A DNA stretch of 57,407 bases from Thermoanaerobaculia bacterium (lineage in GTDB: Bacteria; Acidobacteriota; Thermoanaerobaculia; Gp7-AA8). Shown one piece after another: positions 1 through 57,407 of the stretch. The stretch covers positions 1-57,407 of the forward strand of contig DATLFC010000126.1 of the NCBI GenBank assembly GCA_035525015.1, in the 5' to 3' direction. Within the stretch, counting starts at the first letter, position 1. Each line of letters begins with the position of its first letter. The position numbers and the translations under genes were made by a program. The notes under the pieces are model-generated. The model made no database searches, was not told the DNA's origin, and was given only the letters and a program-made list of their open reading frames with translations.

Positions 1-1088
1 TCGTGGATGCGCTGGGAGCCGCCGATGATCTCGCCGTATCCCTCCGGCGCGATCATGTCCAGGCCGAGGGCCAGCGACGGATCCTCGGGGTCGGGCTGCA
101 TGTAGAACGCTTTGATCGAAGCCGGATAGCGCGAGATCATCACCGGCCGGTCGAACGAGTTGGCGATGACCGTCTCCTCGTCGCCGCCAAAATCGTCGCC
201 GAACTTCGCTTCCATCCCCTTGCTCTCGAGCAGCGCGATCGCCTCACGATAGGTGATGCGGGGAAACGGCCGCTTCACGTTCTCGAGCTTCGAGACGTCG
301 CGCTCCAGGGTCTTCAGCTCTTCGGCGCATCGCTCGATGGTCCTGCCGACGAGGTATTCGACGAACTCCTCGGCCAGCTCCTGCAGACCGTCGAACTCGA
401 GAAACGCCACTTCCGGCTCGATCATCCAGAACTCCATCAGGTGGCGGCGCGTCTTCGACTTCTCGGCGCGGAACGTCGGCCCGAAGCAGTAGACCCGCCC
501 GAACGCCGCCGCTGCAGGCTCGAGATAGAGCTGGCCCGACTGCGAGAGGTAGGCCTTCTGGCCGAAATAGTCGGTCTCGAACAGCGTCGACGTCCCCTCC
601 GCCGCGTTGGCGGTCAGGATGGGCGAATCGATCAGGACGAAATCGCGGTCGTAGAAGAAGTCGCGGCAGGCCTTCTCCAGCTCGTTGCGCACGCGCAGAA
701 TGGCATGCTGCTTCGACGAGCGGAGCCAGAGGTGCCGGAGATCCATGAGAAACGCCGTCCCGTGCTCCTTCGGCGTGATCGGATACTCCGGCGCCAGAGA
801 GAGGACCTCGAACGATTCGACGCCGAGCTCGACACCTCCCGGCGCGCGCTGCTCGGCGCGCACGGTGCCGGTCACGCGCACGGTCGACTCCTGCGTGACC
901 TCGTCCACCGCCTTCCACGTCTCCTCGGACACTTCCTTCCTGAAAACCACGCACTGCAGATAGCCGCTGCCGTCGCGGACGATCGGAAACTGCAGCTTCC
1001 CGGAGCTTCGCTTGTTGTAGAGCCACCCGTTGACGACGACCTTCTCGCCGATATGGCTCGGAAGCTCCTTGATTCGGACTACGGTCAT
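1..1088 (-). CDS. asnS: asparaginyl-tRNA synthetase, C-terminus cut by window edge
   Basis: Not in supplied ORF track (runs off the 5' edge). Own translation of the minus strand from ATG at complement 1088-1086: [48 protein letters not shown]...[33 protein letters not shown]...[15 protein letters not shown]. This is a class II aaRS motif 2 of AsnRS type. Track ORFs 3..1199(+) and 244..1284(-) are Arg-rich off-frame artefacts. Confidence 0.85.
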
Positions 1089-1099
1089 AGGGGCGGGGA

Positions 1100-2806
1100 T
1101 TATAGCGAGCCCACCGCCGCGTGGATCTCCCGCGCCTCCCGATCCACCACGGCCAGCTTCTCGGCGAACCGCTCGATCTTTTCCGATTCGGCCTCGTAGA
1201 AGCGGCGATAGGGATCGAAGGCGCCGGTGATGCTGCGGAGCATCCGGTCGATTTCCGTGGTCGATTCGCGCTCGAGCGATTCACGGAGGTGGTTCCGCAG
1301 CTCCTGGATGCGGTGCTGGAACTCCGTCTTGGCCTTGCTGCGCTTGTACGGGAGGATGAGGAAACTGGTGACGAGGAGCATGGTCGCGGCGGTCAGCCCG
1401 GTGACGTCGATGGCCGTGCTGCTGACCGCGGTGGTGATCAGGTAGCCGAGGCCGAGGGCGCCGGCGCCGAGACCGAAGGAGTGCATGACGGCGCGCATGG
1501 CGTTGTCGATGATGCGCCGGCTCTCGACGTTCACATCGTACTCACCGAGACGCTGCTCGGCCTGGGTGCGCATCCGGGCGTAGATCTCTTCGCGGTTGTA
1601 CGCGAACTCGCGTCCCACCCGGCCGACGATCTCCTCATCCTGCGCATCTTTCTGGGCCCCGAGGCGGAAGGCGTCGACCGTGCTGTTCCAGAGCTTCATG
1701 TTCTCTTTGACCAGCCAGTCCACCGACTCCTGAATCGTGGTGTCGATGTTCCCCTTGAAGCCCTGAAAGACCTGGCGGTCGAACTCCTCTCGGAAGCGAA
1801 GGCTGTCGCGGAGAAGCATGATGTGCTGGATGCGTACGTAGCGGTCGAGGAAATCGACACCGCGCCGTTCCAGATCCATCATGAGATTGTCGATGCGGAT
1901 GACGAACTGGCGGAAGTTGCCTTGCAGATCTGCTCGGGCACGCTCCAGCTGATCGACAATGGATGCGATCCGCTCCATGTCGGTAGCCAGGAGCTCCCGG
2001 CGCGACTCGACCATGGTCAGCTGCTTCCGCGTGAGCGTGGCGATGGTGTCGAGCGGCGCCTGCAGCTTGATCCGGACGCGCTCCTTCTCCGACAGAACCT
2101 TGAAGATGTAGTCCTCGAGAGCCTCGAAGCGGCTGCGCGTCTTCGCGCTGACCGGGAAGATGGTCGGCTCGAAGCCGAAGATTTCCTTCGTGTTCGCCCT
2201 GATGTAGTCGAGGACCTGATCGACTTCCTCCACGCTCTTGGTATCGATCTTGTTGAGGACGAAGACGACCTTCTTCCCCCATTCGCGGATGTACTCGAGG
2301 AAGCGCCGCTCCGACTCCGAGAGCGGCCGGTCGATCGACGTCACGAAAAGCACCAGATCGGCGCGCGGGATGTAATCCTCGGTGATCTCCTGATGCCGCT
2401 GTACGATGGAGTTGGTACCCGGCGTGTCGACGAGCGTGATGTTGCGGAGAAAGTCGACCGGGTAGAACTGCTCGAGGACATAGTCCGAGATCGGCCGCTG
2501 CGACGGTTCTTCCCCATACCGGAGGACGGAGATGCGGTCGTCGACTGGAATCGGCCCTTCGGTGCGCAACTTCACTCCGAACAGCGCGTTGATGAGCGAC
2601 GACTTTCCTGCGTTGAACTCGCCGACGATGACGATCGTGAAGAGATCCTCGAGCGTGGCCAGCAGCTCGTCCACGCGCCGCCGCTCCTCGAGCTGCTCGC
2701 GCTCCAGGGACTCCCGCAGCTGCACCAGAAGCGCGCTCTCCCGCCGCAGAAGGCTCTGCACCTTCGGGTCGACCACCGTGTCGAAAATGCCCGGCATCGG
2801 CGGCAA
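1100..2806 (-). CDS. dynamin-family (bacterial dynamin-like) GTPase with C-terminal hydrophobic segment
   Basis: P-loop [24 protein letters not shown] and NKID G-motifs. Long coiled-coil-like middle region. Hydrophobic stretch [19 protein letters not shown]...[11 protein letters not shown]. Track start is TTG at 2806; ATG at 2797 (MPGIFD) is an alternative. Confidence 0.8.
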
Positions 2807-2814
2807 GTGTACCG

Positions 2815-3735
2815 TCAGTCCGGCGGCGGCACGATCACTTCGAGCGACTGCGGCACGATCGTGATCGTCACCGGGGTGGTCAGCGTGGCCACCTCCCCGT
2901 CGATCCCCGCGCGGACCCGGGGACGCGGCGAATAGACCTTCATCCGGGAGGTACGGAACGACCGGAAACCGGGTGTCTCCCGGACGCGCCCGGCCAGGTA
3001 GCGGGCCACGAACCGCATCAGCTCGAGCCGCGGGAGATGCGGCAGCCAGTAGACCGACAGCCGTCCCTCCTCGAGCATCGCTCGCGCCGACGGCACGCCG
3101 ATCCGCGACAGATCGTAGGAGTTGCTCGAGATCATGAACACGTGCGTCCGCACGACCTCCTGATGATGCTCGCTCTCCACGGCCAGCGTCACATGGGGGT
3201 ACTTCCGCAACGTCTTGTAGACGGCGTAGAGACGCGCCTTCCAGCGTGGATAGTCGCGCCCCTTCTCTTCGCGCCGGCGGACCAGATCGGGGTAGAGGCC
3301 GAAGGAGATGTTGTTGACGAAGAAGCGGTCGTTGGCCCGGCCGGTGTCGACCGTGCGGCGGCGCCCGTTCAGTGCCACTTCCAGCGCCTGCCGCCAGTCG
3401 AGCGGAACGCCGAGATCACGGGCGAAGTGGTTGTAGGTGCCGGTCGGGATCACGGCCACGGCCGCATCCGGCTGCTGCACCAGACTCTGGATCACGGCGT
3501 TCACAGTTCCGTCGCCGCCGGCGGCAACGAAGAGCCTTCTCCCCTGCCGCACTCCCTCGCGAACAACCGCGGGAATGTCGATGGCCGGCGTGAGCTCCAC
3601 GACCTCGAGGCCCGCCGCCGTGGCCGCCGCGGTGAGATCCGCCGCCACCGCCCGCCGGCCGGAGGAAGCGTTCAGGAAAAGCGTGCCGCGGGCGGTTGGC
3701 AATTTCGGCTCCGGCGTAGTGGTTGGAGACGGCAC
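2815..3735 (-). CDS. diacylglycerol/lipid kinase family protein (YegS/BmrU-like)
   Basis: TLFLNASSGRR...LFVAAGGDGTVNAV catalytic-domain signature of the DAGK_cat family. GTG start at 3735; exact start uncertain. Confidence 0.75.
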   Translation of the reverse strand: MPSPTTTPEPKLPTARGTLFLNASSGRRAVAADLTAAATAAGLEVVELTPAIDIPAVVREGVRQGRRLFVAAGGDGTVNAVIQSLVQQPDAAVAVIPTGTYNHFARDLGVPLDWRQALEVALNGRRRTVDTGRANDRFFVNNISFGLYPDLVRRREEKGRDYPRWKARLYAVYKTLRKYPHVTLAVESEHHQEVVRTHVFMISSNSYDLSRIGVPSARAMLEEGRLSVYWLPHLPRLELMRFVARYLAGRVRETPGFRSFRTSRMKVYSPRPRVRAGIDGEVATLTTPVTITIVPQSLEVIVPPPD

Positions 3736-3765
3736 GTTGCAACGTCCATGATCGAGGGGCCTACC

Positions 3766-6618
3766 ATGAAGAGAGCCGCGGCTTTTCTCGCGCTCCTGCT
3801 CATCGCATTCACACTCCCCGCAGCCGCGGCCATTCCGCCGTGCTCACTCTGTGTCGGGACAGTTCCACAGGAGATCGCAACGACTGCGACGCCCGTGCCG
3901 CAGATCCTCCGGGTCACGCTCGACGAGTTTGACAGATCGCCGGCCGAGACGCTTCCAGCCGGCCAGGCCGGAAAGGCCGTCATCGTCGTTTCCTTCACGG
4001 TGGGCGGCGACGACCCCCTCGCCGAAGCGGATCAGCGGGTCAGGGCCATCGTCCAGTGGGCCGAGAAGCACGGCCCGTTCGACACCCTGGCACTCGACAT
4101 CGAGCACGGAGACCCGGCCGTGACCGCCTATGCCGTCAAGCGGACCGCGGTGGCAGCACAGGGGTTGAGCGTGGCCGGTCGCCTGGCACTCGCTCCCATG
4201 CCGCTGGAGCGGCTGCAGCAGCTCTTCGAGCATGGAGCGCAGGCTTACTTCGACGTGCTGCTGGCGAACGGCGGCGACGTCGCGGCGGCGGCGGCATGGC
4301 TGGCCGAGCACGATCCGGCGAAGAAGATCTTCGCCATCGTCACCCCGGCGTCGCCGAATCCGCTCTACGACGCGGCACGCGCCCTGGCGGACGGCGCCAC
4401 GATGGCCTTCCTCGAAGGGGACGTCGATCCGGCCGCCGTCGCGCACGTCAATCGAGCCCTCGGGGGCGACTTCGCATTCGACTCCACCTCCAGGCCGGCC
4501 TTTCTCGATGCCCGCGGCGAGGCGGCGGACATCCGGGCACTCCAGTTCGTGCGCGGCGAGGATCTCCGCTCCATCGTCGTGCCGGCCGGCGCCGCGGAGC
4601 CGCTGATCGTCTCGCTTCCTGCCGACCAGTACGCGGAGCCGCATCGGGTCGATGCCGGCGGCGAGAAGGCGATCGCCGACACCGGCACCCGTTCAGGGCG
4701 CCTGCTGTTCGCAGTGCAGCCTTCGCCACGGCCGTACCTCCTCTATGTGAACCGCGCGCAGAAACCCGACGCGAACATCACGCGGGAAGCCATCGACGTG
4801 GCGACGCAGCGCGGCATTACGGTCGAGGAGATCATCCGGAACCACCAGGCCTGGGAGGCGTTCCAGGACTCGATCCAGGTGAAGTACATTGCCCGCAACA
4901 CCACGAAACTCCGCTTTGCGGTCGGCCGCGGCGGCGATTCCGTGGAGGCCACGATCGCCGGCGACTATTTCTCGGATCCTGCGGGCCGCGCCGACTGGGT
5001 GTGGCAGGACTTCCTCATCAACGGCGTTCGCTGGAGGTATGGGCGGATTCCGGAGCTGCCGCTCATCCAGCCCGAGAAGGTCACGCAGCTTCCGCTCGAC
5101 ATCCACCTCTCGAACGACTATCGCTACCAACTCGTCCGGGAGACGGACGTGGCCGGGTATCGCGTGTACGAGGTTCGGTTCGAGCCGCCGGCCAACGCGC
5201 CGGAAGGGCTTCCGCTCTACCGGGGTACGGTGTTCATCGACAAAAGGAGCTGGGCCCGGATTCGCATCTCGATGGTCCAGTTGAACCTGACCGGCGAGGT
5301 TCTCTCGAACGAGGAGCGCGTCGACTTCCAGCCGTTCGATCGCCTCTCACACGCCGCGCTGAACGCGGAAGACGTCGCCGTGGCGGAGGCCCGATCGGTT
5401 CTCTGGCTGCCGGCCGACATTTCCGCGCAGCAGGTGATCTCGGCAGCCGGACGCGCCAACGTGATCCTGCGCCATACGAACTTCACGAATTTCCGGATCG
5501 AGCCGGCCGGATACGAGGAGATCCATCAGCAGGTGTCCGCCTCCGACGCCCGCATGGTGCGCGAGACGGAGGCGGGACTCCGCTACCTCGAGAAGCGGGG
5601 CGAGGGCGAGCGGGTGGTGAAGGACGGCTACAACACGTCGCAGCTCTTCATGGTGGGGGGCGTTCATCACGATGCCGGCCTGGAGTTCCCGGTCATCCCC
5701 CTCGGCGGCATCGATTACTTCGATTTCGACCTGTTCGATCGCGGCATCCAGGCCAACGTGTTCTTCGCCGGCGTGATGTTGGCGGCGAACGCGACGCATC
5801 CCAACGTAGCCAGCACGCGGACAAACGTCGGTGTCGACTTCTTCGGCATCGCCATTCCGTTCCAGAACACGATGTATCGCAACGGAGAGGAACGTCCCGG
5901 CGAAGCGGTCAAGGTGCTCCCGCTGGTGCTGACGGCGCGCGCAGGCCATCCGATCTTCAACTTCGGCAAGGTCGATCTCTCGTTCACCGCCGCGCACCTC
6001 TCCTATCAGCGCGCCGAGGATACGGATGCCGGTTACACCGTCCCGTCGGATACGTTCCTGTTCGGTCCGACAGTGTCGGCGCACTACGCCCGCTGGGGAT
6101 ACTCGCTGGCGCTCTCGTGGGACCAGACGACGCGCAGCAGCTGGGAGCCGTGGGGCGACCTCTCCGAATACGACGAAAAGCAGAAGAGCTTCACGCGATT
6201 CGGTGCCTCGCTCGGGAAGAGCTTCTACCTGCCGCGCTTCCAGCGGATCGGCATCGATCTCAACTACCTGGACGGGAGCAGGCTGGACCGGTTCTCCAAG
6301 TACGAGCTCGGCTTCTTCGGGGCGCAGCGCGTTCATGGCGTGCGCTCGGGGTCGGTCCGTGCGGAGCGGGCCATCATCGGGCACCTCTCCTATGGCTTCG
6401 TCTTTTCCGAGCAGTTCCGGATCGAGGCCTTCTACGATCACGCCGTGCTGGATGACGAGAGCGCCGGCTTCCGCCGCGAGCCGTTCCAGGGCATCGGCAT
6501 CGCCGGGCAGACCGTCGGCCCGTACGGAACGCTGGTACGGCTGGACATCGGCAAGATGGTCGGGCGGAACGCCCAGGACGGCTTCGTAGCGAACGTGGTG
6601 TTCCTGAAGCTGTTTTGA
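3766..6618 (+). CDS. large secreted outer-membrane protein; C-terminal beta-barrel (Omp85/surface-antigen-like), central LolA-like region (inference)
   Basis: Start chosen at ATG 3766 (MKRAAAFLALLLIAFTLPAAAA signal peptide; ATG 3748 also possible). The track ORF from 3037 is read-through antisense to the kinase gene. Ends ...GFVANVVFLKLF (terminal Phe, OMP signature). The last ~350 aa have an alternating beta-strand pattern. The middle YRVYEVRFEPP...LYRGTVFIDKRSWARIRISMVQLNLTGEVLSNEE resembles LolA-fold proteins. Confidence 0.65.
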   Translation: MKRAAAFLALLLIAFTLPAAAAIPPCSLCVGTVPQEIATTATPVPQILRVTLDEFDRSPAETLPAGQAGKAVIVVSFTVGGDDPLAEADQRVRAIVQWAEKHGPFDTLALDIEHGDPAVTAYAVKRTAVAAQGLSVAGRLALAPMPLERLQQLFEHGAQAYFDVLLANGGDVAAAAAWLAEHDPAKKIFAIVTPASPNPLYDAARALADGATMAFLEGDVDPAAVAHVNRALGGDFAFDSTSRPAFLDARGEAADIRALQFVRGEDLRSIVVPAGAAEPLIVSLPADQYAEPHRVDAGGEKAIADTGTRSGRLLFAVQPSPRPYLLYVNRAQKPDANITREAIDVATQRGITVEEIIRNHQAWEAFQDSIQVKYIARNTTKLRFAVGRGGDSVEATIAGDYFSDPAGRADWVWQDFLINGVRWRYGRIPELPLIQPEKVTQLPLDIHLSNDYRYQLVRETDVAGYRVYEVRFEPPANAPEGLPLYRGTVFIDKRSWARIRISMVQLNLTGEVLSNEERVDFQPFDRLSHAALNAEDVAVAEARSVLWLPADISAQQVISAAGRANVILRHTNFTNFRIEPAGYEEIHQQVSASDARMVRETEAGLRYLEKRGEGERVVKDGYNTSQLFMVGGVHHDAGLEFPVIPLGGIDYFDFDLFDRGIQANVFFAGVMLAANATHPNVASTRTNVGVDFFGIAIPFQNTMYRNGEERPGEAVKVLPLVLTARAGHPIFNFGKVDLSFTAAHLSYQRAEDTDAGYTVPSDTFLFGPTVSAHYARWGYSLALSWDQTTRSSWEPWGDLSEYDEKQKSFTRFGASLGKSFYLPRFQRIGIDLNYLDGSRLDRFSKYELGFFGAQRVHGVRSGSVRAERAIIGHLSYGFVFSEQFRIEAFYDHAVLDDESAGFRREPFQGIGIAGQTVGPYGTLVRLDIGKMVGRNAQDGFVANVVFLKLF

Positions 6619-6627
6619 TGCAGCACG

Positions 6628-6658
6628 AAAAAAGCCCGGCGGGGAGCCGGGCTTTTTT
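6628..6658. terminator. bidirectional rho-independent terminator
   Basis: AAAAAAGCCCGGC-GGGGA-GCCGGGCTTTTTT: GC stem flanked by an A-tract and a T-tract, between two convergent genes. Confidence 0.85.
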
Positions 6659-6681
6659 CTCACTTCTGCTGTCGCTACCTC

Positions 6682-8289
6682 TTATGGCGTGTTGGTCGGA
6701 TTCATGACGTAGAAGTCGACCGAACCGATCTCGTTCCGGTTGCCCCTCCCGTCGAGTACGCGGACGGTCAGGCGGTGGCGGGCGTTGCTCAGGAACCGGG
6801 TGTTCATCGTGAACCGCCAGCCGGAGGTCGACGCCGTCGGGAACGTCGGGTACTGCTGCTGGACGTCGGCGCGCGGGAACCCGTACTGCGCCTGGCCGAC
6901 GTAGTTGCCGTCGATGATCAGCTCGATCGCGGCCACACCGTTGAAGTCGAGCGCCCATCCCTGGAAGACGGTGTCGCCGGTGATGAAGTCGAACGTGGTC
7001 GGGATGTCGATGTGTCCCACCGCCGGCAGATCCTGGTTGGTCTCGGCACAGTCGAAGAACACCGGGATGCCGGCCGGGCCGGGGATCTCGGAGAAGGTCT
7101 GCTGCTGATCGCCGACGCGGACTTTCAGCACATGATGACCGGGCCGCACACCGAGACCCAGGAGCGCTCCGACATCGAGCGTGAACATGAATCCGGAGCG
7201 CGGCGCGTCGGGATAGAAGGGATAGAAACGCTGTACGTCGTAGCGCGGCAGGCCGTAGCAGTTGCTGAACCCGCCGAGCAGACCGCAGTCGTCGGTGGAG
7301 GCCCACCGGACGCCGTCAACGAGAAGCTCGACGTACGACACGCGGCCGGTATCGAGCCGGGTGCCGAGGTCCAGCGCCCACCCGCGGACCTGCGTGATGT
7401 GCTGTGTCGGGCGGACGAAAGGTGATACGAGCGGGACGCCCGCCCCGTCGCACTGCGTGCCGGTGAGAACCGCGTCGCGCAGCGGCGTGTCGAGGTACCC
7501 GAACGGCTTCAGCATCGTTTCGCTGTTGAACACCTGGATCGTCCGGCGCCCGATGAGGCGCTCCAGCCCGTGGCGGTCCGTGGCGGTGACCGTCAGGACG
7601 TGCATCCCGTCTGTCACCCGCGTCGTATCGACGTTGGCGATGAAGCCGCTGAACAGCGCCGCCGGGAAGTCTCCGCCGAACATCGCGGCCACGTCGGGGC
7701 GGGGGTCTCCGTACATCGCCGACTGCATGTCGCCGCCGTCGATCTGTACGTCGACGCGCGCCACGCCGTCCGAGTCCGTCACCCATCCGACCACCGGGAA
7801 AACGCCCGTTCCATTGAAGATCCCGACCGCACCCGGCTGATCGACCGCGCCGAACGGCGGCTGGTTGATCGTGTTGTCGATGATGATGGTCCGCCGCCCC
7901 ACCTCCTCGATCCGCCCGTCGTTCATGTAGACGCGGAGCGACACCGTGTGCGGCCCGTTGCTGAAGCGGCTGGCCAGGAAGGAGGCCTGGAATCCGGGAT
8001 TCGTGTGGAAGATGCCCGGCCACTGAGGATAGGCCTGGTTGACATCGATGTACGGAAGCCGGATGACGGCGTTGTGCTGGAACTCGTCGTCGACGAACAG
8101 CTCGATCCGGGAGATCTGAATGGGGTCGTAGGCCCATCCGCGAACGAGCACCACTCCGGACTGGACGACTGCGGGGTCAGGACGGTCGACCTCGCCTACG
8201 AATCCGGGGGGCAACTGCGCAAGCAACGCAGGCACAGCGAGCGCTGCCAGTAAGGAGAGAACCAGGCCGCGGGTAACCCATCTCCACAT
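6682..8289 (-). CDS. secreted protein composed of four tandem ~125-150-aa beta-rich domains
   Basis: Signal peptide MWRWVTRGLVLSLLAALAVPALLA. GGAGG lies 8 nt upstream of ATG 8289 (track start TTG 8304 less likely). The internal repeat motif occurs four times: VLVRGWAYDP..ISRIELFVDD; FPVVGWVTDSDGVARVDVQIDGG..YGDPRPDV; ITQVRGWALD..VSYVELLVDG..LPRYDV; TVFQGWALDFNGVAAIELIIDGN..YGFPRADV. Confidence 0.7.
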   Translation of the reverse strand: MWRWVTRGLVLSLLAALAVPALLAQLPPGFVGEVDRPDPAVVQSGVVLVRGWAYDPIQISRIELFVDDEFQHNAVIRLPYIDVNQAYPQWPGIFHTNPGFQASFLASRFSNGPHTVSLRVYMNDGRIEEVGRRTIIIDNTINQPPFGAVDQPGAVGIFNGTGVFPVVGWVTDSDGVARVDVQIDGGDMQSAMYGDPRPDVAAMFGGDFPAALFSGFIANVDTTRVTDGMHVLTVTATDRHGLERLIGRRTIQVFNSETMLKPFGYLDTPLRDAVLTGTQCDGAGVPLVSPFVRPTQHITQVRGWALDLGTRLDTGRVSYVELLVDGVRWASTDDCGLLGGFSNCYGLPRYDVQRFYPFYPDAPRSGFMFTLDVGALLGLGVRPGHHVLKVRVGDQQQTFSEIPGPAGIPVFFDCAETNQDLPAVGHIDIPTTFDFITGDTVFQGWALDFNGVAAIELIIDGNYVGQAQYGFPRADVQQQYPTFPTASTSGWRFTMNTRFLSNARHRLTVRVLDGRGNRNEIGSVDFYVMNPTNTP

Positions 8290-8412
8290 ATCCCCAACCT
8301 CCAACCCGAAGATGACCTTGGTATATCTTGTAGTTAAATCGTCAGCCGACGATACTCCGCTCCGCTCAAAAAATCAAATAATCGGCGAGCGGGCGAGGCC
8401 GATCCACTTCGT

Positions 8413-9420
8413 TTGCACGAGTTTATACTACGCGGCTTGACATCTTCAAGCGAAGCCGCCGGTGCCACCACACTCCCCGTTGACCTCGACCAGATCCGAG
8501 CCGCGGCCGCACGGATCGCCCCTCACGTCCACCGGACGCCGCTCCTGTCGAGCCGCACACTTTCGGAACGTGCCGGCGTCGAGATCCGCCTCAAGTGCGA
8601 AAACCTGCAGCGGGCCGGCTCTTTCAAAATTCGCGGCGCGCTGAACGCGCTCCTGCAGCTCACCCCCGAGGAGCGGCAGCGGGGCGTCGTCGCCTTCTCC
8701 TCCGGCAACCACGCCCAGGGCGTCGCCCTGGCGGCGAAGCTCCTCGGAACCAGGGCGACCATCGTGATGCCGGAGAACTCCGTCGCCTCGAAGGTCGCCG
8801 CGACCCGTGGCTACGGCGCGGAGGTCGTGCAGGGCGGGGTGACGGCGGCGACGCGCGATACCGTGGCGCGCGAGATCGCCGCGAAGACCGGCGCGGCGGT
8901 CGTTCCACCGTTCGACGACGAGCGGATCATCGCCGGCGCCGGGACCGTCGGGCTGGAGATCGTCGAGGAATGGCCCGACGTCAATTCGATCGTCGTGCCG
9001 CTCGGCGGAGGCGGACTGCTGGCTGGGATTGCCGTCGCAGCCACGACGCTCCGGCCGTCGATCACGGTCTACGGGGTGGAACCGGCCGCCGGGAACGACG
9101 GCGAGCAATCGTTTCGCGCCGGCCGCATCATCACGATCGACCCGCCGGAGACGATCGCCGACGGCGCACGCACGCTGGCCATCGGCCGGCGCAACTTCGC
9201 GATCATCCGCGAGCGCGTGGAGGACGTGGTCAGCGTCGATGACGACGTCCTGCTCGAGGCGTTGCAGTTCGCGATGTACCGGACGAAGCTGGTCATCGAG
9301 CCGACCGGCGCTCTGGGACTGGCGGGATTGTTTGCCGGAAAGATCAAGCCGCGGGCACCGGTGGCTGTTGTTGTTTCGGGAGGGAACCTGGATTTCAGTC
9401 TGCTCACGCGATTGAATTGA
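8413..9420 (+). CDS. PLP-dependent threonine/serine dehydratase or serine-racemase-like enzyme (fold type II, no regulatory domain)
   Basis: RTPLL...LKCENLQRAGSFKIRGALN (PLP lysine motif)...AFSSGNHAQGVA...VPLGGGGLLAG. TTG start in track; true start uncertain. Stop TGA 9418-9420 lies inside the first heptamer repeats. Confidence 0.8.
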   Translation: MHEFILRGLTSSSEAAGATTLPVDLDQIRAAAARIAPHVHRTPLLSSRTLSERAGVEIRLKCENLQRAGSFKIRGALNALLQLTPEERQRGVVAFSSGNHAQGVALAAKLLGTRATIVMPENSVASKVAATRGYGAEVVQGGVTAATRDTVAREIAAKTGAAVVPPFDDERIIAGAGTVGLEIVEEWPDVNSIVVPLGGGGLLAGIAVAATTLRPSITVYGVEPAAGNDGEQSFRAGRIITIDPPETIADGARTLAIGRRNFAIIRERVEDVVSVDDDVLLEALQFAMYRTKLVIEPTGALGLAGLFAGKIKPRAPVAVVVSGGNLDFSLLTRLN

Positions 9421-9481
9421 GAATTGAGAATTGAGAATTGAGAATCTCGAGTCTCAATTCTCAATTCTCAATTCTCAATTC
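9414..9481. repeat. inverted heptamer-array hairpin: (GAATTGA)x4+GAATCTC / (TCAATTC)x4
   Basis: Read directly from the sequence. It fills the whole gap between the dehydratase stop (inside the left arm) and the rarA ATG 9484 (a degenerate last unit TCTCATG). Confidence 0.95.
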
Positions 9482-9483
9482 TC

Positions 9484-10809
9484 ATGACCGGCCATCTCTT
9501 CGGCGAACCGCCCCCACCTCCAGACACCCCGCGTCCGGACTCTCCTCTGGCCGAGCGGTTGCGGCCTCGGAGTCTCGACGAGGTGGTCGGCCTCGAGGAG
9601 CTGCTGGCGCCGGGACGCTTCCTCCGCAACGCGATCGAATCGGACCGCATCCCGTCCATGATCTTCTGGGGCCCGCCCGGGTCGGGAAAAACGACGCTGG
9701 CGCGGATCATCGCAAAGACGACACAGGCCCGCTTCGTCCCCTTCTCCGCGACGAGCAGCTCCATCAAGGACATCAGGATGCTGATGGAGGAGGCGCGGAA
9801 GGGGCGGCAGGCGCGCGGATCGAAGACGATCGTCTTCATCGACGAGATCCACCGTTTCAACAAGGCGCAGCAGGACGCGTTTCTGCCGTACGTCGAGGCG
9901 GGGGACATCGTCCTTATCGGCGCGACGACCGAGAACCCATCCTTTGAAGTGAACTCGGCGCTGCTGTCGAGAACCAAGGTCGTGGTCATTCCACCGCTCG
10001 ACCGCGAGCAGGTGGTGACGATTCTCCGCCGCGCTCTCACCGAACCGGCGGTGCAGCAGCACGGCGTGGCGCTGACCGAAGCCGCCGTCGACTTCATCGC
10101 CGCCACGTCGGCGGGCGACGCGCGCCAGGCCCTCACCAGCCTGCAACTCGTCATCGAGACGGCACCCCCCGGCGGTGCCGCCATCGATGTCGAGGGGCTC
10201 CAGGCAATCCTCCAGCGGCGATCGCTGATGTACGACAAATCGGGCGACGAGCACTTCAACATCATCTCCGCCCTCCACAAGTCGATTCGAAACGGTGATG
10301 CCGACGCATCGGTCTACTGGCTCGTCCGGATGCTCGAAGGGGGAGAGGATCCCCTCTACATCACACGCCGGCTCGTCCGCGCCGCGTCGGAGGACGTCGG
10401 AAACGCCGATCCACAGGCACTCGTGCTGGCCGTCTCGGTCAAGGAGGCGGTGCACTTCATCGGAATGCCGGAGGCGGGAGTGGCGCTGGCGCAGCTCGTG
10501 GCGTATCTCGCCGCGGCGCCGAAGTCCAACGCCGCCTACGCCGGATACGGCGAAGCGGTCCGCGAGGTCCGTCAGGGCGACAACCCACCCGTCCCTCTTC
10601 CCATCCGCAATGCCCCGACCCGCCTCATGCAGGACCTGGGGTACGGCCGCGGCTACCAGTACGCCCACGACCACGAGGATCAGACCGCGGCCATGGACTG
10701 TCTTCCCGATTCGCTGCGCGGCCGGAGGTTTTATGAGCCGAAGGATGTGGGGGTTGAGGCGGAGATTCGGGAACGGCTGGAGCGGATGAGGAAGGCGCGA
10801 GATGGATAG
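9484..10809 (+). CDS. rarA: replication-associated recombination protein A (AAA+ ATPase)
   Basis: FWGPPGSGKTTLARIIA Walker A, IVFIDEIHRFNK Walker B, GATTENPSFEVNSALLSR, C-terminal MgsA domain (YDKSGDEHFNIISALHKSIRNGD). Confidence 0.9.
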   Translation: MTGHLFGEPPPPPDTPRPDSPLAERLRPRSLDEVVGLEELLAPGRFLRNAIESDRIPSMIFWGPPGSGKTTLARIIAKTTQARFVPFSATSSSIKDIRMLMEEARKGRQARGSKTIVFIDEIHRFNKAQQDAFLPYVEAGDIVLIGATTENPSFEVNSALLSRTKVVVIPPLDREQVVTILRRALTEPAVQQHGVALTEAAVDFIAATSAGDARQALTSLQLVIETAPPGGAAIDVEGLQAILQRRSLMYDKSGDEHFNIISALHKSIRNGDADASVYWLVRMLEGGEDPLYITRRLVRAASEDVGNADPQALVLAVSVKEAVHFIGMPEAGVALAQLVAYLAAAPKSNAAYAGYGEAVREVRQGDNPPVPLPIRNAPTRLMQDLGYGRGYQYAHDHEDQTAAMDCLPDSLRGRRFYEPKDVGVEAEIRERLERMRKARDG

Positions 10810-10817
10810 TTGTTCAG

Positions 10818-11204
10818 CTACCTCACCCCGACCATCACCACATCCTCACTCTCGTCCCCCCGGTGAATCCGAATGGCGAACCGCTCCTCCCCCGCCTCGA
10901 GGATGTCGGCCGGATAGCGGTACCCCTCTTCGATCACGGCCAGGCCGCCCGCCGCGAAGTGCCAGCGGCCGAGCCGGGGCGTTGTGGCGCCGGGCGGCGT
11001 GATGAGGAGTGTGTTGTCGGAGAGAAACACGTAGTAGGTGCCGACGGCGATGTCCTTCGCCTCGACGACGCGCCAGACGCGGTTCAGGAACGATGGTGGC
11101 TCGGGCCGGGGAGCCGGCGCACCGCGGCGGCCCCCGCCGAACATGCCGCAGCCGGCGACGAGAAGGAGCAGAAGCGCGGCGGCGGCAGGGCGGGACAGGG
11201 TCAT
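10818..11204 (-). CDS. small lipoprotein, function unknown
   Basis: Lipobox LLLLLVAGCG. ATGA overlap with the upstream thioesterase gene. Confidence 0.6.
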   Translation of the reverse strand: MTLSRPAAAALLLLLVAGCGMFGGGRRGAPAPRPEPPSFLNRVWRVVEAKDIAVGTYYVFLSDNTLLITPPGATTPRLGRWHFAAGGLAVIEEGYRYPADILEAGEERFAIRIHRGDESEDVVMVGVR

Positions 11205-11617
11205 GCGTCGTCGGCCGTATATGCGTTCGCGGTGCGCTCGATCGGCTTCGGGCGGCGATCCTCGCCGACGTTGACGTAGACGACCTGCGCTTCGGTCACG
11301 AGCACTTTCTTGTCGGGATCGACGCCGCGGATCGCCTCCACGACGACCTTCGTCGTGATCGAGGTCGTGCCGATGCGGATCGTCTCGGTCCAGAAGCTGA
11401 CCAGGTCGCCGACGAAGACCGGCTCGTGAAAGACGACCTTGTCGAGGGAGACGGTGAGCATGAAGCGCAGACCCTGCCGCCGCGCTTCGATCGCGCCGGC
11501 CTGGTCGATGTAGGAGAGGATGACGCCCCCGAAGATCGTGCCGTGCGCATTCGTGTCACGCGGCATCATGAGCACGCGGATGGCGGGCTCGTTCCATCTT
11601 TCAGCGGCCTTCGTCAC
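11201..11617 (-). CDS. acyl-CoA thioesterase (hotdog fold, YciA-like)
   Basis: MPRDTNAHGTIFGGVILSYIDQAG...DKVVFHEPVFVGDLVSF. GTGA overlap with the ppiD stop. Confidence 0.8.
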   Translation of the reverse strand: MTKAAERWNEPAIRVLMMPRDTNAHGTIFGGVILSYIDQAGAIEARRQGLRFMLTVSLDKVVFHEPVFVGDLVSFWTETIRIGTTSITTKVVVEAIRGVDPDKKVLVTEAQVVYVNVGEDRRPKPIERTANAYTADDA

Positions 11618-13566
11618 GCCGCCGGCTGACCCGAAGCCGCGTTGAGCACCTGCTGGTTGATCTCGATCGCGGCGCCCTTGCGCAGACGCTCGATGAGAAC
11701 GGTGCGCAGGCTGCGTGCCTGCTGCATCCGGAGCGCGTCCATGTATTGCGCGGTGTTCTCCTTGAGCTCTTCCGGCGTGACGCGGGTCTGCTCGGTGACC
11801 TGGAAGACGACGGCGCCATCGGCGACCGCCACCGGGCCGGCAAGCTGCCCCTCCTGGGCGGCCATGGCCGCTTTCACCAGTTCCTGCGTGTCACCGGTGA
11901 AGCCGCCGATCTGCCCCTGCCGCGAGACCTGCGTTTCCGAGGCGGTCAGACCGACCTTCAGCGCCACCGCATCGACGCTCGCCGCGCCGGCCACCGCATT
12001 GCGAAGATTGTTCGCCGCGATCTCACGAGCCTTCGCGGCGCGCGCGTCGTTCTCCACGCGCTGCCGGATCTCGGCCAGCGGCGTGATACCCGCCGGACGG
12101 ACGCCCGACAGATAAGGAATGACGATGCCGCGCGCCGTCCCGAACGGCTCGCCGACGTCGCCCTGCTTCGCCGAGAAGACCCACGTGGAAAGCTGGGCAT
12201 TGTTGCCGATGCCCGGGATGGACTCGGAGCGCTGGAACCACTGCGTGTCGTTCGAGCTGACCTTATCGTTGGCGAGCGCCGCAAACTCGTCGGGCGTGGC
12301 CGGCTTGCGGTTGCGGATCACCGACATGATCCGGTTGATCTCCTCCCGCGCCTGTTCCTTCGCCAGGTCTTCGGTCGCCTGCGAGATGAGCATCGGCCGC
12401 ACTTCCTCGAACGAACGTGTGGCCGGGGGACGCCGCTCGCTGACGCGGATGATATGAAACCCGTACTCCTGCGAGCGGATGGGATCGCTGATCTCGTTCA
12501 GTGCGATCGAGAACGCTGCCCGGTCGAACGGCTCCACGGTCTGTCCGCGCTCGACCCACCCCATGTCGCCGCCCGCGCTGGACGAGGACGGATCGCCGGA
12601 GTGCTGCCGCGCCAGCGCCGCGAAGTCGGCGCCGCGACGGAGCTGCGCCACCAGCGATTCGGCTCTCGCCTTCGCCGCCGCTTCCACTTCCGCGGATGCC
12701 GTCGGATCGACCTTGATCAGGATGTGCTGGATGCGGGCCGCTTCGCCGGAACGGTATTGATCCCGGTTTGCCTCGTAGCGGCGCCGCAGCTCGGCGTCGT
12801 CCGGCTGGATCTGCGAACGGAGCCGGGTGAAATCGGCCACGAGGTATTTCATCGCGCGCTGCTCGCCGTGCGCGTAGCTGGCCTGGCTGGTCCTGTAGTA
12901 CGCCTCCACATCGGCCGGCGTGACGCTGACGTTGGCAGCCTCACGGCTCGTCGGGTAGAGCACGTACCGGATCTTCGCCGTCTCGTTCATTCGCCGGTAT
13001 TCCGCCTCGGCCGCCTTCGGCGAGATGATGATCGAGCTCTGCAGTGCGCTCTCCATCTTCGAGGTGGTGATGTCGCGCCGCAACTCGTCCTCGAACTCCG
13101 CCGGCGTCTGATAGCCCAGCTGCCCGGTCACATACCGCGTATACAGCTCGGTTCCGACGAACTTTCCGTCGGGATTCAGCACCGGAATCTGCAGGATGCG
13201 GTTTCGCACTTCTTCCGGCGTCGCCTCCAGGCTCAGACGGCGAGCCTCCTGGATCATCAGGCGCTGATCGATCAGGGAGTCGAGAACCTGCTTCTCGATC
13301 CCGAGGCTGCGAAGCATGTCGGGAGAGAACTGCCCGCCGTACATCTGCCGGTACTGCTGCTCGGTGTAGTAGACCGCGCGGTCGAAGTCACGGTAGCTGA
13401 TCGTTTCGCCGTTCACCCGCGCCGCGAAGGCGCGCTCGTCGCCGATGGCCGCCCCCGCCCCCCCCATCCCGGTGTCGATGAAGACGAACCCGACGATGAC
13501 GGCGCCGACGATGGCGATGAGAACCCACTTCAACCTGTTGAATACGGAGCGGAGTGCGCTGAGCAT
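11614..13566 (-). CDS. ppiD: periplasmic chaperone / peptidyl-prolyl isomerase PpiD-like
   Basis: N-terminal membrane anchor WVLIAIVGAVIVGFVF, SurA-N-like region, parvulin domain HILIKV...GGDMGWVERGQTVEPFDRAAF...YGFHIIRV. Confidence 0.8.
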   Translation of the reverse strand: MLSALRSVFNRLKWVLIAIVGAVIVGFVFIDTGMGGAGAAIGDERAFAARVNGETISYRDFDRAVYYTEQQYRQMYGGQFSPDMLRSLGIEKQVLDSLIDQRLMIQEARRLSLEATPEEVRNRILQIPVLNPDGKFVGTELYTRYVTGQLGYQTPAEFEDELRRDITTSKMESALQSSIIISPKAAEAEYRRMNETAKIRYVLYPTSREAANVSVTPADVEAYYRTSQASYAHGEQRAMKYLVADFTRLRSQIQPDDAELRRRYEANRDQYRSGEAARIQHILIKVDPTASAEVEAAAKARAESLVAQLRRGADFAALARQHSGDPSSSSAGGDMGWVERGQTVEPFDRAAFSIALNEISDPIRSQEYGFHIIRVSERRPPATRSFEEVRPMLISQATEDLAKEQAREEINRIMSVIRNRKPATPDEFAALANDKVSSNDTQWFQRSESIPGIGNNAQLSTWVFSAKQGDVGEPFGTARGIVIPYLSGVRPAGITPLAEIRQRVENDARAAKAREIAANNLRNAVAGAASVDAVALKVGLTASETQVSRQGQIGGFTGDTQELVKAAMAAQEGQLAGPVAVADGAVVFQVTEQTRVTPEELKENTAQYMDALRMQQARSLRTVLIERLRKGAAIEINQQVLNAASGQPAA

Positions 13567-13677
13567 GGAAAACTACCTTTCAGGCGAGATCAAGGCTGAG
13601 AAAGAACGGCGCAGTCTACCTATTCCCCTATCGGCTGTCAGCTCTGGCCCGTTATGCTATAAATCTTCGGGGTCCGA

Positions 13678-15114
13678 TTGGCCAAACGGAAAAGCAAAGC
13701 TCTCGCAAGTGCCGAGATCGACTGGTATCTGATCTCGATCGACCGGCTCAAGCAGATCGGACTGGTCATCGTCCTTCTCCTGCTCGCCGGGGCCGGCTAC
13801 TGGAACTGGGAGCGCTCGAAGGGGAACCCCCGCAGCAACGCCGAGTCGGCCATCGCCGACGCCCGGCAGGCCCTCAACGCTCTCGCCGCCTCGAAGGACT
13901 TCAACCTTCACCGGAGCCAGTTCGACCGGGCTCAGCGGAAGCTAGAGGAAGCCAATACGCTTTTCGGCAGCGCCAGCTATCTCGAGGCGCAGAGTTCTGC
14001 GGTCGAGTCGCAGACCATCAGCCGCGCGGCGATCAGCGGCGCCGGACCGGCCGAAAACGACGCCCAGTTCCTCACCGTCGAGGGCGACGTCCAGTTTCAG
14101 AAGGGCTCCGCCGGCGACTGGCGTAGGGCCGAAGTGCGGACGCCGCTGTTCAATGGGGACTGGGTGAAGACGGGCGCTCGAGCCTCTGCCGAGCTGATCT
14201 TCTCCAATGGCTCGCTCTACACCGTCGGCTCCGACGCCCTCCTCGAAATCTACGCCGCCATCAATCCCGCCACGGCACGGAAGACCAACGCCGTGCAGAT
14301 GCAGATCGGGTCGGTCGAAGTGGCCACCACCGACGACAGCTCGACCGTCCGGACGCCCGGCAGCCAGGTGGTCGTCGAATCGGAGTCGACCACGCACGTC
14401 GGCGTCGACCGCGGGAAGACGACCTCGGTCGTCGCCACGAAGGGGGCGGCCTCCGTCACGTCGACCGCCGGCGGGGAGGCGATCCGCCTCGCCTCGGGGG
14501 AGAAAGTCACCTCCACGCCGGCCGGCGAGATCTCCCCGGTCAAGAAGCTGATCCCTCCTCCGGCGCTTCTCTCCCCCTCGGACAACCAGACCTACCAGAT
14601 GGCACCGAACCTCCGGGTGGTCCTCACCTGGGATACGCGGCCGGGCGCGGCCGGATACATCCTCCAGGTCTCCCGCTCCCGGCTCTTCTCGACGCTGGAG
14701 ATCAACTCCCGCCGGCGGAAGAACACCGCCTCGACGAGTGTCACCTCGGAGGGGGCGTTCTACTGGCGGGTGGCCTCGATCGGTCCTGACGGGGACATCG
14801 GGCCGTTCTCGTCGTTCCGGCGGTTCCGCGTCAGCGGCGGGACGAAGGGGGCAGGGGCGAACGACACCACGCCTCCCCCGCTGCAGTTGAACAAGCCGAT
14901 CTCGATCGGCGGCCCGTTCTACATGGTGGAGGGGCGCACCGAGCAGGGAGCCACGGTCTTCATCAACGACGACGAGGTCGCGGTCAGCGAGGATGGGACG
15001 TTCAAGAAGCTGATCTCCTTCAACCGGACCGGCCAGAACGCGGTGGTGGTGAAAGCGATCGATCCGGCGGGCAATCAGACTGTAAAATCCGAAGCTGTCT
15101 TCGTGGAAGACTGA
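13678..15114 (+). CDS. membrane-anchored FecR-domain protein with Ig-like C-terminal repeats
   Basis: TM segment IGLVIVLLLLAGAGYW. FecR-like segment GDWVKTGARASAELIFSNGSLYTVGSDALLEI. TTG start. Confidence 0.6.
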   Translation: MAKRKSKALASAEIDWYLISIDRLKQIGLVIVLLLLAGAGYWNWERSKGNPRSNAESAIADARQALNALAASKDFNLHRSQFDRAQRKLEEANTLFGSASYLEAQSSAVESQTISRAAISGAGPAENDAQFLTVEGDVQFQKGSAGDWRRAEVRTPLFNGDWVKTGARASAELIFSNGSLYTVGSDALLEIYAAINPATARKTNAVQMQIGSVEVATTDDSSTVRTPGSQVVVESESTTHVGVDRGKTTSVVATKGAASVTSTAGGEAIRLASGEKVTSTPAGEISPVKKLIPPPALLSPSDNQTYQMAPNLRVVLTWDTRPGAAGYILQVSRSRLFSTLEINSRRRKNTASTSVTSEGAFYWRVASIGPDGDIGPFSSFRRFRVSGGTKGAGANDTTPPPLQLNKPISIGGPFYMVEGRTEQGATVFINDDEVAVSEDGTFKKLISFNRTGQNAVVVKAIDPAGNQTVKSEAVFVED

Positions 15115-15140
15115 TGCAGTTGCAGTTCATCCCGCAGTTC

Positions 15141-15317
15141 ATCCCGAGCGCTTAGCGAGGGATCATTCCAGCCATAGCCGAAGCTCGTCTCGCGCAGCGC
15201 CGAAAAGCGTCTCGGAATCTCGGGATGATTCTCCGCGAGAGCCCGAGACGTTTCCTGGCGCTTCGCGGGGTCTTCCCCGGCTATGGCTGGACTGATCCCT
15301 CGCTAAGCGCTCGGGAT
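15141..15317. repeat. 177-bp rod-like inverted-repeat element (MITE-like); 40-bp terminal arms contain a diverged REP-like unit
   Basis: 15141-15180 ATCCCGAGCGCTTAGCGAGGGATCATTCCAGCCATAGCCG is the reverse complement of 15278-15317 with 1 mismatch. The interior is also self-complementary (AAGCGTCTCGG 15206-15216 pairs with CCGAGACGTTT 15243-15253). No ORF with coding character. Confidence 0.9.
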
Positions 15318-15380
15318 AGACTGAGCCCCAGGGGCAGACGTTTTGCACCGCGAACTCCGGCTGCGGACCTTCATCATTAG

Positions 15381-16420
<1,040 letters not shown>

Positions 16421-16421
<1 letters not shown>

Positions 16422-16499
16422 GGCTCAGGGCTCAGGGCTCAGGGCTCAGGGCTCGGATGAACGGATCTGAGCCCTGAGCCCTGAGCCCCGAGCCCCGAG
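16421..16499. repeat. inverted heptamer-array hairpin: (GGGCTCA)x4+GGGCTCG / (CTGAGCC)x3+(CCGAGCC)+CCGAG
   Basis: Read directly from the sequence; 11-nt loop ATGAACGGATC. Starts at the last base of the mreB stop codon. Confidence 0.95.
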
Positions 16500-16536
16500 A
16501 ACTGGTGCGAAATCTGCTGAGGCGCTGGAGTCAGTA

Positions 16537-17391
16537 ATGGCCGCCGAAGTCATCCCCCGCCGCCCGACGCTTCTCTTCATCGTCGTGCTGTCGCTGCTGT
16601 TCGTTCTCATGAGTCTCAGCAGCCGGACGAGGTACATCGGGGAGACGCGGACGCTCTTCGAGCGCACCGTGATGACCATCTTCTCCCCGGTGCCGAAGAC
16701 GGTGAACTGGATCGGGGGGAGCGCGGAGGACATGTATCACGGTTATCTGGATATGCGCCGCGCGGTCGGCGAGAACCTGCAGCTGCGGCGGAAAGTGGCC
16801 TCGCTGACGACCGAAAATGTGAAGCTGCGGCAGACCGACAGCGACCTGCGGCGGCTGCGGAACCTGCTCCACTATTCCGAGCAGTTCGACATGCAGACGT
16901 CGCTGGCGCACGCGATCATGATCGACACCTCCGGCCGCTTCAAAGCGCTGATCATCGACCGCGGGGCCCGTGACGGCGTCGAGATCAACGACGCCATCGT
17001 CAACGCCAACGGTCTCATCGGACGGGTGGTGCTCACGACCAACGACATGTCCAAGGTGCAGATCCTCACCGACAACAACTCGGCGATCGGTGCGCTCGTC
17101 GAGCGGACACGGCGCCAGGGCATCATCCGCGGCGACGGCACCTCGATGGTCGAGATGCACGACATCCCGACGCTGGCCGACGTGAAAGAGGGCGACCGCC
17201 TCCTCACCGCCGGGATCGACGGCATCTATCCGAAAGGGATCCCGATCGGCATCGTCACCCGCGCCGAGCAGGGACCGCATCTCTTCAAGAACATCGACGT
17301 GAGGCCGCTTGTCGACTTCGGCAAGATCGAGGAGGTCATCGTCATCCACACACGAAAGATCCCGCCCGAGGTCGTGAGGTACGCGCCTTGA
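16537..17391 (+). CDS. mreC: rod shape-determining protein MreC
   Basis: N-terminal TM segment, coiled coil ENLQLRRKVASLTTENVKLRQ, beta-barrel domain INDAIVNANGLIGRV; position after mreB. Confidence 0.9.
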   Translation: MAAEVIPRRPTLLFIVVLSLLFVLMSLSSRTRYIGETRTLFERTVMTIFSPVPKTVNWIGGSAEDMYHGYLDMRRAVGENLQLRRKVASLTTENVKLRQTDSDLRRLRNLLHYSEQFDMQTSLAHAIMIDTSGRFKALIIDRGARDGVEINDAIVNANGLIGRVVLTTNDMSKVQILTDNNSAIGALVERTRRQGIIRGDGTSMVEMHDIPTLADVKEGDRLLTAGIDGIYPKGIPIGIVTRAEQGPHLFKNIDVRPLVDFGKIEEVIVIHTRKIPPEVVRYAP

Positions 17392-17894
17392 GGTGGCTCC
17401 GGTTCCTCGTCGGACTGCTGCTGGCCCTGACGCTGCACACGCTCCTGGACAGCTTCTTCCCGAACGCGCTGGCTTTTTTCGATCCCTACATCATCCTCGT
17501 CGTCTACTACTCGATGGGGGGGAACGTGCTGGGGGCCATCGTCGCCGGCGTCATGGCCGGGCTGGTCCAGGATGCTTTTTCGGGAGCAATCTTCGGCCTC
17601 CATGCGTTCTCATTGACCGTGTGCGCCTATATCGTGGCGTACATCAACTCCCGCCTGGTGCTTCGCGGCACTCTGGCTTTCGGCGCGAACCTGGGCGGCG
17701 CGGTGATCGTGAACGAGCTCGTGATCTACATCCTGGTGAACATCCTCCTGCGCCAGCGCATCGAGATGTTCGAACAGGGTGTCATCGTGAAGATGGTGTT
17801 CACGACGCTCTTTGGAATGCTCGTTTATCAGCTTCTGGCCCTCTTCTTCCGCGAGGAGCCCATCGAGGCGACGAAACGGGCCACGGGGTGGTGA
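17388..17894 (+). CDS. mreD: rod shape-determining protein MreD
   Basis: Polytopic hydrophobic 168-aa protein. Its start overlaps the mreC stop. Position between mreC and mrdA. Confidence 0.85.
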   Translation: MRWLRFLVGLLLALTLHTLLDSFFPNALAFFDPYIILVVYYSMGGNVLGAIVAGVMAGLVQDAFSGAIFGLHAFSLTVCAYIVAYINSRLVLRGTLAFGANLGGAVIVNELVIYILVNILLRQRIEMFEQGVIVKMVFTTLFGMLVYQLLALFFREEPIEATKRATGW

Positions 17895-17895
17895 C

Positions 17896-19848
17896 ATGCG
17901 CGTATACAGAGACGATCAGAAGTTCCTGCAATTCCGAATCAACGCCCTGATGTGGGGTATCGCGGCCGTGTTCGTCTTCCTGGCCGGCTCGTTCTGGTTC
18001 GTGCAGGGAGTGCACGCGGACAAGTACCGCGGCCTGGCCGAGGCGAATTCGCTGCGGGAGCTCAAGGTTCCCGCCAAGCGCGGCCTCATCATGGACCGCA
18101 ACGGGAAGATCCTCGCCGACAACCAGGCAGCGTACGCGCTCGTCCTCGATCGCGTCGTCATGCGGCCGATCGTCAAACGCGACCCGCAGCGGCGCCAGAA
18201 GGTCGTAACCTTCGTCTCCGGAGTCCTCGGCGTCCCGCCGCAGGAGATCGAAGCGCGGTTCGAGAGAGGGAAGACCATCCACGTCTCCCGGCCCCTGCCG
18301 CTGGCCGAAGACCTGACCATGCAGCAGATGGCGGTCATCGAATCGCAAGCCATCCTCTTCCCCGAGCTCAACGTCACGCCCGTACAGCGCCGGAACTATG
18401 CGAACGGCACGATGGCCGCGCACGTGATGGGCTTCATCGGCGAGGTCAACGACAGGGACCTGGCACAGTTCCGCGACCTGCAACAGGGGGATCTCATCGG
18501 CAAACGCGGTGTCGAGCTGATGTACGACAATTACCTGCGCGGCAAGGACGGGGCGGAGTACTGGGAGTACGACAGCCACGGGCGGCGCCTCAAGGAATAC
18601 GAGCCGGCCCGGAAGATCCCGGTGGCCGGCGACAACGTCTATCTGACGATCGACTTCGAGCTGCAGCGTCGTGCCGAGCAGTACTTCCTCGAAAATGAGA
18701 TGGTCGGCGCCACGGTGGTTCTCGATCCCAGGAATGGCGAGGTCCTGGCCATGGCCTCCTCGCCGGCGTACGACCCGAACGTCTACTCGAAGCGGTTCAC
18801 GCCGGAGGTCTACAAGATCATCCTCTCCAATCCGTTCAAGCTCGAGGTGAACCGGGCCATCCAGGGGCTCTACTCGCCCGGGTCGATATTCAAGAACGTG
18901 ATGGCCATGGCCGGCCTCTCGGACGGCGCAATCAATCCGTCGACGACGTTTACGTGCGGAGGCAGCGGCACGTTCTTCGGCCGCCGGTTCCGCTGCTGGA
19001 AACGCGAAGGCCACGGCGTCGTGAACCTCGACCGTGCCCTCAAGATCTCCTGCGACATTTTCTTTTACAACACAGGCGCCCGCCTCGGCGTCGACAAGAT
19101 CAAACATTACTCCGAGCAGCTCACGTTCGGAAAGATCTCCAAGATCGACCTCGACGGGGAGAAGGCCGGCCTCATCCCCTCCACGGAGTGGCGAGCCAAA
19201 AACCCTGTCCGCGGCGATCCGAAATGGTACCCGAGCGAGACGATCTCCGTTTCCATCGGTCAGGGGCCGCTGCTGGTCACGCCGCTGCAGACCGCCAACA
19301 TGATGGCCGCGATCGCCAACGGCGGAAAGGTCTTCCGGCCGCACGTGGTGCGCGTGATCGAACGGATCGGCCCGGACGGCAAAGCGCAGCGGTTGCGCGT
19401 GGCCGACGAGGTCCTCGACGAGGTGGCCCTCTCGCCCGATGCTCTCGCCGCGGTGCGGCGCGGTCTCTGGAAAGTGGTCAATGAGCCGGGAGGGACGGGG
19501 GCCAACGCGCGCGTCGAGGGCCTGGGGATCTCCGGGAAGACCGGAACGGTGCAGGTCATCCGCCAGATCGGCTGGGTGAAATCGGCCAGCCTCCCGTTCA
19601 AGCACAAGGACCACGCCTGGTTCGTGGCGTACGGCCCCAGCAACCCCGGGCAGACGCCGTCGATGGTGGTGGTGGTCTTCGTCGAGCATGGCGGGGGCGG
19701 CGGCAGTGACGCCGCGCCGCTGGCCAAACTGCTCTTCGAGTCGCGCTTTCGCGACAAGGTTCTGAGCGCACGGCTCGATCTCGACAACCCCGAAACGCTG
19801 GAACAGATCCGGGAAGGCGATCTGCCGCTCCCATCGCGGGCACAATGA
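17896..19848 (+). CDS. mrdA: penicillin-binding protein 2 (elongasome transpeptidase)
   Basis: Start set at ATG 17896 (MRVYRDDQKF...); the track ORF from 17812 overlaps mreD. SPGSIFK (SxxK) motif, SIGQG, KTGT. Confidence 0.9.
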   Translation: MRVYRDDQKFLQFRINALMWGIAAVFVFLAGSFWFVQGVHADKYRGLAEANSLRELKVPAKRGLIMDRNGKILADNQAAYALVLDRVVMRPIVKRDPQRRQKVVTFVSGVLGVPPQEIEARFERGKTIHVSRPLPLAEDLTMQQMAVIESQAILFPELNVTPVQRRNYANGTMAAHVMGFIGEVNDRDLAQFRDLQQGDLIGKRGVELMYDNYLRGKDGAEYWEYDSHGRRLKEYEPARKIPVAGDNVYLTIDFELQRRAEQYFLENEMVGATVVLDPRNGEVLAMASSPAYDPNVYSKRFTPEVYKIILSNPFKLEVNRAIQGLYSPGSIFKNVMAMAGLSDGAINPSTTFTCGGSGTFFGRRFRCWKREGHGVVNLDRALKISCDIFFYNTGARLGVDKIKHYSEQLTFGKISKIDLDGEKAGLIPSTEWRAKNPVRGDPKWYPSETISVSIGQGPLLVTPLQTANMMAAIANGGKVFRPHVVRVIERIGPDGKAQRLRVADEVLDEVALSPDALAAVRRGLWKVVNEPGGTGANARVEGLGISGKTGTVQVIRQIGWVKSASLPFKHKDHAWFVAYGPSNPGQTPSMVVVVFVEHGGGGGSDAAPLAKLLFESRFRDKVLSARLDLDNPETLEQIREGDLPLPSRAQ

Positions 19849-20942
19849 TCATTCGCGACCGCGGACTGCCGTCCGTCGACCTGAACTTCCTCGGCACGGC
19901 GATCGTCATCGCCGCGATCGGCGTGGTCCTCATCTACAGCGCCACCTGGTTCACCGATCCGAACCTCAGCGTGGTCAAACGGCAGATGATCTGGGTCGCC
20001 ATCGGCATCCTTCTGATGATCGCCTTCATGGTCGTCGACTACCGGGTGCTGTTCGACATCGCTCCGGTCCTCTATGCGATCGGACTGATCCTGCTGGTCT
20101 ACCTGCTGGTGTGGGGACGCGTCACGGCGAACGTCCGGTCGTGGATCCACATCGGCGCGTTCCAGTTTCAGCCTTCCGAGTTCATGAAGATCTTCACCGC
20201 GCTGATGCTCGCGCGCTACTTCGAGTCGAACGATCGCGCCTATCTCAACGTCAAGTCCTTCATGGTGGCCATGGCCATCATCGCCGCACCGGTCGTGCTG
20301 ATCGTCCTGCAGCCCGACTTCGGCACCGCGGCGTCGTTCTTCCCGCTGGTCGCCGTCGCGATGTTCTTCGGCGGAATCCGCGCGCGCATCTGGGTGGCCA
20401 TGATCGTGCTCGTCGCGGTCTCTCTTCCCATCGCCTACCAGCGGCTCGAACCGTATCAGCAGGAGCGGCTGGTCGTCTTTCTCAATCCGGAGCGCGATCC
20501 GCTCGGATCGGGATACCAGGTGACGCAGGCCAAGATCGCCATCGGCTCCGGCGGCATTCACGGCAAGGGCTTCAAGCAGGGCACGCAGGCCCGACTCGAC
20601 TTCATCCCCGAGCATCACACCGACTTCATCTTCTCCGTCCTCGGCGAGGAGTGGGGGTTCATCGGCGTGATCATCGTTCTCGCGCTTTACCTCTTCCTGA
20701 TCGTTCAGGCGCTCTCGTTCGCGAAGAACGCGCGTGACAGGGGAGGCACGTTCCTGGTCATCTGTCTGATCTCATTCATCATCTTCCACGTCCTGATCAA
20801 CGTGGCGATGCAGATCGGACTGCTGCCGACTACCGGCATTCCCCTGCCGCTCGTCTCGTACGGCGGATCGTCGACGCTGATGTTCTTCATCGCCGTCGGC
20901 CTCATCGCCAACGTCGACCTCCGCCGCTTCGTCAATGCCTGA
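19845..20942 (+). CDS. rodA: SEDS peptidoglycan polymerase RodA
   Basis: ATGA overlap with mrdA. QPSEFMK, TDFIFSVLGEEWGFIG, PLPLVSYGGSS motifs. Confidence 0.9.
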   Translation: MIIRDRGLPSVDLNFLGTAIVIAAIGVVLIYSATWFTDPNLSVVKRQMIWVAIGILLMIAFMVVDYRVLFDIAPVLYAIGLILLVYLLVWGRVTANVRSWIHIGAFQFQPSEFMKIFTALMLARYFESNDRAYLNVKSFMVAMAIIAAPVVLIVLQPDFGTAASFFPLVAVAMFFGGIRARIWVAMIVLVAVSLPIAYQRLEPYQQERLVVFLNPERDPLGSGYQVTQAKIAIGSGGIHGKGFKQGTQARLDFIPEHHTDFIFSVLGEEWGFIGVIIVLALYLFLIVQALSFAKNARDRGGTFLVICLISFIIFHVLINVAMQIGLLPTTGIPLPLVSYGGSSTLMFFIAVGLIANVDLRRFVNA

Positions 20943-20963
20943 GGCGCTGGGACGCCGGTGTCC

Positions 20964-21326
20964 TCACCGGCGCTTCATCCGCTCGATCTCGCGCCGCTCC
21001 TTCTTCGTCGGCCGCCCCGCCCCCGGGTCGCGATAGACCCGCGCCGCCACCACTTTGCGCTCCGGCGGCGGCGGACTCTCGTCGAGATAGGCCGTCCTGC
21101 CAAGCTCCTTCGACAGTTGCCCCTCCGGCAGAACGGCCACCACCACCCGCCGCGGCCAGTCGCCCCTGAGGAACTCGACCATGTCCCCTTCGCGGAGAGA
21201 GGAGGAGGGCCTCGCCCGCTGGCCGTTGAGTTTGACGTGCCCGCCCCGAACGGCCTCGGCCGCTTCGCTGCGCGACTTGAAGAGGCAGACCAGCTTCAGC
21301 CAGTGGTCGATCCGGTGTCGGTCCAT
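20964..21326 (-). CDS. S4-domain RNA-binding protein (Hsp15/HslR-like)
   Basis: Start set at ATG 21326 (MDRHRIDHWLKLVCLFKSRSEAAEAVRGGHVKLNGQRAR...). The 236-aa track ORF extends upstream across the HU gene on the other strand and is rejected. Confidence 0.7.
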   Translation of the reverse strand: MDRHRIDHWLKLVCLFKSRSEAAEAVRGGHVKLNGQRARPSSSLREGDMVEFLRGDWPRRVVVAVLPEGQLSKELGRTAYLDESPPPPERKVVAARVYRDPGAGRPTKKERREIERMKRR

Positions 21327-21333
21327 AACCGTA

Positions 21334-21356
21334 TATAATCCAAGATCTTCGGAGGG
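21334..21356 (+). promoter_or_regulatory. candidate -10 box (TATAAT 21334-21339) and RBS (GGAGGG 21351-21356) of the HU/IHF-like gene
   Basis: Consensus TATAAT 20 nt upstream of ATG 21360. No convincing -35 seen. Confidence 0.4.
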
Positions 21357-21359
21357 CAC

Positions 21360-21629
21360 ATGATCAAGGCGGACATCGTCAACAAGGTAGCGGAAGTCTC
21401 CGAAATTTCGCGGGTCAAGGCCGCTCAGGCCGTCGACACCGTAATCGAGGGGCTCCGCAACGCGCTGGCGCGCGGACAGCGCATCGAGCTGCGCGGTTTC
21501 GGCGTGTTCCAGGTCAAACAGCGGAAGAAGGGCATCGGCCGGAATCCCAAGACCGGGGTCGAGGTCAAGATCCCACCCGGCAACACGATCCGCTTCAAGC
21601 CGGGCAAAGAGCTCCGCAATCTGCTGTGA
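21360..21629 (+). CDS. HU/IHF-family DNA-binding protein
   Basis: [12 protein letters not shown]...[44 protein letters not shown], typical HU/IHF arm. Confidence 0.9.
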
Positions 21630-21639
21630 GTCTGCGGTC

Positions 21640-23166
21640 TTGATTCTCGTTCTCGATTTCGGTTCCCAGTACACGCAGTTGATCGCACGCAGGATCCGCG
21701 AGAACAGCGTCTTCTCCGTCGTCCATCCGTTCGACTACCCGGTCGAGAAGATCCGCGAGCTCGCTCCGCAGGGGATCGTGCTCTCCGGCGGACCGCAATC
21801 GGTTTACTCCGAGAACGCTCCTTACTGCTCGCGCGAGGTCTTCGACCTCGGCATCCCCATCCTGGGGATCTGCTACGGCATGCAGCTCACCGCGTACTTT
21901 CTCGACGGGCGGGTGGAGGCGGCCACCGAGCGCGAGTACGGCCGCGCCGAGATCGACGTCACGGTGAAGTCGCCGCTGTTCGACGGTACGCCATCCCACC
22001 AGCGCGTCTGGGCGAGCCATGGCGACCGCATTCTGAAAGCGCCGCCCGGGTTCCGCGTCACCGCCACCTCCGCGAACGCACCCATCGCCGCGTTCGAGAG
22101 TGACGAGCGGAAATGTTTCGCGATCCAGTTTCACCCGGAGGTGACGCATACCGAGGCCGGCGGGCAGATCCTGAAGAACTTTCTCTTCGGCATCGCCGGC
22201 TGCAAGCCGGCTTGGGATCTCGGCGACTTCCGGCGGAAGAAGGTCGAGGAGATCCGGAAGACGGTCGGCGACCGGCATGTGATCGCCGCGGTGAGTGGCG
22301 GCGTCGATTCGTCCGTGGCCGCGCTTCTCGTTTCGGAGGCCATCGGGGCTCAGCTGACGGCCATCTTCGTCGACAACGGTGTGCTCCGGAAGAACGAGGC
22401 CATGCAGGTCGTGTCGCGTCTGTCCGAAGGGCTGGGGATGCACATCGTGGCTGTCGACGGAAGACAGCGCTTCTACGACCGGCTGGCCGGGATCGAAGAT
22501 CCGGAGATGAAGCGGAAGAGGATCGGGAACGAGTTCATCGCCGTCTTCGAGGAAGAAGCGAAGCGCATCCCCAACGTCGAGTTCCTCGTGCAGGGCACGC
22601 TCTATCCCGACGTCATCGAATCGGTCTCCATCAAAGGGCCGTCGGCGGTCATCAAGACCCACCACAACGTCGGCGGTCTGCCGGAGAAGATGGGCCTGAA
22701 ACTGATCGAGCCGGTGCGCGAGCTCTTCAAGGATGAAGTCCGGCGCCTCGGCATCGACCTCGGACTGGAGGAGGAGTTCGTCTGGCGACACCCTTTCCCC
22801 GGCCCCGGCCTCGCCGTCCGCATCCTCGGCGAAGTCACCGCGGAGCGGGTCGAGATCCTGCAGAACGCCGACGACATCGTCATCGACGAGATCCGGCGGG
22901 CCGGCCTCTACCGCGAGACCTCGCAGGCCTTCGCCGTCCTGCTCCCCGTCCAGAGTGTCGGCGTCATGGGCGATGAGCGGACCTATGAGAACGTTCTTGC
23001 CGTCCGCGCGGTGACGACGACGGACTTCATGACCGCCGACTGGTACCGCATGCCCTACGACGTGCTCGACCGCATCGCGCGCCGCGTCGTCAACGAAGTC
23101 CGCGGCATCAACCGCGTCGTCTACGACATTTCGTCGAAGCCGCCGAGTACGATTGAGTGGGAGTGA
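21640..23166 (+). CDS. guaA: GMP synthase (glutamine-hydrolysing)
   Basis: [38 protein letters not shown]-terminal [12 protein letters not shown] start. Confidence 0.95.
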
Positions 23167-23175
23167 GGGGGGGAC

Positions 23176-23239
23176 GTTGGTCGTTGGACGTTGGTCGTTG
23201 GACGTGGGCGGGGGGGCCGACCAACGACCAACGACCAAC
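23176..23239. repeat. inverted heptamer-array hairpin: (GTTGGTC/GTTGGAC)x4 / (GACCAAC)x3
   Basis: Read directly from the sequence, between convergent guaA and ftsZ. Confidence 0.9.
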
Positions 23240-23240
23240 G

Positions 23241-23276
23241 AAAAACCGGGGAGCGGCGGGAACCCCGCCGCCCCCC
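23241..23276 (-). terminator. rho-independent terminator at the end of the dcw cluster (after ftsZ)
   Basis: On the minus strand: GGGGGGCGGCGGGG-TT-CCCGCCGCTCCCC followed by GGTTTTT. 12-bp GC stem with one mismatch, then a U-tract. Confidence 0.7.
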
Positions 23277-23347
23277 GAGGAGCAGATGGTCCGGGGTCCC
23301 TCTCCCCCGCACCCAAAGCGCACAGCAGGGGTGCGCCCGTGAGCGAA

Positions 23348-24628
23348 CTAGTCGCTCAAGTTGCGTATCACCGTCGGAATATCGAGGTCATTACCGAAAT
23401 CGCTCGACGCCATGGGCCCAAATCCACCCGAACCGTCAGAACGGGTGACGTTCTTACGAAAAAACGGGGGGTCATAAATTTCCCCGTCGGCTCCTATCTG
23501 CTGCGGCGCCGGCGGCTCCTCGTGGCGCGCTGCGATCTGATGCGGTGTCGGTCGGGGCGGCGAGGGCATGTGCTGCTTCTGCTGCGACCGGGCCGGGGTC
23601 GACAGCTGTTCGCCGCGGGTATTGAGCAGTCCCTTCGTCGCCGCGTCGAAGCCGGTGGCGATGACGGTGACCTTCACTTCGTCTTTCATGTTCGGGTCGA
23701 TGACCGTGCCGAAGATGATGTTCGCTTCATCGTCCGCGGCTTCCTGGATGATCGACGCCGCTTCGTGGACTTCGAACAGCGTCATCTCCGGGCCGCCGGT
23801 CACGTTGATCAGCACTCCCTTCGCTCCCTCGATGGACGCCTCCTCGAGAAGCGGTGAGGAGATGGCGCGCTGCGCCGCCTCGACGGCGCGATGCTCGCCG
23901 GACGAGACCCCCGTCCCCATGAGCGCCATGCCCATGCCGTGCATGATCGTCTTCACGTCGGCGAAGTCGAGATTGATCTCCCCCGGTACGGTGATCAGAT
24001 CGGAGATGCCCTGTACGGCCTGGCGCAGGATGTCGTCGGCGATCTTGAACGCCTCGCCGAGCGAGGTGGCCCGCTCGACGAAATTCAGCAGCCGCTCGTT
24101 CGGAATCGTGATCAGCGTGTCGACCGTGTCCCGCAGCGCCCGGATGCCAAGCTCGGCCTGCACGCGGCGGCGTTTCCCTTCGAAGTTGAACGGCTTGGTG
24201 ACCACCGCCACGGTGAGCGCGCCGAGCTCCGCGGCCAGCGAGGCGATGATCGGCGCCGCGCCGGTGCCGGTGCCGCCGCCCATCCCCGTGGTGATGAAAA
24301 TCATGTCGGCGCCGGACAGCGCCTCCAGGATGCGGTCGGTGTCCTCGAGCGCGGCCTGCTTGCCGACGTCGGGGTTCGCCCCCGCGCCAAGACCCTTGGT
24401 GAGCTTTGCACCGATCTGCAGCTTCGTCGGCGCCAGCGAGGTGCGCATCGCCTGAACATCGGTGTTCACAACGAGGAACTCGATGCCCTTGATGCCGGCC
24501 TGAATCATCCGGTTGACGGCGTTCCCACCACCACCACCCACCCCGATGACCTTGATCCTGGCCGTGAGCTGCTCTTCCTGAAGCGTGACCTTCAGCCTGC
24601 TGTCGGCCGTATCGTCAAACGTGATCAT
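23348..24628 (-). CDS. ftsZ: cell division protein FtsZ
   Basis: [27 protein letters not shown] tubulin signature, C-terminal [10 protein letters not shown] peptide. Confidence 0.97.
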
Positions 24629-24643
24629 TTACCGTCTCCCGAG

Positions 24644-24672
24644 ATATTACAGATTTAGGTGTTCGATTCCAA
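24644..24672 (-). promoter_or_regulatory. candidate sigma70-type promoter in the ftsA-ftsZ spacer
   Basis: Minus strand TTGGAA (24672-24667) - 17 nt - TAATAT (24649-24644), 15 nt before the ftsZ ATG, in a visibly AT-rich spacer. The leader would be very short. Confidence 0.35.
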
Positions 24673-24687
24673 TCTTAAATTCAGGGC

Positions 24688-25917
24688 TCATTCCGCAACG
24701 AACCACGACCTCACCGACTCCGCGACCCTGGCCAGGCCGCGACGCGGGCGTTTGCGCACTGCCTTCTGCTGCCGGAATCCCCAGAGCAGAAGCCCGGCGG
24801 CAGCCGCCCACTCCGGACCGGCCACCGTGTCGGCCAGACCACCGATGTTCCTCGGCATGCCCTTTCTGGCCTGCTGGTCGAAGCACTGCTCGACCATCTC
24901 CACCATGCCGTCCATCTCCGCGCCGCCGCCGACGAGGACGACGCCCGACCGGATCTCCTTCTCCAGCCCCACCTTCTCCAGATCGCGATAGACGAGCTTG
25001 GCGATCTCCGCCGCGCGCGGCTCGATGATCCCGGTCAGCTCCTGGCGGGAGAGGATCTTCGGAGCGCGTCCGCCGACCGTCGGCACCTCGATCGGATCAT
25101 CGGCGGTGACGAGCGACGACAGGGCGCAGCCGTAACGCTTCTTGATCCGCTCGGCGTCTTCCATCGGGGTCCGGAGGACGACGGAGATGTCGGAGGTGAA
25201 GTGACCGGCACCGACCGGCAGCACGTTCGTGTGGACGACGTTCCCTTCGAGGAAGACGGCGTAATCGGTGGTCCCGGCACCGATGTCCATCAGCAGCACG
25301 CCCATCTCCCGCTCGTCGTGGGTGAGCACCGCTTCCGCGGCGGCGAGCTGTTCGAGCACGAGCTCCTGCACGGCGATGCCTGCCTTGTTCACGCACGCCA
25401 GCACGTTCTGGTTGTGGGTCCGGGCACCGGTGACGATGTGCACGTTCGCCTCGAGTCGCTGGGCGGTCATGCCGACCGGATCGTGGATCCCGTCCTGCCC
25501 GTCGACGACGAACTCGCGGGGAATGACGTGGAGCAGCTCCAGCTCGGCCGGGACGTTGATCGACTTCGACGCTTCGATGACCCGGTCGATGTCGTCGCGC
25601 GTGATCTCACGGTGTTTGCTCACCACGGAGACGACGCCGCGCGAGTTCACCGAGCGGATGTGATCGCCGGCCACGCCGACATACGTCGACTCGATCTCCA
25701 CGCCGGCCATCACCTCGGCCTCGTCGACGGCGCGCTTCACCGCGTCGATGGCCTGATCGAGATTGATGATGTTCCCGCGCCGCGTCCCCTTCATCGGCGC
25801 CGTTCCCTTGCCGATGATCTCCAGCTGCCCTCGATCGTTGACCTCCCCGACCAGCACACAGGCCTTCGAGGTTCCGAGGTCGAGAGCGACGACGTAGCGG
25901 TCTTCAGTTCGTGCCAT
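24688..25917 (-). CDS. ftsA: cell division protein FtsA
   Basis: Start set at ATG 25917 (MARTEDRYVVALDLGTSK), preceded by GAAGGAG. The track ORF from 26121 is an extension through ftsQ. Actin-fold motifs DIGAGTTD, VLVGGGA. Confidence 0.92.
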   Translation of the reverse strand: MARTEDRYVVALDLGTSKACVLVGEVNDRGQLEIIGKGTAPMKGTRRGNIINLDQAIDAVKRAVDEAEVMAGVEIESTYVGVAGDHIRSVNSRGVVSVVSKHREITRDDIDRVIEASKSINVPAELELLHVIPREFVVDGQDGIHDPVGMTAQRLEANVHIVTGARTHNQNVLACVNKAGIAVQELVLEQLAAAEAVLTHDEREMGVLLMDIGAGTTDYAVFLEGNVVHTNVLPVGAGHFTSDISVVLRTPMEDAERIKKRYGCALSSLVTADDPIEVPTVGGRAPKILSRQELTGIIEPRAAEIAKLVYRDLEKVGLEKEIRSGVVLVGGGAEMDGMVEMVEQCFDQQARKGMPRNIGGLADTVAGPEWAAAAGLLLWGFRQQKAVRKRPRRGLARVAESVRSWFVAE

Positions 25918-26737
25918 GAATGGCTCCTTCATCGAGGGCTGGGCCCTGCCGTGGTTTGATGACGATGCGGTCGCTGAAGCGGAGGTCGGCGTACTCGATG
26001 GATCCGCGCTGCAGTCCTTCGGCGCGGGCGATGGCGTGCAGCGTTCGCCACTTCCCGGGCAGACCGGTCTCGTTCGCGTACACCACCGCGGCCAGCTCCC
26101 GGTCGAACAGCTCGAACGCATCCGGCGCGACCGGTTTCACTTCCGAGATCCTCGAGTAGACCTCCGGGTCGGTGCGGCTCAACTCCCGGAGCAGAGTCAC
26201 GCAGCGCTTCAGATCGTCCGGCGCGGAAGAACCGCGGACCAGCGGCAGATCGCGGTTGCCGACCAGCGGCGAGAGCGGCGCGAAGGCCACGCCGTCTTCA
26301 TCGACGTAGCGGAACTCCGACCCGATCACAACCAGCGCCACCGGCGTCCGCTCGGTCACGCGGATGCGCAGGAGGTCCGGCAGTTTCTTCTCGATGGCGA
26401 TGCGGTCGATCCACGACAGCGAACGGAGGTCGCGCTGCACGGCATCGATGTCCACCTGGAACAGGTTCGCGCCGACGTAGGCAGCGGTGACCCGATCGAT
26501 GTCGACCCGCGGACTGTGGACGATCCCTCCCACCTCCACGGCCCGGATGGCGAAGCGCGCATCCGACTGCGCGCGGCGCACCATCCACGTTCCGGCCACG
26601 AGAGCGAGCAGCGCGAAGGTCAGGCCGCGCGCGATGCGCAGCACCCGCTGCACCTGGATCCGGTTCTGGTTCCGCCGGATGCGCGCCACGTCGATGGGCC
26701 GGAGAAAGCGCGGATGCGTGGTGTCGACGCCGCTCAC
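25904..26737 (-). CDS. ftsQ: cell division protein FtsQ (POTRA domain)
   Basis: TM segment LTFALLALVAGTWMV, POTRA FAIRAVEVGG...IAIEKKLPDLLRIRVTERTPVALV. GTGA overlap with the murC stop. Confidence 0.85.
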   Translation of the reverse strand: MSGVDTTHPRFLRPIDVARIRRNQNRIQVQRVLRIARGLTFALLALVAGTWMVRRAQSDARFAIRAVEVGGIVHSPRVDIDRVTAAYVGANLFQVDIDAVQRDLRSLSWIDRIAIEKKLPDLLRIRVTERTPVALVVIGSEFRYVDEDGVAFAPLSPLVGNRDLPLVRGSSAPDDLKRCVTLLRELSRTDPEVYSRISEVKPVAPDAFELFDRELAAVVYANETGLPGKWRTLHAIARAEGLQRGSIEYADLRFSDRIVIKPRQGPALDEGAIHGTN

Positions 26738-28092
26738 GCCCCACCCCCCGCCACGAGCGCTTCGCCGATCTGGTGCACGTCGCCCGCCCCCATGGTGATG
26801 AAGAGGTCTTTCGCCCCCAGCCGTCCCCGCAGCTCCTCGACGATCTCCTCGTTGCTGTAATCGAGATACTCGATGTTCTCGCCCGCGTCGGTGATCAGCC
26901 GCGCGCTGATTCCGCTGAGCGGCTCTTCGCGCGCCGCGTAGATCGGCGAGACGATCGCGACGTCGGCAGCGCCCAGCGCCGCGGCGAAGTCGCCGGCGAA
27001 ATCGCGGGTGCGCGAGTAGAGGTGCGGCTGGAAGAGGGCCACGATCCGCCGCTCCGGATAACCGCGCCGCGCCGCCTCCAGCGTGGCCCGGATCTCCGTC
27101 GGATGATGCGCGTAGTCATCGACCACGATCGCCCCGGCGAACTCGCCCAGGATCTGGAACCGCCGCTCCACGCCGAGGAAGCGCGAGAGGCCGCGGGCGA
27201 TGACGCCGCTCTCGACGCCCAGCTCGCGCGCCACGGCGATCGCCGCCAGCGCATTGCGGACGTTGTGCTCCCCCGGCACCAGGAGCTGGAACGCGCCCGT
27301 TCCCGGCACCTCGAACCTCGCACCCCCCTCGGTGAACCGGAGATTGATGGCGCGAAGCTGCGCCCCCTCCGACAACCCGTACGTGATCACTCTCCGCGAA
27401 GATCCCGGAGCTCCAATCAGCTGCGCGACGGCCGGGTCGTCGATGCAGGCGATGACCGAGCCGCCCGGCTTCACTCCTTCGATGAAGATGCGGAAGGCCT
27501 CCAGGATCGCTTCGAAGCTTCCGTAGTACTCGAGGTGGTCGGCCTCGATGTTCGTGATGACGGCGATCTCCGGATGCAGCTGGTGGAACGTCCGGTCGTA
27601 CTCGTCGGCCTCGACCACGAGAAAGTCGCCCTTCCCGCTCTTGGCATTCGTGGAGAGATTGCGGACCACGCCGCCGACCAGCACGGTCGGGTCGAGGCCC
27701 GCCTCCTCGAGAACGACGGAGATCATCGACGAGGTGGTGGTCTTGCCGTGCGTGCCGGACACGCCGACGGCGCGCTTCCGGTTCACGATCTCTCCCAGGA
27801 TCTCCGAGCGGCGCACCACCTCGATGCCGCGCTCATGCGCCGTGTCGATCTCCCCGTTGCGCCCCCGCACGGCCGCCGTCACGACCACCAGGTCGACGCC
27901 GCCCAGGTGCGCGGGGTCGTGGCCGATGGAGACCCGGATCCCCTTCCGGGCCAGCGAATCGGTGACGGAGGAGCGCTTGAGGTCACAGCCGGAGACAGAC
28001 ACCCCCGCCTGCGCGAGGATCTCGGCGATGCCGCTCATCCCGATTCCGCCGATGCCGACGAAATGGACGTTTTTTATGTCATGAAAATTCAT
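26734..28092 (-). CDS. murC: UDP-N-acetylmuramate--L-alanine ligase
   Basis: VHFVGIGGIGMSGIAEIL, GTHGKTTTSSM, Mur ligase C-domain. Confidence 0.95.
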   Translation of the reverse strand: MNFHDIKNVHFVGIGGIGMSGIAEILAQAGVSVSGCDLKRSSVTDSLARKGIRVSIGHDPAHLGGVDLVVVTAAVRGRNGEIDTAHERGIEVVRRSEILGEIVNRKRAVGVSGTHGKTTTSSMISVVLEEAGLDPTVLVGGVVRNLSTNAKSGKGDFLVVEADEYDRTFHQLHPEIAVITNIEADHLEYYGSFEAILEAFRIFIEGVKPGGSVIACIDDPAVAQLIGAPGSSRRVITYGLSEGAQLRAINLRFTEGGARFEVPGTGAFQLLVPGEHNVRNALAAIAVARELGVESGVIARGLSRFLGVERRFQILGEFAGAIVVDDYAHHPTEIRATLEAARRGYPERRIVALFQPHLYSRTRDFAGDFAAALGAADVAIVSPIYAAREEPLSGISARLITDAGENIEYLDYSNEEIVEELRGRLGAKDLFITMGAGDVHQIGEALVAGGGA

Positions 28093-28117
28093 TCAGTTCG
28101 TGGCGTCGTTAATTTGA

Positions 28118-28146
28118 ATTTTAAGTTTGCTAAACACTCAAAGCAA
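28118..28146 (-). promoter_or_regulatory. candidate internal promoter upstream of murC
   Basis: Minus strand TTGCTT (28146-28141, last codons of murG) - 17 nt - TAAAAT (28123-28118), 25 nt before the murC ATG. AT-rich island in a GC-rich cluster. Confidence 0.3.
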
Positions 28147-29253
28147 ATCATTTCTCTGAATCTTTTCAATGAAATCGATGATCCTGGCCGTGGCCTCCGG
28201 CGCCGCCAGCGTCCGCGAGGCTTCCCCCATCCGCCGGGCCCGCTGCGCGTCGGCGAGAATTTCGGAGATCGCCGCCGCCAGACGCTCCGGCGTCAGCTCT
28301 TTTTCGGTGATGACCACCGCGCCGCCCGCCGCCTCGACTACCCGCGCGTTCAGCTCCTGGTGGTTGTTCGTCGCCGCGGCGAATGGAACGAGAATCGCCG
28401 CGCGCCCGGTCGCGGAGAGCTCCCCGATCGTCATCGCCCCGGCCCGCGATACGACGAGATCGGCCGCGCCGATCTCCTCGGCCATGGCTTCGAGATACGG
28501 CACCACGCGCGCGTTCGGAAAGGGCGACGAGCGGTACGCCTCCCCCACCTTCTGCAGATCGTTCGGCCCGGTCTGATGGACGACCTCCACCTGGTCGCGC
28601 AGGCGGGCCATGAACAGCAGCGCGCCGGCCATCGTCTCGTTCAGAATGCGCGACCCCTGACTCCCCCCGAAAATCAGCAGCCTTTTTGGAGCGCCGGCGT
28701 TCTCACCGGCGCGTTTTCTGGTCTCGAAAAACTCCGGGCGGATCGGATTCCCCGTCACCACGCCGTCTTTGCGCTTCAGCCGCGGGAGGGCATCGGGAAA
28801 GGCGACCGCTACCGCTCTCACGAACTTCGCGAGCATGCGGTTGGTGAGGCCTGGATAAGCGTTCTGCTCGTGGATCATCGTGGGGATCCGCCGCAGCGCT
28901 GCCGCGGCGAGCACCGGTCCGGACGAATAGCCGCCCACACCGAGCACGATGGACGGCTGGTGGCGTCCGACAACGCGCCAGGCCTGCACGAACCCGAGCG
29001 GCAGGCTGGCCAGGTTCCGCAGCAGGTCGGCGCCCCCCTTCCCCTTCAGGCCGCCGACGGAGATGAGCTCGAGGGGAAACCCCGCCTTCGGGACGATCGT
29101 CCTTTCCAGCCCCTTCCCGGTCCCGACGAAGACGACGCGCCGCCCGGGATCGCGTTGCAGGTACGCGCGCGCGATGGCGATGGCCGGATAGATGTGTCCT
29201 CCCGTCCCGCCGCCGGCGATCATCAGTGTCTTCGTCACGCCCTTCTCGCCCAT
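28138..29253 (-). CDS. murG: undecaprenyl-PP-MurNAc-pentapeptide GlcNAc transferase
   Basis: MIAGGGTGGHIYPAIAIA...SRAGAMTIGELSATGRAAILVP. An internal Met (MIAGGG) is an alternative start. Confidence 0.93.
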   Translation of the reverse strand: MGEKGVTKTLMIAGGGTGGHIYPAIAIARAYLQRDPGRRVVFVGTGKGLERTIVPKAGFPLELISVGGLKGKGGADLLRNLASLPLGFVQAWRVVGRHQPSIVLGVGGYSSGPVLAAAALRRIPTMIHEQNAYPGLTNRMLAKFVRAVAVAFPDALPRLKRKDGVVTGNPIRPEFFETRKRAGENAGAPKRLLIFGGSQGSRILNETMAGALLFMARLRDQVEVVHQTGPNDLQKVGEAYRSSPFPNARVVPYLEAMAEEIGAADLVVSRAGAMTIGELSATGRAAILVPFAAATNNHQELNARVVEAAGGAVVITEKELTPERLAAAISEILADAQRARRMGEASRTLAAPEATARIIDFIEKIQRNDLL

Positions 29254-29260
29254 CGCGTCC

Positions 29261-30358
29261 TCAGTTCGTTTGTTGTGACAGATTCAGGAGAATGCCGATC
29301 GCGCAGAGACTGGCGATCAGCGACGATCCGCCGTAGCTGACCAGCGGAAGGGCGATGCCCTTCGTCGGCAGGAGGCAGAGCGCCACGCTGATGTTGATCA
29401 GCGCCTGAATGGCGATCATCAGCGTCAGGCCGAGCGCCGCGTAGAAGACGAAGCGGTCGTCGCTCCGCTGTGCGATCCGCAGCCCGCGCCAGGCCAGGAA
29501 AGCGAATGCCCCGACCAGCAGCGAGGCGCCGATGAATCCCAGCTCTTCGCCGATGATCGAGAAGATGAAATCGGTGTGCGGCTCGGGAAGAAAGAAGAGC
29601 TTCTGCCTTCCGTTGCCGATGCCGAGCCCGTGAAGGCCGCCGGTGCCGAGCGCGATGAGCGACTGCAGGGCCTGGAACCCCTTGCCGAGCGGATCCGCCT
29701 CCGGATTGAGAAAAGCGAAGACGCGATCGCGCCGGTAGGCGGCGCCGAACGCCAGGGCCAGGGCGGCCGGCAGGAGGATGACCGCGAAGAGGCCGACGAA
29801 CCGCCACGATACTCCCGCCGCGAACACCATCGCCGCGCAGACCAGCATCAGCATCGACGCCGTTCCGAAGTCGCGGCCGAGCACGATGAGCCCTCCCACG
29901 AGCACGACCACGAACGCCAGCGGCAGGATCGTGGCCGTCAGCTCGTTGATCCGCCCCTCGCGCCGCGCCAGGTACGAGGCCACGAAAAGGATCAGCACCG
30001 GCTTGGCAAACTCGGAGGGCTGCAGTTGGAACCACGGCGTGACGATCCAGCGATGCGTTCCGTTGATCGGCGACTGGAAGAGCGCCGCGGTCAACGCCAC
30101 GACGATGACCGCCAGGGCCAGATAGATCAGCCGGCGCTCCTTCAGCAGCGCGAAGTCGAGATGCATCAGCAGCACCATCGCCACCGCACCCACGCCGAGC
30201 CACACCAGCTGCTTCGTCATGAAGTAGTACGGCGTATCGGCGCCGAATCGCTGCGTGGCGATGATCGCCGAGGCGCTGTAGATCATGACCACGCCGACGA
30301 CGACGATCAGCATCGCCGCGCCGAACAGCCACGTGTCGTAGGTGAGTTTGCGGCTCAT
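29261..30358 (-). CDS. ftsW: SEDS protein FtsW
   Basis: Start set at ATG 30358 (MSRKLTYDTWLFG...), ATGA overlap with the murD stop. The track ORF from 30883 is an artefact. QPSEFAKP, TDFIFSIIGEELGFIG, PLVSYGGSS. Confidence 0.92.
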   Translation of the reverse strand: MSRKLTYDTWLFGAAMLIVVVGVVMIYSASAIIATQRFGADTPYYFMTKQLVWLGVGAVAMVLLMHLDFALLKERRLIYLALAVIVVALTAALFQSPINGTHRWIVTPWFQLQPSEFAKPVLILFVASYLARREGRINELTATILPLAFVVVLVGGLIVLGRDFGTASMLMLVCAAMVFAAGVSWRFVGLFAVILLPAALALAFGAAYRRDRVFAFLNPEADPLGKGFQALQSLIALGTGGLHGLGIGNGRQKLFFLPEPHTDFIFSIIGEELGFIGASLLVGAFAFLAWRGLRIAQRSDDRFVFYAALGLTLMIAIQALINISVALCLLPTKGIALPLVSYGGSSLIASLCAIGILLNLSQQTN

Positions 30359-31704
30359 GGTTTCCGGCTCCCGGCTCCCGGCTCCCGGCTCCCGGGAAGG
30401 TTCCTCACCAGTTCCTCGAAGTGCTTTCCTCTTTCCTCGAAGTTTCTGTACTGGTCGAAGCTGGCGCAGGCGGGGGAGAGGAGCACGGCCTCGCCTTTTT
30501 TCGCGTTCTTCCGCGCCCACTCCACGGCCCGGGCGAGGTCGCCGGCCTGTACGATTTCCGTCGCTCTCTGCAGCGCCTGGGTGATGCGGGGGGCCGCGTC
30601 GCCGATCGTCAGCACGGTCCGCACGCGCGATGACACGAGGTCGCGCATCCGCTCGAAGTCGCCGCCCTTGTCTTTCCCGCCGAGGATGAGAATCACGCTC
30701 TTCGGTTCGAATCCCTCGACCGATTTCGCCGTCGCGTCGACGTTGGTTCCCTTCGAGTCGTTGATCCAGCGGACGCCGCCGAGCTCGCGCGTGAGCGCCA
30801 TGCGATGCGGCAGCCCGGCGAACGTGCCGAAGGCGATCTGCACGTCGAGGTCGTTCACCCCCGCGGCGCGGGCGGCGAGCCACGCCGCGAGCGCGTTCTC
30901 CACGTTCGGCATGCCCTGCAGCTTCAGCGAAGCGCGCGGGATCCGGCGCGTCTCGTCATCCAGCGTCAGGACGAGGTCATCGCCCTCCAGCCATGCGCCC
31001 TTCTCGAGCCGCTGCGACGCGGCGAACTGCCACACCCGCACCGCGCTGTCGCGCATCACGCTCCGCCGCTCCACCGCGTTGACGATGGCGACGTCGCCCG
31101 CCTGCTGGTTCCCGAAGATCCTGTACTTGGCCGCCGCGTAATGATCGAACGTCGCGTAACGGTCCATGTGATCGGGCGTGACGTTGAGGAGCACGGCCAC
31201 GTTGGCCCGGAACGTCTGCACCGTCTCGAGCTGAAAGGAGGAGAGCTCCAGCACGTACTGCCGCGGCTTCTCGAAATCGATGGCGGCGATGAGCGGATCG
31301 CCGATGTTGCCCGCCACGATCGGCTGCCGGCCCGCCACGCGGAGGATCTCGCCGATGAGCGCCGTGGTGGTCGACTTGCCGTTCGATCCGGTCACGGCGA
31401 TGACGTTCCCCTTCAGATGCTGGAACGCGAGCTCGATCTCCCCCACCACCGGGATGGCCCGCGCTCCCGCCTCGGCCAGCAGCGGAATGCCGGCCGGGAC
31501 GCCGGGGCTGAGGATGATGCGGTCGACGTCGTCGAGCAGCGAGGACTCCTGCGGCCCGAACATCTTCACGACGCGGTCATCGACGTCGTACGGCAGCGAG
31601 GGGGAGGAATTGCTGTCGGAGAGGACGACGCTCTCGCCGCGGCCGGCCAGAAAATTGGCCGCCGCCACACCCGACTTCCCCGCACCCACCACCAGATTTT
31701 TCAT
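30355..31704 (-). CDS. murD: UDP-N-acetylmuramoylalanine--D-glutamate ligase
   Basis: VVGAGKSGVAAANFL, GSNGKSTTT. The C-terminal tail NLPGSREPGAGSRKP is encoded by a heptamer array, and the start codon lies inside another array. Confidence 0.93.
   Translation of the reverse strand: MKNLVVGAGKSGVAAANFLAGRGESVVLSDSNSSPSLPYDVDDRVVKMFGPQESSLLDDVDRIILSPGVPAGIPLLAEAGARAIPVVGEIELAFQHLKGNVIAVTGSNGKSTTTALIGEILRVAGRQPIVAGNIGDPLIAAIDFEKPRQYVLELSSFQLETVQTFRANVAVLLNVTPDHMDRYATFDHYAAAKYRIFGNQQAGDVAIVNAVERRSVMRDSAVRVWQFAASQRLEKGAWLEGDDLVLTLDDETRRIPRASLKLQGMPNVENALAAWLAARAAGVNDLDVQIAFGTFAGLPHRMALTRELGGVRWINDSKGTNVDATAKSVEGFEPKSVILILGGKDKGGDFERMRDLVSSRVRTVLTIGDAAPRITQALQRATEIVQAGDLARAVEWARKNAKKGEAVLLSPACASFDQYRNFEERGKHFEELVRNLPGSREPGAGSRKP
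30364..30396. repeat. one-armed heptamer array (CCGGCTC)x4.7 inside the murD 3' end
   Basis: Read directly from the sequence. No inverted partner nearby. Confidence 0.9.
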
Positions 31705-31728
31705 TTTAGATTTTGGATTTTGGATTTG
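31694..31728. repeat. one-armed AT-rich heptamer array (NGATTTT)x5 spanning the murD start codon and the mraY-murD spacer
   Basis: AGATTTT TCATTTT AGATTTT GGATTTT GGATTTG. The murD ATG is the complement of 31702-31704, within unit 2. Confidence 0.85.
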
Positions 31729-31732
31729 CTGC

Positions 31733-32821
31733 TTACCTCAGTTTCAGCGTAGCGAGACTCAACAAAGCGAAGATGATGGCGATGATCCAGAAGCGGACCA
31801 CAACCTTCGTCTCGCGCCAGCCCGACAATTCGAAGTGATGATGCAGCGGCGACATCTTGAAGATGCGCCGCCCGGTCAGCTTGAACGAGGCCACCTGCAG
31901 GATCACCGACAGCGCCTCGACGACGAAGAGGCCGCCGACGAGGACGAGCAGCAGTTCCTGCTTGATCATGACGGCGAGCGTGCCGATGGCCCCGCCGAGA
32001 GCGAGTGAGCCGACGTCGCCCATGAAGATCTCCGCCGGATGGGCGTTGAACCAGAGAAAGCCGAGCGAGGCGCCGACCATCGCTCCGCAGAACACCGCCA
32101 GCTCACCCGTCTGCGGCATCCAGGCGATGTTCAGGTAGTCGGCGATGCGGAAGTTCCCTGCCGCGTACGTCAGCACGGTGTACGTTCCGGCGGCGATGAG
32201 CGTCGTGCCGATGGCCAGACCGTCGAGCCCGTCGGTCAGGTTCACGGCGTTCGACGCCCCGACGATGATCACCATGACGAAGAGGATGTAGACGGGACCG
32301 AGGTCGAGGACGAGGTCCTTGATGAACGGGAAGGTGATGACCGTCGAGTAGTTGTTGTGGATGCTCGGCAGGTAGGCGATGGCCAGACCGGCCAGGAGGG
32401 CCACGCCGAACTGCGCGCTGAACTTCTCCTTCGCCGTGAGGCCGAGGTTCTGCTTCCTGGCCAGCTTGCGGTAGTCGTCGACGAAGCCGATCACGCCGTA
32501 CGCGAACGTCACGAAGAGAACGATCCAGATGTACGGGTTGAAGATGTCGGCCCAGAGGATCGTCGGGATGAGGATGGCCACGTTGATGAGGATGCCGCCC
32601 ATGGTCGGCGTCCCGGCCTTCTGCTGATGCGACCGCGGGCCTTCTTCGCGGATGTACTGGCCGATCTTGATCCGGCGCATCCGCTCGATCAGCCACGGCC
32701 CGAGGATGAACGAGATCATCAGCGCGGTCAGCGCGGCGAACGCGGTGCGGAAGGTGATGTAGCGGAAGACGTTGAAGCCGAAGACCACGTCGCGCAGGGG
32801 GTAGAGGAGGTGGTAGAGCAT
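31733..32821 (-). CDS. mraY: phospho-N-acetylmuramoyl-pentapeptide transferase
   Basis: [36 protein letters not shown]. Its start overlaps the murF stop by 1 nt (TAATG). Confidence 0.95.
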
Positions 32822-34224
32822 TACGACCGCCCTCCCGACGCGTTGGTCGTTGGTCGTTGTTCGTTGGTCGTGAGTGAGGTCACGATCTTGTCGAGGCCGA
32901 TGCCGCGGGAGGCTTTGATGAGGATGAGATCTCCTTCGCGGATGAAATCGCGGAGAAAATCGCCGGCTGCCGCGGCGTCGTCGAAGTGGTGCAGCGTCTT
33001 GTGGCCTGCTTCGCGCGCGCCGTCGAGCAGCGCCGCGGAACGTTTGCCGACGCCGATCACGGCATCGATCTCCTTCGGAACGGCGCGGCCGGCGTCACGG
33101 TGATAGTCGAGCTCCTTCTCGCCGAGCTCGAGCATGTCGCCGATCACGGCGATGCGTCTTCCCTGCACGTCGGCCTGCGTCATCAGCTCGAGAGTCTTCG
33201 TCAGCGCGTACGGGTTGGAATTGTAGGTGTCATCGTAGATCGTGGCGCCCCGCCAGGGAATGATGACGCCGCGGTGATAGGCGGGCTGGATGTCGCGCAC
33301 GCCGCGCTCGATGCCTTCCCACGAGGTGCCGATGGCGCGGTTCGTGGCGATGGCCGCGAGCAGGTTCTCGAGATTGTGCCGTCCCGGAAGCGACAGCTCC
33401 ATCTCGCGCCGCGCTCCCTCGGCCTCGAGCGTGAAGCGTGTGCCCAGAAGACCACGCTCCCGCACCTCGACCGCCCGATATTCCGCGGGGCGCTCGACGC
33501 CGTATGTCTTCTTCGGGCCGCGATGGTCGCTGCTGATGTTCACGACGTGATCGTCGTCGGCGTTGACGATGACCGTTCCGCCGTCACGCAGATTCTCCAG
33601 CAGCTCCCGCTTCGCCTCGGCGATCTTCTCGACCGTCCCGAAGAACTCGATGTGCACCGGGGCGATGTTCGTGTAGACGCCGACATCGGGGCGCGTCAGC
33701 CCCGCCAGCTGCGCGATCTCTCCCTTGTGATTCATCCCCATCTCGGAGACGACCACTTCCGCGTCGTCGGGCGTGTTGTCGATGCAGAGCGGGCAGCCGA
33801 TGAGATTGTTGAAGTTGCCCCACGACTTGAAGGTGCGCCGCTCGGTCGCCGCAAGCGTGGCGATCATCTCCTTGGTCGTGGTCTTGCCGGCCGACCCGGT
33901 GATGCCGATCAGCGTGAAGTCCATCCGCCGGCGGATGGCGCGCGCCAGCATCTGCAGGGCCACGGTCGTGTCGCCGACGCGGACGATCCCTTTCCCTGCC
34001 GGCACATCGCCGGGAACCACGGAAACGACCGCACCGCGCGCGGTCTCCAGTGCCTGCGGAAGGAACTGGTGCCCGTCGAGCCGCTCTCCCCTGATGGCGA
34101 AGAAGACCGAATCAGGCTTGACCTCGCGGCTGTCGATCACGACCGAGTGCGTGACGACGTCGCCCCCCTGGATGACCTGCCCGCCGGTCATGTTGGCGAG
34201 CTCCTGGAAGGTCAGCGTGGGCAT
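32821..34224 (-). CDS. murF: UDP-MurNAc-tripeptide--D-alanyl-D-alanine ligase
   Basis: [14 protein letters not shown], Mur ligase domains. The C-terminal tail [19 protein letters not shown] is encoded by a heptamer array. Confidence 0.93.
32842..32869. repeat. one-armed heptamer array GTTGGTC GTTGGTC GTTGTTC GTTGGTC inside the murF 3' end
   Basis: Read directly from the sequence. Confidence 0.9.
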
Positions 34225-34243
34225 GACGCCCTCCCACCCGACC

Positions 34244-34270
34244 GGGCCTCAGGCCTCGGGCCCGAGGCCC
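34244..34270. repeat. short heptamer palindrome GGGCCTC AGGCCTC GGG/CCC GAGGCCC
   Basis: GGCCTCGGGCCCGAGGCC is an 18-nt perfect palindrome (34252-34269), 20 nt upstream of the murF ATG. Confidence 0.85.
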
Positions 34271-34463
34271 ATGATGTTGCCTTCCGGCTCCGCCGCGTTT
34301 CTTCCCCGGCAATCGTCCCCTTCCCCCACGAAGACTGCCCGACGATCACCATCCACGCACCCACGCCGAAACCGACCGGCGGAGCCGGAACGCAACACCT
34401 GTTTAGACGGCAGAAAGAATATGACGATTTCATGACTAATTACAAGAAGATTTTCGTGTCAAT

Positions 34464-35951
34464 TCAACCAACTTTCGAAGCTAATTTATCAATCCGCTTT
34501 TTCAGGGCGGACTCGGCTTCTTCCCGATCGTCGAAATGGATCACCTGATCGCCCACCACCTGGTAGGTCTCATGCCCCTTCCCGGCGATGACGATGACGT
34601 CGTCGCCGGCGGCCTCGGCGATGGCCGAGGCGATGGCCTGCCGCCGGTCGGCGATGCGGGCGTACTTCGTCTCCGGCACGTCGCCCATGCCGGCTTCGAT
34701 CTCGTCGAGAATCGACTCCGGCTTCTCGCTTCTCGGGTTGTCGCTGGTCAGGACGGTGTAGTCGGCCAGGCGCCCGGCAATGGCTCCCATCTCCGGACGT
34801 TTGCCCTTGTCGCGATCGCCGCCGCACCCCATCAGCAGGACCATCCGCCGCCCGGGCGCCATGTCGCGCACCGCCCGCAGGAGTTTCTCCAGGGCGTCGG
34901 GCTTGTGCGCGTAGTCGACGATCACGGTCGGCCCGCCGGCGGAAGGAACCCGTTCGAAGCGGCCGCGCACGCTCTGCAGCTTCCGGATGCCTTCTTCGAT
35001 CGTCGCCCGCGGAATGCCGACCGTGACCGCCGCGCCGATCGCGGCGAGCCAGTTGTAGAGGTTCGGCTGTCCCAGCAGGATCGACTCCAGACGGAGCGAG
35101 CCGGCCGGCGTGATCACCGTGCCGCGCAGGCCGTCGACGGAGATCTCGAAGTCTTCGGCAGGACGGACGTCGGCTTCCGGCGCGCGGCCGAACGTCAGCA
35201 CCGCGTCCCCGAGCTCGGCGGCCAGACGGCGTCCGTACTCGTCGTCGATGTTGACGATGGCGCTGCGGCGGCCGCGGTCGATCTGATCGAAGAGGATCCG
35301 TTTGGCGGCGAAGTAATCGTCGAAGTCCCTGTGAAAGTCGAAGTGATCGCGGGAGAGGTTCGTGAAGACGGCGGCGGCGAATCGAATGCCGTGCGTCCGT
35401 TTCAGCGCCAGCGCGTGCGATGAGACTTCCATCACCGCATTGTGGACGCCGGCGTCGCGCATCTTCGCGAACCACTGCTGGAGGACCACCGCGTCCGGGG
35501 TCGTCCGATCGGCCACCAGCCGCTCGCTTCCGGCGCGGTATTCGATCGTCCCGATCAGCCCCACCGGTTCCCCGCTCGCATCGAAGACCGACTCGATCAT
35601 CCGCGTCGTCGTCGTCTTCCCGGAGGTTCCGGTGACGCCGACCAGAGCCAGCGAATCAGCCGGCCGCCCGTAAAAGTTCGCCGCCAGCAGCGCCACCGCG
35701 GCCCGAGCGTCGTCGACCTCGATCACTACAATGTCATTCCGAGCGGAGCGAGGAATGACCACCGCCGCGGCCCCCTTCTCCATCGCCTGCGGGACGTACT
35801 GCGCTCCATCCTGCTGCGTCCCCGGGATGGCGACGAACAGCGATCCTTTCCGCACCAGGCGCGAATCGGGGGTGACTCCGCTGATCTCGACGTCGGTCGA
35901 GCCGTGGACCGCCACGACCGGCACGCCGTCGAGAAGCTCGCGCAGCTTCAT
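34464..35951 (-). CDS. murE: UDP-MurNAc-L-Ala-D-Glu--2,6-diaminopimelate ligase
   Basis: Start set at ATG 35951 (MKLRELLDGV...), ATGA overlap with the ftsI stop. GVTGTSGKTTTT, DNPRSE motif. The tail KKRIDKLASKVG runs into an AT-rich island. Confidence 0.93.
   Translation of the reverse strand: MKLRELLDGVPVVAVHGSTDVEISGVTPDSRLVRKGSLFVAIPGTQQDGAQYVPQAMEKGAAAVVIPRSARNDIVVIEVDDARAAVALLAANFYGRPADSLALVGVTGTSGKTTTTRMIESVFDASGEPVGLIGTIEYRAGSERLVADRTTPDAVVLQQWFAKMRDAGVHNAVMEVSSHALALKRTHGIRFAAAVFTNLSRDHFDFHRDFDDYFAAKRILFDQIDRGRRSAIVNIDDEYGRRLAAELGDAVLTFGRAPEADVRPAEDFEISVDGLRGTVITPAGSLRLESILLGQPNLYNWLAAIGAAVTVGIPRATIEEGIRKLQSVRGRFERVPSAGGPTVIVDYAHKPDALEKLLRAVRDMAPGRRMVLLMGCGGDRDKGKRPEMGAIAGRLADYTVLTSDNPRSEKPESILDEIEAGMGDVPETKYARIADRRQAIASAIAEAAGDDVIVIAGKGHETYQVVGDQVIHFDDREEAESALKKRIDKLASKVG
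35733..35759. repeat. REP-like palindromic unit GTCATTCCGAGCGGAGCGAGGAATGAC, in frame within murE
   Basis: Read directly from the sequence. Translated on the minus strand as VIPRSARND. Confidence 0.9.
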
Positions 35952-37882
35952 CGAGACGCCTCCGCGAGCACGAGCGCGATGCGCCGATTCTCCGGCAGAG
36001 CTTCGCCGGGCCATGGCTGTTGTGATTTGACCACTCCGCTTCCGACCGCCTCGACGAGCAGGCCGCCGGCCGTCGCGACGGCGACAGCCGCGCGGGCGTC
36101 CAGCCCCCGGAGATCGGGGACCACTGCCCGGTCGGCTGGCCGAGGGCGTTGCGAAAACGCCGCCAGCGCATACCCGTCAATGCCGATCGTTCTCTGCGGC
36201 ATCGACGGTGGCACTCTCAGGTAGCGGAGCGTCGCCCGCGCGATCTCCCGGAACACCGGCGCGGCGATCTTCCCGCCCGACTGTTCGAAGCGAGGCTCGT
36301 CGATCGCGACCAGGATGATCAGCCGCGGCCGGTCTGCCGGGACGTAGCCGGCGAACGAGGCCAGCACGCGGTCGGGCGAGTAGCCGCCGCGCACCGCCTT
36401 CTGTGCCGTGCCGGTCTTCCCGGCCACGACGTGCTCGGCCAGTGCCCCCTCCATGCCCGTGCCGTACGCGACGACACCCTTGAGCATCTCATTCAGCACC
36501 GCGGCCGTACGCTCCGAGATGACGCGCACCGGCTCCGGCCGCTCCGGCTCATGGATCGTCTCCCCTTCGCCGTCCACGACGCGCTGCACGATCCGCGGCT
36601 CGACCCGGACTCCGCCGTTGGCGATCGCCGAGATGGCGCGCAGGACCTGCAGCGTGGTCGCGCCCACTTCCTGCCCGATGGCGATGCTGGCGCTGGAGAT
36701 CTGGCTCCAGCGCGTGGTCTGACGCAGCAGTCCGATGGCCTCGCCCGGCAGCTGGACGCCGGTCCGCTCGCCGAATCCGAACCGCCGGATGTAGTTGTAG
36801 AAGCGGCGGTCGCCGAGCTCGAGCGCCACGCGGATGATGCCGACGTTCGACGAGTGCGCCATCACGTCGGTGAAAGACAGGAGTCCGAAACGCTTGCCGC
36901 CGTGCTCGCGGATGTCGACGTTCGCGACCCGGATGGCTCCTTCTCCGCAGTCGACGATCTGCGACGGCGTGACGATCCCCTCTTCCAGTCCCGCGGCCGC
37001 GGCGACGATCTTGAACGTCGATCCCGGCTCGTAGATGTCCTGCACGTTGCGGTTGCGCCAGGCCGAGGAGGGGAAGTCGGCGAACCGGTTGGGGTCGAAG
37101 GTCGGCACGGAGGCCATGGCCAGGATGTCGCCGCTCTGCGCGTCCATGACGATGGCCGCGCCGCCCGCGGCGCGATAGCGCTCCACCGCTGCGTTGAGCG
37201 CCTTCTCGGCGATGAACTGCACGACCGAATCGATCGTCAGGACGAGGTCGTGGCCGTCGACGGGACGGTTCGCCCCTTCGCCGCCGACGAGATAGACGCC
37301 GCGACGGGCGTCCTTGAGCACGGTGACCTTTCCGGGACGGCCGCGCACCCAGGAGTCGAAGGAGTGCTCGATCCCGGCCAGCCCGCCGCCGTCGACGCCG
37401 ACGTAACCGATCACGTTGGCGGCCAGCGATCCGCGCGGATAAGCGCGACGGTGCTCCTCGATGAAATCGATCCCGGGCAACGCCAGCTTGCGCACCGTCG
37501 CGGTGATCTCGACCGGCACCTGCCGTGCGATCCAGACGAATCCGGCGTCGCTGCGCAGCCTGGCCTCGATATCGGAAGCCTTGAGACGGAGGCCGGGAAT
37601 GCCGGCCAGCTTCTTCGCCGTCGCGGCGCGATCGACGACGGCCTGAGGATCGGCGTAGATCGACTCCGCCGCCACACTCTCCGCGAGCACGCGGCCGGCG
37701 CGGTCGAGGATCGAGCCGCGCACCGGGTTCAGCGCCAGCGTCCGCTCCTGCTGCCGCAGCGCCCGGTTCGTGTAGTGCTCCGTCTGCGCCAGCTGGATCT
37801 GAGCGAGGCGGGCGATGACGATGACCATCCAGGTCATCAGTCCCGCGCAGATCAGGAGCACTCGGCGGCGGGAGACGCTCAT
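35948..37882 (-). CDS. ftsI: penicillin-binding protein 3 / FtsI (divisome transpeptidase)
   Basis: N-terminal TM segment, PBP dimerisation domain, EPGSTFK (SxxK), SSN, KTGTA. Confidence 0.92.
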   Translation of the reverse strand: MSVSRRRVLLICAGLMTWMVIVIARLAQIQLAQTEHYTNRALRQQERTLALNPVRGSILDRAGRVLAESVAAESIYADPQAVVDRAATAKKLAGIPGLRLKASDIEARLRSDAGFVWIARQVPVEITATVRKLALPGIDFIEEHRRAYPRGSLAANVIGYVGVDGGGLAGIEHSFDSWVRGRPGKVTVLKDARRGVYLVGGEGANRPVDGHDLVLTIDSVVQFIAEKALNAAVERYRAAGGAAIVMDAQSGDILAMASVPTFDPNRFADFPSSAWRNRNVQDIYEPGSTFKIVAAAAGLEEGIVTPSQIVDCGEGAIRVANVDIREHGGKRFGLLSFTDVMAHSSNVGIIRVALELGDRRFYNYIRRFGFGERTGVQLPGEAIGLLRQTTRWSQISSASIAIGQEVGATTLQVLRAISAIANGGVRVEPRIVQRVVDGEGETIHEPERPEPVRVISERTAAVLNEMLKGVVAYGTGMEGALAEHVVAGKTGTAQKAVRGGYSPDRVLASFAGYVPADRPRLIILVAIDEPRFEQSGGKIAAPVFREIARATLRYLRVPPSMPQRTIGIDGYALAAFSQRPRPADRAVVPDLRGLDARAAVAVATAGGLLVEAVGSGVVKSQQPWPGEALPENRRIALVLAEASR

Positions 37883-38229
37883 CGCCCCTCCTTCTTTTCC
37901 GCGAGCGCCTTCACGGTGACGATCGCCGGCGGCGGAGTCGGACGGAGGCCGAGCTTCGGGGCCTGCTTCTCCACCGCTTCGAGCGCGGTGAGGCGGTCGA
38001 GCTCGAACTGGAGGCGCTTGTTGTCTTCGCCCAGCTGTTTGCGGGCGTTCTGAAGCCGCGTCACCTCACGGCCGAGACGGATGACTTCGAGGTTCTGCCA
38101 GGTGAAGAGAAGGAGGAACAGACCGATCGGAAGGCCGAGGGCGAGGATGGCCAGCAGCTCACGAAACCGGCGGCGATCCCTCTCCCGGACGATGTGGGCA
38201 TTCTCGATCGGTTTCTTCTGCGTGTACAT
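37879..38229 (-). CDS. ftsL: cell division protein FtsL-like
   Basis: 116 aa, single TM segment LLAILALGLPIGLFLLLF followed by a coiled coil. ATGA overlap with the ftsI start. Canonical position. Confidence 0.8.
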   Translation of the reverse strand: MYTQKKPIENAHIVRERDRRRFRELLAILALGLPIGLFLLLFTWQNLEVIRLGREVTRLQNARKQLGEDNKRLQFELDRLTALEAVEKQAPKLGLRPTPPPAIVTVKALAEKKEGR

Positions 38230-38397
38230 GACGGACTGGCGCGAAGCCGGAAAACAAGGGTGAAGATCTGCCTACAAGTACGGCACGAGGAACCATCCAC
38301 ACACGCCCACGCTCCACGCTCCACCCCTCCCGAGCTCCCGTCACCGCACACACACCCGACCCTTCCCCAACCTTCACCCTTGCTTCCGGGCTCCGCA

Positions 38398-39375
38398 CTA
38401 CAACTTCTCTGCGACCCGCAGCTTCGCGCTGCGCGACCGCGGATTCCCTGCGATCTCTTCCTCCGAAGCAGTCACCGGCCTGCCGGTGAGCACGCTCACG
38501 ATCGCCCTCGCCCCGCACCCGCACACCGGCATTCCCGGCGGGCAGGTGCACTCCCCTTCGAGACGGCGGAAGGCCTGTTTGACGATCCGATCCTCGAGCG
38601 AATGAAACGAGATGACGGCGATGCGCGCCCCCTGCTCCAGGACGCTCACGGCGTCGTCGACGAACCGGTCGAGGCCGGCCAGCTCCTCGTTCACGGCGAT
38701 GCGAAGCGCCTGAAACGTGAGCGTGGAAGGATCGATGTCTCCCTTCCTGCCGCGCTTGACGGAACGAATCACGTCCGCCAGTTGCAACGTCGTCTCGATC
38801 GGCGCCTCCTCGCGTGCGGTGACGATGGCACGTGCGATCCGTCGCGCCATCGGCTCCTCGCCGTACTGGCGAAGAATCCGCGCCAGCTCCCGCTCGTCGA
38901 TCGACGCCACCAGATCGGCCGCCGACGGACCTTCGCCCCCCATCCGCATATCGAGCGGAGCATCGTGACGGAATGAAAATCCGCGCCGCGCGTCGTCGAG
39001 CTGCATGGAGGAAACGCCGAGGTCGGCCAGAATCCCGCTGATCGCGTCGATTCCGTGCTGCTTCAGAATGTCAATGAGCGCTTCGTGACGTCCCCTTGCG
39101 AACGTCACCCGTTCGCCGAACGGCCGCAGCCGTTCGCGCGACTTCTCGAGCGCCTCCGCGTCGCGGTCGATCGCCAGGATGCGGAGCCGCGGATGCTTCC
39201 GCAGCAGCGCCTCCGAGTGACCGCCGAGTCCCACCGTCGCGTCGACGATCGTGCCGTCGCCGCGCGATGGGCGGAGGGATTCGAGAATCTCTTGTAAAAG
39301 AACAGGCTCGTGAACCGAACGTTGGTCGTTGGTCGTTGGTCGTTGGTCGTTTCCCACGACTACGACCAACGACAA
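38398..39375 (-). CDS. rsmH: 16S rRNA (cytosine1402-N4)-methyltransferase
   Basis: HEPVLLQEILESL...DATVGLGGHSEALL...FHSLEDRIVK. There is no ATG/GTG/TTG between the conserved HEPVLL and the hairpin, so the start (TTG 39375 or GTG 39357) lies inside the heptamer hairpin. Confidence 0.9.
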   Translation of the reverse strand: MSLVVVVGNDQRPTTNDQRSVHEPVLLQEILESLRPSRGDGTIVDATVGLGGHSEALLRKHPRLRILAIDRDAEALEKSRERLRPFGERVTFARGRHEALIDILKQHGIDAISGILADLGVSSMQLDDARRGFSFRHDAPLDMRMGGEGPSAADLVASIDERELARILRQYGEEPMARRIARAIVTAREEAPIETTLQLADVIRSVKRGRKGDIDPSTLTFQALRIAVNEELAGLDRFVDDAVSVLEQGARIAVISFHSLEDRIVKQAFRRLEGECTCPPGMPVCGCGARAIVSVLTGRPVTASEEEIAGNPRSRSAKLRVAEKL

Positions 39376-39391
39376 ACGACCAACGACAAAC
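39321..39391. repeat. inverted heptamer-array hairpin: (GTTGGTC)x4 / (GACCAAC GACAAAC)x2
   Basis: Read directly from the sequence. It occupies the mraZ-rsmH junction. Confidence 0.95.
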
Positions 39392-39393
39392 TC

Positions 39394-39846
39394 CTAAACT
39401 CCATGCAGCTCCAGCTCCTTGAAATCCTCATCCGTCATCGGCGACTCATCGAGCCGCTTCTGGATCTTCTGGTCGTTCCAGACGATCAGGTGGTCCTGGT
39501 TTCCGATCACCACCACCTCGCTCTGGATGCCCGCCACCTCGCGGAGGATCGTCGGCACCAGGACGCGTCCCTGGGCATCGATCGCCCCGACCTGGCCGTA
39601 GTAGTTCACCCGTTCCAGCAGCTTCCCCTTTGCCATGGACGTGGAGGGCACCCGTGAGAGCCGCTCCTGAAAGTCGAACCAGACCGGCAGTGGATAGACG
39701 AGCGCGCGCCGGCCGTCGGTGGAAGTGATGAAGCAGTCGCGACCGTATTTCTCTTCAATGATCTTGCGGAAGTTCGCCGGGACCTTCAGACGACCTTTGT
39801 CGTCGATCGTGGCGGGGGCATGCCCCATCAAGACGCTGAGTTCCAC
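39394..39846 (-). CDS. mraZ: transcriptional regulator MraZ
   Basis: Two SpoVT-AbrB-like halves: IDDKGRLKVPANFR and IDAQGRVLVPTILR. GTG 39846, or ATG 39828 as start. Confidence 0.92.
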   Translation of the reverse strand: MELSVLMGHAPATIDDKGRLKVPANFRKIIEEKYGRDCFITSTDGRRALVYPLPVWFDFQERLSRVPSTSMAKGKLLERVNYYGQVGAIDAQGRVLVPTILREVAGIQSEVVVIGNQDHLIVWNDQKIQKRLDESPMTDEDFKELELHGV

Positions 39847-39897
39847 GGTCCGTAGAGTCCTTCCACCCTTGTTTTGGCAACTGTAGGCCCCGTTCTA

Positions 39898-39931
39898 CCA
39901 CCATTGACCACTGGAGTCCACAAAAAACCAC
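39898..39931 (-). promoter_or_regulatory. four GTGG direct repeats at exact 10-bp spacing: candidate MraZ operator
   Basis: CCAC on the plus strand at 39898, 39908, 39918 and 39928. Minus-strand units are TGTGGTT, TGTGGAC, AGTGGTC, GGTGGTA, ending 52 nt upstream of the mraZ start. Confidence 0.6.
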
Positions 39932-39950
39932 AAGAGAGGGAAAAAAAGGC

Positions 39951-40032
39951 AGGCCTCGGGCCTCAGGCCTCGGGCGTTCAATCCGACGGACGACGGCACT
40001 TCCCGAGGCCCGAGGCCCGAGGCCCGAGGCCC
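39951..40032. repeat. inverted heptamer-array hairpin: (RGGCCTC)x3.5 / (GAGGCCC)x4 with 27-nt loop
   Basis: Read directly from the sequence. It lies between the stop of the DUF1232 gene and the mraZ upstream region. Confidence 0.92.
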
Positions 40033-40035
40033 GCT

Positions 40036-40533
40036 TCACTTCACCATCTTCTTCAGCTTCCCCGCCGCATCCTTCCCGACCAGGTTGTCGGCGGCGTGGA
40101 GGGCCCGCTGGATGAGCTCGAGGATGTCGTCGTCGCCGCTCCAGTGCTGGCGGACGATCTCCGGGTCGGTGTCGGTGAGGATCTTGTTGACCAGGTAGAC
40201 GCCGAAGATGAGGTCGTCGATGAAGCCGATCGGACCGAGGAAGAGCTCCGGCACGATGTCGAGAGGAAAGAAGTAATAGGCCACCCCGCTGCCGAGCAGG
40301 ACCTTGTTCGTACCGGAAACACGAGGATCGTTCACCAGCCGCCACAGCAGCATGAACATGTCGGGGACCAGGAGCAGCCAGCCGGTCGAGCGCTCGGCCA
40401 GGTGGCCGCGCGCTTCGGCGTAGGCATGAACGCGATTGCGAAGCCGGTCGTAAAAGCGCCGCGCGCGCTCCTCTTCATTCCTCGGTGACGACGCGCTCGG
40501 CATCTCGGGAGTGGTCGTGGTCGTGGCGCTCAT
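40036..40533 (-). CDS. DUF1232 (YkvA-like) membrane protein
   Basis: LLLVPDMFMLLWRLVNDPRV...AYYFFPLDIVPELFLGPIGFIDDLIF, characteristic of the family. The start may be Met11 (40503). Confidence 0.7.
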   Translation of the reverse strand: MSATTTTTPEMPSASSPRNEEERARRFYDRLRNRVHAYAEARGHLAERSTGWLLLVPDMFMLLWRLVNDPRVSGTNKVLLGSGVAYYFFPLDIVPELFLGPIGFIDDLIFGVYLVNKILTDTDPEIVRQHWSGDDDILELIQRALHAADNLVGKDAAGKLKKMVK

Positions 40534-41011
40534 GAGCTCCTCCAGGGTTCGGCGCGTCGGGCAGGTCGGCCCCTCCTCTGCCGAGGGTGACCGCGAGACC
40601 GCCGTCGATGATCCAGATTTTCTGTACGTCCGCAGTGACGAACGATGGCAAAAATCGATCCAGCGACATCACCAGCGTGGCCGGCGGCTCATACGAGACG
40701 AGCTCCGGCGGCAGGCGGCTGCGAAGAAGACCGACCAGGATCGTCGGCAGAGGGAACCCGGCCGCCGACGCGCCGCGCAGCGGCACGCGCACCGTCGTTC
40801 CGCTGGCATGGATCTCCGTGATGTCGACGGTGAAGGGGACGCTGATGAACTTGCGGATCGATCCTGTGACGCGGAGATGCCCGTTGAGGAACTCGAGCTC
40901 GATCCGCTCGATGGGCTCGGTCTGCCCGATCATCGACCGGACGAGAGCGTTCAATCTCTCGCCGTCGATGCGCACATCAAAAGAGTCCCACTCGACAAAT
41001 CGCCTCGTCAC
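40475..41011 (-). CDS. hypothetical protein
   Basis: 178-aa ORF with ordinary amino-acid composition. GTG start inside a heptamer array. The His/Asp-rich tail overlaps the next gene by 29-59 nt. Confidence 0.5.
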   Translation of the reverse strand: MTRRFVEWDSFDVRIDGERLNALVRSMIGQTEPIERIELEFLNGHLRVTGSIRKFISVPFTVDITEIHASGTTVRVPLRGASAAGFPLPTILVGLLRSRLPPELVSYEPPATLVMSLDRFLPSFVTADVQKIWIIDGGLAVTLGRGGADLPDAPNPGGAHERHDHDHSRDAERVVTEE

Positions 41012-41041
41012 TCGTCACCCGTCACTCGTAACCCGTCCCCC
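41007..41041. repeat. one-armed heptamer array GTCACTC GTCACCC GTCACTC GTAACCC GTCCCCC
   Basis: Read directly from the sequence, in the divergent spacer between the hypothetical gene and carB. Confidence 0.85.
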
Positions 41042-41067
41042 GGTGGCTTATTATGCGCGTCGCTTCC

Positions 41068-44313
<3,246 letters not shown>

Positions 44314-44332
44314 AAGCGCCCCCTTCCGCCCT

Positions 44333-44357
44333 GATTCCTCGCTGCGCGCGGAATGAC
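44333..44357. repeat. REP-like unit, reverse orientation (GATTCCTCGCTGCGCGCGGAATGAC)
   Basis: Read directly from the sequence, 20 nt after the carB stop. It overlaps the first ATG of the next track ORF. Confidence 0.85.
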
Positions 44358-44373
44358 AGGTACCATGTGCTCC

Positions 44374-45813
44374 ATGCACATGAGGCTGCTGGTGCCCCTG
44401 ACCCTGGCCATCAACGTTTCCGCCGCGCCGCCGCGCGTGGCGAACCTCGCGGAGAAGCAGCGCGCCGTCGCCACCATCGAGAGCCATCGCGCCGATCTGA
44501 CCGCGCTCAGCGACGAGATCTGGCGCTACGCCGAACCGGCCCTGCGGGAGACCCGCTCTTCGCAGGCGCTGGCGGGCTTCGCGGAAAAGCATGGCTTCCG
44601 CGTCACGCGCGGCATTGCCGGGATGCCGACGGCCTTCATCGCCGAGTACGGCAGCGGCGCGCCCGTCATCGGGATCATGGGTGAGTACGACGCGCTGCCC
44701 GGCATCTCCCAGAAGGCGCAATCGGCCAAAGAGGCGCTCGAAGAGGGCGCGGCCGGCCACGGCTGCGGGCACAACCTCTTCGGCGTCGGATCGCTCGCGG
44801 CCGCGATCGCCGTGAAAGACCTCATCGACGCCGGGCGGCTCAAAGGGACCATCCGCTTCTTCGGGACACCGGCGGAGGAGGCGGTGGGAGGAAAGATCTA
44901 CATCCTGCGCGACGGGGCGATGGAGGGCATCGACGTGATGCTGGCCTGGCACCCCTCCGACAAGACGCAATCGGACACGAGGAGCTCGCAGGCGCTCATC
45001 GACCTCGAAGTCGATTTCACCGGGCGCGCCGCGCACGCGGCCTTCGATCCGTGGAACGGGCGGAGCGCGGTCGACGGCGCGGAGATCTTCACGCACGCCG
45101 TGAATCTGATGCGCGAGCACATCCGCCCCACGGCACGCATGCACTACACGATCGTGCGCGGCGGGGAGGTGCCCAACGTGGTTCCGGAGCACGCCAAGGT
45201 CTGGCTCTGGCTGCGCGACCTGGAGATGACCGAGGTCGAGGAAATGCTGGTGCGCATCCGGAAGATCGCCGCCGGCGCGGCCCTGGCGGCGGACGTCGAA
45301 TCGAAGCTCAACATCCTGGGCGGCGACTGGAACATGCTGACGAACATCGCCGGACAGCGCGTCGTGCAGAAGAATCTCGAGTGGCTCGGCCCGCCGAAGT
45401 TCACGCCGGAAGAACAGGAGTTCGCAAAGGCCATCCAGCGCGCGACCGGCGTCGAGGAGAAGGGGCTGAAGACCTCGCTGGAACCGTTCGAGGACAAACC
45501 CGGCCCCGCGGAAGGGGGATCGACCGACGTGGGCGACGTCAGCTGGAACATCCCCACGCTCAGCCTCTCCGTCACGACCGCGCCCGACGGCGCACCGTGG
45601 CACGGCTGGAGCGTCGTGGCCTGCGGCGGCATGTCGATCGGGCACAAGGGAATGATCCATGCGGCGAAAGCGCTCGCCGCCACCATGATCGATCTCTACC
45701 GGAATCCGCAGGACGTGCGGGCCATCCGGCAGGAGTTCATCACCGACACGAAGGAGACCAGGTTCCGCTACTACATCCCGGACGGACCACCACAGCTTCC
45801 GCCATCGCGGTAA
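44374..45813 (+). CDS. M20-family metallopeptidase/amidohydrolase (AbgB-like), probably secreted
   Basis: GIMGEYDALPG...GHGCGHNLFG...FFGTPAEE. N-terminus MHMRLLVPLTLAINVSAA is signal-like. Start ambiguous (44353/44365/44374/44380); 44353 lies in the REP unit. Confidence 0.8.
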   Translation: MHMRLLVPLTLAINVSAAPPRVANLAEKQRAVATIESHRADLTALSDEIWRYAEPALRETRSSQALAGFAEKHGFRVTRGIAGMPTAFIAEYGSGAPVIGIMGEYDALPGISQKAQSAKEALEEGAAGHGCGHNLFGVGSLAAAIAVKDLIDAGRLKGTIRFFGTPAEEAVGGKIYILRDGAMEGIDVMLAWHPSDKTQSDTRSSQALIDLEVDFTGRAAHAAFDPWNGRSAVDGAEIFTHAVNLMREHIRPTARMHYTIVRGGEVPNVVPEHAKVWLWLRDLEMTEVEEMLVRIRKIAAGAALAADVESKLNILGGDWNMLTNIAGQRVVQKNLEWLGPPKFTPEEQEFAKAIQRATGVEEKGLKTSLEPFEDKPGPAEGGSTDVGDVSWNIPTLSLSVTTAPDGAPWHGWSVVACGGMSIGHKGMIHAAKALAATMIDLYRNPQDVRAIRQEFITDTKETRFRYYIPDGPPQLPPSR

Positions 45814-45827
45814 CGAAGGAGATCTTC

Positions 45828-46076
45828 ATGAAACGGGTGATCACGGTTTTGCTATGCGTCCTTTTTCTGGCCTCGTGCGGCGGCTCGGATGTAACCATCG
45901 AGGATCTGGAGAAGAAGAACGCCGATCTGACGCAGCGGGTGAAGTCGCTGGAAGATCAGCTGCTGGCGGCGGAAAAGAAGCTCATCGTGCACGAGCAGGC
46001 CATGCAGACGCTGAGCTCGCGCCAGCGCGAGATCGAGAATTACTTCAATAAGCTGCAGGCCGGCCAGACGCGCTGA
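45828..46076 (+). CDS. small coiled-coil lipoprotein
   Basis: ATG 45828 preceded by GAAGGAG. Lipobox VLFLASCG. Remainder is heptad-like (DLEKKNADLTQRVKSLEDQLLAAEKKL). Only visible as the tail of track ORF 45051..46076. Confidence 0.65.
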   Translation: MKRVITVLLCVLFLASCGGSDVTIEDLEKKNADLTQRVKSLEDQLLAAEKKLIVHEQAMQTLSSRQREIENYFNKLQAGQTR

Positions 46077-46080
46077 CGCG

Positions 46081-47052
46081 TCAAACGGCGATGGTGATGT
46101 ACGGCTGCGCGCTCGCCAGCTCGGTCTTGAACGCGGTCATCGCCCGGATCGCATACCGGGTGCGCTGCCCCGCCGCGCCGGGCCGCGCCGGTCCGGAGAG
46201 CTGCCGGTGCGGCCTCGCCGTTCCAGGATTGCGCGAGCGGAAGTACTGGTGGGAGAACGGCGACGGCTTGTCGATCTCGATGACGATCTCGTCGACGGTC
46301 ACGTCGGCGCCGCCGACGTAGCGAAAGTCCCATTCGAGGCCCTCGCCGGGACGGAGCTTCACTTCCTCCGGATTGACGCCGATGTAGACGCGGCCGCCTC
46401 CCTGTTCGATGGCCACGCGGATCGGGACCGTCCGCGTCACGAATTCCGTCACATCCTCCGGACGGATCAGACGGTCCGACGACGCTGGTGGCGCCGCGAT
46501 CAGCGACGGTCCCTCTGCGCGCGCCGGGGCCGGGATGAACGACGACGGCCGCGGTTTCTCTCCCTGCCGCAGCCAGGCCGCGACCGGAGCGCCGTCGGAA
46601 TGGATGCGCGGACGCGGACGGCGCGTCCGGGTCTTCTTCGCCTGCACCGGCTTCGGTGCCGGGGGAACATGCGGCGCAACGGGAGCCTTCGTCTTCGCCG
46701 GCGGAACCGCGACGGGGCGCGAAGCGGAGACCTTCTTTGGCTTCGCGAGTTTCGCGGATTTGGCCGGTTTTGCAGACTTTACGGACTTTGCGCGCTTTGC
46801 GGGCTTTGCGGGCTTTGCGGACTTTACGGACTTTGCGGACTTCGTGGTCTTCGTGGTCTTCGTGGTCTTCGCCGGTTTTGCCGGTTTGGCGGGCTTGCGG
46901 GCCGCTTTGCGGGTCACCGCTTTCGCGGCCTTCTTCACCCGCTTCGCAACGACTTTCCTGGCGGCGCGGCCGGCGGATTTCGTTCGCGCGGCGGCTTTCC
47001 TGGTCGTTCGCCGGGCCGCAGCAGCGGCCTTTTTCCCCTGCACTTTCGCCAT
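46081..47052 (-). CDS. histone-H1-like Lys/Ala-rich N-terminal domain fused to an unknown C-terminal domain
   Basis: N-terminal ~110 aa: AKKAAAAARRTTRKAAARTKS...KPAKPAKPAKTTKTTKTTKSAKSVKSAKPAKPAKRAKSVKSAKPAKSAKLAKPKK. Pro-rich linker. C-terminal ~130 aa of ordinary composition (VPIRVAIEQGGGRVYIGVNPEEVKLRPGEGLEWDFRYVGG...). Confidence 0.65.
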   Translation of the reverse strand: MAKVQGKKAAAAARRTTRKAAARTKSAGRAARKVVAKRVKKAAKAVTRKAARKPAKPAKPAKTTKTTKTTKSAKSVKSAKPAKPAKRAKSVKSAKPAKSAKLAKPKKVSASRPVAVPPAKTKAPVAPHVPPAPKPVQAKKTRTRRPRPRIHSDGAPVAAWLRQGEKPRPSSFIPAPARAEGPSLIAAPPASSDRLIRPEDVTEFVTRTVPIRVAIEQGGGRVYIGVNPEEVKLRPGEGLEWDFRYVGGADVTVDEIVIEIDKPSPFSHQYFRSRNPGTARPHRQLSGPARPGAAGQRTRYAIRAMTAFKTELASAQPYITIAV

Positions 47053-47109
47053 TTCGGACCCTTTCCGCCGACGCCCCTGAAAAAAGAATGGCGCAATATA
47101 GCAGAGGTC

Positions 47110-47850
47110 TCAGCCGAAGACGCCGGCAACGCTGAATCCGCCATCCACCGCCAGGCACTGGCCGGTGATGTAGGAAGCGGCCGGCATCGCCAGAAATGCA
47201 ACTGCTGCAGCGACTTCCGACGGTTCTCCGATCCGCCCGGCCGGGGTCCGGGCCACGATCTTCGCCAGCCGCTCGGGATCGCGGAGGACCGGCTCGGCCA
47301 GCGGGGTACGGATGTACCACGGCGCCACGGCATTCACCCGGATGCCGTCGGGAGCCCACTCGGCCGCCAGCGCGCGCGTCATCTGGACGACGGCGGCCTT
47401 GCCCATCGCGTAGGGAGTCCCGGTGCCGAGGTTCCGGAAGGCGGCCACCGACACGACGTTGACGATGGCCGCCTCCCCCGATTGCTTCAGAAGGGGATAG
47501 GCGGCGCGGCACATCGAGAAGGCAGCGTGCTGATTCGTATCGATCAGATGCCGGTACTCCTCGTTCGAGTAGTCCGCGGTCGGCTTCCGGATGTTCGTCC
47601 CGGCGTTGTTGACGAGGATGTCGAGCCTGTCGAGCTTGTCGAGAATCGAAGTGGCATCTCCCGTCACATCTGCCGCGATGGCGCGCGTGCCCGGCCGGTC
47701 GCGCGCCCATGCCTCGAGCCGTTCCCGATTGCGCGCCACGCCAACGACCGACGCACCGTGGCGGATCAGCTCATCCGCGATCGCCAGGCCGATGCCGCTC
47801 GTGCATCCGGTGACGAGCGCGGTTCTGCCGGCGAGCGTCCATGCTGTCAC
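47110..47850 (-). CDS. short-chain dehydrogenase/reductase (tropinone-reductase-like)
   Basis: [27 protein letters not shown] catalytic motif. GTGA overlap with the glmM stop. Confidence 0.85.
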
Positions 47851-49175
47851 CGAATCTCTTCCTTCAGCACATCGCGGAGCCGCTCGGCGATGCGGCGGAT
47901 CTGGGAGTCGTCTTCTCCTTCCACCATCACCCGGACGAGGTTCTCGGTGCCGGAGTAGCGGACGAGGATACGGCCGCGGCCGCCGAGCTCGGCGAGCGAC
48001 TCCTTCAGCGCGGTCTGGTAGCGCGGCAAGGAATCGAGCGACGGCTTTGCGGCTACCTTTTCATTGAGGAGCAGCTGCGGCATCGGGTCGAAGGTGCGCA
48101 GCTCGGAAAACTTCGCCGGAGACTGCGCGAGGATCTCGCCGAACACGAGCGCGGTGTGGATCCCGTCGCCGGTCGTGTGCACGGTCAGGTCGATGATGTG
48201 CCCCGACTGCTCGCCGCCGATCACGGCCTGGTTCTGCATCATCTGTTCGAGGACGTACTTGTCGCCGACCTGCGCGCGGATGAGGCGGATGCCATCCGCC
48301 TGGAGCTGCTTCTCGAACCCGAAGTTCGACATCACGGTCGTGACGATGCGGTCGCCTGTGAGCTTCCCGTTCCTGCGAAGATACTGCGCCCAGAGATAGA
48401 TCACCTCATCGCCGTCGCGGATCCGCCCGGCGTCGTCGACGAAGATGGCGCGGTCGGCATCGCCGTCGAAGGCCACGCCGAAATCGGCGCGCTGCTCGAC
48501 GACGACTTCCGTCAGCCGCTCCGGGTGAAGGGCTCCCGAGCCCTCGTTGATGTTGCGCCCGTCGGGCTGATCGTGGATCACGACGACTTCCGCGCCGGCC
48601 CGGCGGAAGACTTCCGGTCCGATCCGATAGGCCGCGCCGTGGCCGGTGTCGAGGACCACCTTCCTCCCCGTGAGCGCACCCGGCTTCGCGCCGGAGATGA
48701 GAAAGCGTTCGTACGCCTCCACCAGGTCCGGCGAATCGCGGAGATCGCCGGCATCGACGTGAACGCTGTCGCGGCGGATGGCGCGCAACTCGTCCTCGAT
48801 CTGCTCCTCGATCGAATCGGGGAGCTTCATCCCGTCGTGGCCGAAGATCTTCACGCCGTTGTCTTCGAACGGATTGTGCGATGCGGAGATCGAGATCGCG
48901 GCCACGGCGTCGGTTGTCCGGCAGAGGTACGCGACGCCGGGAGTCGGGATCACCCCGATGAGCACCGGCTCGCCGCCACCCGCGGTAACGCCCGCCGCGA
49001 GCGCCCGCGCGATCTCCGGCCCCGATTCGCGCGTGTCCATCCCGAGAAGAACCGTGGGAGGGGACGGCTTCAGCCGGTGGGCGAGCGCTTCGCCCATGGC
49101 GAACATCGTCGCCGTGTCGAGCGGATACTCGAGCGCCTTTCCGCGGATGCCGTCAGTACCGAAGAGGACTCTCAT
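47847..49175 (-). CDS. glmM: phosphoglucosamine mutase
   Basis: [24 protein letters not shown] (active-site Ser), GEQSGH. Confidence 0.95.
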
Positions 49176-49882
49176 GGTGCATTCGCCGGCGTTTCATCAG
49201 TCGTACCGCCCTCGTCCCCGGGAAGCTCCGGCCCGATCTCACCGATGACCGGCACCGTCACCTGCGCCGTGAGCGGCGAGATGACGCGGACGAGCGGTGA
49301 ATCGCTGACGACCGCGACATTCTGCACGAAGGTCTCCGTGCGGTTGGTCATGATGATGCGCTCGGTCCCGACTTCCTCCATGCCCTGGATTTGCGTCGAG
49401 GGTCCGGAGACGAGGGCCCGGTCGGGGGCCAGGGTCAGCTGTCCGACTCGATACCCGTCGGGCACGTCGCCGACCAGGAAAGGGCGAATCATGACCGTCC
49501 GCTGCCGCAGCTCATCGATGCGGAAGCTGAATTTGTTCGGAGAGATCGAAACGACCTCGACGTTCGCCGGCACATTGAAGTGCTGCGGGCGAAGTGTGGT
49601 AATCGCTTCGCCCGACTGCTGGACCCAGCTCAGTTCGACCGTCGCCTCGAGCACCCGGGAAGTCAGTGCGTCGAGATCGGGCTTCCGCCCCCGCAGCCGG
49701 ATGCTGACGCGCTCGGGGATCGTGGTCGGCGTGACGATGACGAACTCGCGGCGCAGCCCCACCAGCGAGACCGAGGCGGAGAAGGCGCGCTCAGTGGCCA
49801 GACCACGCCGCGGCGCGGAGACGATGGCCCAGACGGTGATGGCGAGCACGAGCGCCACGGCTTTCAGCCCGAGGTTCTTCAT
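49172..49882 (-). CDS. cdaR: YbbR-domain protein (CdaR-like regulator of diadenylate cyclase)
   Basis: N-terminal TM segment, repeated YbbR-like beta segments. ATGA overlaps with both cdaA and glmM. Position between cdaA and glmM. Confidence 0.7.
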   Translation of the reverse strand: MKNLGLKAVALVLAITVWAIVSAPRRGLATERAFSASVSLVGLRREFVIVTPTTIPERVSIRLRGRKPDLDALTSRVLEATVELSWVQQSGEAITTLRPQHFNVPANVEVVSISPNKFSFRIDELRQRTVMIRPFLVGDVPDGYRVGQLTLAPDRALVSGPSTQIQGMEEVGTERIIMTNRTETFVQNVAVVSDSPLVRVISPLTAQVTVPVIGEIGPELPGDEGGTTDETPANAP

Positions 49883-50649
49883 CCACCGGCTCCGAATTTC
49901 TCGGCGAGGAGCTGCATCAGCATCGATCGGTCGAGGTCCTCGTGCAGCTCACCTTCCGTCGCGGCGGCGATCGAGCCATTCTCCTCCGACACCACCACGA
50001 TCACGGCATCGCTCTCCTCGCTCAGCCCGAGCGCGGCGCGATGGCGCGTTCCATGGGCCAGCGTCGGATCGGGCGTCGGCGTGAGCGGGAGGAACGCTCC
50101 CGCCGCGGCGATGCGGTCCCCCCGCACGATCGCCGCACCGTCATGCAGCGGACCGCCGGGCGAAAAGATCGTGACCAGCAGCTCCGCGGTCAGGAGGGCA
50201 TCGATCCGCTTCGTTCCTTCCTCGTACATGCGAAGACTCTGCGAGCGCTCGATGACGATGAGTGCTCCGACCTTTTTCGCCGCCAGTACGATGGCGGCGT
50301 CGATGACCGGCCCGAACGGAATCCGTTTCCCGCGCTGGCGGAAGGTGGCGAAGACGGGATTCGCCCCCATGCTGGCCAGCGCGCGCCGGATCTCGTGCTG
50401 GAAAAGAATGATCACCGCGAAAGGGAGATAGAAGAGTATCTGCCCCGAGATGACTTCCAGCGCCCGCAGATCGAAGGCTCGGGCGATGAAAAACGTCGAG
50501 GCCAGCAGCACCAGGCCGATGGAGATCTGCATGGCCCGCGTGCCGCGGATCAGAAGAAGGATGTTGTAGATGATGAGCGCCACCACGAGGATGTCGACCG
50601 CATCGCGCCAGGTGAGCTGCACCGCGAGGAGGCGCTCGAGGTTGCTCAC
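49879..50649 (-). CDS. cdaA: diadenylate cyclase CdaA (DisA_N/DAC domain)
   Basis: Start set at GTG 50649 (VSNLERLL...), GTGA overlap with the folP stop; the track ORF from 51000 is an artefact. Three N-terminal TM segments, DGAAIVRGDRIAAAGAFLPLT, GTRHRAALGLSEESDAVIVVVSEENGSI. Confidence 0.88.
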   Translation of the reverse strand: MSNLERLLAVQLTWRDAVDILVVALIIYNILLLIRGTRAMQISIGLVLLASTFFIARAFDLRALEVISGQILFYLPFAVIILFQHEIRRALASMGANPVFATFRQRGKRIPFGPVIDAAIVLAAKKVGALIVIERSQSLRMYEEGTKRIDALLTAELLVTIFSPGGPLHDGAAIVRGDRIAAAGAFLPLTPTPDPTLAHGTRHRAALGLSEESDAVIVVVSEENGSIAAATEGELHEDLDRSMLMQLLAEKFGAGG

Positions 50650-51434
50650 GCCTCTTCCTTCTCCGCAATGGCGCCGAGGACACTGAGAAAATCGGCCGTG
50701 TCGCGCACGTCGTGCACGCGGACCATGGCCGCGCCGCCGCGGAACGCCGCCGCCACCGCGGCCAGCGATCCGAGACTTCGCTCGGCCCCGGCCGGGCGGC
50801 CGGTCAGGTGGCCGATGAAGGCCTTGCGCGACGCGCCGATCAGCACCGGACCGAGCTCCGCGAACCGCCTGCACCGCGCCAGCAGCTCCAGATTCTGATC
50901 GAAGGTCTTTGCGAACCCGATCCCGGGATCGACGGCGATCTGCGCGGCGTCGATCCCGGCGCCGATGGCCGCCTCGCGGAAGCCGGCCAGCTCGCGCCAC
51001 ACATCCTCGACGACGTCGTCATACTCCGTCATCTGCTGCATCGTGCGCGGCTCGCCGCGCATGTGCATCAGGATGGCCGGCACGCCGCGCTCCGCCACGA
51101 GCGCGCGCATGGCCGGATCGCCGCGCAGCGCCGTGACGTCGTTGACGATGTCCGCACCGGCGTCGAGCGCGGCGGCGGCGACGGCCGCTTTCCGCGTGTC
51201 GATGGAGATGGGAACAGCCGAGCGCCGGCGGATCTGCTCGATCACCGGCACCGTCCGCCCGATCTCCTCGTCCGCACTGACGGCTTCCGCCCCCGGGCGG
51301 GTCGATTCCCCACCGATGTCGATCACCCCCGCGCCGTCCTCCTCCATCTGCAGCGCCGCGTGCACCGCCTTCGACTGGTCGAAATGCACGCCGCCGTCGG
51401 AAAACGAATCGGGAGTGACGTTGAGAATGCCCAT
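50646..51434 (-). CDS. folP: dihydropteroate synthase
   Basis: MGILNVTPDSFSDGG, DIGGESTRPGA. Start set at ATG 51434. The track start at 51560 would add 42 aa (MKDEVEKDEVVKSEAPSSFILHPSSF...) encoded by the heptamer hairpin. No other start codon lies in between, so the true start is unresolved. Confidence 0.85.
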   Translation of the reverse strand: MGILNVTPDSFSDGGVHFDQSKAVHAALQMEEDGAGVIDIGGESTRPGAEAVSADEEIGRTVPVIEQIRRRSAVPISIDTRKAAVAAAALDAGADIVNDVTALRGDPAMRALVAERGVPAILMHMRGEPRTMQQMTEYDDVVEDVWRELAGFREAAIGAGIDAAQIAVDPGIGFAKTFDQNLELLARCRRFAELGPVLIGASRKAFIGHLTGRPAGAERSLGSLAAVAAAFRGGAAMVRVHDVRDTADFLSVLGAIAEKEEA

Positions 51435-51482
51435 GATGCGTGGGGGGCGGGTGAACTGGAGGATGCGAGCCCGTGGCAGACG

Positions 51483-51586
51483 GAAGGATGAAGGATGAAG
51501 GATGAAGGATGAAGGGGCTTCGCTCTTCACGACTTCATCCTTCTCGACTTCATCCTTCATCCTTCATCCTTCATCCTTCATCCTTT
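51483..51586. repeat. inverted heptamer-array hairpin: (GAAGGAT)x4+GAAGGGG / (ATCCTTC)x1 + x5, with internal 14-nt direct repeat CGACTTCATCCTTC
   Basis: Read directly from the sequence. It lies between the murA stop (51586-51588) and folP. Confidence 0.95.
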
Positions 51587-52878
51587 CAAACGTCTCTTTC
51601 CCGCGTGATCCGCGCGCCGAGAGCATTGAGCCGCTCCTCGATTCGCTCGTAGCCGCGGTCGATCTGGTGCACGTTGTGGATGACGCTCTCCCCCTTCGCG
51701 CAGAGCGCGGCCAGGAGCAGGGCCATGCCGGCGCGGATGTCGGGGCTGGAGATCTCGCTGCCGACGAGGCGGTTTCCGCCGACGATGATGGCGCGGTGCG
51801 GGTCGCAGAGGATGATCCGCGCCCCCATGCCGATCAGCTTGTCGGTGAAGAAGAGCCGCGACTCGAACATCTTCTCGAAGATCATCACCGTTCCTTCGGC
51901 CTGCGTGGCGATGATGATCATGATCGACAGGAGATCGGCCGGAAACAGCGGCCAGGGACCGTCGTCGATCTTCGGCACGGCCGCGCCGATGTCGTATCGG
52001 ACCCGCAGCTCCTGCTCGCGCGGCACGCGGATGTTGTTGCCTTCGACGATGAGGTCGACGCCGAGCTTGTTGAGCATGTGCCGAACCGACTGCATGTGAT
52101 GCGGCACCGCGTCCTCGATCACCAGCTCGCTTCGGGTGACGGCGGCCAGCCCGATGTATGACCCCACCTCGATGTGATCGCTCGGGATGTAGAAATCGCC
52201 GCCGCGCAGGGCGTCGACGCCGTGGATGGTGAGCGAATTGGTGCCGATCCCCTCGATGCGGCCGCCCAGCAGATTGAGGAAGGTGCAGAGGTCCTGGACG
52301 TGCGGCTCGGCGGCGGCGTTGTAGATGCCGGTCGTCCCGTTCGCCAGGACGGCGGCCATGGCCGCGTTCTCGGTCGCCGTCACCGACGCTTCGTCGAGAA
52401 ACATGCTTCGTCCGGACAGCGTCTTCGCACTCATCCGGTATTCGTGCGCCGAGACTTCGATCTGCGCCCCGAGCGCCTCCAGCGCCAGCAGGTGCGTGTC
52501 GACGCGGCGCCTCCCGATCGCATCGCCTCCCGGCTTCGCCACGGCGGCCGCTCCGCAGCGCGCCAGCAGCGGCCCCGCCAGAAGGATCGAAGCCCGGATC
52601 TTCTTCGACAGCTCGGGATCGGGAGTCGACGAGCACTCCCCCTTCGTGTGCAGGCGGACGACGTTGTTCTCCAGCCGCTCCACACTCGTGCCGATCCCTT
52701 CGAGGATCTGCAGCATCACCCGGACGTCCTGAATGTCGGGCAGGTTCCGCAGCGTCACCGGCTCGTCGGTGAGCAGACACGCCGCCAGGATCGGCAGCGC
52801 CGCGTTCTTGTTACCGCCCGGCCGGATCGAGCCCTCGAGCCGGCGGCCGCCTTCGACGATGAAGCGTTCCATGGCCAT
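51586..52878 (-). CDS. murA: UDP-N-acetylglucosamine 1-carboxyvinyltransferase
   Basis: GGNKNAALPILAACLLT, EPSP-synthase fold repeats. ATG 52878 or 52872. Confidence 0.95.
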   Translation of the reverse strand: MAMERFIVEGGRRLEGSIRPGGNKNAALPILAACLLTDEPVTLRNLPDIQDVRVMLQILEGIGTSVERLENNVVRLHTKGECSSTPDPELSKKIRASILLAGPLLARCGAAAVAKPGGDAIGRRRVDTHLLALEALGAQIEVSAHEYRMSAKTLSGRSMFLDEASVTATENAAMAAVLANGTTGIYNAAAEPHVQDLCTFLNLLGGRIEGIGTNSLTIHGVDALRGGDFYIPSDHIEVGSYIGLAAVTRSELVIEDAVPHHMQSVRHMLNKLGVDLIVEGNNIRVPREQELRVRYDIGAAVPKIDDGPWPLFPADLLSIMIIIATQAEGTVMIFEKMFESRLFFTDKLIGMGARIILCDPHRAIIVGGNRLVGSEISSPDIRAGMALLLAALCAKGESVIHNVHQIDRGYERIEERLNALGARITRERDV

Positions 52879-52896
52879 TGATGGCGGATTCTATAG

Positions 52897-52980
52897 GTTG
52901 TTCGTTGTTCGTTGTTCGTTGTTCGCGGCGGGTGGGACGAACAACGAACAACGAACAACGAACAACGAACAACGAACAAC
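52897..52980. repeat. inverted heptamer-array hairpin, asymmetric: (GTTGTTC)x4 / (GAACAAC)x6
   Basis: Read directly from the sequence. It lies in the divergent spacer between murA and the MBL-fold gene. Confidence 0.95.
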
Positions 52981-53017
52981 TACTAACCCCGGCCGGTCTG
53001 CCGTATCCTGATCAACG

Positions 53018-53848
53018 ATGATCGTCGCTCCCCTCGGATCCGGAAGCGCCGGCAACTCCTACTACTTCGAGAGCGACGGCACGAGCATCCTCGTCGATGC
53101 CGGATTCGGTCCCCGTGAGACGCGCAAGCGCCTCGAGTCCCTCGGCCGCAGCATCGAGTCGGTGCAGGCCATCGTCGTCACTCACGAGCATTACGATCAC
53201 ATTCGAGGCGCCGAGCGGATCAGCCGCAAGTTCGGCATGCCGATCTACCTCACCCGCGGCACACTCGACGCCAGCCGGATCGACGGCGCCGAGGCGAACG
53301 TCGTCGTCTTCGAGAACAACAGCACCTTCTCCATCGGAGAGCTGAACGTGCACGCCCGCCGCACCGTGCACGATGCCGCCGATCCCGCCTGCTTCGTGGT
53401 CGAAGCGCGCGACGGCACCCGCGTCGGCATTGCCAGCGACCTCGGCTACGTCGACGAAGGAGTTCTCCGCCATCTCAGCGGATGCGACGGCCTCTTCTTC
53501 GAGTCGAATCACGATCTCGACATGCTTCGCCTGGGAACCTACCCCTGGAGCGTGAAGCGGCGGATCATGTCGCGTTTCGGACATCTCTCCAACGACGACT
53601 CCATGACGGCCGTTCAGCGGATGATCGGCGCCGACCTGAAGACGCTCTGCATGATCCATCTCTCGCAGAACAACAACCACGAGTCGATCGTGCGCGACAT
53701 GGCCGCGCGGCTCCTGCAGCGCAACGGCGTACAGCTCGAGCTAGGCATCGCCAGACAGTACGAGCCGACCGGGGTCTTCGAGATCGCCCGGAAACGAGCG
53801 CCCCGCGTGACGCCGGCGACCCGTCATTCCCAGATGCCGCTATTCTGA
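53018..53848 (+). CDS. MBL-fold metallo-hydrolase (YycJ/WalJ-like)
   Basis: SGSAGNSYYFES...ILVDAG...IVVTHEHYDHIRG...HLSQNNN. Confidence 0.8.
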   Translation: MIVAPLGSGSAGNSYYFESDGTSILVDAGFGPRETRKRLESLGRSIESVQAIVVTHEHYDHIRGAERISRKFGMPIYLTRGTLDASRIDGAEANVVVFENNSTFSIGELNVHARRTVHDAADPACFVVEARDGTRVGIASDLGYVDEGVLRHLSGCDGLFFESNHDLDMLRLGTYPWSVKRRIMSRFGHLSNDDSMTAVQRMIGADLKTLCMIHLSQNNNHESIVRDMAARLLQRNGVQLELGIARQYEPTGVFEIARKRAPRVTPATRHSQMPLF

Positions 53849-53867
53849 GGCCCGAGGCCCGAGGCCT
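53847..53867. repeat. one-armed heptamer array (GAGGCCC)x2+GAGGCCT
   Basis: Read directly from the sequence. It overlaps the stop codon of the MBL gene. Confidence 0.8.
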
Positions 53868-53884
53868 GCTACCATCCCCGCCGC

Positions 53885-54133
53885 ATGAAGGTGACCGTGG
53901 TCGTGGAGCTCAAGCCCTCCGTGCTCGATCCGCAGGGGAAGGCCATCGCCCACTCGCTGAGCTCGCTCGGTTTCGAGGGGGTGGAAGATGTTCGGGCCGG
54001 CAAACTGTTTCGGATCGTGCTTGCGGAAAGTGGGCAGACCAGAGAAGGACTGGAATCCACAGTACGCCAGATGTGTGAACGACTCCTCGCAAACACGGTC
54101 ATTGAGAATTTCTCCTACACAATCGAGGAGTAG
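53885..54133 (+). CDS. purS: phosphoribosylformylglycinamidine synthase subunit PurS
   Basis: MKVTVVVELKPSVLDPQGKAIAHSL...MCERLLANTVIENFSYTIEE, close to the canonical PurS pattern. Confidence 0.93.
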   Translation: MKVTVVVELKPSVLDPQGKAIAHSLSSLGFEGVEDVRAGKLFRIVLAESGQTREGLESTVRQMCERLLANTVIENFSYTIEE

Positions 54134-55220
54134 GTCCGCCGTACTCGGTCTGCTCACCCTCTCCGCGGCGTTTTCCCTCTACGCCGCCACCCCAGCGCTC
54201 GAGCCCGTCTCGACGCGCGACCGGAAGGTCGTCCGGCGCTGGTCTCTGGAGGGCGACCCGCGCGGCGTCGCGCTCGGCAAAAACGGGATCGCCTACGTCG
54301 GCCTCGCCGCGCGGCAGTCGGTCGTGGCCGTCGATCTCGCCGCAGGTACGGTGCAACGCGAAGTCGTCCTCGACTCCGAGCACATCGCGGCGACCAAAGA
54401 GCTGGTCTCCCTCCGGACGAACGCGGCCCGGACGCGGCTCTACATCGCGAACGGCAGTGACGAAAGTGCAACGATCCTCTCCCTCCCCGGCCTCGCCGTG
54501 ATTCGCGAGATCACGATGGAGGGAGAGCTGATCCGCGACGCCGTTCCCGATCCGTCCGGCCGGCTCCTCTTCCTCCTCGGCCGGCGCGTCCACATCTTCG
54601 ATGCCGACGGAGGGCGGAATCTCCGGACGCTGCCCTTCGAAGATCCGATGGCCATCGCCGTCACGTCGAACGGCTCGAAGCTGGCCGTCGTCGGCACGCA
54701 CGATTTCGGGAACGCCAAAGCGACGGTCGTCGCCTTCTATGATCTGAAGACGTTCCAGGAGGTCGGACGGGAGCCGCTGCAGACCGACCAGGCGATCGAA
54801 GCGGCGCTGTTCGCCGCGTCGGATCGCGCCTTCGTCGCGCTGAGCCGCCAGCACCTGTTCGAAAAACCGATGACAGGACGGACGAGCACGGTGACGCAGC
54901 TCGAGGGAACGAGCGCGCAGATGCGGATGCGCATCAATTTCGGCGATCTCGTGAGCAGCGACCGCATCTGCCTTCCCGAAGAGAGCGGGCCGCAGATCGC
55001 GACGCTCGGCAGCTCGACCGAGATCGTCATCTTCGCCGAGCGGCGATGCAGCAGCGCCGGCGCCTTCGCCGGCTCGGAACGCCGCATCACCCCTGCATCG
55101 CTCTACGGCGTGAACGTCTGGGGCATTGCGTACGACGACTCCACGAACACGGTGGTGGCGACGGACCGCGAGGGCTACCTGACGATCTACAGAATGCCGC
55201 GGCCGGCCACGGCCCGGTAA
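54102..55220 (+). CDS. secreted beta-propeller (YVTN/YncE-like repeat) protein inserted between purS and purQ
   Basis: There is no ATG/GTG/TTG in frame after the purS stop until well past the signal peptide. TTG 54102 gives M-RISPTQSRSRSAVLGLLTLSAAFSLYAA (good signal peptide), overlapping purS by 32 nt; GTG 54075 is an alternative. Repeats include PRGVALGKNGIAYVG, RLYIANGSDESATIL, PSGRLLFLLGRRVHIFD, AIAVTSNGSKLAVVG. Confidence 0.6.
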   Translation: MRISPTQSRSRSAVLGLLTLSAAFSLYAATPALEPVSTRDRKVVRRWSLEGDPRGVALGKNGIAYVGLAARQSVVAVDLAAGTVQREVVLDSEHIAATKELVSLRTNAARTRLYIANGSDESATILSLPGLAVIREITMEGELIRDAVPDPSGRLLFLLGRRVHIFDADGGRNLRTLPFEDPMAIAVTSNGSKLAVVGTHDFGNAKATVVAFYDLKTFQEVGREPLQTDQAIEAALFAASDRAFVALSRQHLFEKPMTGRTSTVTQLEGTSAQMRMRINFGDLVSSDRICLPEESGPQIATLGSSTEIVIFAERRCSSAGAFAGSERRITPASLYGVNVWGIAYDDSTNTVVATDREGYLTIYRMPRPATAR

Positions 55221-55229
55221 AATGCCCAC

Positions 55230-55928
55230 ATGAAATTCGGCATCGTCGTCCTGCCCGGGTCCAACTGCGATCACGACGCGATGCACGCCGTGAGGGACGT
55301 CCTCGGCGCCGAGGCCGAGTTTCTCTGGCACAAAGAAACCGACCTCGAGGGAAGTGACTGCGTCATCGTCCCCGGCGGCTTTTCCTACGGCGACTACCTG
55401 CGTGCCGGCGCGCTGGCGAAGTTCGCTCCGATCATGGAACCGATCCGCCGTCACGCCGCGGCCGGCGGCCTGGTCCTCGGCATCTGCAACGGCTTCCAGG
55501 TGCTGACGGAGGCCGGCCTCCTTCCGGGCGCGCTCATGCGCAACGCGCATCTCCGCTTCGTCAGCCGTGACGTCCTCCTGCGCGTCGACGAGACCGATAC
55601 CCCCTTCACGTCGGAGATGCAGAAGGGAGAGATCATCCGCGTGCCGATCGCGCATGGTGAAGGGAACTACTTCGCCGACGAACGGGCGCTGGACGAGCTG
55701 GAGCGGAACCGGCAGGTGGTCTTCCGCTACTGCGACGCGGAGGGACGGCTCACCAGCGAAGCCAACCCCAACGGATCGGCGCGCAACATCGCCGGCATCT
55801 GCAGCCGCGAGCGCAACGTCCTCGGCCTCATGCCGCATCCCGAGCGCTGCTCGGAAGAAATCCTCGGCAACGCCGACGGGCTCGCCGTCTTCAAGTCGAT
55901 CGCCGCGTCCATGTCATTCCGAGCGTAG
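55230..55928 (+). CDS. purQ: phosphoribosylformylglycinamidine synthase glutaminase subunit PurQ
   Basis: [16 protein letters not shown]...[11 protein letters not shown]...GICNGFQ...MPHPER. The last residues MSFRA and the stop come from a REP-like unit. Confidence 0.93.
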
Positions 55929-55982
55929 CGAGGAATCCGGGCGGGCGGTGGCGCGATCATCCTCGCTCCCGCTCGGAATGAC
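55913..55982. repeat. inverted pair of REP-like units (GTCATTCCGAGCGTAGCGAGGAATC ... GATCATCCTCGCTCCCGCTCGGAATGAC)
   Basis: Read directly from the sequence. Both convergent ORFs stop inside the left arm (TAG 55926-55928 on plus; TGA complement of 55914-55916). Confidence 0.9.
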
Positions 55983-57191
55983 AAACTCCAGCGGAATCTG
56001 ATTCGGACCGGGCACCGGGATCTCTTTGCTGAACCGGAAGCTCCGGCCGTCGGCGGCGTAGATCCACGTGGCACCGGCGCAGCGCGATGCGGGAAGCGGC
56101 GGCGAGCCTGTCCGCAACGCCAGCGCGCGGACCGTCGCCTCGCGCTCCGGTGTGAATCGCAGGACGCGCTGCCACAGGACTTCGAGGTTCGGAGTGGGAA
56201 GGCGCCGCGCCAATGCGTTCCACCACGCCAGCTCGTCGTTGAGGCGCGCGGCCATCCACCCCATGTCCAGCGCGCAGTCGGTCGTCGCGGCGATCTCCTG
56301 GGCGATGCGCCGCGAAGCCTCCGCCCAGTCGGCGGCGGACAGGCGCGTGTAGGGCGCCATGATCGTGTCGACTGCGCGGCGGGCCAGCGGTGCGCCGTCG
56401 ATCGTCGTTTCCTCGTAGACGCGATCGGTAATCGCCCATGCATCGGCCTGTGCTCCGGCGAGGAAGGCGCCGCGAAAGTCGAGCTCCTGCATGCCCGCAA
56501 GCCAGTCCGGCGCCGGCAGCGGCATCTTGCGCGCGGCGGCATTCACGTTGCGTGCGATCGCCAGCGCGATCATCTTCGAGATGCTCTCGTGACGGTCGAG
56601 CAGCGGCCGCGCGACGTGCCACGCCGCGCGAAGATCGTTCCAGCCGCCGGAGTCACCGAACCGGCTGCGATCGAGAGCCCGGGCCACGAGGACCCGATGC
56701 AGATTCATGTGGCCGGTGAAGTTCGGGAGAGGCGAGACCGGGTCGCGCAGATCCTCCGGCCACACGATCGGCTCATCGGACAGCAGCAGCGTGACGATCG
56801 CGGCGAGATCGGCAGCGCGGCCGGCGAAATACTCACCCGATTCCGACGGCAGCGGTTCGACGCGCGGCGTCGGGTTCGAGAGCTGCTCGGCAAGCCACTT
56901 TCCGATCTGCCCGCGCACGAACTCCAGTGGACGCGACTCGGGGGGCGTCCGCGGGTCGCGCGGCGCCATGTCGATGCCGAGCGGCTCCGCCAGCGCGACC
57001 AGCCGCGCCGCCGCGCGGCTCATCGAGACCGGCGGATAGCGCGCCGGAATCTCGCTGAGCGAGCCGAGGTCATCGGGCCATTCGTGGCGGTCTCCACTGC
57101 CGAGGGAGCTGCGGACGAGCAGCGACGCGACCCACACCGCCACCCACAGCGCGACCACCGTCACGACGCCGATGAGGAGCGGTTTTCGCAT
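55914..57191 (-). CDS. hypothetical membrane-anchored protein
   Basis: 425-aa ORF, N-terminal TM segment [22 protein letters not shown], ordinary composition, no family recognised. The C-terminal tail ...RPDSSLRSE is REP-encoded. Confidence 0.55.
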
Positions 57192-57232
57192 CCGGTGCCG
57201 ATGCTACACTCCACCGCTCCGGAGAACGAGAC

Positions 57233-57407
57233 ATGCCAAACGAGATCGACGCCTTACTCCAGGAACATCGCGAGTTCCCCCCCTCGGCGAAGCTGCGGAA
57301 GAACGCCAACATCAGCGATCCCTCCATCTACACAAAAGCCGCGAAGGATCGCGAGGCGTTCTGGGCCGGATGGGCCGAACAGCTCGACTGGCACCGCAAG
57401 TGGGATC
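57233..57407 (+). CDS. acs: acetyl-CoA synthetase, N-terminal fragment (runs off window)
   Basis: Not in the ORF track. Own translation from ATG 57233: MPNEIDALLQEHREFPPSAKLRKNANISDPSIYTKAAKDREAFWAGWAEQLDWHRKWD, the typical Acs N-terminus (...FWA...L.W...W). Identification from only 58 aa. Confidence 0.6.
   Translation, partial: MPNEIDALLQEHREFPPSAKLRKNANISDPSIYTKAAKDREAFWAGWAEQLDWHRKWD

Follow-up and report, generated by a model that had tools for sequence, protein, structure and literature searches.

Heptamer repeats and gene-end hairpins in bacteria

In enterobacteria and pseudomonads, REP, BIME and REPIN elements stabilise upstream mRNA and, when near a stop codon, influence translation termination. 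The REP sequence is conserved, includes a conserved tetranucleotide, has no periodicity and is linked to RAYT genes. Mycobacterial interspersed repetitive units (MIRU), like the hairpins described below, are tandem repeats that fill spacers between operon genes with the stop/start relation preserved, but their units are 40–100 bp in length, are not inverted and form no hairpins. STRR sequences consist of a few conserved units and belong to heterocystous cyanobacteria. These 7-bp tandem repeats are intergenic and can form hairpins between cistrons, e.g. in the hupS-hupL spacer; roles in transcript stability or translational coupling have been proposed, with no function assigned (PMC2670836).

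The GGGAATC heptamer repeats of Xanthomonas are 89–93% intergenic, at a mean distance of 28 nt from the upstream ORF end, and 70–75 of the ∼185 arrays are plus/minus-strand convergent pairs that can form stem loops and begin with the G-rich array (Rehm et al., 2015, PMC4692102). The arrays mostly have four units and no assigned function (PMC4692102). TAACTGA direct heptamer repeats are found in Beggiatoaceae, cyanobacteria and Bacteroidetes (PMC4679880).

The Thermoanaerobaculia hairpins share with the Xanthomonas repeats the period of 7, inverted pairs near ORF 3′ ends, a preference for four units, differences in length and sequence between related species, and an under-use of divergent spacers (PMC4692102). 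However, Xanthomonas has one consensus unit (GGGANTN), read as G-quadruplex-forming (PMC4692102), whereas here, in another phylum, many unrelated units occur in one genome and GGG is present in only 11 of 60 units. For STRR, a strict two-arm architecture is not defining and no unit-family analysis has been reported. The TAACTGA sets are likewise intergenic heptamer arrays of 2–6 copies at gene boundaries with no assigned function, but the unit is single and fixed, almost always direct (one indirect among 170 sets), and located just upstream of starts (PMC4679880). As with REP, BIME and REPIN elements (for REPINs, PMC3116915), the hairpins are extragenic, situated behind stops, numerous within a genome and grouped in genome-specific families; they differ in that the arms are periodic, the sequence is free and no enzyme is known. 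The sequence-only reading that first drew attention to these loci knew of no described mechanism or function for paired arrays with locus-specific units. The Xanthomonas convergent pairs (PMC4692102) and cyanobacterial STRR hairpins (PMC2670836) are earlier descriptions of this kind of element; here the unit varies freely.

Paired heptamer arrays in the window

The window, i.e. the whole 57,407-nt stretch of DNA analysed, is from an uncultured soil acidobacterium of the Thermoanaerobaculia (Acidobacteriota) and includes the dcw and mreBCD clusters. It has seven paired hairpins with arms of ∼24–53 nt, in which an array of a 7-nt unit on the 5′ side is followed by an array of its reverse complement on the 3′ side, and seven further arrays that are one-armed or short (Table 1).

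Table 1. Locations, units and settings of heptamer arrays in the window
Type	Position (5′ arm/3′ arm)	Unit and copies	Strand	Fold (kcal/mol)	z-score	Setting
Paired	9414-9445/9452-9484	GAATTGA x4.6 / TCAATTC x4.7		-46	-8.4	Occupies whole spacer from PLP-dependent enzyme gene (8413-9420, +) to mgsA/rarA-like AAA+ ATPase gene (9484-10809, +); first unit contains stop TGA (9418-9420); ATG directly after 3′ arm
Paired	16420-16454/16467-16499	GGGCTCA x5 / TGAGCCC x4.7		-78.3	-11.3	Begins at mreB stop (TAG 16419-16421); downstream, conserved leader, then mreC (16537)
Paired	23172-23205/23218-23241	GTTGGTC/GTTGGAC alternating x4.9 / GACCAAC x3.4		-43.3		Begins 6 nt past guaA stop; adjoins canonical terminator of convergent ftsZ (23246-23278, -)
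Paired	39320-39351/39362-39391	GTTGGTC x4.6 / GACCAAC-GACAAAC x4.3	-	-49		Begins 3 nt past mraZ stop; distal arm read through by mraW (rsmH) frame; relatives' ATG absent here
Paired	39952-39975/40002-40033	RGGCCTC x3.4 / GAGGCCC x4.6		-74.5		Begins 3 nt past stop of DUF1232 gene (40036-40533, -); then U7 tract on - strand (A7 at 39941-39947 on +)
Paired	51483-51515/51533-51585	GAAGGAT x4.7 / ATCCTTC x7.4		-66.7		Begins 1 nt past aroA stop (51586-51588, -); folP start likely ∼48 nt beyond
Paired	52897-52925/52937-52980	GTTGTTC x4.1 / GAACAAC x6.3		-52.8		Between divergent aroA (start 52878, -) and metallo-beta-lactamase-fold gene (53018, +)
One-armed	30364-30396	GGGAGCC x4.6	-			Final ∼12 murD codons; ends 5 nt ahead of ftsW ATG (ATGA overlap)
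One-armed, degenerate	31694-31728	AAAATCY x4.9	-			Spacer from mraY stop to murD start; murD ATG (31704) within variant unit AAAATGA
One-armed	32841-32871	GACCAAC x4.4	-			Translated as MurF C-terminal tail; immediately precedes TAATG overlap with mraY
Short palindrome	34243-34270	GGGCCTC / GAGGCCC, ∼1.5 units per arm				Spans murE stop codon
One-armed, weak	38302-38327	CACGCTC x3.4				Spacer downstream of mraW
One-armed, degenerate	41004-41042	GTCACYC x5				Between divergent unknown gene (40475-41011, -) and carB (41053, +)
One-armed	53847-53867	GAGGCCC x2.9				Begins within stop TGA (53846-53848) of metallo-beta-lactamase-fold gene

Tandem Repeats Finder and direct reading reveal period-7 arrays of 3.4–7.4 copies, with 85–100% matches, on both sides of all seven paired loci. 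Both arms are thus present at every locus, as originally described, and the one-armed or short arrays are real in all seven cases, including the weak one. Tandem Repeats Finder places them at 30364-30395, 31694-31727, 32841-32871, 34243-34269, 38302-38324, 41004-41042 and 53847-53866. Among the inverted repeats listed for the window by an inverted-repeat finder, the paired hairpins make up 24 of the 25 longest. The remaining one, at 15135-15323, is a palindrome without periodicity. Perfect arrays of at least three copies number 0, 0, 0, 12, 0, 2, 0, 0 and 0 for periods 4 to 12, respectively, and dinucleotide-preserving shuffles of the window (n = 100) give 0.0 period-7 arrays; the excess of period 7 is far above chance. 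When folded as RNA, the seven paired loci reach −43 to −78 kcal/mol, and their z-scores lie between −4 and −11.

The window alone has at least nine different units, some AT-rich and others GC-rich. GTTGGTC is found at three sites (23172, 32841 and 39320), and so is GAGGCCC (34243, 39952 and 53847). Six of the seven paired loci begin no more than 6 nt from a stop codon on one strand, and the sole paired copy with no adjoining stop codon (52897-52980) sits between divergent genes. Several one-armed arrays are within terminal or initial codons (murD, murF and murE tails; murD start) and not in spacers. The proposal that every copy sits exactly at a gene boundary is confirmed, with this correction of detail for the one-armed arrays.

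Frequency, position and shape in relatives

A sample of relatives (1.5 Mb, ∼85 genomes) has 236 arrays of period 7, compared with 61, 39 and 39 of periods 6, 8 and 9. The 245 period-7 arrays yield 62 inverted pairs vs. 0 for 72 period-6 arrays. A second ingroup sample (134 kb) has five period-7 and four period-8 pairs, and the outgroup has one pair in 571 kb. Gene-end array hairpins characterise the Thermoanaerobaculia clade as a whole. The original observation is confirmed and extends beyond the window, and its interpretation is partly supported.

The enrichment at gene boundaries is found in relatives as well, with 48 of 62 pairs no more than 25 nt from the stop codon of a long ORF, compared with a mean of 2.75 and a maximum of 8 when placed at random. 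The whole stop-to-start spacer is filled by the element in ∼18 of 60 cases. In long spacers the hairpin still adjoins the stop, e.g. the copy at 23172 leaves 107 nt free before ftsZ. The typical element has a median length of ∼84 nt and two ∼31-nt arms of about four tandem 7-nt units each, although the unit is 8 nt in some lineages; arm length peaks at 30–32 nt. The 5′ arm is the G-rich one in 45 cases, compared with six in the opposite order. The family is, as first proposed, defined by architecture, i.e. a period of 7, an inverted partner and a gene-end position, with no common sequence.

Unit families, apparent copying and turnover

Within every genome a few unit families recur at several gene ends, and unit sequence is otherwise free. 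Identical units located 700 nt or more from each other constitute 6.7% of within-genome pairs vs. 0.44% between genomes, a 15-fold difference, and the observed number of 19 compares with a maximum of eight in 2,000 permutations. The unit is predicted better by genome than by orthologous site. The earlier notion of locus-specific units does not capture this pattern and, given the two units that recur in the window, does not strictly hold; the families are beyond what local slippage can explain. Loops are common to both L002 sites and recur among the L076 and L081 sites. Since units recur within genomes and occasionally have the same loop, entire hairpins seem to have been copied from one gene end to another. 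No target-site duplications or conserved ends are evident at the elements compared, and the window ORFs scanned include no transposase or other candidate enzyme gene.

The GAAGGCA family is at different sites in L028 and L029, and in L059 and L062 unrelated hairpins occupy each other's place in the same spacer. Related units are kept at some orthologous sites across species, GAATKNN at PALP-mgsA and GGTTG..CAACC at mraZ-mraW. The element at a given orthologous site turns over within ∼10% nucleotide divergence. Strain pairs that are 99.7–99.99% identical, assembled from different samples, have arrays that are identical base for base, so the worry that the arrays are assembly artefacts is not borne out. 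L030 has an array hairpin (AGGGCGC/GCGCCCT) where L051 has a plain canonical terminator with the same stem sequence; these two also have a common unit in different copy number, and copy number differs between species ∼90% identical. Both observations render the suggested origin by slippage plausible, although a member of the L030 family could have inserted at the terminator, with no terminator expansion. The template switching that was proposed along with slippage fares less well: variant units do not follow each other in mirrored order in the two arms, which leaves ongoing arm-to-arm switching without support.

Relatives also have, at scattered places, a different palindromic element whose sequence (GTGGAG..GACAGGCG..) is conserved; hairpin mobilisation therefore does occur in the clade.

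Possible origin and function

With moderate confidence, the elements are read here as REP-like hairpin minisatellites of gene ends, created by 7-nt slippage and copying, which probably act as barriers at mRNA 3′ ends or between cistrons. At the DNA level, slipped-strand mispairing in a 7-nt register would lengthen and shorten the arms, by what would be the same bias as that behind the excess of heptamer repeats in Xanthomonas and cyanobacteria, and entire hairpins would move by copying or exchange from one gene end to another. Arm complementarity would be made at the DNA level and not kept by RNA-level selection, in line with the near-equal mismatch counts given below. At the RNA level, the transcribed element would form a hairpin of −43 to −78 kcal/mol right after the stop codon and, by analogy with REP/BIME, may block 3′–5′ exonucleases, pause or partly terminate transcription, or provide a site for a double-strand RNase. 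The hairpin would thereby determine the upstream message's 3′ end and act as an insulator between adjacent cistrons. In spacer-filling copies, the stop and the next start would be held side by side at the stem base, and coupling would therefore survive hairpin insertion.

Possibly, but with distinctly less probability, the hairpins are a functionless mutational by-product of a lineage bias to 7-nt slippage and palindromes, seen only where tolerated, in short spacers and dispensable gene tails. In keeping with this, sense-strand G:U (G:T) and A:C mismatches number 25:24, i.e. there is no G:U excess of the kind sought as a sign of RNA-level selection, and ∼40% of species have no mreB-mreC hairpin, periodic or not. 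Both results argue against RNA-level selection, and the elements may therefore be dispensable. Complete element turnover at ∼90% identity, arrays present as in-frame inserts or tails of murG, murE and murF, and strand-symmetric orientation point the same way. On the other hand, hairpins adjoin the stop even in long spacers, strains have invariant arrays, and a strong hairpin is present at the mreB-mreC junction in 48 of 80 species (period-7 in 23 of 48), where spacer lengths apparently fall in a short and a long group. Arm length peaks and does not decay, and the peak at four units counts against simple slippage, which predicts a monotonic length distribution. A sharp peak would be natural for REPIN-like mobile elements, each unit family being a non-autonomous hairpin moved by a dedicated enzyme (a RAYT or a structure-specific nuclease/integrase) whose DNA handling the period and arm length would mirror. 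The 15-fold excess of unit families, common loops at different loci, the shifts between L028 and L029 and between L059 and L062, the REP-like extragenic location beside stop codons and the scattered conserved palindrome favour such mobility. Nevertheless it is a rather doubtful explanation: no conserved terminal motif is common to the families, which also lack target-site duplications and fixed boundaries, the window ORFs scanned include no candidate enzyme gene, related units stay at orthologous sites across species, and REP elements have no internal periodicity.

Position beside stop codons would also suit ordinary Rho-independent terminators whose stems are repetitive by accident, as would the L051 terminator at the L030 array site and the U7 tract after 39952-40033, the sole window copy resembling a full intrinsic terminator. 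Such an identity is improbable, because a T tract (at least five T in the 6 nt after the stem) is found in only three of 60 hairpins, in ∼18 of 60 a co-directional gene comes next and starts within 14 nt, and the same genome uses canonical terminators elsewhere, as at ftsZ (23246-23278). The sequence-only reading had also set simple terminators aside, on the ground of mixed flanking gene orientations; that argument is weak, since a stop directly precedes 48 of the 62 clade copies and, in the window, six of the seven, which makes them gene-3′-end elements, but the scarcity of T tracts upholds its conclusion. Arrays that bind a sequence-specific factor, or that form G-quadruplexes as proposed for Xanthomonas GGGAATC, would accord with the leading G-rich arm and with about four units per arm, the G-quadruplex minimum. 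Both are highly improbable, given how few units have GGG, and are largely refuted already by the diversity of units. An assembly or sequencing artefact is hardly conceivable: repeats can mis-assemble, a general worry with no specific support here, but the architecture recurs in dozens of independent MAGs from different projects, and contigs assembled from different samples match base for base in the arrays.

Orthologous sites of two one-armed arrays in the window are occupied in relatives as well. The murD-ftsW junction has period-8 hairpins with two arms in L098 and L092, and the MurF-tail site in L098 holds GGCAACC x4.

A clade-wide family of period-7 hairpins

Seven loci in the window carry a hairpin whose 5′ arm is a tandem array of 7-nt units and whose 3′ arm is a tandem array of the reverse complement. 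The sequence-only reading had listed these loci together with several one-armed arrays. Tandem Repeats Finder recovered both arms of all seven, with sequences as described, and the one-armed arrays as well; 22 of its 63 rows have period 7. Counting perfect arrays with three or more copies gives 12 at period 7, two at period 9 and none at periods 4, 5, 6, 8, 10, 11 or 12, and 100 dinucleotide-preserving shuffles of the window gave no period-7 array. Of the 25 longest inverted repeats that an inverted-repeat finder listed in the window, 24 are heptamer hairpins. As RNA, the hairpins have predicted folding energies of −43 to −78 kcal/mol, which is 4-11 standard deviations lower than in shuffles. 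No Rfam family matches the window at the gathering score.

The window has a G+C content of 65%. Its minus strand carries a dcw cluster (mraZ, mraW, an ftsI-type PBP gene, murE, murF, mraY, murD, ftsW, murG, murC, ftsQ, ftsA and ftsZ), and further genes include mreBCD, a PBP2-type penicillin-binding protein gene, rodA, guaA, carB, aroA, folP and others. About 50 MAGs, with the label Thermoanaerobaculia or Acidobacteriota, encode an MreB protein identical or 93-100% identical to that of the window, and in about 35 more the identity is 78-84%. The ingroup consists of 88 loci of relatives obtained via MreB (L001-L088) and 12 relatives obtained via MraW (72-79% identity), and the outgroup of 68 further unrelated contigs. 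The closest metagenome MraW relatives of the window are only 79% identical, and exact look-ups of the AroA and MgsA proteins for contigs of the same species matched no record.

In 1.5 Mb, comprising the window and L001-L088, there are 236 arrays of at least three copies at period 7, versus 61 at period 6 and 39 each at periods 8 and 9. Adjacent reverse-complement pairs number 62 at period 7, five at period 8 and one at period 9, and none is formed by the 72 arrays of period 6. The predominance of period 7 and the inverted partners, both seen first in the window, are therefore upheld among relatives. The MraW ingroup (134 kb) adds five period-7 and four period-8 pairs, and period 8 is as frequent as period 7 in some lineages (L089, L092, L093 and L097/L098). 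The outgroup (571 kb) has a single pair and a flat period spectrum. Pair density is 12 per 100 kb in the window and 3-4 per 100 kb in relatives, with at least one pair at about 40% of the loci. Some lineages lack arrays over 21 kb and others carry 6-7. Array hairpins are a clade-wide trait and form a real family.

Coordinates of the hairpins and of the features associated with them (L numbers are contigs or loci of relatives)
Feature	Contig	Position	Strand
Paired heptamer hairpin	window	9414-9484
Paired heptamer hairpin	window	16420-16499
Paired heptamer hairpin	window	23172-23241
Paired heptamer hairpin	window	39320-39391
Paired heptamer hairpin, U7 follows	window	39952-40033	-
Paired heptamer hairpin	window	51483-51585
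Paired heptamer hairpin, between divergent genes	window	52897-52980
ORF of 1,193 codons	window	3037-6618	+
12-nt tandem repeat	window	15122-15146
Imperfect palindrome, 189 nt	window	15135-15323
mreB-mreC leader	window	16503-16518	+
ftsZ intrinsic terminator	window	23246-23278	-
mraW start region	window	39352-39375	-
GTG in loop, mraW start candidate	window	39355-39357	-
TTG in first arm, mraW start candidate	window	39375	-
mraZ	window	39394-39846	-
ORF of 556 aa	window	46040-47710	-
Adjacent 9-nt tandem arrays	window	46769-46871
Hairpins with unit and loop bases in common	L002	8306 and 11032
AAATGCA hairpin with 21-nt repeat	L013	5540-5660
Giant hairpin	L031	16420-16720
Heptamer hairpin, 87-nt spacer	L059	12429-12515
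Heptamer hairpin, 87-nt spacer	L062	12430-12516
Array within coding sequence	L092	20614-20641
Array within coding sequence	L098	13570-13636
Array within coding sequence	L098	20640-20673
Conserved palindrome	L004	8193-8260
Conserved palindrome	L029	10798-10860
Conserved palindrome	L092	11470-11540 and 13519
Conserved palindrome	L096	1730-1790

Position at gene ends

The stop codon of a long, high-GC3 open reading frame lies within 25 nt of the outer edge in 48 of the 62 hairpins, mostly within 11 nt; with random placement, the number that close to a stop codon has a mean of 2.75 and never exceeds 8. In the window, where every copy had been placed at a gene boundary, six of the seven hairpins follow a stop codon and the sole exception lies between divergent genes. 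In about 18 of 60 paired hairpins, the distance from the stop codon to the first arm is at most 13 nt and that from the second arm to the start codon of the next gene at most 14 nt; here the hairpin is the entire spacer and its base juxtaposes stop and start. In relatives without the hairpin, the same junction measures 2-10 nt, as in TAG-CC-ATG at mraZ-mraW. The hairpins are gene-end markers in an uncultured, abundant soil lineage, and they upset start- and stop-codon calls, in the window those of mraW, murD, murF and folP. At mraW (rsmH), the post-hairpin ATG of relatives is absent and the reading frame crosses the distal arm; in-frame candidates for its start are limited to a pair of TTG codons within the first arm and one GTG within the loop.

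Intrinsic (Rho-independent) terminators carry a U tract immediately after a G+C-rich stem-loop. A T tract follows the hairpin in only 3 of 60 cases, so the family does not belong to this class. One of the three, the window copy followed by U7, looks like a true terminator and is the only such copy in the window. The canonical intrinsic terminator of ftsZ, with a 15-bp G+C stem and T5, adjoins the heptamer hairpin that belongs to guaA, the convergent gene.

Species share a conserved leader that separates the mreB hairpin from mreC; it is found at the same position in most of the L001-L051 loci. It fits the spacing of a sigma-54 −24/−12 promoter (TGGY-N8-TGCT, e.g. TGGCGTAAATTCTGCT) and is a candidate promoter; mreCD may have a promoter of their own downstream of the mreB hairpin. 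The location of this conserved sigma-54-like motif just after the hairpin suggests that the hairpin ends a monocistronic mreB transcript. On the other side of mreB, between it and its upstream gene, is an imperfect palindrome with 88-nt arms that are 80% complementary, preceded by the 12-nt tandem repeat. Relatives have unrelated hairpins at this site, long in L002 and short in L007.

Turnover at orthologous sites

Of 80 species compared at the mreB-mreC junction, 48 have a spacer that is 60 nt or longer and reaches a predicted folding energy of −25 kcal/mol or below; in most of the remaining species the spacer is about 6-50 nt. Period 7 is found in 23 of these 48 hairpins and period 8 in two, and the others are non-periodic. 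The units vary by species (GGGCTCA, GGTGCTG, GGGGGTC, GGGAGAC, GGCGTGA, GAGGAAA and others). Hairpins between mraZ and mraW have a common GGTTG..CAACC core; their period is 8 in three lineages and 7 in two. At the junction of mgsA and a gene for a PLP-dependent enzyme (Pfam PALP family), several species have related AT-rich units: GAATTGA, GAATGTT and AATGCAA.

Between species with about 90% nucleotide identity, outcomes range widely. L030 and L051 both have a GAGTCCT unit, in unequal copy number. A plain terminator of L051, ACGTAGGGCG-TGG-CGCCCTACGT-TTTT, has as its counterpart in L030 an AGGGCGC/GCGCCCT array hairpin without a T tract. The heptamer hairpins of L059 and L062 in one shared spacer are unrelated, and this spacer measures exactly 87 nt in each. 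Comparison of orthologous sites, which had been proposed to decide what is conserved, shows fast turnover. Transition mismatches in the stems, read on the sense strand, are 25 G:T and 24 A:C and show no RNA wobble signature; complementarity is therefore not visibly kept by selection on RNA pairing.

No array differs between strains that are 99.7-99.99% identical and were assembled from different samples. The arrays are accordingly not assembly artefacts, an alternative that the sequence-only reading had raised, nor are they hypermutable contingency loci, as the strain-to-strain copy-number variation of phase-variation repeats is absent at this identity. In L013, an AAATGCA hairpin has 21 nt from the 3′ end of the upstream gene (GAGCGAATGCGGAAGGCGCGG) both before and after its first arm, apparently a duplication from the time when the array arose.

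Unit families within genomes

Identical units are found in 6.7% of array-locus pairs within a genome versus 0.44% between genomes, for loci at least 700 nt apart and with rotation and reverse complement allowed. The 19 within-genome pairs observed compare with a maximum of 8 in 2,000 permutations. Genome is a better predictor of unit identity (7.5%) than orthologous site (0.9%; background, 0.3%). Units differ between loci and between genomes, but they are not strictly locus-specific: GTTGGTC and GAGGCCC are each found at three window loci.

Loops are at times shared along with units. Two hairpins of L002 have the unit and the first ~11 loop bases in common, and in L076, as in L081, one unit recurs at two sites together with the loop TCCGGA. 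L079 has GGCGTGA at four sites, two of them with an identical G:T mismatch in every unit. The GAAGGCA family occupies different junctions in L028 and L029. These units and loops in common within genomes indicate that whole hairpins appear to have been moved or copied between gene ends.

Polarity and arm length

The 5′ arm is G-rich in 45 hairpins and C-rich in 6 (p = 2e-8). As a hairpin reads the same on both strands, the G-first order is a genuine property of the element itself. The same polarity is weakly visible among non-periodic perfect stems of the clade (105 vs 62). The arm-length histogram for period 7 has its mode at 30-32 nt and smaller peaks at 23-24 and 38 nt, with 4.x copies in 61 of 120 arms. 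Period-8 arms have a secondary peak at 32-35 nt, and periods 6 and 9 show plain decay. Heptamer repeats of Xanthomonas also prefer four units, which was linked to G-quadruplexes (Rehm et al., PMC4692102). The preference here is not due to G-quadruplexes, since GGG is present in only 11 of 60 units.

Relation to known repeats

The array-hairpin architecture is already known from Xanthomonas and cyanobacteria. Cyanobacterial STRR sequences are a small conserved set of units common to heterocystous cyanobacteria. They are likewise heptanucleotide tandem repeats in non-coding DNA, and form hairpins between cistrons, e.g. hupS-hupL (PMC2670836). The elements described here differ in that they belong to Acidobacteriota, Thermoanaerobaculia, and their units vary by locus and genome. 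In Xanthomonas, GGGAATC arrays are 89-93% intergenic, at a mean of 28 nt from the upstream ORF, mostly with four units, and there are 70-75 convergent inverted pairs per genome (PMC4692102). The likeness is close: period 7 dominates, arms are mostly of about four units, plus- and minus-strand arrays form close convergent pairs with the G-rich one first (here 62 pairs, 45 vs 6), and the position is intergenic near the 3′ end of the upstream ORF (here 48 of 62 within 25 nt of a stop codon). The Xanthomonas arrays, however, have one conserved G-tract unit (GGGANTN) with G-quadruplex-forming capacity, whereas here there are many unrelated units. REP, BIME and REPIN elements are also multi-copy extragenic palindromes in genome-specific families, here seen over 57 kb of the source genome, but REPs have a conserved sequence and a terminal tetranucleotide and the present families have no common ends or core.

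New features are the phylum, the free unit sequence, the occasional period 8 at kept arm length, the polarity statistic, and the within-genome unit families with loop sharing. Literature searches found no paper that treats heptanucleotide or tandem repeats in Acidobacteria or Thermoanaerobaculia and nothing relevant as a follow-up on GGGAATC, and heptamers go unmentioned in a 2025 survey of short tandem repeats. In viral contigs, (GTTGGTC)x3 has four matches; the three that were read are one-armed arrays in unrelated contexts.

Origin and possible roles

Bacterial heptamer repeats have been known since the cyanobacterial STRR work, and again from Xanthomonas, with no consensus on origin and function. 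The one conserved unit in those cases prompted explanations based on sequence, for instance G-quadruplexes or a protein that binds the unit. In the Thermoanaerobaculia elements, architecture is decoupled from sequence: the unit is free, and what stays fixed is the period, an arm of four units (~31 nt), the G-first polarity and the location at the stop codon. This eliminates sequence-specific explanations and indicates a geometric cause, perhaps the register of slippage, an enzyme that acts as a ruler or an optimal length of the double-stranded stem. The comparisons show a family located at the ends of genes, with a free sequence and a constrained geometry, fast turnover at sites and families within genomes. 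Sharing of units, at times with loops, adds a copy-and-paste component, undescribed for such repeats.

Arms probably change by slippage in the unit register, as the copy number differences suggest, with whole elements copied from site to site and arm complementarity produced at the DNA level. Template switching between arms, suggested earlier as an origin, finds no support: the order of variant units is not mirrored and is no more complementary than in shuffles (2 of 57 at p ≤ 0.05). Seeding of the unit by the last 7 nt of the upstream gene was significant at first, but the signal was circular because it came only from cases with a stop codon inside the array; without these, p = 0.3, and seeding is unsupported as a general mechanism. 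Unit heptamers are not over-represented as single-copy words outside arrays. A role as three-frame stops can be discarded, as a stop triplet is present in 24 of 62 5′ arms, equal to the base-composition expectation.

One main rival to slippage with copying holds that a dedicated mobilising enzyme spreads the hairpins. The loops shared between sites would suit it; no target-site duplication or conserved end, and among the window ORFs scanned no enzyme gene, was found for the copying route. The elements do not fit the MITE class, in which a target-site duplication flanks terminal inverted repeats, as comparisons of occupied and empty sites show no edge duplication, and the domain of RAYT (the IS200/IS605-like Y1 transposase) is absent among the 47 window ORFs scanned. 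A bolder proposal, which is considered unlikely, is that a dedicated structure-guided copying machine writes or transplants whole gene-end hairpins independently of sequence, in 7-nt (sometimes 8-nt) steps, with ~31-nt arms and the G-rich arm first, and that the heptamer arrays of Xanthomonas and cyanobacteria come from the same kind of machine and not from generic polymerase slippage. Slippage was the tentative cause given when the heptamer excess of bacteria was noted in 2007. The other main rival is that the hairpins are a functionless mutational by-product. In the main reading, slippage with copying, the transcribed hairpin would by analogy with REP/BIME and the proposed STRR roles protect or set the 3′ end of the upstream message, or insulate cistrons, and a hairpin that fills the spacer would keep stop and start codons adjacent.

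Other repeats

A separate conserved palindrome of ~60 nt, GTGGAG-GACAGGCG..CGCCTGTC..GACAGGCG..CGCCTGTC-CTCCAC, is REP/MITE-like and occupies junctions that differ from genome to genome; it is absent from the window. In the giant hairpin of L031, about 12 GGAAACC and 10 GGACATC units are followed by ~110 nt of AT-rich sequence and then by the complementary array. In L092 and L098, period-8 and period-7 arrays are found within coding sequence. One is in a conserved region of a murG-like gene (identified by eye, from motifs), and another is an apparent insertion in a murE-like gene relative to the relative compared.

Two long window ORFs have no Pfam match. The 1,193-codon ORF has high GC3 and is overlapped by several long opposite-strand ORFs; it is a putative gene. 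The 556-aa ORF contains the adjacent 9-nt arrays, TTTGCGGAC x8.2 and CTTCGTGGT x3.6, which would be three-residue coding repeats if this ORF is a real gene.
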